Source: Psammoneis japonica
Lineage: Eukaryota
Reading direction: 5' to 3'
Assembly (NCBI GenBank): GCA_008632985.1
Contig: QPGO01000124.1
Coordinates: forward strand, 186,001-243,876
Length of the DNA stretch: 57,876 bases
The position numbers were made by a program, and so were the translations under genes. Position 1 is the first letter of the stretch. Each line of letters starts with the position of its first letter. The notes beneath the pieces are model-generated. The model searched no databases and was not told the DNA's origin. It saw only the letters and a list, made by a program, of their open reading frames with translations. This document shows, in pieces, positions 1 through 57,876 of this stretch.

Positions 1-1399
1 CAACTCAAGTTGTGCCATCAATCATCTCATGTTTTGTTGCACTCTGTCCCCCAATTTTTGTGTGCATTGTGTGGAATGGACAGCTGCAACCTGGGTGCTG
101 ATGTTTTGCGCAGTTGAGAGTCAAGCTGGAGCAGCGGCGCATGGCAGAAACCACGGACAATCTGTGCGTCACATCTCTGGACAACTTCCATCCACACCAA
201 CTGGATCTAATGCCACTTGCTTCATTTCTCTGTTGTTCAATCAAGTCCTCCTTTGCTCTTTGGGGGTCAAAAGCACTTTTCCTCTGTGTGGCGGCCCTTG
301 CAAGTGTGAGAATGTGAGCCTTCCTTTGGCGTCAGTTGGCTGTCATCCAGCCATTTGCAAAGCAATGGATCTGGTTGAAAGCCACTTGTGTTTCTCACAC
401 AAAAAACTGCTGTTCTTGCAGCAGCTCTGGGGGCACTTGAGGAGCTCAAGGAGCTCAAGTTCACAGTTGCTGCCCTCAGTGCTGCACAGCTCTCATGTGC
501 AGAGCCCGCCTCTCTTTGTGTGCATTTTGCCACAATTGTTGGGCCAGCAGCCATGACAGAACTCATGTGCACAGATCTTTCACAGCCAGCTGTGGGTGTG
601 TAGCAAGTCAAGGGATGATCAGATGCACAAGCTGTTGTTTGCTGCTGCATGTCATCAGCTGCTGTCACAGGCACAGTTGAGGGGATGTGTGAAAACAGAG
701 GAGTGAAGGGTGGGCTGTGCACCAGCAAAACACAACAACTGGAGCAGGGGAGCACCACAAGAGGTTGGAAAGACCAAGGTGATGGGTCCCAACCCCAACT
801 GCCCAACACTGGCCACAAGATGGGGGGGGGGGGCAAAAGGGCAGCAGCACACACTGCACTTTTGGAACAGCTGCATGTGCTGACTGCAACAATTCTGCCC
901 CACTGTCTCATCCAAGCTTGTGGGAAATGAGAATGTGGTGGCATGCCATGCTCATTCTCCAAACATGCAAAGATCATCAACATGTGTTGATTGCAGATGC
1001 ACACACAGCTGTTGACTGCACAACGGAGTTTGTGCTGAAAACTGTTTGGAAAATTTTCTTAGATGACAGATCATTGCAAGAAGCAACAACCACCAGCACA
1101 AAAATGTGTGAACCATGAGGCTTGAACACCTGTTGTTTTCCACTGAATGATGACATTGCTTGTCATGCTGCAATGAGGATGTGCCATTGGTGAATGTGAA
1201 TGCAGACCCCATCTCAGAAGGCACAAGAAGTCATGCATGTGAACCCACACAGATGCTGAGGGTGTGTGCAGCTGACTTCAACAAGTGTGCTGTGCAGAGA
1301 TGCCAAAAGAACAGCAAGAACAGTGGCAGCAGAAAGTGGCTGCCCCAAAAGCAAAGAGAGGGATGAGAAAGCAAAGAGCAAATTCCACACATTTTGTGT

Positions 1400-1830
1400 G
1401 AGAAAGAAGCTTGGAAAAGTGCAGAATCTGAGGTGGCCAGAAATGATCATCCAACAGACACCAGTGCAAGAAGGACAGCAGCAGAGAAGCAGGAGGAAAG
1501 GGCATGGGGCAGCAAGAGCTGCAGAAGACAGCTCTTCTTTTGGTGTGGATGGCTTGAGCGTGAAGTCAAGAAGTCACACAAAGAGAGGCAAATCATCTCT
1601 TGATCCAAGCAGCAGGCCTGCTGGATGGTGCCCCTTGAGGATGCTCACAATTGCTTGCAAGGCACCAAGCAGGAGTGCAGAGCTGCTGCACTGGCACCAA
1701 CTCTGAGCTTCCAGAGCTCTGTGGCCTCCTCTCAATCCACAGCACACACCAACTCAGGACACTTTGCAGCAAAGTTAAAAAGAAAATGCTCCAGGCATGG
1801 AAACAGGAAGGAAACAGATGGGAACAGCCA
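1400..1830 (+). repeat. Decayed copy of a dispersed repeat family (other copies at 12890-14310 inverted, and 40897-41640 plus 50510-51240)
   Basis: Shares TCTGAGGTGGnCAGAAATGA and TCAGGACACTTTGnAnnAAAGTTAAAAAGnAAAATGCT with 50647-50980. Boundaries approximate. Confidence 0.6.
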
Positions 1831-2225
1831 GTGCATGACAAAGTGCTGGTGCGGCATGTGCAGACATGCAGAAAAAATTAGCAGGTGAGGTCTTGGGCAA
1901 GGTGCAGCACAGCACGCCAGATGCTGTTTGATGGGTGGCTGCTGTTGCTGCTCTCGGCTCTCAACAATCACCTGACAATCATTCTTGGAGACAGTTTGCC
2001 GGCCACAGTTGAATCTTTTTGCAGCTGCTCTTTGTGCAAGAGAGCAACAACAGAAAGGTGTCCTTTTTCGAGACTTTTTGTTGCAATGAAGTGACTTGGG
2101 AATTAGAAAAGAAGGAGGGCAGCAAACAATTCTTGTGGATGACAAGGTCAATGAGCATGAAGAATGGAGAACAATCAAAAGCTTGACATCTGGCAGCACC
2201 ACAATTGCACACGCTCACTGCTTCC

Positions 2226-3134
2226 GACTTGTTCCAGACTTAGGTGGCGCGCACATGCCCCTTCTCGCAGAAAATTTTTTTTTATGCTTTATACAACATC
2301 GTACATATTTCATTATATTGATCATATCAATTGCTTTTAAGTAAAATAAACAGAATAAACTCGAACAAACAAACAGCCAAACCGGCCATGGCTTTCAGTG
2401 ACCATGACGGCCCACTTTTTTCAGCCTTATGGAAAATTTAATGTCATGACGAGGCCCTCCGTATTTGATATAGTCTATGGCATCAACAACAATAGTGAAA
2501 ATGCTTGTTACAGGTTGCAGCGCGGCACAATAATACTAAATCTGTCAGCAACAACAATTGAGCCTCAATTCACTCACAATTTGCCTCTAAGGACCATTTC
2601 TTTGCCATTACCATGTATACTTCCTCAATATATTCGACGGATTCAAGTGTCTCAATCGTTTATGCCTCTTAAACAGTGAAAAATGGTCCGAAGTCGACGC
2701 CATTGCGTGGGCTGAGCTACCCTTCTTCTCACGTCGTCGGAAACTTATCAATCAACGTATGTTTTATTCGATCCGTTGAATCAAAGTTGTATTCGCGCAT
2801 TGTAACCAAGATTAATTATGTTATGTTAGAGGGTTCATTTATATATAAGAATAATATTTTATACGTTTCTACACACATTTAGACATCTATAAATCGCTCC
2901 TCGGAAAACAGAGCTCTCAACTTACGGTACAATTTAGGGACTAATAACTGAGTCCATCCACAGTTTCGAATACATGGGTACACGCACAAGACCTTTCTGT
3001 ATGTACCCATAACAACACATTTGAAAATTGTTATGTTTTTACTATCGAAAATGGTACCGCAAGTGTGGACCGCGCGTTTCATGCGAAAAGGGTCATTTTT
3101 TCGCGCGTGAGGGCACCTAAGTCTGGAACAAGTC
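2226..3134. mobile_element. Non-autonomous TIR element (MITE-like, 909 bp) with 4-bp TSD
   Basis: Perfect 21-bp TIR GACTTGTTCCAGACTTAGGTG (2226-2246) / CACCTAAGTCTGGAACAAGTC (3114-3134). Flanked by TTCC at 2222-2225 and 3135-3138. AT-rich non-coding interior. Confidence 0.9.
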
Positions 3135-3399
3135 TTCCTTGCAAGCTGACACAGGATGAATTTTTGTCACCCGGTGTTGCAGCACTGTGTCTCAAAGCAA
3201 ACTCTAGACTTGCGCCAGTCCACAGTCCAACTGCTGACTGTTGCGCAAATCATCACTGTCCACCAAGAGTCCAAGTGTGGCACAAATTTGAGCTGTCCAT
3301 CAGGAACTTCCGTGCTGACAGCACAGTGAAAAATGTCATGGTGGGAGGGTCAAACAAAGCCTTGCTGACAATGCAGATTGTGTTGATGAGGGTGGTGAG

Positions 3400-4500
3400 C
3401 TTCAGCATTTGGCTGGCAAAGTCTTGAAACCCCTCCAACATGCTGGGCTCATGGGTGAGGTCAGCACTGGTTCAAGAAATTGCCAGGGCAAACCAGACTT
3501 CTCAATGAGGGGACAGGAAAATGAAGCAATTGTTTTGGGGGATTCAAAGGCAACACATGACTTGCCCCTGCCAATGGCAGCACAGGAATTGGCAACACAG
3601 TGCAATGAAAGCAGAGCAGTTGTCAAGCCATTGACCCAACCAAGATCAGATCATCACCAACACCCCTGTGGACGATCTCATGTGGGATGTCCCATTTCAC
3701 AAATTCTTGGGTGCATGGTCCTCAATCAATGTCATTGCGAGGTTCTCACCAGTGGGTTGAGAACATGTTTTGTTCACATGCAGAGGGATGATGCCATTGG
3801 TGAAGAAATTGTGCAGATCGGTGGTTTTTTGGGCAAGAGAACTGTCTCAGTGCATGGGCCTTTTTCTACAAATGTGCTTGTGATGACACACATGGCAGGA
3901 TCTCAACAAGGACAAGTTTTCTCAGGCCTGGCTTGAAGGCACACCAGATGGAGCCAAGAAGAGCCCCCCTTCTCATCTGATCAGGGGACGCGGAAACAAA
4001 AGTTTGGGCTTTTTTGTCGTGGCTCACATTGGGGTGGTGGAAGAAAGCAGGTTGGCTCAAATTTGCTTTTTCGTGGCAAAGGAAACATGCCCAAAAATTG
4101 GATGTGGTCGTCATGGAACCACATTCAGTGGTGCATGGAAAAATGGAGAAATTGTTGCGCTGAAACTCTTTGATGCTTGCAAAAACAAGGGAAGGGAAGG
4201 AAGGGAAGCTTTTGAGCAAAAACATTTGAAAGGGGCATGGGGCCAACTTGTTCCAACTCCAAAATTCGTTGCTGAGGCTTTCGGTGTGATCTGCTTTGGG
4301 ATGCAAATGGCAGAGCAACCTTCTCAGTTTGCCAGTTTTGAGGATTGGGATGAAGTTGCAAGCAAGCTGGAAGAGAAGTGCGGCTTTCGTCATTTGGACT
4401 TAGAAGGAGATGAACGCAGCCCCAATTTTTGAAATCACATGATGCTTCACGACAAATCGGGACAGATGCAGCCAATTGTGATTGACTTGGAGGTGCGCAA
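3400..4500 (+). pseudogene. Decayed protein-kinase-like gene
   Basis: Broken frames read IGCGRHGTTFSGAWKNGEIVALKLFD (Gly loop plus VAxK) and GFRHLDL...PNF. No Tyr retained. Boundaries approximate. Confidence 0.55.
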
Positions 4501-6409
4501 ATTGCTCCATTTTGCTCAAGTTAGAAGCTTTGAGAGCGCGTCAATTTGAGTGCTCTGTTGTTGTCACAAACCATGTGTGCCATGGTGTTGAAGGATGCTG
4601 CTTTCTGCCCCAATGCCGCGCTTCCACGTGCATCTTCTTTTTTACAAAAATGCATTTCCAACCAACTGACATGACACCGTCATAAAGTTCTAGACCACCT
4701 TTGGGGTTGCATGAAAGCCTGCTGCTGGCCACACTTTTCTGTTTTGAGACATTTGTTCATTGGCTGTTCTTCACACTTCTGCTGGCTTTGGCTTAGCGGC
4801 CAAGTGGTGTGCTGCCAGCACTGCACTGCGTGCGGCATTTCAACTTTTCATGAACTCTGGCTGGCTCTTGCAAAGTGTCTTTTCATCTTTGTGTGGCTGC
4901 CACCCTGCTCCCTTGGCACAAAAGCCATCTCACAGGCAGCTGTCATGGCTGGCATTGTTGTGCTGCTGACACTTTGCACCAGGTGTGTGCATGGGCTTTG
5001 TCTGGGATGCACAGAAATCACAATCTGTGGGTGTGACAATCTCATCAACACTGCTGGCATGTGGCAGCACTCAATCTTTTGCTCAAGAGGAGGTTGCCAC
5101 TCAACTCTGAAAGAAGAAGCACAGCTTGCAAACTCAAGATGTTTTTGCTTCAATGCCAAAAAGTGTCAACGTGGCTGTGGTGCTGTGTGCCACCACTGAG
5201 CAGCTGAGTCCCACCCAAGAGGCTCAACAGCTCAGCACCAGTGCTGGACTGAGTCACAGCTGGCCAAGTCAAATCACACATTTGATTTGAAAGAGCTTTT
5301 CATGGTCAGCCACAATGAACTCAAGCTGCCACTTTTTCAACAACTTTTGTCTGCCAAGCCAGAAGGGCATGCAACAGCAGCTGAGTCATCAACCACGCTG
5401 TCCCCATGCTGAACTTGACATCACAGTTCCTGCAAACAAGTGAGCACAGCTCAGATGCAGTGAGCAACAAGGACAATGATGACAAACTGACTTCAGTGCT
5501 CAAGAATGAAATGGAAACACAAATTCACCTGGTGTGTGCAAACTTCACACCAGCTTGACATGCACAAGGAAATTGCTGCATCCTTTTGGCACTTGGCACC
5601 CAGCTTGAGCGTCACCACAGCGCCCTCCCTTCTCACGACTTTCTGCCAGTGCAAGCAACATCTTTGAACAAGTTGTGCAAGCTTGGCCACTTGCAACAAG
5701 TTGACAATGAGGCTGGACTCATGACAGGAGCCCCTCTTTGCACTTTGCAGGTCCTCTGCAGGTCACAATGATGGTCAAAGCAAGAGACACAGAGTGGCAG
5801 AAAAACGTGCCACACACCTTCATTTGCAAGCGGCTCCCTTCCCCATGCATGTGGTGCAAAAACAAAAAGCAAAGAATGTGCAAGAGAGTGCTCTTGAGAA
5901 ACAGTGGCAAAAGCAGCATCGCATGTTGCTGAAGACAAGCTGCACTTTTAAAGACAGATCTGGTGCGATGCTTGCCCAGACTGTGGAAACAAGTCCCAAC
6001 AACTTGTTGGGTGGCTGATGCTGTGGAAAGAGCTGGCTGCAGTGGCTCAGCACCCGGTGCAAGTGTGCCTTGACCACTGCGGAACAACACAAAACTGTGT
6101 GGGCACTGCTCTGGTGCAAAGCATGCTGAAGTGTGTCATTTTTAGGGTTTAGGTCATTGAGCAGCTTGAACTTTTGTGCAATGATCTGTGGGAGGTTTTT
6201 CCTCTCCCCGCACACTGTGCAGACCTCCCATGAATTGGCCGCGCGCTCGCTCACTTATCATCGCGCGAGAACCCGCGAGGCACCCGCATACGTCGCGACC
6301 CTTTATCTCTGTTTGCGTCCCACTCCAGAAGTACTATGGTAGAGAGGGCCTTTGTGCATGTTTTTGTTTTGCCTGTATCGTCAAGAGAAGAGTCTAAACA
6401 CAAAAAACA

Positions 6410-7534
6410 ATGAGACAACGTATGCTTCTTGTTCGTCCCATGGCGAAAGCTCTTTATCCAACAACAAAAACGACGACTCGAGCGGCCTTTCTTCACTCAT
6501 TCGAAAAAAGCAAAAAATCGCCCGTGCGCGATACAAGGTTGGCAGGACGAGTCCGTTTTTACAAGTCGGTAGGAGTGACTTCAGTGTCGGCTCCATGGGA
6601 AGAATCTCTGAATAAAAGTAGCAGTAGTATTGAATCACCCATCAGTGCGGGTGTCGATGGTACGCAGAGTGCATCGGGTGTTTCTCTCGACATGCCGACA
6701 CGCGAGTCGCTCCAGGAGCTCTTGACTCCACGACGACACTTTTCCAAACAAAACAATTGCAATTGGTTTGGTGTCACTCTGGATGGACGTACCATCAAAA
6801 CTCCGTTGGGACAAACACTCGCGGTTCCATCTCAAACGTTAGCTTGGGCCATTGCGGCCGAATGGGACGCTCAAGCGAAAACGCTACAACCGGCTCAAAT
6901 GCCACTCATGACCTTGGTGTGTACCACATTGGATCAAACCACTGCCAATCCAAGCATGACACAAACTCAAACGTTGCAATATTTACCCACCGATACGACA
7001 TGTTATTGGGCCGATCCAGCCGAAGACCGTGTCTTGTATCGCAAACAAGAAGAATCGTGGCAAGGTCTTCATGAGTATGCTTGTGCGTATTTGATGGGTA
7101 GTACTACTACCGATAATCATGCATTGTTACCCGCACGTGCCGTGGGTGCGAGCGAAGGACTCCTCATGTCACGAGCACGCAAAAGCAAATCTAGCAGTGG
7201 ATTGCCACATCCAACGGAATTTGTACAAGCTGCCACAAAATGGGTCGAGGGTTTGGATGCTTGGCAATTGACGGCAGCACATTCCGTGGCGGCAGCCAGC
7301 AAGAGCTTTTTCATCAGCATGGCCGTCGTGACGTCGGATATTACTACTACTACAAATCATCCCTTTGCAAACGACTTGTCCAAGGCTGTCTTGGCAGCTC
7401 GTGTCGAAGAGGAGTTTCAAATTGATAATTGGGGATTGGTCGAAGGGGGGCATGATTACGATCGTCTCAATTGCTCGATTCAACTTCATGCTGCACACTT
7501 TTTGACGTCCGCCATTGCGTCGGACACACTTTGA
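6410..7534 (+). CDS. ATP12: Mitochondrial F1-ATPase assembly chaperone ATP12/ATPAF2
   Basis: Intact 374-aa ORF with RFYK, VTLDGRTIKTP, AIAAEWDAQ, MPLMTL, TDTTCY and ARVEEEFQIDNWGLVEGGHD motifs. Basic N-terminal presequence. Confidence 0.95.
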   Translation: MRQRMLLVRPMAKALYPTTKTTTRAAFLHSFEKSKKSPVRDTRLAGRVRFYKSVGVTSVSAPWEESLNKSSSSIESPISAGVDGTQSASGVSLDMPTRESLQELLTPRRHFSKQNNCNWFGVTLDGRTIKTPLGQTLAVPSQTLAWAIAAEWDAQAKTLQPAQMPLMTLVCTTLDQTTANPSMTQTQTLQYLPTDTTCYWADPAEDRVLYRKQEESWQGLHEYACAYLMGSTTTDNHALLPARAVGASEGLLMSRARKSKSSSGLPHPTEFVQAATKWVEGLDAWQLTAAHSVAAASKSFFISMAVVTSDITTTTNHPFANDLSKAVLAARVEEEFQIDNWGLVEGGHDYDRLNCSIQLHAAHFLTSAIASDTL

Positions 7535-7752
7535 TGAATCATCATGAGGAACTATAGAGTAGTGGAACGGAGGAGTTGTTGACAGAAGAGGCGTACAAAG
7601 TATCCATACCGTACTGAACATTTGACGCATGGAATAACATAATATGTGGATACACTCTATGATTTAGTTCACCACTACACAATCAAGAGTATCGTTTCAC
7701 GATCTTGGACATGCATTTCCTGGCCAAACATGCAACACGAAGAATCTTGCTT

Positions 7753-9293
7753 TTAATAAATAACAGTGTCCTGAAGCCACTGCGCCGGTTCATCATCCAC
7801 CTCAATCGGAGGGTGCTTTCCTCGATTGGCGTCTGGATTCTTGGGCAACTGTACGAGAAGATCCGTCTCGGCTTGACGAATGACAATCTGTTGGGGAGTG
7901 ACATTAATGACTGAAAAGTCCTGCGCCAACATGACGGGACCGTCATAGGTAGACGTCACTCCCTTAAAGTAGGGATCAATCGTATTGTCGTCCTGGTAAT
8001 AATGATAGGCAACTCCAAGCTTAGGTTTGGCAATGTCAAAGAGTTTGCCGAGTTTATCGGCGGTCGTGTGACAGGACGTGATTCCTTGCGTGATGGGGAG
8101 TGGAATATCGTAAATGTCCGACATGGTTTGGGCATCGAGAAAGTTTTCGTGGATAAACACGTCTGCATCCGCAGCCTGCTCCGCCTCAAACGTAGAGGGT
8201 GAGCCATCACCGTGATAGGTCATGCTACGGCCATTCCATTCAAGACGGTAACCCACGGCTCCTTGGATTTCATGAACGACCGGAAATGCATAAATCTTGA
8301 CGCCGTTGTTGTCGTAAATGAGCTGACGAGGATTCTCAGGACTAAACAGGGAATAGTCAAACTCGTGTGCAGCAAGAATCATGCCGTCCGATACCGCCAC
8401 GCCGTTGGACTTGCCACGAAGATGCCAGGCCGATGCCGAATGGACGGCATCCACAAAGTGAGCGGTACCAAGCTCAGGACGAGAACCCGATGGCCCGTAC
8501 ACATTGAGAGGCCTATGCACAACGAACAAAAAGATAGTGTTAGCTTCTCTTTGCGTACAACATAGAAATCAATAATATCATACCAGCATACAACTCACCT
8601 GTTTCGTCCCCAAATCATGGCATCATACATGGAGAAGATGTCACCGACGTGGTCAAGATGCAAGTGCGTGATGAAGAGCTTGTCAAAAATCGCAGGAGGA
8701 AAGCCCAAACTCCAGAGATTCTGGGTCGAGCCGGCTCCAATGTCAAAGACAAAGTTATCACCGTTGCCCAACTGCACAAGCCATCCAGCAGCTGCTTGGG
8801 CACGACGAACATTGGGATTGCCCGAACCAAGGCAAACCAGACGCATCTCGTCCGGTGCTAGTTCTTCCTTGAAGGGGTGAGCAGTCTTGGGGTATTCTTT
8901 GAGCTTGGATTTTTTCATGTCTGCCAGGGGAATGACGTTTTGAGTAGCCATGGCTTTGCCGGTAAGAGGCAAGGGATATCCGAGAGGCGTCTTCTTGCTT
9001 TTCAAGTGTCCGCCTCGAATCCCCGGGATCAGCTTGTGCTTGAAGGGCTTGGCACTGCCAAGCATTTCAAGCTCGTCTGAGGAACTTGATGAATTCATGG
9101 AAGCCAGCAACAAGGTGGCAGCCATGACCGTCAACAACACCATTGCGAACCCTTTCTTCTTGATCGGACCAAACGATTCTTCGAACCGACCACCGAAGCG
9201 AAGCTTGTGGTCGGTTGAGGCGGGTTTGCCAAGTTCTCCATTCGAGGAGGAACCAGCCAGCAGACAATCATCTTCTTTAGCGAACTGATTCAT
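7753..9293 (-). CDS. RNase Z/arylsulfatase-like metallo-beta-lactamase-fold hydrolase with N-terminal membrane anchor; 2 exons (9293-8599, 8512-7753), about 484 aa
   Basis: Motifs LGSGNP, FDIGAG, THLHLDH, GDG, HE and HT. GT-AG intron 8598-8513 (GTGAG donor, CTAAC branch point) joins WGRNR-PLNVYGPSG in frame. Confidence 0.9.
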
Positions 9294-10024
9294 CTTGATT
9301 TACATAGAGTGGAGAAAGCTCGGCGAACTTTGGTGATATCTTTTTTTGTAAAAAAGTGAGGAACAGCAAGAAAGATCCGTGTCTCTGGATGCCAAAAAGT
9401 GACACAACAAAAAGATTCATCAGGTAATGAGGTCATTCTTCAGTCGCGCAAAACTCATTTCTCAGTACAAAAAGTACGTGCATTTCTACGAGATCCTGGA
9501 CTTCTGACATCTGATCAACGTTCTCATGTCACAGATTCTCCATTCAACGCAGTGCAAAGTGCAACGACCATTGCAACTCTACAGAGCCATGGCTTTGTTT
9601 GCTTCACTAATTCCTTTTAAGTCCATTGTCACTTCTGCAAAGTGAGTCCTTTGCTTCTTTTTTGCTGCTCTTGCGTGCTGTCCCGCCGCTCTCTTTGCAA
9701 CTCTGCCTTTGTTTCACGGCCACACCCTCTGCGTGTTTTTCTGTGTGAGCTCTGGTGCAGATGCCGCCTTTTTCTGATGGTGTGATGATGGTTCTTACCT
9801 GCCTGTTCAGACATGTTTTTTTGTTGACATGCCATCATTCCATGATCATTGGCAATCTCATGCAGTGGAAAACGAATTGCACCAAGCTCTCATGGCTCAT
9901 TTGCTCGACGCTCTTCTCTCGGCATTTTTTGTTCTCGCGTGCAAAGTTTCCACACAGGTCTCAGTGCAAATTCTGCACATTCTGCAAGTCATTTCAGATG
10001 GATGACTCATCAAACTGCCGATTG

Positions 10025-10053
<29 letters not shown>
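10025..10053. repeat. (CT)14 microsatellite
   Basis: Directly visible. Confidence 0.95.
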
Positions 10054-10055
<2 letters not shown>

Positions 10056-10199
10056 CGCCTCTCAAGCGTCAACGACCCCCCCCCCTTCTTCTCTCTGTTG
10101 TCTGTCCAAGTTTTCTGCGTCATGTGGTGAACATTTTCCTGTCATTGCTGTTTTCAGAAGTTTGAAGAAGAGACCAATTCAGTGTGCATTGGCCATCCT

Positions 10200-10650
10200 T
10201 CTGTGTGCCGACAAGTCCGCACAAGTTTCAGCACAAGTTCTGCATGTCATGGAAATGTTTTCAAATGGCAGATCTCCCAATCTCTCGACTCTGCTGCTCT
10301 CCAACCACACCTGGCAAGCTCCAAAGACTCCCCCTTCACCTGCTGTCCTTTTAAGTTCTCTGCCCCATGTGGCAAACACCCTTTTGTTCTTGCTGCTGCC
10401 AGAAGTTTGAATTTGAGATCAACTCGGCTTGATTTGGCTCTTTGCCTGTTTGCCGATGCTTCCTGCCAAGTTCCTGTGCAAGAATCAGTGCAAGTTCTAC
10501 ATGTCACAAAAATGTTTTCTGACGGCCTGTCTCCCGATCATCCAATGGCTCTTCATCCATGCCTGCCAAGCTCCAATGACCCCCCCTTTCCTCAATGCCT
10601 TTTTAAGTTCTCTGCTCTGTGTGATGAACTCTCTTTTGTTGTTGCTGCCA
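10200..10650. repeat. Diverged tandem duplication, about 250-bp period, 2 copies
   Basis: CAAGTTCT.CATGTCA...AAATGTTTTC, CAAGCTCCAA.GAC.CCCCC and TTTTAAGTTCTCTGC recur near 10230-10400 and 10490-10650. Confidence 0.75.
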
Positions 10651-12889
10651 CTTTTCACTTTGGAGTGTTCTAAAAGATGGCTTGCTTCAGTGGAATGATC
10701 AGATCCAGTCAGAAGAAAAGAGCCATTCTGTTGCTGTGGTTTCAAGTGCTTTGAAGGCAACAAATCAATTTGCTGTTGCTGTCCATGACACCATTCCCAA
10801 CTGTTCCCGGCGGGCATCATCATTTGTTGGTGATGCCCATCTCAGCTGATGGCAATGCATTCCTGCTGCACTGTTGGTGCACTGGGGTTGTGGGTTGGCT
10901 TGTTGCGGAGTTGCAGGGTGGAAGTGCAGCAGCACTTTAAACACAGAATTTTGGTTTTGTTTTGTCCTGCCTTTCTTTGCACTCTCATCCATTTGAGATG
11001 GTGGCGCAGCACCCACCACACCTCGCTGTGCTCAACAAAAATGCAGCTGATGCTTGCTGGGCACAGCCACACAGTGGCAAGGTGGCAACTCTCATTTGTG
11101 CACTTGCCTTGTTCACTGTGACCTGTGACAGCAGTGTCTCAATGACCGTTGGTGCAAAAAAGCCTCTCCCACCTTTTTCGGGTTGTTCAGAGAAGTGTCA
11201 CAGCTTGTGTGTGTGCATGGCTCTCATCACTGCAAGAACAAGAAGAAGGGGTGATCATGTTGCAAGATGGTGTCACCACTTTGTTTCTCACAAAGATCGC
11301 AGGTGCTGCTCAGGAGCTGCTCATGCCAATCAAAGGTGACACAACCAGAGCAGCAACAATGCAAATAAAAGCTTTGGGGTGGGAGCACCAAGGGCAAGAG
11401 AAAGCCACCAAATGACCCCTCAGAAATGTGCAGCTGCCTCTGTGTGCACCGAAAAGGAGTTGGCGTTGATGAGCAGCATCTCTTGACTGGGCAATGTTGG
11501 GATGCCATTTTGTCAATGCAGTCAAAAAGACATCTTCACAGCTGGGCTGAAGTGAGCATCAGTGCCAAGAAGGGTGCTGAGGCCCATGACACAAAAGGAG
11601 CCAATGACATGTGACACTCTCCTCTTTTGCTCCAGCAACTCTGGCACATCTTTTGTGACTCTCATGCAGCAGATCCCCCACGGATCTTTCCACCAACAAG
11701 CCCCAAAGTAATGACACAAGCTGTCTGATGAAGTCTGCATGCACGTTCGAAAAAGAGTGGAATCTGTCCTGCATTCATGAAACCCCATGAGCGCATTCGC
11801 TCCTCTTTGTGACAGCAAGTTAAGTTGTCACAGTGCGGCAGGTCATCAAACAGTGTGGGGTGCCATGCGCGCACATCCCCAACCCACGCCAAGGGGTCAT
11901 AAAATGTCCCCGACGGTGTTTTTGTCAAAAATCCAGAATCCAGAATCTGCCGCCTTTGGGGACAAACAGTGCACCCTCAGAGGGTGAGCTCTGGAGCCAT
12001 TGGCGGCACACAAACAACTGGCCTCCATTGACCACATGACGTCCCCATGACAAGTTGCAACCTTGCCACACCAACACAACATGGATGAATTTGTTGATCC
12101 AGATGTTGTTGAGTTCTCAGCACAAGATCATGAGCATGCGTTTGCTCCTGCTGCGAGGAAAGTGAAAGCATCGACAAGTGCCTGTTTTCATCGGACAAAG
12201 CTCTCGCAAGGAAGGAGCACTTTGAGAAAGGCTTTGAAGCCAGTGAAACTGCGAGATGGCAAGTGGAGAAGAGCCAATTTTGCAGCCAAGTGGAGGTGAA
12301 TGGAGCCAGCAACAACTTCCTCAAGTCATGCAAGAATGTTGTTCGGCCCACGCTCGCCAAGTGCCGACAGCTCAGTGGCATCATGGGCAGCGATGACATG
12401 AAACATGGCAACTTCACAAACTTGTGGCTGAACCAAGATCTTCACATGGCATTGCAAAATTTTGTCAATGCAAGAATCACCGCGCCCCACAACCAAGCCA
12501 CGTGCATGAAATCATGGAAATGATTCGGGTTTTTATGCTGCAAATGACACACGGCGAGACCGCGAATGCTCTTTTCACCGAGCCAAAGTGGCACGCCATG
12601 ACAAAAAAATCAAACATTGACCATGATCGACACAGTGTTGTTCTGAGAGCTCTTGGGGCACAGGAACCTGATGACTCCAATCTGTTCGATCCGGCCGAGC
12701 ACGACAATGCAAATTTCATGCCGTGCATTGAGGCTGAGGATGCAACAAGGTTGCACCGCACACAGAGACGAATTTTTACTCACCCAAAGTGGTGATTTTT
12801 TGAGTCATCACACATTGCCCCTTTGTTGTTTTAATCAAGTTAGTCAAACACAGCTTCAAACTGCCGTCATGTGGCAGCGCGCACGGAGA

Positions 12890-14310
12890 AGACAGATCTT
12901 GCGGCACAAATGCCGCCAGTCTAACGCAAGCAACGAGGACAGTGAACATAGAAAATGTGACAGCATTCCAAGCAGAAAGAATTGCTGTTGTCAGCTGTTG
13001 CTTGTTTCCTGTCTCTCTGTTGTTGTTTCTTCTTGCTTTTGCAGTGCAATGAGAGCAAGCTTGTCTCGCTGCCCACTTCAAGCCTGTCTCACACACTTCC
13101 TTCCCACTGCCATGCTGCACACAGTGATCAAAGCATTTTGCTTTTCAACTGTGCCACAAAGTGCTCTGAGTTGGCAATGCAAGAGGCGGCCAGGCAGCAC
13201 TGCTGCTGCTCTTGGCTGGCGGCCTCACAAGCAGTGGCTGTGCATGATGATGTGCACTCTTGAGCCACCACCTGGTGCCAAGACTGCACCGAGTTGACTT
13301 GCTTCTCCCTGTGTGGCTTCTTGACTTTGCCCACGCCATCCTCACTGAAGCAAGCCTTTGTTTTCTCACCCTGCTTTTGCCGCTGCTTGTTTTGCGCTGG
13401 CACACGCTGGAGAGGATCATTTCTGGCCACCTCGTCAGATGCTGCATGCCTGTGAATTTCTGCTCTTTTCATCTTTTCTTTTTGTTGTTGTTGTTCTGGT
13501 TGCTTTCTGCTCCAACACACAGCAGAGCTGCTTTTTTTGCTGCTTGCACTGCTGCTCTTGCCCGTGACCTTGGTGCCTCAGGAGAAAAGCATTGTGTTGC
13601 TGGGAGCTCTGCACCAAACACCAAAGCTGCAAAGACAGTTGCCCAGCTCTGCAAAGAAGTCATGGAGCACATGCTTGTGTTCTCATTTGACAAAAGCAGT
13701 GCACAACAGCAGAGAGACATCCTCAGCAAGCTCCGGTGCTTTCGCGCATGCTTGGAGATTCATCGACAAGCGTGCTGGAGCAGTTTTTTGTGAGGCAGCT
13801 TCAACGACAACTGGGTCACACCTCAAAGTGGTGTTGAAAACACTTCTCAGGGTGCTGCTTGGTCATGGACAACACACAGAGATTCTTGGCTGGCCTGCTG
13901 GGGTGGCAGCGAGCTTTTGCTGGGGTTGTGCTGCAAAGCATCTCACAACTGCTTGCTTTTGGCTCCCAAAACAGTCTCACAATTTTCCCTTTTTGGCATT
14001 TTGTTCACCCCTTCCACCCAGTTCTTCAAGGCACAGCACATGCCACTGTCCTCTGTGCAGGCTCTTGCCCCCTCTGTGGTGGCTTCTCTTCTTGATTGCT
14101 TCTTCATGTTGCTGCTGCTCTGCCTCCTCTTGCAGCCTCCTCCTCCACTGGTGTTGGTGTGGCTCAACACCCTGTTTCTGCACAAGCTCCTTGCCTGCAT
14201 GTTGCATTTTGCTTCACATGTTGTTCCTTGTCCTTGAGTGCAGCTGCCTTTGGTGACAGGTCCTTGTGCAGTTGTCAGTTCTCCCAACTTTAACATCCGG
14301 GTTACTTTTG
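12890..14310 (-). repeat. Dispersed repeat, probably a decayed transposon, ending at CCGGGTTACTTTTG
   Basis: Inverted homology to 40897-41640 (which begins CAAAAGTAACCCGG) and to 50510-51240. The end coincides with the switch to normal TA content. Confidence 0.75.
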
Positions 14311-14478
14311 CGAGATGAATCATCAAAACCTTCAGCCCACACCACGAATGCCGTTATTACCGGGCATCCGCCGGGCGGTATTTTGGTTTTGAGAAAGCGT
14401 CACCGAGGGCGTTGTGCATCGCTCTTGCTTTCCTACATCTCTCATCTACTCTATTTTGCTTCTATTTAATCACCTCTA

Positions 14479-16447
14479 ATGTTGACAACACGGGTGGAAA
14501 CGAACGTGTTGGTCGCTGCTGCATGTGGTTCGTCAAGGGCGTTGTTCTGGTCACAGCTTGTCGAGCTACTGTCGCTGCTTTTGTTGGTTTGTTCCGGAGA
14601 GGCCATTACATTTGCAGTGATTCCAAAAAGTACCGCAAGTCCCTACTTTCAACAAGCAGACCGTGGTTGTCAGGAAGCTGCCAAGGATCTGAATGTCACG
14701 TCTCTCTTTGTCGGCAAAGACGTTCTCTATACGAATTCAACGGATCAAGCAGAAGTACTGTCCAATCTGCTACAGAATGTTATCAACAATAGAACCGCCA
14801 ACAAAATAGATGGAATTGCCATTGCCGTGTTTAATGAAGACATTATGACACCGTTGATCAACCAAGCGATTAGGGAAGCCAACATTCCTGTTGTGACGTT
14901 TGATAGTGATGCGCCGCAAAGCAACCGTTTGGCGTACATTGGCACGGACAATCGCTTTTTGGGGACAGAAATTGCAAAAGTATTGAAGCAACTCAGACCG
15001 GAAGGAGGGACCTTTGGTATAATGTCACATTTCAGTGAGAATGTGAGGGAACGCGAGAATGCATTTCGTCGTGAAGTGCTTGAAAATAGCAATGGCAAGT
15101 GGGTGGAATTGGAGACAAGCCCGTCGTATCCGTCAACCTATGAGGAAGCACTCAACGCCACTTCTAATTTTGCAAAACTTGGTCCAACAGCCATTGCATT
15201 AATGTTGGAAGGACCCATGAGGGTAACAGAAGAATGGGAACGGATTGTTGACACTCACAAGGAAAAAGATATTGTCTATGTCAGTGGAGACGGTTCTACC
15301 AACCAACTTGATTTGTTGTCACGACGAAAGTGCCACGGCCTTGTAGCACAGTTACCGTACGAAATGGGATATGTCGCTATACAAGTCCTGCATGATTTGG
15401 TACAAAACAACAAAAGTAGCGTCGCTCAAGAATACATTGGTACAAATGTTTTGACGCACATTCAAGTTCCACTTATCCTTCCCCACCTCGAGGTCGATAC
15501 GAATCGCATTGGAGGCCTTGCCATTGTAGGCTTTATCCTCTTTGCCTTGGTTTCCATAGCTTCTATGGATTCATTGTATGGACGTTTACAACAGGAAGAA
15601 ACAGGTTGTCAAGGCATCACAGCCAATATTTCTTATGTTCGTTGCCCTAGGAGCACTCATCATGGTCTCGTCCATAGTGCCCTTATCGTTTGACGATAGC
15701 ACTACCAAGCTCGGTACGACTGGGATCTGTATGAGCGTACCATGGCTTAGCTTTATGGGATTCTCCATTACCTTTTCGGCCTTGTTCAGTAAAACACGTC
15801 GCATCAATCGCATCTTCAAAAAGGGTCATGCCTGTACACGAGTCAAGGTCGAACCGCATCAAGTATTAATTCCCGCTGCGGTTCTTGTTCGGCCAATGCC
15901 GTGGTCTTGATTTGCTGGACCGTACTGGATCCCTTGACCTATGTCCGTGAAAACCACGCAGGCACGGATGGGTGGAATCGAGTCATTTCTACTACGGCGC
16001 ATGCCGTTCGGATCACGGCTATCGGTACTTTGTGCCTCTCGCTGTGATTAACTTGATTGTTCTTGTTATTGCCAATTGGCAGCCTGTCAAGCGAGACATA
16101 TTACAACCGAGTTTTCAGAGTCCAAGTACGTGACGCTGGCGATGGTATCCATGTTGCAGTGCGGAGCCATGGGGATTCCTGTTTTGTTTTTTGTGAGGGA
16201 GGAACCGCAAGCGTTTTACCTGATTTTGGTCTTTATGTTGTTCATTGTGTCCATGGGAGTGCTTCTTTTGATCTTTGCTCCAAAAATTCGCCTTCAAAAG
16301 AAATATTCAAAAGCTACTCCCGAGCAACAACGGAAAATGATGGCAATTTCTGTCCGGGAGTCACACCAGCAAGAAAAAAGTACGACGCCGACGGTGCCAA
16401 ACACTCCTCCGCCAAGGGAAGAACCAACTTCGAGCCTCAAGGAATGA
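14479..16447 (+). CDS. Class C (GABA-B-like, 7tm_3) GPCR with an N-terminal RbsB-like periplasmic sugar-binding domain; about 5 small frameshifts in 15560-16085
   Basis: Signal-like hydrophobic stretch, then IPVVTFDSD, AYIGTDN and VAQLPYEMGY. 7TM motifs VVKASQPIFL, CMSVPWL, FSALFSKTRRINRIF, CWTVLDPL, EFSESKY and LIFAPK lie in shifting frames with no intron-sized gaps. Confidence 0.85.
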
Positions 16448-16614
16448 AAGAGAATGGTGACAGGTTTGGCACAGGACTTACGATGGGGTTCACAACAATT
16501 TCCATCTTAGGCATTATAGTAAGTATGAATGACATGCAACAGTATGAACCTGATGAACCAGCTGCGCATGCCTTGCTTGTAACGCTGCTGACCGACGACT
16601 GCTCAGTATTAACC

Positions 16615-18549
16615 TCATCGGACAGGCTCTCTCACCTGAAATGGAAATGCTTCTGATGCTCCAAATTCGTCACCTGACGTAATCAGATTGGCCCTATCGC
16701 TGGTGTCCTCTCCAAAAAACAATTGATAAAAGCCTCTCGTTTCAAATTTGCAACAAATTCCATCACCAAATGAATCTGAGATTTCAAAGATGCACGATGC
16801 TCCGGCTCTGGTTGTCAAGACCTCTGTCACGCGTTCATTTGCTCGGGCGTACGTTGAGGGATTCACCCTTATCAACTCCGAGTCGTCACAAACCATGCTC
16901 CACCCTGTTTCCGATGGATACTCATCCAGCTGAATCACAACCGTGAGTTTGACAGGAATGCTTGGAGTAGGCGAAACCGTTGGAGACAGCGTAGGAGCTC
17001 GAGTTGGAAACCGAGTCGGAGGTCGTGTCGTTGGATATGGGGTGGGAGGAGGTGGCACGTAAAATTGAGGCTCTTTAGTTGGAGAGCTTGTCGGAGCTGG
17101 CGTTGGTAGAGAAGTAGCAAAAAGACTCGTGGGTGGCGATGACGGTGGGCCGGGTGGCGCAGGAGGACCGATAATCGTACCAAATGGAGTCGGGCGTGAA
17201 GTCAAGGCGAATGTTGGCACCGAAGTAGGCAGTTGAGTTGGCGAAAGAGTTGGCGCTGGAGTTGGACTAGTCGTTGGCGCCGCAGTCGGAGGCGATGTTG
17301 GATCTCTCGTTGGGAAACTCGATGGCACAAACGATATTGTCGGAGATACCGACGGAGCCAAAGAAGGTCGGAAAGTGGTCGTTGGTGATGCCGACGGAAA
17401 GGTAGTTGGAGCCTGCGTCAGTGGAGCTACCATGGTAAAATCGACCTGAGTTTTAGACGTGAAATTGCCGTCCCCATTGGCCAGAAGAGTACCGTTAGAT
17501 GAATAAACTTGTCCATAGTGGATCCGGAAAAATCTCCCGTCTTCTAAGCCGTCGCCACCTGCATCCTCCAACACAAACGTGCATTCTTGTCCAACCGTAA
17601 CAGGAAACTGAGCAGTCAAATTGCGATTAGCACTCCTCTCATCATCCACTCCAATCGGAAAGTTTGCCCTATTGGTTCCGTCGCAGTCCAGTTTCCATCC
17701 CGTTTCGCGAGGCTTAGAGTCGAGCCCAACAACGACCGTAATCTGTTCTTGCGCAGTCGGCGCCGGCGTTGTGGTAGGGCTGCTGCTTGGAAACGAAGTC
17801 GACGGCGCCAATGTTGCTGGCGGTGAAGGCGAAGACGACCTTTTTGTAAGCGGAACAGCGATGCCAATAGACAAAGCCACTAAATTACAAACGAGGACAG
17901 CAACAGACAAACGGGTTTTCCAAGGATGGACAGGAATAGCGGACGCGGACGCCATTTCTTTTCCATCATTGTTTGAGGGTGTCACAAGTTCAGCCTGCAG
18001 GAGAGTTTCGCCTTGATGCTGCGGTGTTTGAGACGAAGCAGTATCAGCAGTAGTAGTATTTGCTTGCTGTTCCATCTCAATGTCAAACGCATCATCTTCT
18101 TCACGGTCACTGGTCAAGTCAACTCCAGGACCAGCCATGCGAACTGCACCAGGAACAACACCAGCATCAACCGGCACATCAGTAGGCTCAAAATGAGAAA
18201 GAGCAACTTCGTCACCTGAAGCTTCGCTTTTTGGCCCTTGTTGTGCTTGGCTTAGTCGATACCGAGACCCGGGATCTTTGTTGGAAATGTCGCTGTCATC
18301 AAGAACAGATTCTCCAAGAGATTCGGCCTTGTGGTCTTTCTTTTGACATTCATTTTGGTGACGTGAAGGTAGTCCTTTTATATCGTCACGTTGTTGCGGC
18401 TGCTTGTCATCAAATGAAGCTGCGTACGCTGCGTAGGAAATGCTGGAACTGGAAGCACCAGTTCTATCCGCACGCGATGCGTCTTTGTCGTTTTCGTTTC
18501 TGCATTCTTTGTCGGCGGCATGGTTCTTCATTGTCATGCACTCTGGCAA
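16615..18549 (-). CDS. Single-pass membrane protein (644 aa) with Pro/Thr/Ser-rich stalks and two copies of a LDxxPxETGW...DxxGDG domain; function unknown
   Basis: Intact ORF with normal codon content. Acidic disordered N-terminus, TM helix LSVAVLVCNLVALSIGIAVPL, PTxxPT repeats and a duplicated extracellular domain. Confidence 0.85.
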   Translation of the reverse strand: MPECMTMKNHAADKECRNENDKDASRADRTGASSSSISYAAYAASFDDKQPQQRDDIKGLPSRHQNECQKKDHKAESLGESVLDDSDISNKDPGSRYRLSQAQQGPKSEASGDEVALSHFEPTDVPVDAGVVPGAVRMAGPGVDLTSDREEDDAFDIEMEQQANTTTADTASSQTPQHQGETLLQAELVTPSNNDGKEMASASAIPVHPWKTRLSVAVLVCNLVALSIGIAVPLTKRSSSPSPPATLAPSTSFPSSSPTTTPAPTAQEQITVVVGLDSKPRETGWKLDCDGTNRANFPIGVDDERSANRNLTAQFPVTVGQECTFVLEDAGGDGLEDGRFFRIHYGQVYSSNGTLLANGDGNFTSKTQVDFTMVAPLTQAPTTFPSASPTTTFRPSLAPSVSPTISFVPSSFPTRDPTSPPTAAPTTSPTPAPTLSPTQLPTSVPTFALTSRPTPFGTIIGPPAPPGPPSSPPTSLFATSLPTPAPTSSPTKEPQFYVPPPPTPYPTTRPPTRFPTRAPTLSPTVSPTPSIPVKLTVVIQLDEYPSETGWSMVCDDSELIRVNPSTYARANERVTEVLTTRAGASCIFEISDSFGDGICCKFETRGFYQLFFGEDTSDRANLITSGDEFGASEAFPFQVREPVR

Positions 18550-19999
18550 AGCACTGATCTAAGAAGGAACCAGACCGACTAATCAAGAGAGGTCTGGTTT
18601 GTGTTGACGTGATGAGTTGGTGTATTGGTCGCTCTTTCTACTACTGCTATGAATACTCTACTCTCTCGAGCTAGTAGTAGTAGCTACTCTAGCTACTACT
18701 CTAGAGCTAGAGTAGCTAGCTACTACTACTAGCTAGTAGAGGAGGTAGAGGTTCAAAGGTGCGTTATCACGAGTCGTGATCACCCAATTCCCGCGCGTTT
18801 GTTGAGTCGGGCTTCAACATGGGTGCCATCACTCGCGTCGTAATCTGGTCGTAATTTCAAAATTGCTCGCACCGGCACAGAAAAACAAAGATGAAAACAA
18901 AATCGGTCATTTCGGTCATTGCATGCGAATAAATCCAGCTGCATGATGGCTCAGCCACTCACAGTGCCAGTGTGACAACGATGTGACGATCCCACAGACA
19001 CTCCAAGGCCTGTTGCAACTGCTTGCAACAAGTGAGTGCCGTTGGAGGATGACCCATCAAGATTTTGCAGGGGAGGGGCTGCATTCACCCAGCCACATTT
19101 TGGCACATGAGACATGCCCGCCCCCCCCTTCATGCAAAATTTCCACAGATGTGACAAATGGAAATTGCCGTGCTGATCTTTCGAAAATTGTTGTCACTTT
19201 TTGTCGACGCACCCACGGAGACTCATTTTCTCCACGACGTTTTCTTCCCTCACAGCAGCGTTCTTGCTCTCTTGTCTTTTGTCTCTTGGGTTGACAAGCA
19301 GCTCTGATGTTGGTGTCAGAGAAACAGGAAGGAGCAAATTTTGGCACTCAAATGGAAACCGGTTGACACACGTGAGCCAAGCACATGGAGCCGATGTTGC
19401 AGCCATTGTTGAGTGGAAGGGCAATGATGGGAGTTTGTGGAGAGTCGTTCCTTGCTTCAGAGTTTCTTTGCACAAAATGTCTTCCACTGTTGACTCAAAG
19501 TCTGGGCCAAAATGTTCAAAACCTGGTGGATCAGCAACTGTCTCCAATGTTGTTGGTCAAGCTTGCTGTTGCATCGGTTGGGCCAACGAGCAAGAGATTT
19601 GGGTCCAGCAAAGGTGGTGTTTGCAAACCAGCATCTGGTGTAGAAGCCAAACAATGCAAAGGATCCACACCGGGGATGCTTCCCACAAACAGTCAGGAGC
19701 TGAGTGACTCACCAGCCCACCACCACCTTGAGTGGCAAGAAATGCATTTTCCAACAGACCCCTGCTGAGTGAATTGTTTTTGCATTCATTTGGCAGTGCC
19801 AGAAGGAAATTGGGTCACACTTCTTTCAGAACCTGAGTGGTCAGCTCATCCAGTGGACAGCAATTGGAAACACTCAGGTTCCTTGCACCATGACCCTTCT
19901 TGCAGCTAGTCCCCTTGTGCACCATGGACACATTTTTGTCCCAAAGTTAACTCAAGCTGGCATGTTGCCAAAATGCGGCAGAAATTCAGGGGGGGCTTC

Positions 20000-20590
20000 T
20001 TGATGGGTCATCCTCCAATGGCGCTCACTTGTTGCGCAAGCAGCTGCAACATGCCTCAGAGTGTCTGTGGGATTGTCACATTGTCATCACACTGTGACCA
20101 AAATGACAGATTTTGTTTTCATCTTTGTTTTGCTGTGCAACCAATTTTGAAATTGTGGCCATGTCACAATGCGAGTGATGGCACCCATGTTGAATCCAGA
20201 CTCAACAAATGTGCAGGAATTGGGTGATTGCGACTCGTGACTGCTGCACTTTTGCTGAACCTCCACCTGCCAGCTGGAGTGGCAGCAGTGGAAAGAATGT
20301 GCACCAACTCATCACATCAACACAAACCAGACCTCTCTTGATTGGCTGGTCTGGCTCCTTTTAGATCCATGCTTTGCCAGAGTGTGTGACAATGAAGAAC
20401 CAGCCGCCAACAAAGATGCAGAAACAAGAATGACAAAGACGCATTGCATGCGGACAAAACTGGTGCTTCCAGTTCCAGCATTTGGCAACGGCCGAAGACA
20501 GGAGATTTTTCCAGATCCACTGTGCGGAAGTTTGTTCAACTGATGGCACTCTTTTGGCCAGTGGGGACAGCAATTTCACTCAAGACAGCG
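20000..20590 (+). pseudogene. Inverted, internally deleted, hypermutated duplicate of the 644-aa gene and its upstream region
   Basis: 20000-20483 is the reverse complement of about 18440-19060. 20490-20585 reads RRFFQIHCAEVCSTDGTLLASGDSNFT versus GRFFRIHYGQVYSSNGTLLANGDGNFT in the gene. Confidence 0.9.
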
Positions 20591-21474
20591 GTGGACTGCT
20601 GAGTCACTCAGCTCTAGACTGTTTGTGGGAAATCATCCCCACTGTGGATCCCCTTTGCATTCCTTGGCTTCCACACCAGATGCTGGGCATGTTGCATGTG
20701 CCAAAATGTGTCCAAAAATCAAGTCGGTTGTTGTTTCACCCTTGTCACCTGCTCCCATCCAAGCAGGAGTGCATTGTGTCTGCATGAAATTTGGAAAATC
20801 TCCTCAAGTGCTTTCTACATGGAACCCCCTTTCTCCAGCTTGGCATGTTCCTTGCTTGCATCAGTGCTTAACTGAGCAGCATGAGTCACCCGAATGTTTT
20901 GGCAATGATGTGACAGAACAGTTTTGAGACTTCCAACAGCTTTGTCAACGACTTTTCTGATTGAAAGCATGGCCCCTGTGCTTTCCTTTGCACCTGGACA
21001 ATCTTCAAGTTTGATTCACAGCTCCCTGTCACAGCTGTGTTGTGTGTTTGCTGACTTCTGCTTGCATTTTGGATCACAGAAAAAGGCTTCTCTTTCACAC
21101 AAGGACAGCAAGGGAGGTTCACCTTTGACCAAGGGCAGCAAGGCAGGATCACAGTCTCCCAAACACCAGATCCAGATCCTGTCGCGCAGCTTCCTCATGA
21201 GAACCTCAATTGTCAGATCACTCCATCCATGCTGCTCCAACACGTCTTGGTCAATTTCTCTGTTTGTGTCATTTTCCCAACCATCAACTCCACATCCTGA
21301 TGAGCTCTTTGCAAGCTCTGACAGCTCCCTCAGATGTTTGCCGTCAAGCCCTTCCTCCAAAAGCTGTGAAAATGGAGTTGTTGCACCATCACCTTCTGCC
21401 CTCAACGGGGATTGTTTCAGCCAGGTTGAGCAAACGACAGCATTCTCTTGGCACCACTTTCATTTGCAAGCCCT

Positions 21475-21924
21475 TCAATGAGTCGGCATGTGCAACACTT
21501 GAGATCTGTCCCAAAGCAGTGGTTGAGTGGCACTTGCCTTGGTGCTTTGATTCACATGAACAATGCCAAGCAGATTGCGATCATTGTCCAACAGGGGACA
21601 ACCACTGCACCCGGGTGCAGAATGAGCAGCAACTGTCAATTGCGTTTCCTGCATTTCAATGACCTGCCCTTTTGTGCAAATGCTTCCGTGTCCAATCACC
21701 AGTCTTCCAACCACACCTCTGCACCTTTCGAGCAACAGTTTGTCATGGGAAAAGAATCCAGAATTAAGGTTTTTCTTCATGGCACTGTGCAATCGGCAGG
21801 CAACGTCATTCTTGCCACTCAAGACACAGTCTTCTGGCAAGAACAAGTTTGTCATTCGAAAGGGGGATGCACTGCCAGGAGGATCTTGGCATTTTTTGTC
21901 TGCTCCCCAATGCAGTTCAAACAC
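21475..21924 (-). pseudogene. Trypsin-like serine peptidase remnant
   Basis: HSAPGCSGCPLLDNDRNLLGIV resembles the GxSGxP catalytic motif. Lies in a TA-depleted region. Confidence 0.5.
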
Positions 21925-23559
21925 AGGTGGCAGGGGCCCTGAAGCTGCATGCTGTGCAACACGACAGGTGTGCTTCGCTGCTTTGTCATTTGATTTTGGA
22001 GGTTGATGACTTCCACAAGGACATGCACTGCAGACACAAGGCAGACAAATTTGCCAGCGGCCACAACAAGGCCAAGGCCAATGTTTGCTCTGTTCCTGTC
22101 ATCATCACCATCATCGTCAATGTTGCCATTGTCTTTGCTGCCCACAAAGACTTGTTTGATCTTTGCCATAAACACGGATGAATTTTTGTCTGCAATTGTC
22201 CCAAGAAGCTTGCTCTCAAGGCCTTCAAACTTGCTCTTAAGGTTTTTAGAGGCTTTTCCAACCTCCTCTTGTGCAATTCAGCGCAATGTGGATTCAAGCT
22301 CTGATTCTTGGGCTGCCATCTTCTCCTGCCACAATGATTTGCAGCACGGGTCATGGTGGAAGCACAATGTGGGAGCACAATGCAAAGAACCATTTGCAGT
22401 GCAACGTGAACAGCGATCACTGTTCGGCTGTGTGTGGTGCATGTTCCCACAGCTTTCGAATTCTCTCTTTTTTTTCATGGAGAGGGGGTGTCTGTCTGTC
22501 AACCTCAATGAAAAACTGTGCTGGCTCGTGGGACTCACAGTGCAGCACCTGTGCGCACATGCGTGCGCATGCACGCACAGCATGAGTCATGACACAACTC
22601 GGCGCACGGCTGCAGAGAGAGCAACGCACCGGCACTTGCCACGGCAGGTCTGCCATGTGCGGCAGGCAGTTTCAGCGATCGTGGACAACGGCCGGACAGA
22701 TGATGATTTGGCGATCGCATCGTGTGTCGTGTCGCATCTCGCATCGGCAACCGGGCCTTTGGATTTAGATGGGCACGGCCATAATTTTCCATCGATTGTG
22801 CCATGCAGGCCCTGCGTGACATGCAGCATGTAAACCAAGTGGCCCAAAAGCACAATCGTTCAAGCGCACTGTTGCACCTGTGGTTTCTACGTGGAAAACA
22901 CATGCAAATGACGTGCAAATGTGCGGCGGGGCCCCGCCGTGGGGATGCCCGTTTTTTCCCTGAAATCACCCCACTGAATCCAAAGGCCAATTGGCGATGC
23001 AGAGAGGATCAGATTTGGACAGTGCTTTGTTGCTTCTTAATGTGCAACAATGACCAGCAAGGTGAGATTGAACTGCACATTGCCATTTTTATTTGTTCTT
23101 CTTTGCTGACATCCTGATGTTGTGTTTTCATTCCCAGGGCCCTGGGTGAGAAACTTTTGGACACATCACGAGGTTTTCCACTTGTTTCTACGTGACACAC
23201 ATGTTCAGTGCCAAATCTGTGTAAAAAAATCGAGCTCCATGGGAAAGACACATTTGTTTTATGTCTCGAACTGGGAGTCGCCTCAAATCTGTTGAAAGCA
23301 TGTTGGCGGAAGTCGCTTGCACGCTTGCATGCAACAACAGATCGCACGTAAATTTGCCAAGTGGGACAGACATTTCTGGTCACATGCAATGTCCGTTGTT
23401 GATCCGTTGAGCCTTCAACGGACGTCAAAAATCTGTTGAAACTTGGAAGTTTCAACAAAAAAACTGTTGAAACTTTTTTCGAGGTTTCAACAGTTTTGTT
23501 GTTGAAAGCTTGAGTTTCAACAAAAATGCTTTCAACAAAAATTCACACAAACTGTTGAA

Positions 23560-24480
23560 ACTGTGACGTCATCCACTGCTGTGCCGGCTGCACGTTGAAA
23601 AGCGGCAAGCCCAATTCGAGCTGACACTGCACGACAACGCAAACAGCCTCAAAGCAGTGGCGGTGTTTCTCGACGCCGTGGCAAAACGTCCCTGAGAGAC
23701 AAGCGAAGTTCTTGATGTGGGCATTGAAAGCCTCTTGACGAGACCACGCCCGGCTCTTAAACTTTTGCAGCTCAGGTGAGTCATGGGGATTTGGTGTGCT
23801 TGCTTTCTTTTTTTCGCCTTGGCAACCTCTGTCACCAATTGCGAGCTTTCCTGCAGGAATTTTCTTGATGAGCTTCTTGCGGAACATCGCAATGTCATGC
23901 TTGGAGGCCTTGGCCGGTCCTCTCATCCATGCAAGGCGGTTCTCATAGATTGAGAGGGCAAGTTCGTAGGTCAAACCGGCTTGATTGGTTTTGTGGGAGT
24001 GACATTTCTTGTTTTTGCCACAGCGGGTGCTGTGGTTCGTTCACCCGGCAGTGGACACCGTCGACTGAAATGAGGAATGTGGCAGGTCAGGAGCGGCTCG
24101 ACTCCACTCTTCTGGCCACACAATTTTTTGTTTCTTGAGTGCTTGCATCTTTTTAACATGAACTCAAACCCACTTGCGTGCCGTGTTCTCACAGACAGCA
24201 AAAACAGCCGATCGGACCTCCTTCGTCTTGCAGAGTTTCAAGAAGTTGAGCGCCATCAAGAAATGATCCAAGCTGATGTCGTCAGGAGCAACATGAGCTT
24301 TTTCAATCTCAGTCGTTTGGAGATCGTGAAATGCATGCTTGCAAACTCTGGGAGTAGATCCAAACAACTTTTTGAATCGGCAGACGCAACAATCCTTTCC
24401 AGACTGTTTCTGGCAATGCGAGTCTACACCACAGAGAGCCAGACCCCTTTGGAGCATGTCAGTGGATGACATTTTCATCA
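23560..24480 (-). pseudogene. DDE transposase (DDE_Tnp_4/Harbinger-like), decayed
   Basis: SVDGVHCRVNEP, KHD, IGDRGC (from DxGY) and RQEAFN...KNFACL motifs, with stops and frameshifts. Confidence 0.85.
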
Positions 24481-24848
24481 TGGCACTCGGCAAGATGTGG
24501 GAAAGCAACAATCAAATGAAGACAGAGGAGTCTTGTGAGATTTTTGTGCCCGTGTGGTTTCTCAAACATTCGTGGGACCTGCTCCGCACTAGCCAGTTGC
24601 TTGCACTGGGTCCACACGACACACTGCGTGTCATGCTGCAAATGTAGCCTCACCAGAGTCTAGTTTTTACATGCGGCCATGTTCCACCAGTGGCGTGTTA
24701 GCTCTGGTGTGTCAGCTCTAGCTGTGTCGGTCCAATCGACAGCAATCATGACACAAAATCATTCACAATCTCGTGGCCACAATTCACGCTCGTTAGCAAG
24801 ATCCACACTTGCTCACACTTCTGGTTCTTGCCACACTAAACACACAGG

Positions 24849-25221
24849 AATGATGTCAAACAACATGTTCAACAAAGGCGACATTGTCAACATTGCTGGT
24901 GGGAAGTGCGCGGGCGAGCAGGGAAAAGTCAAGAAGGTCACAAAGAAGAAAGTGAAGGTGTTTTTGCATGACAATGATGACATCCACTGCATCTCACAAA
25001 AGCATTGCAAGAAAGTGAACCCGGAGGAAGAGATTGAAAAGTTGTGCCTCAAGCTCTTCCATGTGAAAGTCACCACCAATGGCATCGCCACACTTTCGTC
25101 TCACATGGTCACAGCGTTCAAAGCACACCAAAAGGACAGCGAGCCCAAGAGGGCCAGGAACAATCGTTCAGGCAACAACATGGTGGAACAAAGTGTTTGC
25201 GGATTGAGCCAGTTGTTTTAA
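24849..25221 (+). pseudogene. Small KOW-motif ORF inside the Harbinger-like element
   Basis: FNKGDIVNIAGGKCAGEQGKVKKVTKKKVKV matches the KOW pattern, with GKY changed to GKC. Confidence 0.55.
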
Positions 25222-25249
25222 GCTGTCATGTTGGCAGCGCACGGCAATT

Positions 25250-25997
25250 TCAACTGGTGTTTTAGCTTCTTCTCCTCCCGGAGCTTGCACCAAGCTGTGC
25301 ATTTGCGTCTCTTAATTTCTCGACAGATGTGCTTCCGGAACACTTCAAGAGAGAACACCTGACACTCCTTGCGGGACAGATGGAGTTCTTGGGGCGCCAG
25401 CACTTCATGTTTTTTGTCGTCAATGTCCGTCTTTAAAGAGGCTTCCGCCTTGGATCCTTCCCAACGTGGTTCGCCGAGAGAGTTGAATGCCTTCTTCGGG
25501 AAGAGGCGCCTGTCGTGAGCAAGTGCAAGTTCTTCCGGAAGATTGGTGACGGTCTTTCACGGCTTTTTTTCGACAACAATCCACTCGAGCTTGAAAATGC
25601 TCAAAGCTAAATTCCACAAACTCTGGACGTTGCCAGCAGACATCCTCGGCACACATGCTGCTGTCGTCAGTCGAAACATTGAATTTTGTAGGTCCCGCTG
25701 GAGCAGCACTTTTGCCAAGCTCTTCCTCCAGCAGACAGCCTCATCTTCCACTTCTTCCTGCCAAACAAATCCGTTGCTCCGCAGTCTTTCCAACAACTCA
25801 GCCTTCTTGCCAGACACCGGGAGCCCATGTTCTCGCAAGAGATTTTTTAGCTCCGCAACTTTCATCTTTGCGATCCCATCAACACAAATCTCCGCTTCAT
25901 GATTTCCTGTCCTTTGGACCTCCTTGTCTCCCTTCCTTTTCATCTGCTCCTCTTTCTTTGAGGACGCAGCGGCCTTGGTTTGATGTCTGCAGCCCAT
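25250..25997 (-). pseudogene. SAP-domain accessory ORF of the Harbinger-like element, frameshifted
   Basis: MKVAELKNLLREHGLPVSGKKAELLERL is a canonical SAP motif. Followed by two WxxSxAxxxLxxD repeats. Confidence 0.7.
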
Positions 25998-26353
25998 GGT
26001 GTTTTTTCTCGCACACCAACCAGCAAGTTGCCATTGTCAGATCGCCATTTGAACTTTCAAATTCCATTGGTTCATGAACAAACATGTGTTTTTTGCGCCA
26101 TTTTGCATTTGGGAATGGTTTGAAATCTCACGTGTGTGGAAGAACGCGTGCTTGGTTGATCTCCAGAGTTCAACCCATTTCGCTGCTTGCTCCATGAGCA
26201 GAGAAGCCAGAAGCGGCAACATCGGCAACTGCCAGAGCAGCCGTGAAGTGCACATCTCACGCTCAAACGTTCGAGGATTGCCGAGTTGCGTCGAGGCAGT
26301 CCTTGTCTGCAAAATCAAGGAAGCCGGAGGGCTCAAAAACATCGAAAGCTTCT

Positions 26354-26706
26354 NNNNNNNNNNNNNNNNNNNNNNNNNNNNNNNNNNNNNNNNNNNNNNN
26401 NNNNNNNNNNNNNNNNNNNNNNNNNNNNNNNNNNNNNNNNNNNNNNNNNNNNNNNNNNNNNNNNNNNNNNNNNNNNNNNNNNNNNNNNNNNNNNNNNNNN
26501 NNNNNNNNNNNNNNNNNNNNNNNNNNNNNNNNNNNNNNNNNNNNNNNNNNNNNNNNNNNNNNNNNNNNNNNNNNNNNNNNNNNNNNNNNNNNNNNNNNNN
26601 NNNNNNNNNNNNNNNNNNNNNNNNNNNNNNNNNNNNNNNNNNNNNNNNNNNNNNNNNNNNNNNNNNNNNNNNNNNNNNNNNNNNNNNNNNNNNNNNNNNN
26701 NNNNNN
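26354..26706. other. Assembly gap (N run)
   Basis: 353 Ns. Confidence 1.
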
Positions 26707-28274
26707 ACGACGACGACACTCTTGATGATGCCATGAGCGCAACGACCTCGTTGTCGGCTCCAAAAAAAGGCAAACATCAGTCCCTTGCGTCAATTGTTGT
26801 TGTTTGGTTTGCACCGAATCTGATCTGACCCACCTCTTCTTTCCTCCTGCCATGGGCATTGAGGTCATCCCAGTTGATCTTGAAGACCCTACGAACCACG
26901 ACCCATTTGGAAGTCTTGTCGTCATGTTTTTGCCGACAAGCGTGCTCCAAACGACAACAAGGTTCGCCAAGGCTTTGAAATCATTGACTGTGCGGTTCAT
27001 CCCCAAGATTTCTTTGACAACAAGTGCTCCGCCAAGATCGTTTCAGACACCAACATCCTCATGACGGTCCCACAGGCCCACTTCTCATGTCGCAACGTGA
27101 CAGGATTTGAATGGGATTGAGGTGGTGCGCGCGAGATGTCGCGCGCCATTTAGTTTGCCGCACACAGTTTTGTGTGCTCTTTAGTTCCACGCGTGCATGC
27201 GCGATGCAGTTTGCTTTCAAGCCACACGGCTCACAAGAACAAAACAACAGCAGCCCGATCATGCCGACTTGCACATCTTTCGGCTCCTGTGACGGTCTCT
27301 GAGTGGAGACTCATCTGCCATTTAGACAGCAGTGAGGAGTCATTGTTTGAATTCTTGCCATTTGCCTTCAATTTCTGTCAGATCAACAGTCTTGCTCATT
27401 GTCAACCCATTGAGCAACCGCCATTGTCGTTGTTGATTTGCTGACGACGCCATTTCAATTCTGCATGGACCTCCGCACACATTCTACGTGCATCGGCAAG
27501 TCTGCGCACACATTCAATGCCAATTTAACATCACCGTCAAGCCTCCTTGCCGCTGGACATCTGGATTGATTGTGCTGCCACATGTCGCTGAAGACATGCA
27601 CCAAACGGTCACATTCAAGTCCACCCTTGATCCTCATCGCTTGACATGCCCATTCAATGGTTGACGGTCAAGAACCCCACATGTTCAAGGACATTCATTG
27701 CTGAATGCACACACATGTCTTCACGGCCAAAAACTTGAACCTGCTCTTTGGACTCCAGCTTTGCCACCACTCTACAAGCACACCAAGTCTGTTGCACCTG
27801 ATCCACCCCGGACTGCTGGTGCTCCACAGTTCTGTTGGGTCCACGAGGACGACTGTGAGAGCAAGCAGCCGTGATTGCAGCCTGCGTTTGTTTGTTCGTC
27901 CACGGCGCCTGACGCCTGCGTCAACTGGCCAGCCTGATCGAGAAATCCAACCGATGTAAAACAAGAATGGTTTGGGGGTCTTGCCCACCTCTGGTTGGCT
28001 CACCTGCAGGGGTTTGCAACCCGCTGCTCCGCTTGCAAGCAACCCAAAGTGCCACCAGTTGCGGGTTGGACGTGCCGGCACAACTCTGCGGACCGGACAG
28101 GAAGTTTAGCACTTGACAACAAACGGGACAGCACAGCCCGGTGACTTCTGATTTCAATGTAGTTCAAGATTTCAAGTCAAGCCTGTGTCAAGTCAAGTCC
28201 ATTCCAACCCAAGTTTCAAGTCCACCTTTGCTTCCCAGCAAGAATCGCTTCCCCTGACACCGCTTTTGTCTGCC

Positions 28275-31200
28275 ATGGTTCTCACTCGTCAGCAACAAAC
28301 TGATGGTTTTGAACACGGTTGGAGCCGTGCTTGCCCAAGGTGCTGGAAGTCCTCTTCGTTTGGCTTTGACCCACGATGACACGGACTTGCACCAAAAACT
28401 GTTCACGTTCATGCCTTCCCAAATCGACTCGCTCGAGCACGACAACAGCGCCAATGTGGTCCCATTGCCCCGAGGTCACGAGAACATGTCAGCAGCTCCA
28501 GTTGGTCTGCACATTGTCAAAGCACACGAGGGCCTTGATGTTGCCAATGATTCTTCGTTGTTCATGCATGATGAGTTCCTTGCCTGATGCCTCAGCCCCG
28601 ATTGCATGTCTTCTGTCTGTGTCCGTCGGCAGCTCACCTCTTGCACCTCCACACGTCACCAACCCGACCAAGGCACGCAACCCAGTGCAAGACTTCAAGC
28701 AAGGCATCAAGCGTGACCCCACTGCTTTCACGGCTCTCAAGTCCAACAAGCAATGGCACACTTGGCACACCTCACTTGTGGCACAAGCCTGTGCCCAGGA
28801 CGTTGAGTGCATTCTAGACTCAATGCACAAACCGACCAGCCCCGAAGACAAACTGCTCTTTGCTGAACAGCAACAGCACATGTTCGCAGTCTTTGAACGC
28901 ATCCTTCTCACCAACAAGGGCAAGGCTCTCATTCGCAAAAATGTGGGGTCTTCTGATGCCCAGACCGTCTGCCTGCGCCTTGTCCATGCATGCGCTTGCC
29001 TCCACCCACGCATCCATCGAGTCCTCCACCTTGCTCACGCACCTCACCACTGCACGCCTTGGTGATGGTGCTTGGAAGGGTCCGACCCATGGGTTCATCC
29101 TTCATTGGCAGGATCAGTTGCGCAAGTGCGAGGCCCTCATCCTGGCCAGCGACCACTTCTCTGAAGGACAGAAGCGTGTCATGCTCGAGAATGCTGCACA
29201 TCCTGTCAAGGAACTTCGTGCCGTCAAGAACCAGCTGATCAACATCGCATGCAGAGTGGCAAGAGCCTCACATGTGATCAACATTGTGGCTTGCTTCTCT
29301 CATCGGTGGCTCAGTGCGACAGCACGTTTCAACCCAAGACGACACCTCAAGCTCCCCGCCGCGCCACATGCGCGCACAATGTCTGCTCCGAGGAACCATC
29401 CGATGATGTGTTCCATGACATTGACAGTGACATTGACGTCCTTCAGGCCAACGCTGCCTGCACCCGCGGTCCCAGCCTCACCGGCGACCAACGGAGACGT
29501 CTCCCTCCCGACCACCAACGGATCTGGGATTCGTTGCCCCACTCTCCAAGGTGATCATCCTCGAGCATTCTCGTCCGCCTCCTTGCAACCCACGAGCTGG
29601 CAACCGCCACGAGTCCGTTGCGGTCAACCTTCACGACCAACGTCTTGGGAGTGACGGTGATGTCAACTTGTCTGCCACGACTCTTGCTGACTCTGGTGAT
29701 CCCGCTCTGAATGAGGATGCCACTTCAGATGATCCCATTCTGGCACACCTCACCAAGTGCAAGCCACTGCCACCCGGTGATCTGCAACACCTGTTGTCTC
29801 CTGGCCAAGCCCCCAAAGCCAGTCGACCGGGGCCATCCGCCGCTCCCTCTACCTTGCATGCTGCTCCGGATGACATGGAACTTAACGGCCGCACTCGCCG
29901 CCGAGTAACAACCACAATGTCATTTGCTCTGCCTCTGCCTCCACACGCACTGGTGCTCCAGTCGATTGTGGAGCCAACGGCGGCATTGCTGGTGATGACA
30001 TTCGTGTCATTGCACGCACCTCTCACCAAGTCGACGTTCAGGGTGTGACGACCATCAAATGGTTGACATCCCCATTGTCACCGCTGGTGCCGTCATCGAC
30101 ACACAGCGTGGTCCCGTCATTGCCATTCTCCATCAGCATGCATGCACAGGAAAGGGCAAGACCATTCACTCCTGTGGCCAGCTCGAGTGGTGCAAACACG
30201 ACGTCAATGACCATTCTGTCAAGGTGCCCAACGGCTTGCAGCGCATCGCACCCCCTGATGGCTGTGTCATCCCAATTGACATCAAGGGCGGCTTGCCTTG
30301 TGTTGCCATGCGACCCCACACTGACTGCGAATGGGACACCCTCCCTCATGTCATCCTCACCGGTGATGACACATGGAACCCTTCCGTCCTTGATCACTCC
30401 ATCACTGAAGACGACCAGTGGTGCGATGTGATCTCTGACCTGCAGGACGACCCCACTGCAACCTGTTTGACAAGCACGGCAACCATCGTCACCGTGTCGT
30501 TGTCAACAAGGCCATCATGTCTGTCTCCTGTCTGACGATCACGCATCCACACTTGATGACTGCCTCATTCCGAATGAGGACATGTTCATGAGTGTCACCT
30601 GAGCGCGACTGACCCCAAGGACTGCGACATTCCACCTCAGGAGCGCAATGTGCAGCCCAAGGACCCCCCCTGCGAGTCCCTTCGGCCCCACTTTGGTTTC
30701 CAACCTGCCGACACGGTTCGTCGCACTTTCGACTGCACTGTGCAGTGCACCCGCATGCCCGCCAGTGCGCACCTTAAGAAGGCCTGCAAATCACCCAACC
30801 CCACCCTTAATGTGCACCACCACAACGAGCCTGTCGCCACTGACACCATGTGCACTGACACCCCGGCCGTCAACTCTGGCTGCACCAGTGCCCAATTGTT
30901 TGTTGGCACCCAGTCTGCCGTCACTGACGTCTGCGGCACCAAAACTGACAAAGAGTTTGTCAACACGCTCGAGGATCAGATCCGTGAGCATGGTGCTCCA
31001 TCCAAACTCATCAGCAACCGTGCTCAAGTTGAGATCAGCAACAAGGTGTTGGGATTCTCCGAGCCCTCTTCATCTCCAGTTGGCAAAGCAAGCCTCACCA
31101 GCAACACCAAAACTTTGCCAAATGCCAACACCAGACCGTGAAGCGCATGGCAAACACCATCATGGATCGTTTTGGTTTGCCTGCCCACATGTGGTTGCTG

Positions 31201-33750
31201 GCACTCATGTGCATTTGCTTCATGCTCAACCACACCGCGTCCCCACCTCTCCACTGGTGCATGCCCCTCAAGACTCTCACTGGCTCCACCCCGGACATCA
31301 GCGTGCTGCTTCGCTTTCACTGGTGGGAACCCGTGTGCTTCCACCTCAATGACTCCGATTGGCCATCTGAATCCCGTGAGTTACGTGGATGCTTTGTTGG
31401 CATCGCCGAACATGTCGGCCACCAGATGACCTTTAAGATTCTTTCTGATTGCACTCAGAAGATCCTCCATCGGTCTAATGTGCGATCCGCCACCACCGAT
31501 CCTTCCGTTCGAAACCTGCGTCTTGATCCTCCTGATGGGGAGCCACCTAAACCCATCATCAAATCTCGCCATGATGACAGCCCCATTGATTCACCTGATG
31601 GGGAGATCAGGACACCCAAGATGCCAGTTTTCAACCCACAAGACGTCATTGGATGCACCTTCCTCATGCAGTCACAAGAGGACGGACAACGCCACAGAGC
31701 TCGCATCGTCAAGGCCGTCAAAGATCACGACTGGAAAGTGAATGGCAACCCTTGAGCTCACCAAGTTTGTCTGCTCTGTCAACAATGACGAATGCAAGGA
31801 AGTCCTGGCCCACAATGACATCATGAATCACATTGAGCAAGAAGACAAAGACACTGCTGTTTGGAAATTTCGACGCATTGTGTCACACGAAGGACCTCTT
31901 AAACCTCATGACCCAACCTGGAAAGGCTCAAGCTGCAACATCATGCTTGAATGGGAAAGTGGAGAGATCACGTCCGAGCCTCTTGCCATCATTGCCAAGG
32001 ACAACCCTGTCACCTGCGCCATCTGTGCACGAGAGAACAGACTTCTTGATGCTGATGGTTGGAAGCGATTCCGCACCATCGCGAGGTGCCAGAAAAAGCT
32101 GTTCCACATGGCCAACCAAGCCAAGCTTTGCTCCTTCCGCACTGCACCTTGCCACAAGCATGGATGCGAAGTTCCCCAGAACTGTGAACACGCCATGTCC
32201 CCAGACAAATGCAACAGCAACTGCAAATGGGGAGACGCAACCAATCTTGAGATGGACCAACTCGATGAATGCGAAGTCTTTCATGACTGTGGGCCCTCCG
32301 AGTCTTCCACTCCTCCTGCAGGACACAAGAAGATCCAAGTGCACCTGGTGTGCGATGTGAAACACGACGGCCACCACAAGGCACGACTCGCAGCCGATGG
32401 ACACCTCACGGAGGGCCCATCGACAGTGTCTGCTCTGGAGCAGTGCTCTTTGTGGCCTTCGGCTGATGATTTTCCTGGCCAAACTCAACGAGTTGGAGAC
32501 ATGGGCCACCAACATTGGCAATGCCTGCCTTGAAGCCACTGCCAAGGAGAAGCTGTACATTGCAGCTGGACCTGAATTTGGCAAACTCAAAGGCCACATT
32601 CTTGTCATCTACAAGGCCCTGCATGGACTGCGCAGCTCCGGCCTCCACTGGCACGAGCACTTTGCCGACTGCCTGCGAGCTGAAGGTTTCTTCCCTTGCC
32701 GCGCTGAACCCAACATTTGGATGCGCAAGAACGGCAACCACTGCAAACATGTTGCCGTTTGTGTGGATGACCTCGCCATTGCAATGAAGGATCCTCAACC
32801 TTTTGTCGTGCAAGTTCAAGCTCAAGGGCACGGGACCGATTGAGTTCCATCTGGGCTGCGACTTCTCCTGGGATCCTGACGGCACCTTGTGTTTGTTGCC
32901 GCGCAAGTGCATCAAACACATGGTCAACAGCTGCACATGACTGTTTGGGGAGAAACCTGCCACCAACGCACTGTCCCCTCTGGAGAAGGGTGACCACCCC
33001 GAACTGGACACTTCCAAACTGTTGGACCCGATGGCATTCAACAGTTCCAGTCTCTTGTTGGTTCCCTCCAATGGGCAGTGTCTCTCGGTCAAATTGACAT
33101 CACCACGGCTGTCATGTCACTCTCTAGCTTCCGAGCTGCACCCCGCCAAGGCCACTTGGATCGTGCCAAACGCGTCTGTGGATGCCTCTCCAAGACACGA
33201 CATGGCGCTCTCCGTGTTCGCACGGAAGAGCCCGACTGTTCGGACCTCCCTGCACTGGCCTGTGAATGGATGCACTCCGTGTGCGGGTGAAGCAGAGGAG
33301 ATGATCCCGAAGGACGCTCCACCACCCCTTGGCAAGTTTGTCACTGCCACCCACTGCGTTGATGCAAACTTGCATCATTGCATGCTCACCGGACACTCTG
33401 TCATGGGAATGCTCCGCTTCCTCAACAAATTCCCGGCTGACTGGTTCTCTAAGAAGCAAGCCACCGTGGAGACTGCGACCCATGGGTCTGAATTTGTTGC
33501 CGCAAGGACTTGTGTTGAGCAGATTGTTGACCTGCGCATCACCCTGCATCACCTTGGCGTCCTGATCCGTGACATCAGTTGCATGTTCGGTGACAACAAG
33601 TCGGTTGTGGACAGTGTGACCATCCCGCACTCCAAGTTGCACAAGCGACACACCGCTCTCTTGTTCCATCGTGTGCGTGAGGCAATTGCCTCTGGTGACC
33701 TTGAGTTCCACTTCATCGAAGGCTCCCGCAACCCTGCTGACATTGCATCT
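28275..33750 (+). mobile_element. Ty1/copia (CoDi-like) LTR retrotransposon gag-pol, decayed and 3'-truncated; the 5' LTR is probably upstream (about 27100-28200) but was not delimited
   Basis: gag DFKQGIKRDPTAF; integrase VATDT...DTPAV and LISNRAQVE; RT VHLVCDVKHDG..KARL, KALHGLRSSG and CVDDL; RNase H VDANL, VETATHGSEF, FGDN and NPADI. Domain order PR-IN-RT-RH. Confidence 0.95.
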
Positions 33751-34500
33751 CAATGATGCTTGCGCCGATTTCCCCGTTTCTTTTTTTCAGCATTGGGACA
33801 AATTGTACAATGCATCCCACTGGGTTGGCGCCATTGCACATTGTTGAGAATTGTGGATTTCTGTTTTGTTTGAAACCTCGCAGCAATTTCAAATTTTGGA
33901 AAAGCGCGCACGACGGTGTCCCACTTTACGGCGTGACATCTCAACGACACTTGCACCGATTTCCCTGTTTCTTTTTTCAGCATTGGGACACATTGTACAA
34001 TGCATCCCACTGGGTTGGTGCCATTGCGCACCATTGAGAATTGTGGATTTCTGTTTTGTTTGAAACCTCACAGCAATTTCAAATTCGGAAAAGCACGCAC
34101 GACGGTGTCCCACTTTACGGCGTGATGTCTCAACGATGCTCACACCGATTTCCCCGTTTCTTTTTTCAGCATTGGGGCACATTGTACAATTCATCCCACT
34201 GGGTTGGTCCCATTGTGAATTGTTGAGAATTGTGGATTTCTGTTTTGTTTGAAACCTCGCAGCAATTTCAAATTCGGAAAAGCGCGCACGACGGTGTTCC
34301 ACTTTACGGCATGATGTCTCAACGACACTTGCACCGATTTCCCCGTTTCTTTTTTCAGCATTGGGGTGCATTGTACAATTCATCCTGCTGGGTTGGTCCC
34401 ATTGTGAATCATTGAGAATTGTGGATTTCTGTTTTGTGTGCAACCTTGCAGCAATTTCAAATTTGGAAAAGCGTGCACGAAGGATGCAGGCAAGTGCCAT
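33747..34500. repeat. Tandem array, about 4 x 189-190 bp
   Basis: GAGAATTGTGGATTTCTGTTTTGT recurs near 33846, 34036, 34225 and 34414. A single diverged unit lies at about 47200-47380. Confidence 0.95.
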
Positions 34501-34572
34501 TCGATTCTCCGTGGTGCTGCACCAATGTTCTCACTTCTTTGCACCATTTTAACAAGAACTTGACAACGTCCC

Positions 34573-37500
34573 TCAATGATTGATGCTGTCATGACTTATG
34601 ATGAGACGTGTCCACACCTTTCCAGTGTTGGAGCTGGCATGTTCAGATGTCCAGTTTCTCACCGACACACTTTTTGCGATTCGACGCTCGAATTGAATGT
34701 CGCCAATTGCAAGCGGCACCCCGGCACCTCCACAGCAAGACACTTCCACACCAATGTTGTCTTCATTTCCCATTGTTGCAGCCAATGGTCGCATGTTGTA
34801 CAAGGCATGAAAAACCACCCACTTTGCACCCAATGGCAGTGTCTCCAATGCTGGCTTTTCGGTGGAGACGAGCGTTGCCAATTTCACCTGGTCTGCAATG
34901 GCTCTTGAAAAATGCATTGAATCTGTCATGAACTTGTTGACATCTTGTTGCCTGGCCCTGTGTCCAATCTTTCTTAATTCCCTGCAGGTGACAATCGTTC
35001 GGCAATTCTTGTCTCCACAAAAGCTGCAGGTGGATTTGGACTTTTCGTTTTTCTTTGCAGCTGCGGTGCCACCATTTCGAGCCATCACTTGTGAAGCTAT
35101 TCTCTTCTTGCGAGGTGCCCCAGCTCTGTTGGCCTCTGGACCACGTTTTGTTGGGGGGTTGCTCAAAGATGAAGCTGGTCTTTTCCTGGCAGCTTGCGCA
35201 ACAACACCAACAACATCAGCGGCGTCATCTGGGCTGCCCCCCTTTTTGGCAATGTCCAGCAGCTCGAGCATGGAGCCGTACAATGCCCCTCCCAGTGCTG
35301 TGCTAGAACTCACTGCACATTCTGTCAGCTTTGTGCAAGCCTTTAGCATCTGGTTTCTACCAACTTTTTTTGGCTTTCGGGAGTTTGTTTCTTTTGATGC
35401 CGTTTCTGACAGCGCCGACACCGTCCACACTGTTTCATTCGGCGCGGCTTCGGCAGACTCAAATTCCATTGATGCCATTTCCGATTCTGATGCTTCGGTT
35501 GCTGTTGATTTGGTTTGTGGAGCGAGTTGAGACAATGCAACATCGTCATCGCTGGAATCACTGGCTTGGCCGTCTCCATCGTCACGGCAACTGTCATCCA
35601 CGTCAGCCATCGGTTCCATCTTGTGAGGCTGGTGCAACCGTTCTGGGAACAATGCCTTGTCAAACACACGGCCGTTTTTGCAGCACTCATGGGGACACAT
35701 GCTGAGTGCCTCCAATCGGTGAGTGCAGTCACATCTCCCATGCTTGGGGATGAGTCTTGCGCTGTCGACACTTGTGCCTTCTCTGTGCACACGGTCAAAG
35801 TTGTCGCCTTTATCTTCCAACAACTTACAGTTGAAACTTTCATTGCACACTTCTGTCCAGTGAGTCTCGTGTGCCCACTTGGACAGAGTTCGCAACGCCT
35901 CCGCCTCTGACGCATTTTCTGATTGCACTTCTTCGGCTTTCCTTGCAGATGTGAGCTGGTGCTTTGCATCCTCTGTTTTGTTTTGTTGGTCACGGGCAGT
36001 CTGCCATTCGAGCAGCCCGCTGATTTGCTCCACCATGTCTTCAGTGGACCCACTCCCGAGATGAGCCTGCACACTGGAATGGTTTGACTCGGCCGGTTGG
36101 CTGCCACTCTTGCCAAGGTTGCCGGGGATTCTCTTGATGTAACATCCAGCAAATCTCTTGGGATGATCACAGCATCCTTTGATGTGCTGGAGTTTGACAG
36201 GATCAGAGCCCAGCTTTGCTTCAATTTGCTCACGCGCCTTGTCACATTGTTCCCTGGTGTCACTGTGCAGCATCACACACATGTTCTCGGACATTGCGTC
36301 ATGGGTTTGTTGGCCAATCTCCAATGGCCAAACGTTGGTTCTCAAGTGGAAGGAGTCCCATGGAGGTCTGTTCCCTCCAATGCACCAATTTGGACAGGTC
36401 GATCCAGGTCCAACATGCCCAGCATTGAATCGTTTAGAAAGCCATCGGCAAACATCAAACGAATGCCACTGATCTTCCTTCTCGGCTCCATGTCTTCCAA
36501 CGACTTTGCTGCAAACTCGCAGTGCTCAAGCTCTTCTTCAAAGCAAATTGTTTCATTGAGCTGCACAATCTGTTTCTCATGATCAAGAGCCACAGGACCA
36601 ATGTGAGGCCAGCGGTCGCTGTTCATCTTCGTCTTCATGAAATCCAAAAACATCATGTCCCTGTGCCGAATCCACGCCTTGCGCATGGTTTGAGTCATCC
36701 ACACAATGGCGCAGGGTTCTCTGTTTGCGTCTTTCTTGACACGACAGTCTGAGCCTCGACTGCTCTGCTTTATTTTCATGAGACACAACTCAGCCTTCCA
36801 TGCCTCACCACGATCTTGCATCACTTGCTGCAACAACTCCCTCACCTTGGCGTGACACAAATCAGTGTCGGGCAATTGGATGGCCTCATTTTCTGCAAGA
36901 GGCTTGAACCTCATGAGGTTCTCAGCAGCTTTAGCATCCATGGGCTTGTCTTCTAGACAGTGTTTCTTTGCCCGCATCCTCACGTTTTGAACGTCATCAG
37001 CTGCAATTGCCTGCCCATCTGGAACGCATTTTCGAAGGAGCCCACGAATGCCACGGGGGTTTGTGACGACTCCAGTCACGACAGTTTCTGCAATGCGATC
37101 CATGTCTGCAAGATTGATGTTTCCCAACACAGCACCAGCCGCTTTCTTTGCCAGGCGGGATGCCTCCACACCCGGGTTACAATTGTGCTCAAAGCAGTGG
37201 CCAGTGATGCGCACCATTCTTCGGTGCCTTTCATCTTTGGGATTTCGTTGGTCTGCAGTGGCCTTTGTGACAAACGGGCAGTTTCCCTTGATGCTCTGCC
37301 AGTTTCTCTGCCTTGAAGGTGACACCACCGACTCTTGTGCTTTCTTGTTTGCTTTCTTAAAAAAGCACTTCAAATGACAGTTGTTCACTGTCGTAAGGTG
37401 AAATCCCCAAGCATCACCAAATCGAATTGCCGCTTGTTTGAGCTGACAGAAATTCACAAAAGATCTCTTCTTCAGGATGCTTCCAAACAGCTCTTGAGCT

Positions 37501-37790
37501 GCCGACTCCAACTTCTCCAGTTTTGCCATGCCCTCCTTGTCAACATCCGCACCCAGATTTGGTCCATGTTGGTCCACCACGTCTTTCAGGGACTTGGGCA
37601 ACCAATTGATGCTGTTGGCCACTTTGCTTTTTGCGTTGCTCAGAGCTCTCTTAGTTGGCTTGTCATCTGGCCCAGTGTCAGTCACCGCGACGTTGTCGAC
37701 TCGCTCGAATGGATCTCCGTCCCCTTCATTCCATTCAGGCTGTTCCGGTGGGTGGTTTTCAAAGAACTTGCAAGACATGGTTTGCACACT
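34573..37790 (-). pseudogene. MULE/Mutator-like transposase with SWIM zinc finger and C-terminal zinc knuckle; frameshift near 36345
   Basis: IVWMT..MRKAWIRH..MMFLD, WPHIGPV, FADG, FHL, PAESNHSS, SWIM CDC...CPH and CSFCG motifs. Confidence 0.85.
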
Positions 37791-40700
37791 GCGGTTGTCA
37801 ATGTTGGCGCCAAGGGCCGATGGTGTTGGTGGTTTTTCAGGCGGTGTTGATTTAGAGGCGGTGTAGATGGAGCCAGAGTTGACAACGGTGTGGTTGTCGC
37901 AACGATGCTGGTGGTTGGTGCGGCACACCAAATTCGAAGCATTTGATCGAGTGCTGCCGAGTGAGTGCAACCACCTGCGTGGAGAAGTGTGTTTGTTGTC
38001 GGTGTGTTGCGGCACCGGTGGCACATCTGATTGCTGGTAGACACCGGCAACAAAGTGCGCGCGATGTTGCGTTTTTGGCAGGTGCTGGGGGCACCACGGT
38101 TCATCCACAACATTTGCGTCTGTAGAGGGATGTTTTTAGTGCCAGCGTAGAAATGGTGCTCAGATCTTGTGTAGACTTGTGACGGCAAGACCGCAACGGA
38201 AGATTGCACATTTTTTTTCTCAACCCGAAACCTTCACCATGACGCTGGAAGTGTTTCGACGGCCATCGTAAGTGTGTCATGTGCTGACAATCAGCGCACT
38301 GTGTCATTGACCTTTGAAGGAACATCTCACAATGCTTGTTTGCTTGAAATTGCATGGAAATTAAAGAAACTCAGTTGCCAACAATCAGGAAGAAATGTTG
38401 CAGCATTCCGAGGGTGCCGACAAGCAGCAACACGGCGGGGTTTCGTGTCTGTTCATCTTGTTGAACCGACAGCTGGAATGTTGTCTCTTTTGAATGTTCA
38501 AGGTGAGTCAAATGTGAACATTGCAATTCAAAACAATCCCAAAATATCGAAATGTGCTTTTCAATTTTCTCACTTTCAATTTCTTCTCTCTTGTGCACTC
38601 TGAAGAAGAAGCAAGAGTGCTCAATTGATTGACGCTTCTGTCACAGTGTCAAGGTCTGACATTGTCACATGAGAATGCAAGAATGCGAGTGTGGTGGATC
38701 AATTGCCACATTTGGCACCGCTGGTTTGTTTTTTGCTCCGTTCGACACCAGTCGTTGCACCTGTTGATTCCACCCGCTGCGCCGAGGAAAGGAAGTGAGA
38801 AGGCCTTTTAGTTTTCGTTTCATTGTGGTGCAAAGCTCTTGTGTTGTCGTCAGTGTGTGTGAGAATGCGAATGCATGGTTTGAAGTGTTTGGCATTGACC
38901 AAACCTTGCTTTGCCTTTTGTTGCACATTCTCACTTTCAACATGTTCTCTCTGTGGACTCCGAAGAAAAAGAAGCGAGCACTCGTTTGATTTTAGCTTCC
39001 ATTGCAGTGGCAAGCTCTCATGTTGTCAAGTGGACATTCACGAATGAGAATGTGGGTGCATCATGTGCCACCATGTTCATCGGCTCGTTTGTTGCTTCCT
39101 ACATTCGACACAAGACGTTGCTCCGATCCAAACCAACCGGTGCAGAGGAAAACAGTGAGAAGGCTCAATGGCTTTTGGTTTTGTGCGGTGCAAAGCTCTC
39201 ATGCTGCAGTTTGGACATGTCAGAATGCAAGTGTGGCTTGCACTTTTTACTGCTGACCAAGTCTTTGCCAAAACAGTCGACAAAGAAGGCGCATCAGCTG
39301 GCAGACGAAGATGGCGAAACAGGACTCCAAAAATGTGTCGGTGATGTTCGCAACATTCCCGCTTCAAACCCTCGGTGCAGGCTTCCCATGTGTGCTCGGC
39401 ATGCATCAAGGTTGGCACATGGAGCCATCGAACCGAGGGTCTTCATACCTTTACCCGACATTACGCAACGGCTTTCGCTCATCGTCGAAGAAAAAAAAAA
39501 AATGTTTTGCGCTACGATCTTTGTTTCTGGTAGAGCACTCGTAGAAATCTACGTGCTAAGTAAGACATGTGTTTATTCTGAGAATTCCGAATTCCTACAA
39601 CATCGTCTGTAATTGACACGAAATATTTTTAGTCATATGATTCGACGCTAATACCACCGCACGTAGAAGTTGAACCGTGGTGGGGGGCAATGATGATGTC
39701 AACATCACTTTTATTGTGAACAAATAAGTTCTTAGCTGACGTCGTTTGTCCAATCAGATTTCCATACCGCCGTTATGACCGCACTTACCATACCGCGGAT
39801 ACGTTTTCTGAAGTTTCAACAGTTTTTTTGTTGAAACTTCAAAGTTTCAACAGTTTTTTGTTGAAACTATCGCCAATTTTTCGCGAAAATGACTCTTTTT
39901 AATTAATAATCTGGATTACGGATAAACAGAATCAGAATATGTTATTTGTGTATAAATGTTGAGCATTAGCCTAATTAAAATCTATGAAAATTAAGAACAC
40001 GTATATGATACATATTGTCATTTTAATATATGTATTGATTAACGACAAAGATATCAATTATTCGAGTTTCAACAGATTTGAGGCGACTCCCTGGTCTCGG
40101 AACACAAATCGCGCACACCGAAAATGGCACCATGTCGCCGCCATGAACTCGTCCATTCTTACACCGACGGCTGTCATGATTGAGAAGGTAAAAATATCGA
40201 GACAGGTCAATAAGACTACGATTTATACGATGATGTGGTTGAAATTTTGATTTTTGCTGTTTGTTGTGCCTTATGGATAGCCTTTTGACTAATGACATTT
40301 TTGATGCCTCTTTTTCTCTTTCTCAAATTGCGACGCAGGAGTCTCCGCAACTCTCCGCTCTATTGACTTGATGCTCAATACGAACAACAATATGCGTTTT
40401 TATGATACATTACTGTGATTCTTATAATGTATCGTCTGCACTTTGAGTCGTTATGGACGACACTTTTGGGTCGCGCGACAACACCAGATTTTGGTGCCGA
40501 CAAGAGAATCGTTCTGTGTTCGGTTTTGAGGGTGTGTGAGGATAAAGAAGCTCAGATACAAGTGTGATAGTTTCATTATTGTAAAGTAGAACAATAACAT
40601 TAGTGATATCTAAGTGTAAGATAGAACTAGTCATTTTGAGCTATGAAATGTTGTCAACATTTCATTGTTATCTCTAATTCTGCGTTTCAAAAGACTAGAT

Positions 40701-40896
40701 AACTCCACATCCATCAAACTTTGACTCTAATATTTCAATGCTAGTATGTAACTAACTCAAGAGTCCCACAAAAGTCGACAAATCAGTCAATCTTTGAAAT
40801 GGCCGATTGCGCAAGAAATTCAGGCATTTTTTTACCTGGTGTGGGGTGGGCAGAGGGTTTTGATTAACTCGACTCGAGCGAAGCGAGAGTCAACAG

Positions 40897-41640
40897 GCAA
40901 AAGTAACCCGGATTTTAAAGTGGGGTGAGAACAAATGATTTTTCACAAGCACCATCACCAAATGCAGCTGCAGCACTCAAGGAAAAGGAAAAATTTGAAG
41001 CAAAGTGTGATGCAAAGGCACAAGAATTTGGTGCAGAAGCAGTGCATGCAGCCACACAGTGCTGGTGGATGCAAGAGGCGCCAACGAAAAAGAAGCCAGA
41101 GGGTGTGCCAGTGCCAGCTCTCTCACAGAGAGCTGTGCCTGTGTGCTGCAGCTTGAACAAGCGCAGGTGGAAGGGATTGACAAGGTGCCAAAAGGGAGAG
41201 TGGTGGGCAAGACTTTTTTGGCACCAAAAGCAAGCAGTTGAGATGCTCTGCAGCACAACCCAGAGAGCAAGAGCTCGTTGTTGACCGCAGCTGGCCAGCG
41301 AAAAGCCCCGCATGTTGTCAATGACCAAGCAGCACCCCACAAAGAGTGTTTTCAGCACCACTTTGACGTGTCACCCAGTTTGTTTTGAGAGCTGCCTCAC
41401 AACAAGAGCTGCGCCAGCGCTCGTTGCAAAATCTCCAAGCTTGCCCAAAAAGCATGGTCGGACGAGCTTGAGCTGAAAATGTTGCTCTCTCTCTCTCTGC
41501 TGCCGTGTGCTGCTTGTGTCAAATGAATGGAAAAGCATGTCATCCAGCATGACCTCTCTTTGGTGTTAAAAAATTGTCTTTGCAGCTTTGGCTTGCAGCT
41601 TTGGTGGGGAGCTCCCAACACGATGCTGCTTCACAGAGAG
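40897..41640 (+). repeat. Left part of the dispersed-repeat copy interrupted by the MITE/gypsy block; continues at about 50510-51240
   Basis: Colinear inverted homology with 13580-14310. The remainder (12890-13560) matches 50510-51240. Confidence 0.75.
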
Positions 41641-41645
41641 GTGCC

Positions 41646-42021
41646 AACGCATTCCAGCCCCAGGTGGGACTCAGTGTGACATTGGGCCCGCAGAATTCTA
41701 CGTGCGAGCTCCGCAGTGCAAGAATTCATCCAATGGATGTGTTTGTCTTCAACATCAAACAAACAGCCAAGTTTGTGGTGCAATCATGCCTCTTGCCACT
41801 CGACGTTTTTGCAAGTGCGCCTTCCTTGCACGATTCTTAAGACATTGTAGAATCGCGCTGTAACAAAAAATGTCAAAAGTTTTTGGACGGATCGCTCAAC
41901 AAGTGCACCGTAAAATGACACAAAATGTCGAAAAAATCACGTAGAAATCTATGTGCGTGACATGCGACGTGATTCAAAAAACTGTTGATGTCACAGTTCA
42001 GCAGTGCGAGGTCCCACCTGG
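41646..42021 (-). mobile_element. MITE copy (about 375 bp), inverted relative to 45716-46104; abuts and truncates the gypsy 3' LTR
   Basis: Near full-length reverse-complement match to 45716-46104. Ends are ACGCATTCCAGCCCCAGGTGGGAC ... GTCCCACCTG. Confidence 0.9.
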
Positions 42022-44958
42022 TGCCCCACGCATGTGCCAGGCGCTGAAAAAGAAGATGTGTTACGACTTTGTCGTTGTGAAAATTGTGAGCTAGTTTAGA
42101 GTGGAGAAAGTGGGATCGTGCGAATGGGGAATCTTGCCAAATCCCCATTCGTTCGCATTTGGATCGCATCAAATCGATCGTGCGTTCGCATTGTGGATCA
42201 TGCGAATCAAGCCATCACGCACCATGCACGAGTGATGTCATCGTGTGGAATCACGCCACCATTGTGGGCCAGACGACAGGCTAGTGTGCTTCACACGGAT
42301 GCTCTCTTGGCATCCTTCTGGAATTGCCCAAGACCCAGAGCCACACCCTCCTGTGGTCGTGTGCTTCCCAGGTGCGCGTTGACAACACTGCGTTGTCACG
42401 CACAAGAGGCTTGTGCATGGTCTCGCCGTGTTGTCCAGCAGCGAGGCATGCTGCACACTCCCCCATGATCAGGGCTGTTAAGTGACAGGATGTCTCACTG
42501 GTGACAGGGTGCAATCTGCCGCAGATTGCACGCATCTGTCAGCGCTCCGTTCTGGATGCACAACGTGCCGTTGTCACACACACGGACAACTCTGGCGGGT
42601 CCTGCAAAGCTGTCAGAACCGCATTTAGAGGATTGTTCTGTTTGACAAGCACCAATTGCCCTGCGGCACATTGACACTCCTTGCGTTTCTGATTTTCATG
42701 CTTGTCATTCAAGTGAGTGAGCTTCTGCTTTCTGGTTTCTGTGCACTTCCACTTGGCACGATGGGCAACAGACAAAACCGCATCGCGTCCGAAGACCGAT
42801 TGCACAGGACTTGCACGCGTGGTCATGTGTGCCGCAGCTCTAACGGCGAAGGCTGCTGCGGAGAGGATGCCACTCCATGGGTCATCTTCGTCCAGCTCCA
42901 TGTCCTGCACTGAAAAGGAACGTGCCATGTCACCAAGTGTCTGGTGCACACGTTCCACTGTGGCATTCGCCTGTGGATTCTGCTTGCTTGTGGGTTTCTT
43001 CAAAATCCCATGGTCATTTTTAGTCATCTGGCTAAATTCTGCCATAAATTCTGTCCCACGGTCACAAACCACCTGGGTTGGCCACGGATGTCTGCACAGC
43101 CACGTTTGTTCTATGACGTTTGCTGCGACGTCTGCGCGTTTCATGGACACTTCTTCAATCTCGAACCACCCGGTTGCTGGCTCGATCATTGTGACTGCCC
43201 ACAATTGCAAAGTGTCCTTTCCGCGTCTTTGAATTTTATGTGGCCCCATCACATCTGTGCACAGAGTCTCCTGTGGAATTATCTCGGCGACCTTTTCTGG
43301 TGGCTTCCCACAATGCTGCGTTCGGCGTTTTGTCTTCTGACATCAATCGCACTTGACGCACATAGAATGCACCGTCGACCTCACACCAGGCCAGCAGAAG
43401 TGCTGGGCAACAGATGTTTCCGCACGTGTCTCACCTGGATGACACAGTGTCTTGTGGCACCATTCAGTTGGCGGAACCTGCAATGACTGTGGTGCTGCGA
43501 TTTTGTCCTCATGACAGATTAACTGTTGTGATGACCCTCCCCCACAATGCGCGCGAATGGAGCAGTCGGACGAGTCCTTGGCTCGTGAGAGCAGGCGCTT
43601 GTCCTTTTGTTGTTCTTTTTGAATGCGCTTGAAGCCAGTGGGCAGAGATGCATCGTCTTGCGCGTCTGCATTAAAAGCTTCATGCAAAGGACGACTCGAT
43701 GGAGTGTCTTTTGCATCTGGATTGGCCTCGGAAGGCAAGCTGGGTGCTGGCCGAAGGCGACTGAGAGCATCAGCGACTGGGTTGTGGGCACCCTTGACAT
43801 GGTGTAATTCGGGACCGCATTCTTTGCATGTCAACCGCCAGCGCATGATGCGCTCGGCATTGAATGCTTTGTGTGCAAGATTTTTATGATCAGCACATGC
43901 AAGCACACAATGACCGAGGAGAATCGTTCGAAATTCTTTCAACGTCTCCACAATGGCGAGTGATTCTCTCTCAGTTGTTGCACAGTTTAAATGCGCACTG
44001 TTGAGCTTTCTGCTGCAAAAGGCGACAGGTTCATCATCTTGGGATGCAACTGCTCCCAATTGACATTTAGAGGCATCGGTGTGTGTCTCAAAGGGTTTGT
44101 TAAAATCAGGATGTGACAACAAACATCATCCGACATTGCCCGTTCAACGGTTTCGAACGCCTCGTCTTCAACGGACGTCCACTCCCACTCAACAGTCTCA
44201 CTTGCGAGTCGTGTTGGCGGAGCCAAGACTTCAGAACGTCTGATCCACGCGTCATGGCAGCAGTTCACCACACCAACAAATGACCGCAGGTCGCGTTTGT
44301 TGGCTGGGGTCGCGATTCGCTCAATGGCGTCAACTTTGTCAGGTGTTGGTCGCACTCCGTCTCTGTTGGCCAGACAACCCAAGCACTCTAATTGGGTTTG
44401 ACAAAAATGAGATTTAGTTGTGTTGACTTTTAGTTCTGCTTTCTGGACCCTCAACAAAACTTCTTCAAGTTTGTTGAGGTGATCTTCACAGGTGCCTTTT
44501 GTCACGACGAGAAGGTCATCTGAGTGCGTTCGAACGAACGACAGATCTTCAAATGAGCCTGACATGCGTTCTTGGAAAATGTCTGGCAAATTGCACAACC
44601 CCACGGGCAGTGCCTGCATCTCACACTTGCCCCACGGGAAGATGAGCGTGCAGAGCTTCTTGCTGTCAGCATCCAATCGGATGTGACAACAGCCCATGTT
44701 TAAATCCAGCGATGCAGCCCACATGAAGCCTTTGAGCTTGAGCAGCACATCTTGGATGTGAGGAATCGGACAAGGCAATCGCTTGATCTGTTCATTCAGC
44801 TCTCTGAAATCATCAACAAAGCGTGCCGTTGAGTCTTTCTTCGGCATGACAAATGATGGAGCTGCCCATTGGGATCGGTTGACGTGCTTGAGAACACCGA
44901 CACGCGCTGGGCGTTCCATTTCTTTACGCAGCGCAGCTTCGTGCGCACGAGGTGCTTT

Positions 44959-45404
44959 TGCAATGTGCAGCCACTGACAAGAGTCAATGCATCACGGCGA
45001 CGTGTTACAGCCTTTAAATGTCACAAAGGGCGTGACAAAATAACCTTTTGTCTGCATGCATGCTGCACCATGAATTCACAGCGGAGTGGTTCATCGTAAA
45101 ACCATTGGGCAGGAGGCCAGGGGTTCGAAACCCGAGTGGGAGTTGTCTGCAGCAACGTTGGTCACTGTCGAACGCGTAAAACTCTGTGCAGTTCTGCATG
45201 TTCCTTCGCACGCACCCACACTGTTCCGCCAAAACCGTGCAGTGTCAGCACACGTTGGTAAAGAGCCGCATGGACGCGTGACACATGGGGAGGAGTGCAG
45301 CGTGCAGCTGCCAATGAGAGTCAATGTATCACGGCGACGTGTTGCAGCCTTTAAATGTCACAAAGGGCGTGACAAAATGACCTTTTGTCTGCACGCATGC
45401 TGCA
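44959..45404 (+). mobile_element. TRIM-like miniature LTR element (446 bp) nested in the gypsy pol
   Basis: 109-bp TG...CA direct repeats at 44959-45067 and 45296-45404. PPT GGGGAGGAG at 45287-45295. TSD CTTT at 44955-44958 and 45405-45408. Removal restores the host frame ARPCKAPRAHE. Confidence 0.9.
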
Positions 45405-45715
45405 CTTTACACGGACGAGCGTGGCATGGTTCTGCACCCTCCTTGAGTTGGGTGTGGCAGGGTTCTCCCTTCCATTCTCCCAATGTCCCATCAAATGAGG
45501 ACTCGTGGCGCTTCAACAGCGCCAAAAGGTCGTTTTGTTTGACTGTGGAAAGTTCCATTGCCCCTCGTGTTGTGTCCTCGAGGCAGGCCGGCGCGTGCTC
45601 AGCGTCTGAAATGCGCGAATTCCGGTTGGTTTCCGAAGACAAGGCTTCTGGATCTTGAAGACAGAAGGAGGTTTCTGCCGCAGCATCTGCGTGCCTCATT
45701 GGCGCTTCTCCATTG

Positions 45716-46104
45716 GACGCATTCCAGGTCTGGGTGGGACCTCGCACTGCTGAACTGTGACATCGACAGTTTTTTGAATCTCGTCGCATGTCGCGCACGT
45801 AGAATTCTACGTGATTTTTTGACATTTTGTGTCATTTTACGGCACACTTGTTGAGCGATCCGTCCAAAAACTTTTGACATTTTTTGTCACAGCGCGATTC
45901 TGTGATGTCTTAAGAATCGCGCAGGACAGGTGCATTTGCAAAAACGTCGAGTGGCAAGAGGCACAATTGCACCACAAACTTGGCCGTTTGTTTGATGTTG
46001 AAGACAATCACATCCATCAATTAAATTCTCGTACTGCGGAGCTCGCACGCAGAATTCTGCGGGCCCAATGTCACACGGAGTCCCACCCAGGGCTGGAACG
46101 CGTC
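45716..46104 (+). mobile_element. MITE (389 bp) with 4-bp TSD nested in the gypsy pol
   Basis: TIR GACGCRTTCCAGnnCTGGGTGGGAC. TSD ATTG at 45712-45715 and 46105-46108. Removal restores EWPSVNGEAPM. Confidence 0.9.
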
Positions 46105-46325
46105 ATTGACTGATGGCCACTCTGTCATCTGTTTGGAGAAGACAACATCAATGCCTTGTGTCTCCAGATTTTCACGTCCAACAATCATGTCGCACTTGCC
46201 CAACTTTCCATTGTGTGCGTGGACGGTGTGTTTGAGTTCTGCAGTTTCGGATGGTTCTGGCAACCGAGTTTTAACGGTGCAGTCGTTGGATGCACTGAAC
46301 GAGCCTGCTGCCGCAGCCCAGTTTG

Positions 46326-46884
46326 AAGACGTGTTCCAGCCGCACGTGAACCAAATCGTGCACAAAAATGACATTTGCGCGATTTTTGCACGGTCCCCAA
46401 CTTACGATCGAACTTTCACCACCAAAAGTATAGATTTATTCAAATGCAAATGTTTTGCAACACTGACAAGACTCGTGTGAGTGTTGCAATGTCATTGTTG
46501 TTGTGCCATCTATGTTTTTCATTGCGTTAAAAGATTCGCAACACAACGGATGATTTTCGGCGAAAACATTGCCGTTGTTTGGATGTCACCCAAACATGTC
46601 TTTCTACGATGCCACTTGGCAGGTTTTCTACCTACAAAAAAATCTCAGCATAAATCTGCTGACGCACAATCAGCATTGAGTCTACTGAGGAAGTTCATGA
46701 CACATGTCCCATGAGGATTTGAATGCCTCTCAAAAAACTGTTTAAATGTTCATGCTCTAGAAGCCTGTGACAGTCAATCCGTCTGAGCATTTTTGTTAAA
46801 ATGCCACATGCACTAAAATGTGCATAAATTACATTCAAAATCCGATTGTCGTTTTGTGCGTCACCTGGGACTGGAACACGTCTT
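46326..46884. mobile_element. MITE-like insertion (559 bp) in the gypsy protease
   Basis: 14-bp TIR AAGACGTGTTCCAG / CTGGAACACGTCTT flanked by TG on both sides. Removal restores STAETNWAAAAGSF. Confidence 0.8.
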
Positions 46885-46973
46885 TGTCTCAGCCGTTGAA
46901 CGGCTTCGCAGACGCTTGCAGTGTCAACTGTCGAGCAGAGTGCTGCTGGCGCCACTGTCCAGCAGTGCCTTGA

Positions 46974-48302
46974 CGCCAATCGCATCAGACGCTCATTGCG
47001 CGATTTTGCGGCCCGCATGTGGGCCGCAAAAATCTTGTCGCAAATTTTTGCGGCCCACATGTGGGTCGCAAATTCTTAAAATGATGCTTGTCTCGGAATG
47101 CGCGCACAAAACTTGTGTTGCCAACATCCATCGTTGCACGCGTGCATTTCTCAGTGGCACGCAACAAACTGCAGCAGCACAATGGTGCCCACCGCCAGTC
47201 TCCCACTTTGCGGTGTGACATCTCAATGATCCTCACACTGATTTCCCCATTTCTTTCATCAACATTGGGAGGGAATGCACAATGTGTCTAAATGGGTTGG
47301 TCCCATCTTCTGTCACTGAGAATTGTGGATTTCTGTTTTGTTCGAAACCACGCAGAATTTTCAAATTTGGAAAAGCACGAAATGACGGAATGAGCACCAA
47401 TTTGCAAACACTGCACAAACAGTTGTTCTTTTGTGACATGCCAAAATAGATGAAACATGGTCACACGGAATGCGGTTTCCAATGGCAGTCACTTGGCTGC
47501 TGATCTAGTCTAGTTCCTCAACCGTGATGACAGATTGTCACGCCAGCTTTTTTGTGGAGTCAATGGAGCGGCTGTTGCTGACACATGTTCAGCAACAATG
47601 AGCTGTGGATCTCGTGCCTCAACTGTGATGTGATGAATTGCAGACATGCCAGCTTTGCAAGGAGCAAACACTCTCTTTCAATCTCTGCCAATGCCAACTT
47701 GTGTCCTCCTGCAATGGCTCCGTCACCGCGGCGCCTGACCTCTCCTTCATCTGCGCCCATCATGTTTTCTTGACACTTTCCCAAATTGATCACATGGGCA
47801 TGGGCAATGACCTTGAATCGTGCTTGAGCTCTCTTGGCCATTGGCGACTCCACAGGAAGACTTGGAGGGGGGGCATGTGCGGGTGCAGATGGTGCTTCGG
47901 CAGCAGACTGCGACACCGGATTTCGCGGCATGTCTTGAACAGGCGAAGAAGGCATGTCCGTTCCCGCTGCAAGCAATGCTGACACATCTGGCACTTCTCT
48001 GATGATGTTGTCAGGCGTCCGAGATTGCTGGAGTGAATGTCCTTGACCGGTGTGGCCCGCCGCAGGGTCCGCCATGGTGGAGGGAGAAATCGGCGAAAAA
48101 GTGCGCGAAAATGCGTGCACATTTTAGAGGCTACGACAACAACCACTGGGACTTTTTTGACAGATGAAGTGTCGATTCCCATGTTTTCGGGCATGGAGAA
48201 TTTGACTGTGGGGTCAATTCATCGACCATCTCTGTCATTGAAGATTTGAAAAAATTTGCGGCCCACACATGGGCCGCAAACGGGCATCTGATGCGATTGG
48301 CG
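46974..48302. mobile_element. Non-autonomous TIR element (1.33 kb) inserted at a TTAA site in the gypsy protease
   Basis: 16-bp TIR CGCCAATCGCATCAGA. Flanks are TTGA (46970-46973) and TTAA (48303-48306). Removal restores KTQTIKALLDSG. Subterminal GCGGCCC...GGGCCGC palindromes at both ends. Confidence 0.88.
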
Positions 48303-51300
48303 TTAATGGTTTGAGTCTTGCCCTTGCCATGTTTAGTGTTCATAGCCACAAACAAGATTGGAGTAAGATGAGTCTTTTTAACTTGTTTGCGGGATTGGCC
48401 TGCAACTCGTGTACGATGGCAATTCAGTTGTTCATTTGTGCATTCATCCAATGCATTAAAACTGCGGGGGTCACCGATCCAGTGTTTGTCATTCATTGTC
48501 CCGGACGATTGCTTGTTCGTTGGACTTTGTTGGCGAAGAAACGTGACAATTGCATTCAATGTGCTTTTGTTCGAACATTTGGTGTGAGTTGAGCTCACGT
48601 CATTGATGACGTCACAAGGGTCTTTCTGGGTGGGCGTGCGTCGGAACTGCCTGACACCGGCCTCGTTTGGCGTCGAAGGCTCAATTAAAATGGCAACAGA
48701 TGATGTCATCAACCTAAGCAGGAAAATGTCCGACGTGTCTTCATGTCTCACGGATTTCATTTATGAAAATAACAAACACTGCATTTGCGGTCAAATGCAG
48801 AAATGAAATTATTTGGATTCGTTGGCAGTGCAATGCTCGTGGAAACAATGCGAAAAACAACAAACACTGGATGTGCACCCTGCGCGATTTCGATTAGATC
48901 AGCGATGCCTGTGCCTGTGTCGTGTCGGCCCCCTTCTCAGGTGCCCAAATCTTCGGAATCACTTAAGTTGAGGTCGCGGAAGTGATTGAGCTCCTCCTCG
49001 CGTGCCTTGCGCTTTTTCTGAGCGTTGGCAAAGAACTCCTCGACCTTCGATCCGATGAGAGTGTCAATGTCTTCCTCATTCCGAGGTTTTGTGTTGGGCT
49101 TGCTGCCTCTGTCATTGGAATGTCCAGTCTTGACACGTTTCACGTGGTGCTTGAGCTGACGGCAATCCTCCGCATGATGTCCACAGTCAGTCCCGTGTGG
49201 CATGCACGACTTCTGGGTGTTCGGTTGGGTCGGGATCAATGACTCAGGATTGTCCATTCTACGTCCCCGCTTGCGTGGAATCTTAGCATTTTGGTCCAGG
49301 TTGCCTTCGGCAAGCTCGACCTGCTCGATGCGCTTGCAGAGCTGCACAAATTCGGTGATGGCATGCGCCAACGAGTCAAAATTCTGCAACGTCATGAACT
49401 TCTGCCATGCGTTTGGCACACCACACTCGAACACATTGCACAGTTCGTCATTGGGCAATGGTGCGGTGCTTCTCCATCCTCCGTCACGGGTGGAAACTGA
49501 GAGATGTGGCCGTTAATTTCAACAGCCCTTGCGACGCAGTCACGAGTGGAAACCTCTGCGGGCTTGCGCATGAAGCGCCTCAGATGACACTTCTGCAATG
49601 GTGCCGCCCCATGTGGGAAGACACTTTCCTCTAGCTTCGCGATGCACACTGCGTGTGCAGCATTGGTTTCGGATGCCTGCGTGTCAGCGGCATTGTTGAA
49701 TGACGTCAGAGCATCGCCCTGTGGTGGGTCACGCACAAGGGCAAATTTCGCTGGCCCGGTCATCATGTTTTGTCCTTCGTGCACGCGATCCACGTTGCGC
49801 AGAAAGATTGGGAGTGTCTCGCATGTAGCCGCAGAAAGGTGTGGGATGCCCATCTTGTGCGTTGGACTGTCCGGATCAGCAGGGTTGTTGCGCAGTTTGA
49901 ACATCTGGCACTCGCCCTGCTGTGGCTCTTTCTTCTCCGGCCGTGCAAACGGAATCGGCGGCTCAACCCGCTTCTTCATGGTCGTTTTGAGATTTGTTGG
50001 TCCCACCAACATTTCGTAGTTTTGTTTCTGTGGATTTCGTCACCTCGCACAACATGCGGGAGCAATGTTGCTGTGCCCCATGCATGCACCAGGCGCTGAA
50101 AAAGAAGATGTGTTGCGACTTTGTCGTTGTGAAAATTGTGAGCCAGCTCAGAGCAGAGAAAGTGGGATCGTGCAAACAGGGAATCTTGCCAAATCCCCAT
50201 TTGTTCGCATTTGGATCGCATCAAATCAATCGTGCATTCGCACTGTGGATCATGCGAGTCAAGCCATCACGCACCATGCATGAGTGATGTCATCGTGTGG
50301 AATCACGCTGCCATCGTGGGCCAGACGACGGGCCAGTGTGCTTCACACGGATGCTCTCTTAGCATCCTTCTGGAATTGCCTGAGACCTAGAGCCACGCCC
50401 TCCTGTGGTCGTGCTTCCCAGGTGCGCGTTGACAATGCTGCATTGTCACGCACAAGAGGCTTGTGCACGGTCTCGCCATGTTGTCCAGTGGCAAGGCATG
50501 CTGCACTGGACCTGGAGTGCGTCTGCTTTGCCAAGACCAACAAAAAGGAACAGTGCCAGCAGCAGAAAGCAGCTCTGCATGTTGGAGCAGCAAGCAGCCA
50601 GAGCAGCAACAGCAACAAAAAGATGAAAAGAGTGGAAGTCACAGCATCTGAGGTGGACAGAAATGACCTCCAGCATGCACTGGGACAAGGTGGGCAGCAG
50701 CAGAAGCAGCAGGGCAAGCAAACAAAGGCTTGCTTTTGTGAGGAGGGGATGAGCAAAGTCAAAAAGTCATGCAGAGAAAAGCAAACCAGCTTTGTGCAGC
50801 CTTGGTCAGGTGGTGGCTCACGCACACGTTGTCATGCACAGCCACAGCTGCTTGTGAGAGACACCAAACACGCAGCACAAAAGAGGGTGTGCTGCTGGTC
50901 AGCTCCCAGCTGCAAGAGCTTGGCCTCTTGCATCACCAGCTCAGGACACTTTGTACAAAAGTTAAAAAGCAAAATGCTTTGACCAGTGTGTGTGGCACGG
51001 TGACAGGAAGTGGGTGAGACAAGCCTTGTTTGAGAGATGAAGGGGGGTTCAGCTGCCAAGCACTGCTGCAAAGACGAGAAGAAAAGACTAAAGAGAGATG
51101 GGAAACATGCAACAGCTGACAATGGCACCTCTTTCTGCTTGGAATGCCTTTGCATTTTCTGAGTTCACTCTCCTCGTTGCTTGTGTTAGACTGGTGAAAT
51201 TTGTGCCAAGATCTGTCCTCTTTCTTGCAGAAAAATTCAAGTCAGAAGCACAAAAAACATGCCAGAGCCTGCACCACCAGTGGCGTAGAATGGTTCAGGG

Positions 51301-52799
51301 TGCACACAAATTTTGTGCCACAGTGGCGCACGTGATTTTTACATGAGATTCTACATGTGCCCAGTGGCACAGATCCAGCACAAAAGCAACAAATTTTTGA
51401 AGTTTTGTGGCGTACAAAGTCAGTGTGTTGTGGCATAGATTCGACATCAACAAGGCTTCGCGCAACACTTGCAACAACCAAGACAACAGAAAACCGCTCG
51501 CAAAATGTTGCTCCCACTTTACACGTTGCAGCTGATGTGGTGTTGTTCATTCATCTCACTCCTTTTCATCGTGGAACCTCCTGATGACACAGAGGGTGTC
51601 TTTCAGGCATGTGCATTGGTCTGATTGCCCCCCCTCTTTGGGCAAGAATGGGGCATGTGGTTTGCTTCTTGAAGACACCAGACCAGCCACAAGGAGCTTG
51701 CAGTGGAGAGCTGGCAAGCAAAGCACTGGGCTGCGCCACAAGGCACTGGCTGATGGGACAGCATTGGGCAAGCACAACCACAAGCATTTTCCTGAGGGCA
51801 CTTTGCACCACATGTGACAAAGCCAGAAACATGGACTGAGAAACACAGACAGAGCCAGGTTTTGCTCAGCTGGCCACCCAGAATTCAAGCAGGGGTGCAG
51901 CCAGAATGAAGAAGGCTGCAGGTCAATTTGAGGTCCCAGTGGGAACTTGCTTTGCATGTTTGTTAACAGCCTGCTGCAGAAGCCATGGCTGCGCTGGAAA
52001 TCCAAAGGTGGCTGTGCGTGATGGGGTGGATCTTGCAAATTCTCTCAAGATTTTGTCATGCATGAGGCCAAAATTTGGGTGCAGCATCCACAGATGCTTT
52101 GGGAGAGATGCTGTGAATTTGTCAAGGCAGGCACTTCTGACAGCATGGGTGGGGAAGGCCAGTGCTTGTTGCCAGGGATCTTTGTGAAGATCTTTTGAAG
52201 AGGGTGACACTGCATTTTCTCACTTGGAAACTTCAGAGAATTGTTTGAACACAGTGGGGCTAAACCCGCTAAAGTGTGCATTGAATTTTGGAGAACAAAG
52301 AAGACACAGATCCGCAGCAGTGGCCACCAAGCTGGCGGGGCAAGGCTTGGAAAACAAGCTGCTCAAAAAGCCATGATGGGCTGGCAGCAAAACAATCCTC
52401 ACAAATGATGCCACTGTCAAGCTGCCACAGACTGGCACAACTCCACAGTTCTCCAGCATGCTGTGGGAGCACACAAAGCCACAGCACCTCAAGTCACAGA
52501 CAAGCTGCTCTTGCAGGCAGAAGGAGCCCAGCCAAGGGTTGCAAGTTGACAGCCCCACAGCATCTTCTCTTTTTCTCCTTTTTCCTTTTTTCCTCTCTCT
52601 CTTCTCCTTTTCAGTTTATTCTTCTGAGCTGCCTCCGGCGGCCACCTCTTTCATTCTTCCCACATGCCGAAATCTCACGTTAGTGCGCGCTGCATCACGG
52701 CGGTTTAAAGCTGTGTTTGACTAGCTAGATTAAAATGACAAAGGGGCAATGTGTGATGACTCTAAAAGTTACCCGATTAAGCATGTAACAAATTCGTCT

Positions 52800-53115
52800 T
52801 TAAGTACGGTATAACCTTCTGACGTCGTTTCCCATATGTACGGTATAAAATTTGTACCGTACATAAGGTCAATCACTTAGGATGACCTTCCACGTCAGCG
52901 AAGTCGACATGTCCGTTCCCCAATCGGCCTTTCTGTCATTGTATTTAAATGTGGATGTCATTTTATAGCGTACATAAGGGAGATTTATAGCGTACATAAG
53001 GGAACAATGACCCTTCATCGTCAGCAAGTCCATATGTACGCTATAAACTTTATAAAGCTACTTACTTTTAAAGGATGACCGTCTGCGTCAGCAACATCGT
53101 TATGTACGCTAACCC
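52800..53115. repeat. Cluster of about 7 TATGTACG(C/G)TATAA motifs in both orientations
   Basis: Copies near 52803, 52835, 52853 (rc), 52963 (rc), 52985 (rc), 53034 and 53101. Confidence 0.75.
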
Positions 53116-54299
53116 AACACCATTTGACGACCTGCCGAAATTCACGTGCGAAGTCAGTCCCCCCGATTTTTCTTATGCAAAAAATGGAGTTGGAACGCCG
53201 TTCTTTTTTGGTGTGAGCTCTTTATACAATAAACAATGCGTACATTATTTCAAAATAGTCAGATTCGATGAAAGAAACAGTAGAACAGTCTCTCAAATGC
53301 CACTGAGCAACAACAACGCGCAGTTGGCTGGCTGTCAGTTTCCCACCAAAAAACACCGCTTTCGAGACAGCACTTTTCTTGCATGTGTGCACCCTCTGTT
53401 GGAGGGTTTTGAGCACCCCAATTGGTTGAATGGATCGGAATTGCTCAGGATGTCCGGATGACTTACATTTGTCTTGATGGTTGCAAATGTCCGCAGCTGA
53501 ATCTGTCGCCACAAGCCCATGATCGAAAAGGCAATCTGCCGATGAGATCCACCACGGGAATGGAAACAACATGTGTTGTGAAAGGAGAATAAATGTCATT
53601 GAGGAACATGGTGGAATGGAGAGAAAGAGGATTCCACCTCACCCAAGTGTGAGACCACACTCGCGCAGATGCAATGTTCGCATTTTGGCAAAGTGTGGCC
53701 AGCAACTGCGACTGCGCTGGAGCATCCTTTGACTGCCATTTTCATCGCACCCATCGATGCAACATCGCTGGGTTCTGAGCATTGCTTTCCTGGCTGCTGC
53801 TTTGTCAGAGCCAACCACTTTTTAGCCAAGGAGAGACGTTCTGTGAGCGACCAGGATGCGCCCAGCATCAAGATTCGAATCGAGAGTCAGGGGCAGAAGC
53901 ACTCCTGCCGATGCACAGCTGAGGAAGTTGAGCAAGCCGAGGAGGTTTGCGCCCATGTCGAGACCTCAAGGCAACTGGCAATTGTCAAGGCAGTCGAACG
54001 AAAGCCAGGAGAGCCCGCCTCGCCTCTTGCAGATCCGGTGGAGGATGCTGGATTGACGACATCGACAGAGCCAGAGCTTCGTGTCTTGAACAATGGGCTC
54101 TTGACACTCGAGCCGGGCATGAGGAGTGCCCGTGACAAGGTCACAGAGGCCCAAAGAACATTTTGTTGACCAGCGAAAACAACACTGTAACATGCTCAGG
54201 AACAAGAGCTCAAAACCAGTGACGAGAACACTGCAAAACCGACCACGTGGAGGACAAACTGCACCCAGGCCTTCCGTGGACGCCACCTTCTGGGAACTC

Positions 54300-57200
54300 C
54301 AAGGCACATTGAACTCTCCCCACTCCAAGATGACTGACACCGATTGGGGTGGTGATGCATTCCCAGATGCACCACCTGTCAACGACGATCTCAAACTCTT
54401 CTTGACCGACCCATCCAGTGGACCCGGCCTGTCTGATGCCACGGCCAACCTCCTGCACAGCCACGGGATGCACACCATCAAGCAGTTTGTTGAGTTCTCA
54501 TCCTTGCCCCTCATTGCTGTCTTTGACATGATGGGGTGTGAACCGTTCAAGAACCTTGGCTGAGGCCGCACGCATTCAAGCCCATGGCATGCATGCCAAG
54601 GACAACCTCACTGACAAGGAGGGCAACACCGACGTCACTCTGTTCAACTCGGAAGCATTCTTTGCTCTCAGGCAACAACATGCACGCATCATCTGAATTG
54701 CCCTCTGCAACGCCTTCAGTGAATGGCACGCACCAACAGCGCAACACCACCACCAAATGCCAGCACCCCCACGGCACCCACACCTGACTCATCCGCGGAA
54801 GCTTCCACCCCAGCAACCGCCACAGCCCCTCTGACCCCCACCACCACAGCCGCCAAGAATGCCCCGGCCAAGGACCACCGTTGGACCCACCACCCACCCA
54901 CTCTGCCTCCCACCGACTCACCTCTGCCGGAGGCATCCCCACTGCTGCGGTTTCCGCCCTGATGCCCGACCACCCCATGCGGCATCGCCCACTGCGCCAC
55001 ATCATGGCGACAGGGGGGGATGCCCAATTGATGACGGCGCTCTCTCCGCTCCCAATTCTGACAGTGCCACACTCTCCTGCATCGATGTGGAACACTGCCA
55101 TCACCTGCGGAACCCTCTCCCATGTCGCTCCAAGGAACATCACCATGTTGTCCGCAAATGGCACCCCATGTTGGTCAAGATCACATGGGACGGGGACAAC
55201 GTGACATTCCCACAAGTCAAATCCCTGTTCGAGGGGCACTGGATCATGCAACACGCTGGCTGCATGATGGACCCTGACTTCCTGCAGGCTTGCGAGGAAC
55301 ATGGCAAGCAAGTCTTAGAGTTGATGCCTGACTTGCAACCCAGCATCACCCTTGCTCAACTCCTGGCGGACCGCGAATGTGTCTGTGGCGCCTCAGTCAC
55401 GGCATGCCACAAGGGCGTGGGCAAACAATTCCCAATGCCACACAAGAAGGACAAGGATGGGTTTGAGGCTTGGCACGCATTCCCAGAACACCACGAGGGC
55501 AAAGGCACATCTGACTCACTGTGATCCAACTGGGAAGATGCCATCAACGTGAGATGCTCTCAACACTGCACCGGGGGAGTGACAGCATTCATCAATGACT
55601 GCAAAACTGCCTTCACAGAGATCAATCAAATCAACGTTGAGACTGCCATGCATCAAGACACACCTGCACACGCGGCATGCCAATGGACGGATGGTGCACG
55701 CAAGGCATGGCTGCTCACTGACCTCTGCTCCAACTCGACGAGAGACATCGTGGCCCAATGCGACTCCCTGTCCTGTGGCAAGACCTTAATCCGCCTTCGA
55801 AAATGGGCACATCGGCATGACAAGGACCGCATGGAGAACAGCTGTCGACGTGCCAAGACTGCCAAATGGGAAGCTGCCCCTCTGGATGACGACTTCAAGA
55901 CCATCCTCCATGCCACAGTCGAAGCACACATCAACGCTGTGCATCGCACCCGGAAGGGCACGGATGTCCCCGACGATTGCGACACACCTGCCGAGATCCT
56001 GCAATTGACGCCAGACAAGGACAAGGGCACCATTCTGCACGCCGTGATGAGCTCGTTGACAAACTCATTGCCGATGTCAACCAAGACACATCACCATGTA
56101 CAGATGGCAAGCACAGACACGATGACAAGGCTCTGCCAAAACAGCACCCAAACCGCAAAGCCCAGAAGACAGCTGCTGTGCACAAACAGGCATCAACTTG
56201 CCGATGAACCTCTGATGACTCAACCACATCGTCTGTGTCCAGCACCAGCACGACAAGCAGCGGAGGTGACACCACACGGTCACTCCTCAAGGTGTCCCAA
56301 GACCTGGTGGGCCTGTTCCGCTCCGTAAACATGACCCGCTCCGTCATCAGCAGCATGCCATCCCTCGAGGCACATGCACTCCTGGGACGTGCCAGAAATG
56401 ACCAACCGTTGCTCATCTCTGATGGCGGTGCTGACACCGGAGCATTCGGACAAGGCTGACATCCATGTGGAGACACAGGACGGAAGGCCAACCTCATCGG
56501 ATTCAATGAATCACTGCACGTGTCGATGATCTTGCCATCACCAGTGTCATCACAGCAGTGGACTTGCCTGACGACTCTGTGGTGCTTCTAGCCATGCACA
56601 AGGGTGCAGCCAACCCCACCGTGCCCTTCTCACTTTTGTCGGAATGCCAATGTTGCGAAGCAGGGTGCATCGTGGATTCAGTCGCCCGACATCACCTGAG
56701 TGGATCTGGCCACCGTGGTGCACAATGTTTCACCACACCCAACAGTGTCATCATCCCCTTCTCAACACACGGGGCACTCATGACTGTCCCACACTGCATG
56801 CCCTTGGATGATGAACTCTGCAATCTCACCCCCATTGACATCACTGGATCTGAAGCATGGAACCCTGCCCTGCACTGTGCTGATGCCCAAGATCCTGATC
56901 CGGGTTTAGTCGCAGCACAAGTTTCCTCCACTCATGCCGCACGGGGGGACATGCTGGATCGCAACAATCTTAAAGACGCAACTGCAGTCACCATCAAAAA
57001 CATCAACCATGACGAATGATGACTCGGTCCCTGACCTGATCAACCGCGGAGCCAACGATGACGATGACAGCACTGTGACCTCCAACAGCTTGGTCCCAGC
57101 ATTGATCAGCCGCAGAACCAACGATGATGATGACAGCACTGTGACCTCCAATGACTCAGCACCAGACCTGATCCTCCGCAACAACAATGATGATGATGAC

Positions 57201-57876
57201 ACAGTCGACACTGCCTTCATTCCCGATGATGACTTGAGGGCCCGCTGGAAGACCAAGGCAATCAAGGAAATGAGATGCAAGAAGACGGGAACAACCCACA
57301 GGACGACAAGTCCGTCCCCGGCCTTCGTACACAGGATGACAGCTCAGTGGGATCCGACAAAAGCGAGCTGCCTGACTTGCCTCATGAACCGAGACCACGA
57401 ACATGCTCCAACGACATCATGCCCGTGCACCCAGAAGACACCGAGGATCCTCCGTCACCTGCTGATGAAGAATTCCATGACTGCCTTGTTGATTTGGAAG
57501 AGACCGTCGTGGATCCCATCATCGGTGTGGAACTGCAGTTCATGGACGAATCGATGTCGGGCCAACAAGACGGCATCACTCACGATGTAACGACACACCA
57601 ATGCAAGCCCAAGATGAACCCCTGCACTTCTTTGATGCATGGGAACGGGTCCCAGGACAACACAAGCGAGCGTTCCACCTGACTTTCTGATTGCGCCCAC
57701 ACTGCGACTGTCAAAGAATGGGATCTCGATGAGCACCTAGATTCACTGGACGATGACGAACTGTTCGGCAAGAACGCACCTTTTGACTCCTTTGCATGTG
57801 CCACCCGGGTGGCTCAACGTTCCTTCACTGAATCCGAACTGGAAGCTCTGCGCCCCAACTTCCCCTTCCGACCAAG
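54300..57876 (+). mobile_element. Second Ty1/copia (CoDi-like) element: decayed gag and protease, running off the window; 5' boundary uncertain
   Basis: gag-like KITWDGDNVTF...FEGH; protease ISDGGADT and LLSECQCCEAGCIVDSVARHH; EALRPNF at the window end parallels ESLRPHF before the integrase of the first copia. Confidence 0.8.
57015..57210 (+). repeat. 66-bp coding tandem repeat, about 3 copies (DSVPDLINRGANDDDDSTVTSN)
   Basis: GATGACAGCACTGTGACCTCCAA recurs 66 bp apart, followed by a third diverged unit. Confidence 0.85.

Follow-up and report, generated by a model that had tools for sequence, protein, structure and literature searches.

Probable targeted conversion of TpA to TpG and CpA in a transposon-rich stretch of a probable diatom nuclear genome

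The window analyzed here, a stretch of 57,876 nucleotides in all, is very probably a transposon-rich part of a diatom nuclear genome in which a targeted process converted TpA to TpG or CpA after mobile elements had inserted. Over the whole window, TA occurs 785 times, at an observed/expected ratio (O/E) of 0.22, with CA at 1.57, TG at 1.55 and CG at 0.66. Segmentation separated TA-poor blocks, covering ~77% of the window (44.5 kb; 44,503 bp pooled) and showing O/E values of 0.08 for TA, 0.56 for CG and 1.64 for both TG and CA, from TA-normal blocks (11,043 bp pooled) with TA at 0.63, CG at 1.02 and TG/CA at 1.18. The gene-block ratio would predict 1647 TA dinucleotides in the TA-poor blocks, and base composition 2618; these blocks hold 220. 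Their edges are sharp and lie within ~200–300 bp of genes, and TG and CA are raised where TA is lost. The TA-poor intervals marked in the initial annotation agree with this segmentation within ~100–200 bases. The features are listed below, with the strand where there is one.

1–2152: TA-poor block, TA O/E 0.04, CG 0.11 (segmentation)
2226–3134: young MITE-like insertion of 909 bp with perfect 21-nt terminal inverted repeats and TTCC on both sides
3183–6182: TA-poor block, TA O/E 0.06, CG 0.23 (segmentation)
6183–9616: gene block with normal TA (Pfam matches)
6398–7531, plus strand: ORF of an ATP12-family gene (Pfam)
7756–9299, minus strand: metallo-beta-lactamase-fold gene (Pfam), intron at 8512–8597
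9617–14284: TA-poor block, TA O/E 0.06, CG 0.36 (segmentation)
14285–18887: gene block with normal TA (segmentation, Pfam)
14470–16653, plus strand: receptor-like gene, periplasmic-binding domain and 7tm_3 (Pfam)
16618–18558, minus strand: ORF of 647 aa
18888–39381: TA-poor block of nested elements, 20 kb, TA O/E 0.07–0.11 (segmentation)
23546–24250, minus strand: PIF/Harbinger-type DNA-transposase remnant (150 homologues)
28000–33753, plus strand: Copia-type polyprotein remnant, RVT_2 at 32361–32840
33746–34483: tandem array with units of ~190 bp (self-comparison between copies)
34576–38135, minus strand: two long open frames of 650 and 597 aa, Tyr-poor and Cys/His-rich
39382–40899: AT-rich island, TA O/E 0.69, CG 1.26 (segmentation)
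40900–52581: TA-poor block, TA O/E 0.07–0.2 (segmentation)
42021–50506, minus strand: Gypsy-type LTR retrotransposon, LTRs at 42021–42456 and 50073–50506, pol at ~42506–45700
52582–53380: island with many short palindromic sub-repeats, TA O/E 0.79 (segmentation)
53381–57876: TA-poor block, TA O/E 0.06 (segmentation)

The TA deficit in the transposon-derived blocks is real and not peculiar to one assembly, as confirmed by a second read set from the same sample (run X1; depth ~53, equal to that on genes), whose contigs contain TA-free sequence at 824–1955 (12 differences), 4187–6235 (6 differences) and 10934–11739 (3 differences). Affected are LTR retrotransposons of the copia and gypsy types, one Harbinger DNA transposon, and repeats of unassigned class. 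The block at 9617–14284 consists mainly of a repeat of ~25–30 copies (depth 1170–1750 vs ~53), with related copies at 50543–51221 and 40897–41627. An assembly gap (N) lies at 26354–26706 within the nested block, and no target-site duplication was resolved for the gypsy element at 42021–50506. Pfam searches found no recognisable transposon protein in 1–2152, 3183–6182 or 53381–57876, which counts against strict transposon targeting. In the last of these blocks, TG is less frequent than CA (skew −0.127, binomial p = 0.00014).

Normal TA content had been assigned to the genes in the initial annotation. This holds for both gene blocks, which account for two of the five TA-normal intervals; the other three are the MITE-like insertion and the AT-rich islands at 39382–40899 and 52582–53380, neither of which contains an ORF of at least 100 aa. 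The latter island is probably another young non-coding insertion. Non-coding parts within the gene blocks range from 0.37 to 1.05 in TA O/E and together reach 0.80 (83 TA in 1356 bp), indicating that selection on genes is not the cause of the contrast; gene introns, including the one at 8512–8597 backed by a read joint (8511→8598) in X2, and promoters show no TA erosion. The MITE also retains normal TA (O/E ~0.75) within TA-free surroundings. A paralogous copy that lacks the insertion is represented by a contig joining 2149 to 3144. Its read-word depth of 3770, against ~53 for single-copy sequence, corresponds to ~70 copies, so copy number alone does not set targeting. The process had been called repeat-restricted; in the sense of fungal repeat-induced point mutation (RIP), that description is not supported, given this spared element, and we saw no sign of homology sensing.

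We then polarised the changes against outside homologues (120 for gypsy, 120 for copia and 150 for Harbinger), whose Tyr content is normal (median 4.0% for the 240 gypsy and copia sequences; 3.2% pooled for Harbinger). Among 74 conserved Tyr columns, 1 retained Tyr, whereas 40 carried Cys, 23 His and 10 another residue. By element, none of 27 columns in gypsy (14 Cys, 8 His), none of 43 in copia (23 Cys, 15 His) and 1 of 4 in Harbinger (3 Cys) kept Tyr; Harbinger further shows two Ile→Met changes and one Val→Ala (GTA→GCA). Gly was preserved at 29/31 and 70/74 positions and Pro at 32/36 and 46/50. Seven of the altered motifs reported initially were located: CVDD (32760–32771), ALHGL (32616–32630) and ETATHGSE (33469–33492) in copia; MGCCHI (44680–44697), HSDD (44515–44526) and AFCSRK (44006–44023) in gypsy; and DRGC (23822–33) in Harbinger.

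The spectra bore out the proposed TpA→TpG/CpA change. Overall, 60 of 69 inferred A>G changes were preceded by T, and 40 of 43 inferred T>C changes were followed by A. Gypsy contributed 88 single-step changes over 513 conserved columns: 36 A>G (33 after T), 24 T>C (22 before A), 10 G>A (8 after C), 4 C>T (4 before G) and 14 transversions. Copia contributed 134 over 855 columns, including 33 A>G (27 after T), 19 T>C (18 before A), 37 G>A (35 after C) and 13 C>T (11 before G), and Harbinger 7 over 85 columns (4 of TpA type, 2 of CpG type). CpG-type changes made up 60 of the 229. These spectra support a polarised transition process as the likely source of the TpA loss. No stop codon arises by TpA→TpG/CpA in any sense codon pair, so the elements are inactivated through missense changes, among them Tyr→Cys/His, Ile→Thr/Met/Val and Lys→Glu, and long gene-like frames remain. 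The 650- and 597-aa frames at 34576–38135, which have no Pfam match and contain 3 Tyr, 25 Cys and 25 His, and 2 Tyr, 18 Cys and 24 His, respectively, look like hypermutated coding sequence that is still open.

The two LTRs of the gypsy element date the mutations relative to insertion. Their 434-position alignment shows 36 differences: 33 within YpR sites and 3 elsewhere. At TA-derived sites, the paired states were TA/TA 0, TA/TG 2, TA/CA 4 and CA/TG 7; at CpG sites, CG/CG 18 and CG/TG or CG/CA 13. From these we estimated ~18 ancestral TA sites and a loss per LTR of 0.80 for TA, 0.27 for CpG and 0.008 for other sites, that is, TpA loss ~5-fold above CpG and ~100-fold above other sites, the latter with a range of 35–500; the estimate draws on one LTR pair and 3 background differences. 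Because the LTRs diverged almost solely at YpR sites, mutation is placed in the chromosome after insertion, and the comparison supports a TpA process acting on integrated DNA. Copies of the tandem array at 33746–34483 showed 11 CA/TG double differences and 16 CG/TG or CG/CA differences, with 5 TA preserved in both compared copies. CpG→TpG/CpA decay is a second process within the same TA-poor blocks, where CG O/E spans 0.11–0.86 and TA and CG depletion are correlated over 13 blocks (Spearman 0.73, p = 0.005).

Sequence context was examined in an unrelated gypsy family, represented by an alignment of 46 RT segments found on metagenome contigs; its host could even be the same species. Across 50 ancestral TA sites, retention was graded from 49/50 to 10/50, the lost sites having become TG or CA; one copy at the lower end kept 10 TA and carried 22 TG, 18 CA and no other state. 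In 31 non-identical copies, whose shared ancestry may inflate the counts, A>G occurred at 255/1394 sites after T (18.3%) as against 54/2787 after A (1.9%), 2.2% after C and 1.5% after G; T>C reached 179/1145 before A (15.6%) vs 1.2–2.2% before other bases, and transversions 0.84%. By 3′ base, the rate at the edited A was 0.27 for T, 0.24 for C, 0.06 for G and 0.07 for A. The context shown by these copies for a putatively edited A is T-A-Y. Within the window, TA survival relative to gene blocks was lowest in ATAC/GTAT (0.004) and ATAT (0.007) and highest in CTAG (0.25), CTAA (0.30) and TTAA (0.44). The TG/CA outcome at Tyr and ATA codons, which by the base at N1 was 5/13 for A, 17/6 for C and 6/1 for T (Fisher p = 0.002), obeys the same flanking rule. 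TG and CA outcomes are intermixed within single copies. Both strands are affected, each site on its own, and neither patches of mutation (mean z −0.17, 20 copies) nor strand runs were found.

We propose that copies of mobile elements insert and that a locally targeted process would then turn chromosomal TpA into TpG or CpA, guided not by copy number but by a mark of silenced chromatin or of 'foreign DNA'. The chemistry may be enzymatic deamination of adenine in DNA to hypoxanthine, read as G, a step to which we give slightly less than even chances, and the process may serve genome defence. All of this is read from standing sequence, in which A>G on one strand equals T>C on the other. TpA being self-complementary, T>C at R-T-A and A>G at T-A-Y leave the same footprint, and every result fits either equally well. 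The T of R-T-A could accordingly be modified (5-hydroxymethyluracil or base-J-like) or damaged and mispair with G, decaying slowly in silenced chromatin as 5-methylcytosine does, with no editing enzyme. The covariation of TA and CG depletion is what would be expected if both marks decayed in the same chromatin, and site-independent loss lacking patches or strand runs suits diffuse decay. 5-Hydroxymethyluracil takes the place of some T in dinoflagellates. Against this reading, the literature on the base, among the matches listed, was all on dinoflagellates. Loss in the metagenome family is, moreover, out of proportion to other divergence (1/50 TA lost at 1.2%, 26/50 at 2.4%, 7/49 at 4.3% and 40/50 at 4.4%), and in the alga Bigelowiella natans, as far as the available preprint text goes, comparable mutation is limited to some lines. 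Such uneven dose among copies, together with line-limited mutation, suggests that the process is switched and does not run like a clock, and we regard thymine decay as unlikely.

Error-prone repair synthesis in heterochromatin by a Pol-eta-like polymerase, inserting G opposite T at WA motifs, had been put forward initially as a second candidate beside a deaminase. A>G at WA is a change that Pol eta introduces during somatic hypermutation, and the finding here of only transitions at A:T pairs would accord with it. AA is one of the WA motifs, but A>G after A stays at the level seen after C or G and far below that after T, AA O/E is undiminished in TA-poor blocks (1.22 vs 1.16 in TA-normal blocks) and mutated sites do not cluster; this candidate is very improbable. 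Still less credible is pre-integration editing, whether ADAR-like A-to-I change on retrotransposon RNA or deamination of cDNA, copied into the insertion. Animals do have retroelements that were hyper-edited and carry clusters of A>G. ADAR favours G after the edited A, here among the least favoured 3′ bases. Its preference for U on the 5′ side (Discussion of the B. natans preprint, in its available text) agrees with our context. RNA or cDNA editing predicts a single polarity, whereas TG and CA are mixed in each copy, and the Harbinger remnant of a DNA transposon bears the signature too. The LTRs, identical at integration, now disagree at 13 TA-derived sites, which refutes pre-integration editing for the bulk of the signal. 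That no mutation process operated, the elements being natively TA-free or selected to avoid TA, is hardly tenable: long TA-free frames could hint at a designed composition and the TA-poor blocks are richer in GC (51% vs 46%), but all the homologue sets are normal in Tyr overall, the catalytic YxDD boxes are now CVDD and HSDD, the LTR divergence arose in place, GC-biased gene conversion would lift all A/T>G/C changes rather than those at TpA only, and an assembly or base-calling artefact is at odds with the same picture, at graded levels, in the other read set and in metagenome assemblies of unrelated origin.

Several known systems resemble the proposed targeted conversion in part. RIP in ascomycetes likewise leaves permanent, dinucleotide-specific inactivation of chromosomal transposon copies in sharp compositional blocks. 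It creates stop codons, lowers GC and is triggered by duplication, whereas here GC rises, stops are impossible and a high-copy element is spared. As a C>T change, mainly CpA>TpA (PMC2621366, available text), RIP creates TA and cannot remove it. CpG decay from 5-methylcytosine similarly turns a self-complementary YpR into TpG/CpA in methylated transposon DNA; it cannot remove TpA, which in the LTR pair was lost faster. ADAR hyper-editing and APOBEC3 in animals also cripple retroelements through clustered deaminase transitions, but they edit RNA or cDNA ahead of integration and leave one polarity, in contrast to the post-integration, two-strand changes found here, in a DNA transposon as well; APOBEC moreover makes C>U, unlike the TpA changes. 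TadA, ADAT2-ADAT3 and the evolved TadA of adenine base editors belong to the zinc deaminases and convert A to inosine. The position they naturally act on is A34, directly after U33, and the U-A-C-G loop of E. coli tRNA-Arg fits the T-A-Y seen here. Both in vitro and in E. coli, BjADAT2/3 acts on DNA and deaminates A as well as C; against the deaminase step, this ADAT2, the only natural one with demonstrated deamination of A in DNA, favours 5′-GAA-3′ and hairpin loops of single-stranded DNA rather than T-A-Y (PMC10354150, available text).

The initial annotation knew of no such system in diatoms, and we too found no literature report of TpA hypermutation there; TpA-only hypermutation itself has already been described once, in an unrelated alga, so that it is new for diatoms as far as we found. 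In B. natans, mutation accumulation described in a 2026 preprint showed that integrated DNA of giant viruses and virophages is hypermutated specifically at TpA (Mettrop et al., bioRxiv 10.64898/2026.01.13.699255; what follows reflects its available text). Two viral inserts there carried 231 mutations, of which 230 were A>G or T>C, all of those at TpA, at ~6 × 10⁻⁷ per site per generation vs 3.5 × 10⁻¹⁰ elsewhere. The two cases differ in lineage (a probable diatom here, a chlorarachniophyte there) and in kind of evidence, a fossil footprint against de novo mutations. Our blocks are near-saturated (O/E 0.04–0.1 over tens of kb), while TpA forms 3.3% of dinucleotides in the B. natans NCLDV region; LTR retrotransposons and a DNA transposon are included here as against viral inserts; strong CpG decay accompanies the loss here; and a T-A-Y flanking preference is seen, the preprint giving none. 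However, B. natans also has TpA-depleted, CpA- and TpG-enriched clusters and coding sequences enriched for RT and DDE domains. Targeting goes by copy number in neither, since the NCLDV insert is single-copy and the 70-copy MITE is spared, and activity is uneven in both: in B. natans it occurs in some lines only, and here the copies of one family received widely differing doses. In both, the change stays within regions of foreign origin next to an otherwise normal genome, at rates orders of magnitude above background, and by this analogy the two appear to be the same kind of process.

The window holds 785 TA dinucleotides, an observed/expected ratio (O/E) of 0.22, with CA at 1.57, TG at 1.55 and CG at 0.66. 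Count-based segmentation placed the deficit in six long TA-poor blocks (1–2152, 3183–6182, 9617–14284, 18888–39381, 40900–52581 and 53381–57876) separated by five TA-normal intervals; the limits of TA loss drawn in an initial annotation agreed with this segmentation to within ~100–200 bases. Pooled, the TA-poor blocks span 44,503 bp (77% of the non-N window) with a TA O/E of 0.08, CG of 0.56, TG and CA of 1.64 and a GC content of 51%, compared with a TA O/E of 0.63, CG of 1.02, TG/CA of 1.18 and GC of 46% over the 11,043 bp of TA-normal blocks. They retain 220 TA against 1647 expected at the gene-block ratio, and over both strands the triplets TAA (201) and TAG (122) are rare relative to TGA (1962). 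The loss of TA is confirmed as an observation. Since TA is normal in the introns and intergenic sequence of the gene blocks (O/E 0.80; 83 TA in 1356 bp), coding selection does not explain the contrast with the genes, whose ORFs lie ~200–330 bp from the TA-poor borders. The earlier description of TA as normal in genes held for the gene blocks, but three of the five TA-normal intervals are non-genic. TA and CG depletion were correlated over 13 blocks (Spearman 0.73, p = 0.005), older-looking blocks being low in both. Comparing the mass balance of 4-mers across the two block types gave no information, as TA-poor and gene blocks differ in base composition.

By count, TG is fewer than CA at 53381–57876 (skew −0.127, p = 0.00014) and at 26707–33700 (skew −0.069, p = 0.01), yet TG exceeds CA by O/E in both (1.92 against 1.42 and 1.77 against 1.50, respectively). 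The asymmetry may stem from how the coding strands of the elements are composed, or replication or transcription may bias the process itself. A 353-N assembly gap (26354–26706) lies within the 20-kb TA-poor block; the GC of 0.29–0.34 in windows of 26001–27000 spanning it arises because N was counted in the denominator, and the N-corrected GC of 24812–26353 is 0.49.

Genes, elements and repeats in the window
2226–3134: MITE, 909 bp, non-coding; terminal inverted repeats of 21 nt without a mismatch, TTCC on either side
6398–7531: ATP12-family gene (Pfam)
7756–9299, minus strand: metallo-beta-lactamase-fold gene (Pfam)
8512–8597: intron of the beta-lactamase-fold gene, 86 bases, CT..AC (GT..AG on the minus strand), skipped by a contig of sequencing run X2
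14470–16653: receptor-like gene with a periplasmic-binding domain (Peripla_BP_4, E 6e-40) and the end of a class-C 7tm_3 domain (Pfam)
16618–18558: 647-aa ORF
23546–24250, minus strand: Harbinger remnant
28000–33753, plus strand: copia remnant
32361–32840: copia RT (Pfam)
33746–34483: tandem array with units of ~190 bp, related to 47198–47379
34576–38135, minus strand: two long frames of 650 and 597 aa, Tyr-poor and Cys/His-rich, with no Pfam match even at E 0.5
39382–40899 and 52582–53380: TA-normal, AT-rich, repeat-structured intervals with no ORF of at least 100 aa
42021–50506, minus strand: gypsy element
42021–42456 and 50073–50506: gypsy LTR pair, 434-bp direct repeats, 91% identical (self-comparison)
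42542–44991, minus strand: gypsy RT, RNase H and integrase (Pfam)

In the Atlas, the cluster closest to the ATP12 protein occurs most often in Bacillariophyta (score 0.95), the basis for assigning the window to a probable diatom. The receptor-like gene sits between two TA-free blocks. The first exon of the beta-lactamase-fold gene (8598–9299; TA O/E 0.19) and its upstream sequence (9300–9616; 0.37) adjoin the TA-poor block that starts at 9617. Low TA at 8598–9616 could be leakage into the gene edge or codon usage; because the exon encodes 3 Tyr, 2 Cys and 7 His and so lacks a Cys/His excess, the data do not establish that the process has spread into the gene.

The gypsy pol is bracketed by the 434-bp repeats, with the integrase end 86 bp from one of them, which identifies an LTR element; a search for its target-site duplication resolved none, and no close mutated relative of its own family was found above 64% identity. 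Besides the copia RT and gypsy domains, Pfam returned two small matches (SAP and KOW) in the TA-poor blocks; most TA-poor ORFs carried no Pfam domain, and 16 further ORFs searched at E 0.5 gave nothing credible for the TA-poor ones. The two frames at 34576–38135 probably represent one or more hypermutated genes from an unclassified element. Two compared copies of the tandem array kept five TA sites in common and differed as CA versus TG at 11 sites; the five shared sites may be protected by their context.

Three runs, all of one sample, contained the window sequence. Contigs assembled from one of them (X1) had a word depth of ~53, the single-copy level, on genes and equal depth over near-identical TA-poor stretches at 824–1955 (12 other letters), 4187–6235 (6) and 10934–11739 (3), with 3–10 small gaps per stretch. 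A second read set thus confirms the absence of TA, for the same sample rather than a separate isolate; unrelated metagenome assemblies supply independent support. Across the single-copy TA-poor parts compared, X1 differed from the window mostly by CpG-type changes and at one TpA site only (601), with no sign of ongoing TpA change. X2, recorded as ‘DNA?’ but behaving like RNA, covers mainly the gene blocks and joins 8511 to 8598; its missing cover over TA-poor parts was left out of the evidence. Contigs of the third run, X3, covered none of the window.

To polarise the changes, we used 120 full-length gypsy polyproteins, 120 copia polyproteins and 150 Harbinger transposases as outgroups, aligned to the window by tblastn. 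Columns were called conserved when at least 30 homologues were present with an agreement of at least 70% (60% for Harbinger).

Polarised single-step changes at conserved columns
Gypsy: 513 conserved columns, 378 identical, 88 changes; A>G 36 (33 after T), T>C 24 (22 before A), G>A 10 (8 after C), C>T 4 (4 before G), transversions 14
Copia: 855 conserved columns, 650 identical, 134 changes; A>G 33 (27 after T), T>C 19 (18 before A), G>A 37 (35 after C), C>T 13 (11 before G), transversions 32
Harbinger: 85 conserved columns, 74 identical, 7 changes; A>G 3 (3 after T), T>C 1 (1 before A), G>A 2 (1 after C), C>T 1 (1 before G), transversions 0

Transitions at A:T made up 60 of the 88 gypsy changes and 52 of the 134 copia changes, another 46 in copia being CpG-type. 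Across these two elements, A>G followed T in 60 of 69 cases and T>C preceded A in 40 of 43, so the A→G excess at TpA claimed in the initial annotation is present in polarised spectra. The seven Harbinger changes comprised three Tyr→Cys, one GTA→GCA, two CpG-type and one other, with two Ile→Met among the ambiguous columns. That annotation had also read conserved Tyr as replaced by Cys or His: among the 74 conserved Tyr columns of the three elements, one was kept, 40 had become Cys, 23 His and 10 other residues, and the seven of its peptide strings that we searched for (CVDD, ALHGL, ETATHGSE, MGCCHI, HSDD, AFCSRK and DRGC) are all in the window. Other predicted products were seen as well, namely ATA→ACA or ATG, TTA→TCA, CTA→CCA and GTA→GCA and, after a codon ending in T, Lys→Glu, Thr→Ala, Ile→Val and Asn→Asp; Gly, Pro, Asp, Ala and Trp were mostly kept in conserved columns. 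The gypsy and copia homologues have normal Tyr (median 4.0%). Over all three elements, TpA>TpG/CpA accounted for 104 of 229 polarised changes and CpG>TpG/CpA for 60. Together, the outgroup-polarised changes and the normal Tyr of the homologues indicate that these two processes have acted on the elements. TpA>TpG/CpA yields no stop codon from any pair of sense codons, which explains the many long frames in the window (92 of 150 aa or more, including those of 650 and 597 aa).

We then used the gypsy LTRs for timing and rate. They differ at 36 of 434 aligned positions, 33 of them inside pyrimidine–purine (YpR) sites, and the site pairs were TA/TA 0, TA/TG 2, TA/CA 4, CA/TG 7, CG/CG 18, CG/TG 5 and CG/CA 8. 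Assuming independent loss per LTR and equal TG and CA outcomes, we estimated ~33 ancestral CpG, of which 0.27 were lost per LTR, and ~18 ancestral TpA, of which 0.80 were lost per LTR. Eighteen TpA is a normal TA content, and 0.8 TA/TA pairs were expected where none was observed. The three other differences correspond to 0.008 per site in each copy. TpA was therefore lost at a hazard ~5x that of CpG and, per base, ~100x the non-YpR background (35–500, Poisson limits on three events from one LTR pair). Because the LTRs were identical at integration and now diverge at YpR sites, the change was chromosomal, post-insertion and independent in each LTR.

Database proteins provided further cases. Among 120 near-length gypsy RT relatives, P0274, P0297 and P0244 are nearly Tyr-free (Y 0.5–0.7%) and carry Cys or His at 9 of 11, 8 of 12 and 13 of 17 conserved Tyr columns, respectively; the Harbinger matches P0382 and P0460 have no Tyr at all. 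More broadly, Tyr is absent or nearly so and Cys plus His raised in four Harbinger (P0382, P0460, P0455 and P0499) and four gypsy proteins (P0274, P0297, P0244 and P0283), and the Tyr-poor transposon proteins stem from JGI, ENA and Logan assemblies. With P0274 as the query, we retrieved 80 metagenome loci of one related gypsy family, whose host may be the window's species or another. TA O/E at these loci spans 0.84 to 0.06, and along this range mean TG/CA climbs from 1.08 to 1.69 and the GC content from 0.42 to 0.50. At locus L046, an element with a TA O/E of 0–0.3 lies between a 2-hydroxyacid dehydrogenase gene and a Nop58-type gene, and TA is normal beside the latter; a search with the Nop58 flank returned no taxon that could place the host.

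We aligned 46 full RT segments of this family and took the majority of 16 TA-normal copies as the ancestral state, resolving 1046 of 1188 columns with 50 TA and 28 CG sites. Copies of the main subfamily kept from 49 down to 10 of the 50 TA sites, three divergent near-identical copies kept 6, and lost sites had become TG or CA almost without exception. For the spectrum, nine divergent copies (other divergence >0.15) and near-identical duplicates were removed, leaving 31 copies. A>G occurred after T at 255 of 1394 sites (18.3%; other contexts 1.5–2.2%), T>C before A at 179 of 1145 (15.6%; other contexts 1.2–2.2%) and C>T before G at 78 of 774 (10.1%), with transversions at 0.84% of sites; the TpA rate is thus ~10x that of other contexts, counted over copies that share ancestry, against a consensus ancestor, with their genomic loci unplaced. 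The number of TA sites lost was 1/50 at 1.2% other divergence, 5/50 at 1.9%, 26/50 at 2.4%, 7/49 at 4.3% and 40/50 at 4.4%. Such loss out of proportion to divergence suggests a dose that may be set by the copy or the locus.

The base following the edited A had a strong effect in the metagenome family, with rates of 0.27 for T, 0.24 for C, 0.06 for G and 0.07 for A; that of the base two positions before it was weaker. In the window, TA surviving relative to the gene blocks was 0.44 for TTAA, 0.30 for CTAA, 0.25 for CTAG, 0.15 for GTAA, 0.07 for GTAC and 0.05 for ATAA, and was lowest for ATAT (0.007) and ATAC (0.004). This order is the same as in the family and fits a model in which the two strands would be hit independently at relative rates, by following base, of ~2.5 (T), 1.4 (C), 0.75 (G) and 0.4 (A). 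A preference for an edited A followed by a pyrimidine (T-A-Y) predicts which product arises at Tyr and ATA codons: with a preceding A, CA was the product in 13 of 18 cases, and with a preceding C or T, TG in 23 of 30 (Fisher p = 0.002).

TG and CA outcomes were mixed within each copy (23:15 and 14:12), and strand-coordinated runs were found neither in copia (z +0.98) nor in gypsy (z −1.58). Among the 16 metagenome copies given a runs test, only L044 (z −2.9) and L056 (z +2.6) stood out, and TG:CA heterogeneity was borderline (p = 0.051). The RT segment of L044 has CA outcomes in its first half and TG in its second, a pattern seen in no other copy, which may point to recombination or to a single strand-coordinated episode. 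With site propensity allowed for, lost sites showed no patchiness within 1.2 kb (mean z −0.17, n = 20, p = 0.42).

The MITE has a read-word depth of ~3770 versus 53 (~70 copies), with normal TA and CpG. A contig carrying a paralogous copy of the surrounding old element is without it, and it is a young, probably still mobile insertion into an old TA-free element. Single-copy TA-poor blocks, in turn, exist at depths of ~53–60. A 70-copy MITE left untouched beside depleted single-copy blocks indicates a signal other than copy number, provided that the MITE is neither too recent nor too short to have been hit, and to that extent the ‘repeat-restricted’ targeting first proposed is, in the RIP sense, weakly contradicted.

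These analyses show a transition process in DNA that is specific for TpA, follows insertion and is locally confined. The initial interpretation therefore stands in so far as it described TpA>TpG/CpA change in DNA that is limited to transposons and inactivates them; its repeat targeting and its polymerase find no support, and its deaminase and defence role are hypothetical. As the most likely mechanism we infer, with slightly less than even confidence, that an enzyme deaminates adenine to hypoxanthine in silenced chromatin. In favour of this, the changes are purely transitions, they obey a tight dinucleotide rule and their rate far exceeds that of any spontaneous process. T-A-Y also fits U-A-C, the natural target context of TadA. 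An ADAT2-like deaminase is proposed by the authors of a study of the chlorarachniophyte Bigelowiella natans (bioRxiv 10.64898/2026.01.13.699255). Against the deaminase step counts BjADAT2, to our knowledge the one natural ADAT2 with demonstrated activity on A in DNA, since it prefers GAA, unlike the T-A-Y seen here, and single-stranded hairpin loops (PMC10354150).

A modified or damaged thymine at R-T-A would leave the same footprint as A>G when judged from sequence alone, and we consider such a thymine-side origin unlikely. Pol-eta-type WA mutagenesis, the polymerase candidate of the initial annotation, is disfavoured: it should produce A>G at both TA and AA, whereas the AA signal is missing from the metagenome family (1.9% after A versus 18.3% after T). 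The LTR comparison, the mixed polarity and the same signature in a DNA transposon exclude pre-integration editing of RNA or cDNA as the source of most of the signal. The X1 cover, the LTR pair, the Tyr content of homologues or the TpA-only spectrum speaks against each of three further rivals, namely biased gene conversion, native composition and artefact, and contradicts it.

Building on adenine deamination, we propose, somewhat more tentatively, that diatoms may possess a chromatin-guided genome defence in which an enzyme acts on both strands of double-stranded chromosomal DNA, editing adenine at T-A-Y in silenced mobile or viral DNA only. Its reach may extend to the wider stramenopile-alveolate-rhizarian group, as suggested by TpA hypermutation in a chlorarachniophyte. 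Such a defence would erase Tyr, Ile and other codons to saturation without ever creating a stop codon. It would rely on a natural, as yet uncharacterised kind of DNA adenine editor and would form a counterpart of RIP, from which it would differ in both the base changed and the signal sensed.

If confirmed, a process known from one 2026 preprint and one chlorarachniophyte would operate in diatoms too, there at saturation and on all main transposon classes. Diatoms are major marine primary producers, and some are genetically manipulable. Three questions would then become open to experiment: the identity of the enzyme that mutates A:T pairs at TpA in the chromosome, the mark that guides it, given borders within a few hundred bases of genes, and whether the process arose early in this part of eukaryote phylogeny. 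A natural adenine editor working on chromatin would also interest base-editing research. In practical terms, hypermutated elements keep long frames that gene predictors will call genes, and profile searches fail on them. Tyr-free transposon proteins are already in public protein collections, and a database-wide scan could map the occurrence of the process.

Among known systems, ADAR-type RNA hyper-editing has one strand polarity and precedes integration, whereas here the LTRs diverged after integration and TG and CA are mixed. RIP is alike in outcome but differs in base, direction, stop-codon creation and duplication trigger. It changes C to T (CpA>TpA), raising TA and lowering GC, the opposite of the TA O/E of 0.08 and GC of 51% versus 46% in the window; its trigger is duplication, to which the unmutated MITE at ~70x depth and the depleted single-copy blocks do not conform, a weak contrast if the MITE is too young or too short. 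RIP depends on a RID/Dim-2-type cytosine methyltransferase and a sexual cycle.

A search of the literature at the level of titles and abstracts found no report of TpA-directed hypermutation or TA-depleted transposons in diatoms; the phenomenon is already in print for one other protist, B. natans. According to the available part of the preprint, 231 of 302 nuclear mutations in B. natans mutation-accumulation lines fell in integrated giant-virus and virophage regions, all but one of the 231 were A>G or T>C, and every A>G/T>C was on TpA; the rate was ~6e-7 per site per generation versus 3.5e-10 elsewhere, in some lines only, and TpA-depleted CDS were enriched for RT and DDE domains (bioRxiv 10.64898/2026.01.13.699255). 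That part mentions neither diatoms nor flanking context (bioRxiv 10.64898/2026.01.13.699255). Our data likewise show mainly A>G/T>C, CpG-type changes aside, with the mutated A after T or the mutated T before A, confined to foreign or mobile-derived DNA beside a normal genome (window borders and L046). The de novo rate in the B. natans lines, so far as described, is 100–1000x baseline, whereas ours is indirect, ~100x (35–500) from one LTR pair; activity there was restricted to some lines and regions, and here copies of similar divergence, of shared ancestry and from unplaced loci, lost from 7/49 to 40/50 TA sites. The window is set apart by its lineage, saturation, spread across transposon classes, T-A-Y preference and coexistence with ordinary CpG decay. 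Taken together, it looks like TpA hypermutation of the same kind as in B. natans, in another lineage.

Follow-up and report, generated by a model that had tools for sequence, protein, structure and literature searches.

Transposon-derived DNA of the diatom Psammoneis japonica has probably been rewritten in place, from TpA to TpG or CpA, by a mutator that acts on TAY half-sites, and we give this reading a probability of about 0.78. The dependence of the change on flanking bases, the side of the TA step on which the decisive base lies and the occurrence of the change at the level of DNA were all observed in the window, by which we mean the complete stretch of 57,876 nucleotides that was analysed. 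Such a TpA process is described in one 2026 preprint on Bigelowiella (bioRxiv 10.64898/2026.01.13.699255), in whose main text the flanking bases are not taken up.

Hypermutated and unmutated DNA in the window

The window was split into 200-base bins, and bins with three or fewer TA were classified as TA-depleted. The depleted share comprised 46,076 bases with 258 TA, of which 132 (51%) had a YTAR context, and the TA-normal share comprised 11,800 bases with 527 TA, 94 of them (18%) YTAR. TpA was reduced about 8-fold in depleted DNA and G+C was not lowered; in 1-kb depleted bins, TA O/E ranged from 0.02 to 0.28 and TG/CA O/E from 1.3 to 2.2. The following segments and elements were distinguished.

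1..2225, hypermutated block, cut by the window edge; in 1-2200, five of six residual TA are YTAR
2226..3134, unmutated 909-base unit between two hypermutated blocks
3135..6250, hypermutated repeat DNA with no family assigned; TpA O/E 0.02-0.13, CpG O/E 0.15-0.38
6398..7531, plus strand, ATP12-family gene, TA-normal; part of the unmutated comparison set
8801-9000, depleted block of 200 bases; one of five TA is YTAR
9601..14200, hypermutated block; 18 TA, 10 YTAR, 0 RTAY
14470..18558, TA-normal gene DNA; likewise included in the unmutated comparison
18801..39400, largest hypermutated block; 111 TA, 53 YTAR, 8 RTAY
23591..24493, minus strand, remnant of a PIF/Harbinger-type DDE transposase
28370..33760, plus strand, remnant of a copia-type retroelement with RVT_2
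34576..38135, minus strand, remnant of an element encoding a protein of about 1000 aa, no Pfam family
42021..50506, minus strand, gypsy-type element; pol at about 42500-46200 (RVT_1, RNase H, integrase)
53401..57876, hypermutated block, cut by the window edge; 14 TA, 7 YTAR

The change was confined to selfish DNA: the copia, gypsy and Harbinger elements and the further element were found in depleted blocks (the largest block contains all of these except gypsy), and the ATP12, MBL and receptor genes all lay within TA-normal DNA. It was also of the type reported for Bigelowiella, with almost exclusively A→G and T→C at TpA, as judged from the tyrosine products described below, the retention of other residues and the TA and TG/CA O/E values. 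Outside CpG, C→T changes in the window showed no excess. The unmutated 909-base unit ends in terminal inverted repeats of 21 nt that match perfectly (2226-2246 and 3114-3134) and has TTCC on either side, and the TA density around it was normal (69 TA in 2201-3200). None of the ORFs in 3130-6250 gave a Pfam match. The Harbinger remnant showed at most 62% identity to intact homologues carrying PF13359, and the best homologue of the 34576..38135 element was 41% identical (E 9e-124). The gene DNA at 14470..18558 carries, on the plus strand, a receptor with a periplasmic binding domain and 7tm_3 and, on the minus strand, an ORF of 647 aa (16618-18558); comparison with the 34.5-38 kb element showed that this ORF is not its unmutated paralogue.

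Context of the surviving TA steps

The original prediction was based on a hand count in which 9 of 12 residual TAs in 3115-6250 were YTAR, and on the same bias in 1-2250 and in the copia element. Exact counting agrees with it: 3115-6250 has 9 of 12 precisely, 3130-6250 retains 11 TA in 3121 bases, eight of them TTAG, CTAA, CTAG or TTAA, and YTAR accounted for 6 of 7 TA in 1-2250 and 10 of 15 in 28370-33760. For the whole window, the enrichment of YTAR in depleted over normal DNA had a Fisher OR of 4.8 (p=2.9e-21), and the YTAR:RTAY ratio was 132:16 in depleted versus 94:153 in normal DNA (OR 13.4, p=2.5e-25); the first-order expectation of YTAR from the flanks was 30%. The YTAR share amounted to 44-73% in the six depleted blocks with at least 11 TA and to 10-29% in normal segments with at least 10 TA. 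In 2-kb bins it climbed with depletion, from 0.17 at more than 60 TA to 0.24 at 31-60, 0.48 at 11-30 and 0.59 at 10 or fewer. An equal YTAR excess in unmutated DNA, which the original prediction named as a contrary outcome, is absent (18% versus 51%).

These survivors could in principle reflect back-mutation, younger or unexposed insertions, or selection on YTAR words and not a preference of the mutator, but we consider this hardly credible. Some survivors are indeed not independent, as a tandem 189-base repeat (33746-34483) holds the same TAs in every copy; these are, however, GTAC and TTAC, not YTAR, and with redundant repeat copies masked YTAR still constituted 126 of 242. Back-mutation would yield 22% YTAR, since YTGR makes up 22% of NTGN and YCAR 22% of NCAN, and hence would not produce the observed 51%. 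Unexposed DNA would resemble normal DNA with its 18%, and TA-poor bins within normal DNA showed 13 of 72. Moreover, the bias was present in all seven depleted blocks with at least six TA, and the tyrosine products concur independently.

The NTAN tetramers were counted in repeats and in normal DNA, and their depletion was not uniform. Relative to normal DNA, a baseline of 11.8 kb of genes and spacers which are not ancestors of the mutated elements, survival was 0.41 for TTAA, 0.34 for CTAA, 0.32 for CTAG, 0.19 for GTAA and 0.125 for CTAC, and at the lower end 0.067 for GTAC, 0.06 for ATAA, 0.043 for ATAG, 0.014 for ATAT and 0.007 for ATAC. An additive half-site model, in which each 3' neighbour has its own rate and every TA counts as two half-sites, described the 16 cells with a chi2 of 15.7, as against 276.7 for uniform loss. 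The fitted 'rates', which are distorted by the surely present unequal exposure among blocks, were r(TAA) 0.41 (0.11-0.61), r(TAG) 0.65 (0.37-0.96), r(TAC) 1.38 (1.15-1.68) and r(TAT) 2.50 (2.08-3.00). The order at +1 is therefore T > C >> G ~ A with a Y/R rate ratio of 3.7 (2.7-5.5), and the fit was the same after leaving out TATA overlaps. As a baseline-free measure, TA/(TA+TG+CA+CG) was determined; in depleted DNA it was 5.2% for Y..R, 1.9% for mixed and 0.6% for R..Y flanks, and the respective values in normal DNA were 13.8%, 18.2% and 21.8%. A second pyrimidine at +2 probably raises the rate further, judging from the 258 survivors. TACA survivors are inflated via influx from TATA, and the signals for TACG are mixed, as this context is slow by survivors (1.05) and its products are Cys 11 : His 3.

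Products at conserved tyrosine codons and in copy pairs

Taken alone, survivors are equally explained by TAY (the base 3' of the A) and by RTA (the base 5' of the T), which predict identical spectra. The conclusion drawn in the original prediction, from residual YTAR to a TAY target, thus fails as an argument from survivor counts, and it is the mutation products that uphold the target itself. Tyrosine codons were regarded as conserved if Tyr occurred in 60% or more of the intact homologues in the alignment, which gave 90 codons in four elements including Harbinger. These codons now encode Cys (50), His (27), Tyr (3) or other residues (10). With a pyrimidine before the codon, Cys exceeded His by 30:9 (binomial p=0.001), while the ratio was 20:18 after a purine; this contrast is a modest test (Fisher p=0.033 on 77 informative codons), and at an 80% conservation threshold the first two elements analysed gave 20:6 versus 13:10 (p=0.22). 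The same direction was found separately for copia (15:4 after Y, 9:10 after R), where conserved Tyr are now Cys or His, and for gypsy (11:3 after Y, 9:6 after R). Six conserved Tyr sites of the Harbinger remnant have become three Cys, one His, one Tyr and one Phe, which places a DNA transposon among the mutated elements, and seven sites of the 34576..38135 element have become three Cys, three His and one Tyr. The TAR/TAY rate implied by the products, 9/30 = 0.30, can be compared with 0.27 from the survivor fit.

Copies within the window differ by TA versus TG/CA at 48 sites, 22 of which are informative; 15 of these 22 changed as predicted for TAY (YTAY to TG 8, to CA 2; RTAR to CA 7, to TG 5), a weak indication when taken alone. 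Compared with normal DNA, depleted DNA gained 22.8 GC dinucleotides per kb and lost 17.2 AT per kb, the outcome predicted from TAC→TGC, GTA→GCA and TAT→TGT, and the gain of TGC was 14.5 versus 11.0 for CAC. The YTGY/YCAY ratio was 1.35 in depleted and 1.11 in normal DNA, a weak and baseline-dependent difference in the direction expected for TAY. A point against this reading is that A..A/T..T flanks gave no shift in products (TG share 0.428 versus 0.411).

These data bear on a context on the other side of the step, in which the edited A follows R-T (R-T-A) or, equivalently, the T of T-A-Y is changed. Such a mutator would leave exactly the survivor spectrum of TAY, but it predicts His at least as frequent as Cys and mostly His after a pyrimidine. 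The ratios found (30:9, and 50:27 overall), the 8:2 outcome of YTAY in copy pairs and the gain of GC with loss of AT fit TAY and render this alternative very improbable.

Change at the level of DNA

Tyr was retained at 1 of 77 sites, and every other residue at 54-96%. Of 106 conserved Lys, 10 had become Arg (K→R), and of 46 conserved Asn, one had become Ser (N→S), which indicates that AA is not a target. Codons of the form NCA accounted for 10 of 12 L→S/P, 5 of 7 I→T and all 8 V→A changes. The two LTRs of an element are identical at insertion. The gypsy element lies between the two copies of a direct repeat of 436 bases (42021-42456 and 50073-50506, 91% identical), read here as putative LTRs, with 29 difference events: 13 of CG versus TG/CA, seven of TG versus CA, six of TA versus TG/CA and three others, so that 26 of the 29 involve TA- or CG-derived dinucleotides. 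In a public sequencing run with a share of 0.42 of the words sampled from 41001-50000, 377 places of difference were found, 338 of them transitions; among 40 of these places listed, nine were TA-related, 19 CpG-related and 12 other, numbers too small to assess context, and they represent paralogous copies. Among 380 homologue proteins, four were Tyr-poor, all of them small, which says little on the spread of the process.

Both ADAR editing of transposon RNA followed by reverse transcription and context-free GC-biased gene conversion would raise G+C, and ADAR1/2 hyperediting shares with the window clusters of A→G and a preference for a 5' U. ADAR enzymes, however, act on double-stranded RNA and have a 5'UAG hotspot (PMC10661471 Table 1), whereas G at +1 was among the slowest contexts in the window (r(TAG) 0.65 versus 2.50 for TAT and 1.38 for TAC). 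In addition, a DNA transposase gene was mutated, and the direct-repeat pair would, if read as LTRs, have diverged after insertion at TA- and CG-derived sites. Under gene conversion, A-A and A-T steps would have been affected as well, and the near-complete loss of Tyr next to well-retained other residues is not compatible with it either. The exclusion of both processes, already argued in the original prediction, is therefore justified, and we regard them as practically untenable.

Among the known hotspots of polymerase-eta-like enzymes is A→G at T-A. Error-prone patch synthesis by such an enzyme at W-A, set off by repair in methylated repeats, would be in line with the occurrence of CpG decay and TA loss in the same blocks. 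This source of the mutations is nevertheless improbable, as A-A should then mutate as well, and the few K→R and N→S changes stand against 76 of 77 Tyr lost. Furthermore, the loss of CpG in a block is independent of its loss of TA: CpG O/E was 0.1-0.4 at 1-6.2 kb versus 0.6-0.9 at 27-50 kb, with similar TA loss.

Proposed mechanism

According to the TAY reading, transposon-derived DNA would be rewritten as DNA, with TpA becoming TpG or CpA, and the mutating A:T pair would mainly be the one with a pyrimidine after the A, 5'-T-A-Y, which is 5'-R-T-A on the T strand. TAR half-sites would mutate too, with a rate near 0.3 relative to TAY. YTAR, which presents the slow TAR on both strands, would thus decay roughly three to four times more slowly and dominate the survivors. 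The footprint of 3-4 nt suggests a protein that reads bases, and the most economical candidate would be an adenine deaminase that works on both DNA strands in marked repeat chromatin.

By sequence, A→G on one strand is the same change as T→C in R-T-A on the complementary strand. The same erasure of TpA might hence proceed via thymine, with the T of 5'-R-T-A modified or mis-repaired to C and TAY seen as its complement; oxidation of thymine at TpA, to a uracil derivative that pairs with G, is a possible route. The effect at +2 reads equally well as R-R-T-A. We consider the thymine route unlikely, although no feature of the sequence argues against it; the authors of the Bigelowiella study favour adenine deamination, as a proposal in their text (bioRxiv 10.64898/2026.01.13.699255). 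A TadA/ADAT2-type agent would be encoded by a CDA-fold deaminase gene (HxE...PCxxC); of the window's 144 ORFs with a length of 120 aa or more, none showed a deaminase domain by Pfam.

With a rate that depends on the flanks, what would otherwise be a compositional oddity takes on the look of an enzyme footprint. The quantitative signature TAT > TAC >> TAG ~ TAA, with products predictable from the flanks, can serve as a yardstick for candidate enzymes and for the Bigelowiella mutations. In genome annotation, dead transposons with Tyr replaced by Cys or His are to be expected, and the loss of TAA and TAG stops creates long false ORFs in them. If the editor reading is true, the process would mirror RIP, the footprint measured in the window would be a fingerprint for finding the editor, and a natural A:T→G:C editor of DNA would be of interest to the base-editing field.

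Comparison with known systems

A literature search yielded no description of TpA hypermutation of diatom transposons, only papers on fungal RIP. RIP in Neurospora and other ascomycetes resembles the process described here, as it is confined to repeats, acts on DNA, causes dinucleotide-specific transitions and kills transposons while sparing genes. RIP changes C to T at CpA, so that TpA is created. In the window, by contrast, TpA is depleted about 8-fold and G+C rises, which is not the pattern of RIP, and one unit bounded by terminal inverted repeats (2226..3134) is untouched.

Deamination of A to I by TadA or ADAT2-3 would give A→G, and since A34 follows U33 in their substrate, T-A is common to them and the window. 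Early TadA-based editors prefer YAC. The bacterial TadA target U-A-C-G shares C at +1 with the mutator described here. The likeness to TadA that had been proposed is weak and no more than a lead: T is required at -1 and C at +1 mutates fast (1.38), yet T at that position exceeds C (2.50), and TACG is not clearly favoured. Amphioxus BjADAT2 also edits DNA and prefers, in E. coli, 5'GAA for A and 5'TCG for C (PMC10354150); as far as that source tells, it is the only natural ADAT2 shown to edit DNA, and its GAA preference is unlike TAY. The measured context weakens the simple ADAT2 idea for Bigelowiella. As it matches no characterised deaminase (ADAR UAG, TadA UACG, BjADAT2 GAA), an editor with this footprint would belong to a new class of enzymes or have a novel specificity. 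Tentatively, and with the odds somewhat against it, one can speculate that diatoms, perhaps as part of a wider group including Bigelowiella, possess a natural chromatin-directed DNA editor which converts A:T to G:C with a T-A-Y-Y (= R-R-T-A) footprint on both strands of selfish DNA.

In Bigelowiella natans, hypermutation restricted to TpA affects DNA of NCLDV and virophages that is integrated in the genome (Mettrop et al., bioRxiv 10.64898/2026.01.13.699255), and an elevated de novo rate was measured there in real time, in some lines only. The preprint describes only A→G and T→C changes, all at TpA and leading to TpG or CpA, proposes an ADAT2-like deaminase and provides a list of mutations, with about 230 de novo ones at TpA, as Table S2; the words 'context', 'flanking' and 'trinucleotide' do not occur in its main text (bioRxiv 10.64898/2026.01.13.699255). 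Bigelowiella is a chlorarachniophyte in which the process was seen by mutation accumulation in viral inserts, whereas the window displays an end state in diatom transposons. Common to both is a TpA change found only in foreign or selfish DNA, with the remaining DNA normal.

Organisation of the window

TA-poor and ordinary stretches take turns along the 57,876-base window. About 46 kb are TA-poor, with a TpA observed/expected ratio of 0.02-0.28 and TpG/CpA of 1.3-2.2, and about 11.8 kb are ordinary (TpA observed/expected 0.43-0.70). Genes sit in the ordinary stretches and dead mobile elements in the TA-poor ones, as follows.

Features in ordinary-TpA DNA
6398-7531, ATP12 gene
8598-9299, ORF with a metallo-beta-lactamase fold
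14470-16444, binding-domain/7tm_3 receptor
ORF of 647 aa with no assigned identity

Features in TA-poor DNA
23591-24493, minus strand, dead PIF/Harbinger DDE transposase
about 28.4-33.8 kb, plus strand, dead copia element
34576-38135, minus strand, element with a protein of about 1000 aa and no Pfam family
about 42.5-46.2 kb, minus strand, dead gypsy pol, inside the direct repeats
42021-42456 and 50073-50506, 436-base direct-repeat pair

Some homologues are recorded from the diatoms Nitzschia, Fragilaria and Thalassiosira. The protein of 34576-38135 belongs to a family of 269 relatives at E<=0.001 that has no Pfam domain, only sub-threshold ZSWIM RNase-H-like hints in two homologues; the element may represent an undescribed transposase family. 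Two further ORFs within TA-depleted DNA, at 24664-25218 (plus strand, KOW4_SPT5-like match under the Pfam cut-off) and 25560-26036 (minus strand, SAP domain), could represent sequences captured from the host or pieces of genes that were hypermutated. The largest depleted block contains an assembly gap of 353 N (26354-26706). A 909-base unit at 2226-3134 with perfect 21-nt terminal inverted repeats and TTCC on either side has normal TA density between two hypermutated blocks, and is either a young insertion that arrived after the mutation or a short element that escaped it.

As TAA and TAG have been lost, TGA is nearly the sole stop codon in depleted DNA. Many long stop-to-stop ORFs result: the window holds 91 that reach 150 aa or more. 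Many of them overlap one another on the two strands and can mislead gene callers.

Sequence context of surviving TA sites

The original prediction, a TAY target, rested on a hand count of residual TAs in which YTAR, the only tetramer class with no TAY on either strand, prevailed. Exact counting reproduced this figure (9/12 over 3115-6250; 8 of the 11 TAs over 3130-6250), and the same bias was recovered in 1-2250 (6/7) and in copia (10/15). A short telomere-like TTTAGGG/TTTAGG pair at 6139-6152, within the hypermutated block and close to its right-hand limit, is the source of two surviving TTAG sites.

Over the whole window, segmented in 200-base bins, YTAR accounts for 132/258 residual TAs in depleted DNA vs 94/527 (18%) in normal DNA (p=2.9e-21), and YTAR:RTAY is 132:16 vs 94:153 (p=2.5e-25). 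Depletion is thus far from uniform among NTAN tetramers, and unmutated DNA shows no such excess. TA-poor bins within normal DNA show YTAR at 13/72, so that bin selection is not what creates the bias, and masking of redundant repeat copies left 126/242. The share expected is 22% if the survivors were new TAs derived from TG or CA, and 30% from flanking dinucleotides at first order. It amounts to 44-73% in the six tabulated depleted blocks with at least 11 TA and to 10-29% in normal segments with at least 10 TA; block 1-2200 shows 5/6 and the 200-base block 8801-9000 1/5. With rising depletion the share runs 0.17, 0.24, 0.48 and 0.59. The baseline-free fraction TA/(TA+TG+CA+CG) is 5.2% for Y..R, 1.9% for mixed and 0.6% for R..Y flanks in depleted DNA, vs 13.8%, 18.2% and 21.8% in normal DNA.

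In the model fitted to these counts a TA consists of two half-sites, one per strand, each made up of the A and its own 3' neighbour, and every neighbour has one rate. The rates (95% bootstrap intervals) were 0.41 (0.11-0.61) for TAA, 0.65 (0.37-0.96) for TAG, 1.38 (1.15-1.68) for TAC and 2.50 (2.08-3.00) for TAT, with a chi-square of 15.7 over 16 cells vs 276.7 when all contexts share one rate. The base at +1, at the least, thus influences the loss rate: pyrimidines exceed purines 3.7-fold (2.7-5.5), and T is faster than C (difference 0.57-1.62). Leaving out TATA-overlapping TAs changed little (TAT 2.27). Since YTAR sites too show a depletion of about 2.5- to 3-fold, TAR mutates slowly but is not protected.

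Extension to the +2 base gave 2.3-2.8 for TATT, TATC, TACT and TACC, 1.70 for TATG, 1.05 for TACG and 0.66 for TACA (contrast TACY minus TACR 1.1-2.7). The rate probably depends on this base too, and the values suggest that a second pyrimidine raises it. This is less secure than the +1 effect, since TATA feeds into TACA and the tyrosine products described below give no sign that TACG is protected (TAC followed by G, Cys 11 : His 3; by A, 8:8). A tandem array at 33746-34483, with a unit of about 189 bases, keeps the same GTAC and TTAC sites, both fast-type TAs, in every copy; it may be shielded, or its expansion may be more recent than the mutation episode.

Products at ancestral tyrosine codons

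Survivor counts alone are insufficient to establish a TAY target: TAY-dependent rates and RTA-dependent rates with A edited predict the same total for each NTAN tetramer, and so only the product, TG or CA, shows which A:T pair mutated. Tyrosine is the sole residue whose codons must contain TA, and intact homologues were therefore used to locate ancestral TAY codons. By tblastn, 395 homologous proteins were compared with the window (230 for gypsy and copia, restricted to those with 400 aa or more, 150 for the unknown element and 15 for Harbinger). A codon was taken as conserved when at least 60% of aligned homologues had Tyr; gypsy and copia codons needed a minimum of 10 homologues, those of the unknown element and Harbinger a minimum of 5.

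The 90 conserved Tyr codons are now Cys (TGY) in 50 cases, His (CAY) in 27, Tyr in 3 and other residues in 10. In gypsy and copia Tyr is retained at 1/77 conserved sites vs 54-96% for other residues (Gly 108/113, Trp 38/42, Cys 15/17, His 38/46), which supports the case against context-free gene conversion. Lys->Arg (10/106) and Asn->Ser (1/46) changes are rare at conserved sites; A-A is thus no target.

If TAY is the target, every Tyr codon offers a fast A on the top strand, and a fast A on the bottom strand only when a purine precedes the codon. The Cys:His ratio was 30:9 for codons after a pyrimidine (binomial p=0.001) and 20:18 for those after a purine (p=0.87); the two ratios differ at p=0.033 (Fisher). 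A model of RTA with A edited expects mostly His after a pyrimidine and is disfavoured by the 30:9 ratio. The direction was unchanged in copia (15:4 vs 9:10) and gypsy (11:3 vs 9:6). The test has two weak points: an 80% conservation threshold in gypsy and copia gave 20:6 vs 13:10 (p=0.22), and Tyr sites of one element have a common history. The products imply a TAR/TAY rate of 9/30 = 0.30, in agreement with the 0.27 obtained by fitting the survivors. After a pyrimidine, Cys:His was 12:1 with a pyrimidine at +2 and 16:7 with a purine. The predicted target is supported and sharpened: the mutating A:T pair is mainly the one with a pyrimidine 3' of the A, on either strand.

Other comparisons concern the same products. 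In repeat pairs within the window with TA kept in one copy, YTAY became TG 8 and CA 2 times and RTAR CA 7 and TG 5 times, 15/22 in the direction that TAY predicts (a raw count). Depleted DNA gains the dinucleotide GC (+22.8 per kb) and loses AT (-17.2 per kb), matching TAC->TGC, GTA->GCA and TAT->TGT. The rise is larger for TGC than for CAC (+14.5 vs +11.0) and for CAG than for TGG (+9.9 vs +6.2). YTGY/YCAY is 1.35 in depleted vs 1.11 in normal DNA; with A..A/T..T flanks no product shift was seen.

Mutation at the DNA level and CpG decay

The loss of TpA in the window acts on DNA and is confined to repeats; the mutated coding regions include the PIF/Harbinger DNA transposase. The 436-base direct repeats, which we read as the gypsy LTRs, differ by 29 events (13 CG vs TG/CA, 7 TG vs CA, 6 TA vs TG/CA, 3 other). 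YTAR makes up 5/6 of the TAs still polymorphic between them, which fits a process in which slow sites disappear last.

CpG decay accompanies the TA loss, as shown by Arg->His/Cys/Gln changes at 26/103 conserved sites. The two losses are uncoupled between blocks: CpG observed/expected is 0.08-0.38 in 1-6200 vs 0.55-1.0 in 27000-50000 at similarly low TpA, which suggests two processes or different ages. Contigs of the one public run found to contain this DNA show 377 differences from the window, 338 of them transitions; those among them that were listed reflect paralogous copies. Word depth in these contigs at 41601-42500 and 44901-46100 is 5-10 times that of the gypsy pol region, so these segments exist in very many copies.

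Possible mechanism and comparison with known systems

The flank footprint is of the kind expected from a base-reading protein, and adenine deamination to inosine would be the simplest chemistry. A T->C change in R-T-A on the opposite strand would alter the base pair in the same way as A->G in TAY and may have occurred instead. ADAR-type editing, judged by the 5'UAG hotspot in Table 1 of a review (PMC10661471), does not fit the window context, where TAG is slow and a DNA transposase is mutated; the case that the original prediction made against it is supported. The suggested resemblance to TadA-family enzymes is unproven. TadA/ADAT2 share T-A with the window process, and the bacterial enzyme also C at +1, but in the window T beats C; furthermore, DNA editing has been shown for only one natural ADAT2, which favours 5'GAA when it acts on adenosine and 5'TCG when it acts on cytidine (PMC10354150). 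RIP acts in the opposite direction. Full-text literature searches returned no diatom account of a TpA process. TpA-only A->G/T->C hypermutation is described for viral inserts in Bigelowiella natans in a preprint (10.64898/2026.01.13.699255), whose main text holds no flank analysis; as described there, it is matched by the process in the window.

Follow-up and report, generated by a model that had tools for sequence, protein, structure and literature searches.

Why should the duplicate of a gene start be riddled with substitutions at TA and CG dinucleotides when the gene beside it carries an intact reading frame? The question is posed by a stretch of 57,876 nucleotides from Psammoneis japonica (contig QPGO01000124.1, positions 186,001 to 243,876; hereafter the window). 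The gene in question, which we call the 'live gene', is an open frame of 647 codons on the reverse strand (16615..18558) that belongs to no Pfam family. In its protein, an N-terminal region is accompanied by a single predicted membrane span, by linkers rich in Pro, Thr and Ser, and by a D-x-x-P-x-E-T-G-W domain in two copies. An Atlas look-up with this domain returned hypothetical proteins only (scores of at most 0.86), a homologue search with residues 262-385 gave no match, and a search among longer proteins yielded one weak relative, P0153, with 26% identity. Two haplotype-like variants of the gene are present and differ by an ordinary spectrum of substitutions (16 transversions among the 34 differences listed). 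Together with a convergent receptor-like gene containing Peripla_BP_4 and 7tm_3 domains (Pfam), it occupies an island of normal TA content (14291..18930). Rfam and tRNA scans of the whole window found no RNA genes.

The duplicate is composed of two pieces. The first, a frameshifted pseudogene fragment on the forward strand (19998..20483) whose first ATG has been changed, is the inverted counterpart of 18438-19062 (BLAST E 1.5e-76; 67% identity counting gaps, 82-89% in ungapped blocks). The second (20478..20579, forward strand), in which Tyr has become Cys twice, derives in inverted orientation from coding sequence inside the live gene (17459..17562, reverse strand; 81% identity, E 6e-22). Both inverted arms were recovered independently of BLAST by a repeat search, and they still hold in common five exact matches of 21-27 bases each. 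At the joint the two pieces overlap by 6 bases without splice signals, and the sequence missing there amounts to 875 bases of in-frame coding DNA lacking GT/AG ends. The duplicate thus takes in the promoter, codons 1 to 34 and a further, internal piece of 34 codons from a predicted membrane-protein gene; since it extends some 520 bases upstream of the ATG and bears no splice or poly-A marks, an origin as a processed pseudogene (retrocopy) was rejected. The spacer between the arms (19063..19997) is TA-poor, with three TA in 935 bases, and encodes no protein family. A second inverted repeat found by the repeat search (19628..19734 and 20577..20686) brackets the duplicate and is part of a rearranged mosaic. 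The duplicate as a whole is an inverted pseudogene copy of the gene start, partial and rearranged, and it lies within transposon-derived DNA.

The two copies differ in a highly site-specific manner. In the well-aligned blocks of a MAFFT alignment, of the 11 TA dinucleotides in the gene copy ten read differently in the duplicate, nine of them as CA or TG, as do 25 of the gene copy's 32 CG dinucleotides, 22 of them as TG or CA. The reverse changes are all but missing: none of 88 CA/TG reads TA in the duplicate, and a single reverse change stands against the 22 from CG. Differing bases make up 11 of the 22 within TA, 26 of the 65 within CG and 38 of the 445 elsewhere, and the excess over elsewhere is significant for both dinucleotides (Fisher's test, P 1.7e-6 for TA and 7.7e-10 for CG). 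This bears out the original prediction that a non-transposon host sequence had been mutated at TA, and also at CG, with substitutions enriched at TA and the changes confined to the duplicate. All five DNA pairs quoted in its support occur in the aligned sequences, and the change of IHYGQVYS to IHCAEVCS is present in the translated pair. For one of them, GGTAGAGG/GGTGGAGG, the register chosen by eye is better than that of MAFFT; it lies in a CTAG-rich microsatellite upstream of the live gene (18636..18745), which is missing from the duplicate and which other contigs from the same sample skip (joints 18648/18649 to 18743). The earlier emphasis on TA has to be corrected, as CG changes outnumber TA changes in the pair.

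It had further been claimed that the pair displays the polarity of mutation directly. From the pair alone it does not; the polarity comes from transposon proteins compared with 83 outgroups and from a metagenomic family. The direct outgroup, P0153, is uninformative: when its repeats are aligned with the two domains of the live gene, the two Tyr columns are not conserved, and the first has Tyr or Cys in none of the five other repeats. The polarity assigned to the pair consequently rests on the transposons and on the intact frame. The principal witness is a degenerate gypsy-type pol on the reverse strand (42539..44991; Pfam RVT_1, RT_RNaseH, Integrase_H2C2 and rve). The element has the hallmarks of Ty3/gypsy, with reverse transcriptase, RNase H and integrase in order and direct-repeat flanks that are 91% alike and have TG...CA ends. 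The 529 residues read from 42539-44125 include no Tyr at all, compared with 2.4-6% in most relatives. In all seven columns in which at least 50% of the 83 outgroups have Tyr, the pol has Cys (five) or His (two), and its other conserved residues are mostly retained. Alignment with Ty3 in the PDB likewise places Tyr opposite Cys and opposite His; the integrase had no match there.

Independent metagenome contigs, although they come from a single set of related samples and represent an element family other than that in the window, point in the same direction. Seven of 80 loci have TA at 0.15-0.39. Comparison of the loci L011 and L012 gives 48 changes from TA to CA/TG and none in reverse, 25 columns of the family contain TA, CA and TG together, and at column 48 Tyr is retained in lightly hit copies and replaced by Cys or His in hit ones. 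The polarity was read from such three-state columns and from the protein outgroups rather than from a distant outgroup locus (L001), which at 70 TA-variable columns has TA in 27, CA/TG in 26, CG in three and another state or a gap in 14. Outcomes on the two strands are interleaved (runs test, z 0.79), and they agree with the window in preferring a 3' pyrimidine, that is, T-A-pyrimidine. On these comparisons the direction of change can be regarded as established: T:A to C:G, converting Tyr (TAY) to Cys or His (TGY/CAY).

How far does the mutated state extend? The TpA observed/expected ratio is 0.09 in 46.3 kb, or 80% of the window, as against 0.63 in five islands totalling 11.2 kb. CpA/TpG reaches 1.64 in the TA-poor DNA, where CG stands at 0.57 compared with 1.03 in the islands, so that TA loss and CpG loss occupy the same domains. 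The TA that survive in the window are described by a multiplicative model that ranks the 3' neighbour T>>C>G>A. Remains resembling a DNA transposon (34576-38135) are depleted too. Pfam matches were obtained for only four of 113 long frames, mostly in TA-poor DNA (7tm_3, KOW4_SPT5 below the cut-off, SAP and RVT_2). Selection against TA in transposons was considered as a cause and rejected, since dead proteins and host fragments are equally hit.

The contention that only one copy of the pair is hit holds for most of the gene-side arm. The portion 18438..18930, which covers the first 34 codons and about 390 bases upstream, has a normal TA density (5.35 TA per 100 bases over 18183-18930) and no trace of even light mutation. 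It fails for the distal 132 bases of the arm (18931..19062), which have no TA where 5.2 are expected (P 0.0055), three CG and 33 CA+TG, and which show CA/TG flips relative to the duplicate. This TA-free end places a border of the mutated domain inside the gene-side arm, some 390 bases upstream of the gene. A second hit and spared pair consists of 12710..12884, with three TA, and 52683..52854, with 16, the latter in an AT-rich island without recognisable coding sequence. The three AT-rich spared islands gave no Pfam match in 38 frames. As they and promoter DNA are spared, the sparing is not merely a matter of selection on coding sequence. In the repeat 13588-14321/40887-41627 the transition between TA-poor and TA-normal DNA falls at an identical place in both copies, which implies that borders can be inherited by duplication; the duplicate of the live gene may itself have been mutated elsewhere before it arrived at its present site.

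The TA-free stretch 18931..19062 corresponds to a multi-copy piece (depth 653 in the bin 18938-19054, about 200 beside it), and the edge of the arm carries a loose end at 19061. That the TA-poor state on the gene side begins where the multi-copy piece begins would suit a homology-dependent process akin to repeat-induced point mutation (RIP), with the live copy only seeming spared, because lineages in which it was hit were lost to selection or because it was repaired from the other haplotype. The hit sequence is indeed a duplicate, the transposons are repeats, and the AT-rich islands that are spared look unique. Such a process would nevertheless have had to leave the spared arm unmutated despite the five exact matches between the arms. 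It would also have had to drive TA to 0.02-0.1 of expectation in old DNA, where similarity between copies is down to 65-76%; pairing-dependent RIP is not known to continue anywhere near that far. Selection, moreover, could not have shielded the promoter and synonymous TA site by site. We regard a RIP-like origin as improbable.

The gypsy element also dates the changes. Its putative LTRs, identified by direct-repeat comparison (42021..42456 and 50073..50506), differ in 36 columns, of which 33 oppose TA or CG to CA or TG: 13 are CG versus CA/TG, 14 belong to seven CA/TG flips and six are TA versus CA/TG. The other three are transitions of other kinds, and there are no transversions. These differences, the seven flips included, imply that change took place after insertion, in place and independently in each copy; if TA content is taken as normal at the time of insertion, a model gives expectations of about 4.6 flips and 4.8 single changes. 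This comparison largely refutes the notion that transcripts were edited by an ADAR-like A-to-I activity on double-stranded RNA and fixed by reverse transcription, provided that the direct repeats are the LTRs of one insertion. The type of substitution would fit (A to G after U/T), the locus contains an inverted repeat, and many of the hit sequences are retroelements. The host fragment, however, includes promoter DNA and lacks splice and poly-A marks, the DNA-transposon-like remains are affected as well, both strands are hit in interleaved fashion, and the preferred 3' neighbour is a pyrimidine and not G. RNA editing thus seems very unlikely.

The same element bears on whether a dedicated mutator is needed at all. 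Slow passive decay in silenced DNA, through base modification at TpA or biased repair of T:G mismatches, raising the transition rate at TA much as 5-methylcytosine does at CpG, would be in keeping with the domains common to TA and CpG loss and with the lower TA of older DNA (0.02-0.05, compared with 0.17 in the young gypsy element), which suggests gradual accumulation. Yet about 80% of the TA in this young element has already gone while its CG still stands at 0.86 of expectation, and the putative LTRs diverge outside TA and CG in only 3 of 434 columns. The TA process must hence be faster than CpG decay and separable from it. A rough estimate, resting on three background differences, puts the per-base TA rate on the order of 100 times that of the background and at several times that of CpG, and we know of no spontaneous chemistry that gives TA transitions at such a rate. 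Passive decay is the least unlikely of the competing accounts, but we still judge it doubtful.

An artefact of assembly, base calling or chemical conversion might be suspected, because the stretch is present in one sample only, from which both the assembly and the confirming contigs derive. Short accurate contigs match TA-poor stretches with 0, 0 and 1 differences, the gene islands are normal in the same contig, and the signature recurs in JGI metagenome contigs and in predicted proteins from Logan, ENA and JGI. This explanation strikes us as the least credible of all.

Any account has to accommodate the duplicate together with the site specificity, polarity, in-place timing, context preference and sharp domains described above. 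We propose that two processes act on transposon-derived DNA: ordinary CpG decay, which converts CG to TG or CA, and a far more rapid transition from A:T to G:C that is limited to TpA and yields CpA or TpG. The latter would strike integrated DNA on either strand without strand coordination, favour T-A-pyrimidine (equivalent to purine-T-A) and continue until some 90-98% of TA has been lost. It would be restricted to a domain of transposon or silenced DNA with its border some 390 bases upstream from the gene, and the gene copy would escape because the process is confined to that domain, not for want of a homologous partner. The enzyme responsible would be a DNA adenine deaminase, or else an activity that modifies thymine to a product mispairing with G; the targeting cue would probably be chromatin or silencing state. 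Control of the mutator by silencing state, and not by pairing, is plausible given the sharpness of the domains, the almost complete depletion and the sparing of non-coding islands. We give this explanation as a whole, TpA-specific mutation plus CpG decay in a transposon or silenced domain with the gene outside its border, slightly better than even odds (roughly 0.55). At the level of their listings, full-text literature searches returned no description of TpA-to-CpA/TpG hypermutation, and PMC7884421 has no bearing on it.

The closest parallel is RIP in Neurospora and other fungi, in which dense dinucleotide-specific transitions likewise wreck transposons and duplicated host DNA in place, leaving sharp compositional domains beside normal genes and element proteins in nonsense and missense decay. 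The direction is opposite: RIP converts CpA/TpG to TpA, consuming the former and enriching the latter, whereas here TpA becomes CpA/TpG, as the fate of outgroup Tyr, the metagenomic changes and the dinucleotide ratios all attest, and GC content is not lowered. The target base is A or T instead of C, one of the two duplicated copies escapes where RIP mutates both (a similar escape is seen in the second pair), depletion continues in strongly diverged copies, and the host is a diatom-like stramenopile and not a fungus. Fungal RIP also requires a cytosine methyltransferase of the RID/DIM-2 type and takes place at a premeiotic stage. Decay of 5-methylcytosine at CpG looks identical to the CG component, with its deficit confined to the same, putatively silenced, domains, but is unable to turn TA into CA or TG. 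ADAR hyper-editing and APOBEC editing of cDNA also produce clustered deaminase-type transitions in repeats, and ADAR converts A to G and favours a U on the 5' side. These activities act before integration on RNA or nascent cDNA in a strand-specific manner, whereas the changes described here affect both strands of integrated DNA, non-retroelements included; the 5' T agrees with ADAR, the 3' neighbour ranking does not agree with its preference for G. TadA/ADAT enzymes convert A to I, which is then read as G, where the context is similar to U/T-A-C, and the T-A-Y motif would resemble this context, as it would that of the laboratory adenine base editors derived from them; the substrate of the natural enzymes is tRNA, and we are aware of no natural homologue that acts on DNA. 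Enterobacterial very-short-patch repair, biased from T to C at a short context and responsible for CTAG depletion, also removes a TA-containing word from the genome; that effect is weak, genome-wide and driven by mismatch repair, compared with the domain-limited and near-complete erasure seen here.

Tentatively, then, diatom-like algae might possess a genome defence that chemically mirrors RIP, in which a natural enzyme edits A (or T) at T-A-pyrimidine in double-stranded chromosomal DNA and is aimed by the silenced state of transposons rather than by repeat pairing. To our knowledge RIP is the only well-described case in which a cell deliberately mutates its own repeated DNA, and cytosine is the base deaminated by all DNA-mutating defences known to us (RIP, AID/APOBEC); a rapid change from A:T to G:C at TpA, limited to domains, would add a second chemistry. 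Were the enzyme a deaminase, it would be without precedent as a natural DNA adenine deaminase that a eukaryote uses on its own genome, and in either case the process would point to a natural enzyme of interest for base editing. It would explain why transposon remains are so poorly recognisable, with no Tyr, few stops, long spurious frames and no Pfam matches, and would distort gene prediction and repeat annotation. The gene and its duplicate, once identical, 1-2 kb apart and of opposite fates, amount to a natural experiment in which targeting by pairing and targeting by chromatin state become directly testable. Tyr codons and TAA/TAG stops would disappear under such a defence, and any host fragment that landed in silenced transposon DNA would turn TA-free.

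TpA is depleted across the window, with an observed/expected ratio of 0.22 overall and 0.02–0.15 in most 1-kb bins, and CpA/TpG stands at 1.5–1.9 in 1-kb bins. Five islands retain normal TA levels (2241–3205, 6143–9618, 14291–18930, 39446–40916 and 52617–53281; 11.2 kb in total, TA 0.63). In the TA-poor 46.3 kb the values are 0.09 for TA, 1.64 for CA/TG and 0.57 for CG, and arithmetic on the window's dinucleotide values indicates that the CA/TG gain approximately matches the combined loss of TA and CG. The first and the last two islands are AT-rich (GC 0.39–0.43), with 6.8–7.8 TA per 100 bases and stops in every frame. None of their 38 frames has a Pfam match, and sparing therefore extends beyond recognisable coding sequence; they are unmutated non-coding DNA set in TA-poor DNA.

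The window is eukaryotic. Its genes include a mitochondrial ATP12 chaperone domain gene (open frame 6398–7534, nearest Atlas cluster mostly diatom), a metallo-beta-lactamase-fold gene, and a receptor-like gene (14470–16444, plus strand) with a periplasmic-binding-protein domain, Peripla_BP_4 (E 5.9e-40), and the final part of a seven-helix class C receptor domain, 7tm_3 (E 5.2e-10). The latter is convergent with an intact gene of 647 codons (16615–18558, minus strand), hereafter the live gene, which lies inside an island; its partial inverted duplicate lies in TA-poor DNA. The remaining DNA consists of gypsy and copia remnants and, presumably, Mutator-like remnants, assigned by a motif. Two long frames at 34576–38135 (minus strand; 650 residues with 3 Tyr and 597 residues with 2 Tyr) lack a Pfam match; one carries a C-x-C...C-x-H pattern that we take to be SWIM-like, as in Mutator-type transposases, and the frames suggest that DNA transposons are also affected. 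A SAP-domain frame (25560–26036, minus strand; E 5.9e-14) and a frame with a weak SPT5 KOW4 match under the Pfam cut-off (24664–25218, plus strand) lie in TA-poor DNA and each lack Tyr altogether; they may be further mutated host-gene fragments or genes living in the TA-poor state. An assembly gap of 353 N occupies 26354–26706 within TA-poor DNA.

The duplicate pairs 18438–19062 with 20483–19998 and 17459–17562 with 20579–20478 (repeat search and BLAST). Its first piece derives from codons 1–34 of the live gene together with some 520 bases of DNA preceding the start codon, and its second from an internal 34 codons; the 875 bases separating these sources are missing, and the joint has a 6-base overlap and no splice signals. 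A frameshift and an altered first ATG make the duplicate a pseudogene fragment. Five exact matches of 21–27 bases are still common to both arms. Transitions account for 50 of the 71 substituted columns of the whole alignment, in which every intact/duplicate pair quoted by the original prediction is present. Within four well-aligned blocks, from which sites were counted, the duplicate has altered 10 of the 11 TA of the gene copy (nine to CA/TG) and 25 of its 32 CG (22 to TG/CA), and TA replaces none of its 88 CA/TG. Differences fall on 11 of 22 bases inside TA and 26 of 65 inside CG, compared with 38 of 445 bases outside these dinucleotides (P 1.7e-6 for TA and 7.7e-10 for CG). The proposed enrichment at TA is thus borne out, and mutation at both TA and CG is seen, although CG, the larger class of change, had been under-weighted. 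In one sample the live gene (17300–18437) occurs as two variants about 3% apart (e.g. 7 of 214 bases differ), a pattern expected of divergent haplotypes, and the depths of the two variants added together are about twice that of the duplicate region. Upstream, a CTAG-rich microsatellite with partial palindromic structure (18636–18745) is skipped by other contigs of the sample, with joints from 18648/18649 to 18743, and is therefore polymorphic or allele-specific.

The pair had been thought to reveal the polarity of mutation directly, which it cannot do by itself; the direction is supplied by transposon proteins. One search found no homologue of the live gene and another a single 26%-identical protein, in whose domain alignment the two Tyr columns are not conserved. 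The degenerate gypsy pol (42539–44991, minus strand) contains, over 42539–44125, no Tyr in 529 residues, Cys making up 4.9% and His 4.7%; in most relatives Tyr is at 2.4–6% and Cys at 1–2%. A search of 1.84 billion representatives supplied 83 relatives for alignment; P0030, a further, Tyr-free relative present in the alignment, was kept out of the outgroup set. The window copy has Cys in five and His in two of the seven columns where at least half of the 83 carry Tyr, and mostly retains Pro, Ala, Trp, Arg and other residues. Ty3 structure sequences give a matching picture at two Tyr. Replacement of Tyr by Cys or His corresponds to TAY becoming TGY or CAY, i.e. a change of TA into TG/CA. The same direction is indicated by the intact frame of the gene copy and by its allelic variants, whose substitution spectrum is ordinary (16 transversions in 34 differences among those listed, the best-supported 40 of 93).

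An artefact is the least probable of all explanations. Only one sample contains this stretch, and its short, deep contigs match TA-poor parts with 0, 0 and 1 differences; this agreement, although not independent of the assembly, argues against a long-read base-calling artefact. Public data add independent support: among the best 150 protein relatives six more have 0–0.3% Tyr and P0134 has 0.6%, and those looked up, six in all, belong to Logan, JGI and ENA assemblies. Seven of 80 metagenome loci encoding relatives, all from one set of related samples, have TA 0.15–0.39 and CA/TG 1.4–1.6. This family includes lightly mutated members: between loci L011 and L012 there are 48 changes of TA to CA/TG and no reverse, and TA, CA and TG coexist in 25 columns. 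The Tyr of column 48 (99% conserved) is kept in L011, L023 and L028, with Cys or His in its place in the mutated copies. At 70 TA-variable columns the distant outgroup L001 is divided, reading TA 27, CA/TG 26, CG 3 and other or gap 14 times. At the level of sequence evidence the phenomenon is real and strong.

The timing of mutation can be read from direct repeats with TG...CA ends that flank the gypsy pol (42021–42456 and 50073–50506), putative long terminal repeats (LTRs), which are identical when an element inserts. They differ in 36 of 434 columns: 13 CG/CA-TG differences, 7 CA/TG flips (14 columns), 6 TA/CA-TG differences, 3 other transitions and no transversions, a flip being one ancestral dinucleotide mutated on one strand in one copy and on the other strand in the other. 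Modelled with island-like TA on arrival and independent loss of about 79% of TA per LTR, the expected numbers are about 4.6 for flips and 4.8 for single differences, close to those observed, which places the mutation in integrated DNA rather than RNA or cDNA. This young element has TA 0.17 and CG 0.86, so the TA process is separable from CpG decay and faster; a rough estimate, based on only 3 background differences, is of the order of 100 times background per base. A tandem array (33746–34483 and 47193–47388) has units of about 190 bases that are 90–93% alike and differ mostly by CG/CA-TG changes and flips; the gypsy region contains a related unit.

The TA that remain in TA-poor DNA show an excess of TTAA, and ATAT and GTAT/ATAC are nearly gone. 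A multiplicative model fits the ten context classes, with loss ranked by the base 3' of A as T>>C>G>A. In the metagenome family a 3' pyrimidine favours the TG outcome and a 5' purine the CA outcome, one rule read from both strands, whose outcomes are interleaved (runs test z 0.79). Attack on A (T-A-Y) or on the paired T (R-T-A) would be equally compatible with these data. RNA editing is very improbable. Models based on ADAR, APOBEC or a retrocopy do not account for the in-place timing, the strand symmetry or the neighbour preference.

The gene-side arm carries 5.35 TA per 100 bases at 18438–18930 and none at 18931–19062, where 5.2 are expected (P 0.0055). The mutated domain thus has its border within the arm, some 390 bases upstream of the gene's start codon, and the claim that only one copy is hit mostly holds: up to 18930, though not beyond. 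Compared with the duplicate, 18931–19062 shows flips and one site reading TG where the duplicate retains CG. It coincides with a depth peak (653 versus about 200 alongside) and a loose end at 19061, and probably represents the margin of a multi-copy element. A second hit/spared pair is formed by 12710–12884 (3 TA) and 52683–52854 in an AT-rich island (16 TA). In the inverted repeat 13588–14321/40887–41627, about 72% alike, the TA-poor/TA-normal border falls at the matching position (14291/40916), and borders are therefore copyable and the duplicate may have arrived already mutated. The last 55–80 bases of this repeat extend into TA-normal DNA in both copies and are better conserved (e.g. an identical 17-base stretch with GTTAC); either copying of the unit followed its mutation, or its end is protected.

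The TA-erasing process resembles RIP in logic and differs in the defining features tested, namely direction, dinucleotide and mutation of both copies. Homology pairing combined with selection for the spared copy is improbable, given an untouched homologous arm and depletion that continues in copies merely 65–76% alike. A passive modified-base or repair bias is slightly less improbable. The CG component fits ordinary methyl-CpG decay. We favour, at a probability of about 0.55, an enzymatic process that would be aimed by a domain cue, transposon or silenced DNA; sharp borders and the spared promoter and non-coding islands, together with the untouched arm and the low-identity copies, appear to back such a cue; the copyable border of the 13588–14321/40887–41627 repeat counts against certainty. 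The observation behind the original prediction is thus confirmed and its interpretation partly supported. The T-A-Y motif resembles that of tRNA adenosine deaminases and of base editors derived from these enzymes. A full-text literature search, with subscription journals and supplements outside its scope, found no description of a TpA-erasing process; a prior report is possible, and the phenomenon is apparently undescribed so far. Since TA-poor DNA has hardly any TAA or TAG, long spurious open frames occur there in all six frames (92 of at least 150 codons in the window), and gene finders would be expected to over-predict genes in such DNA.
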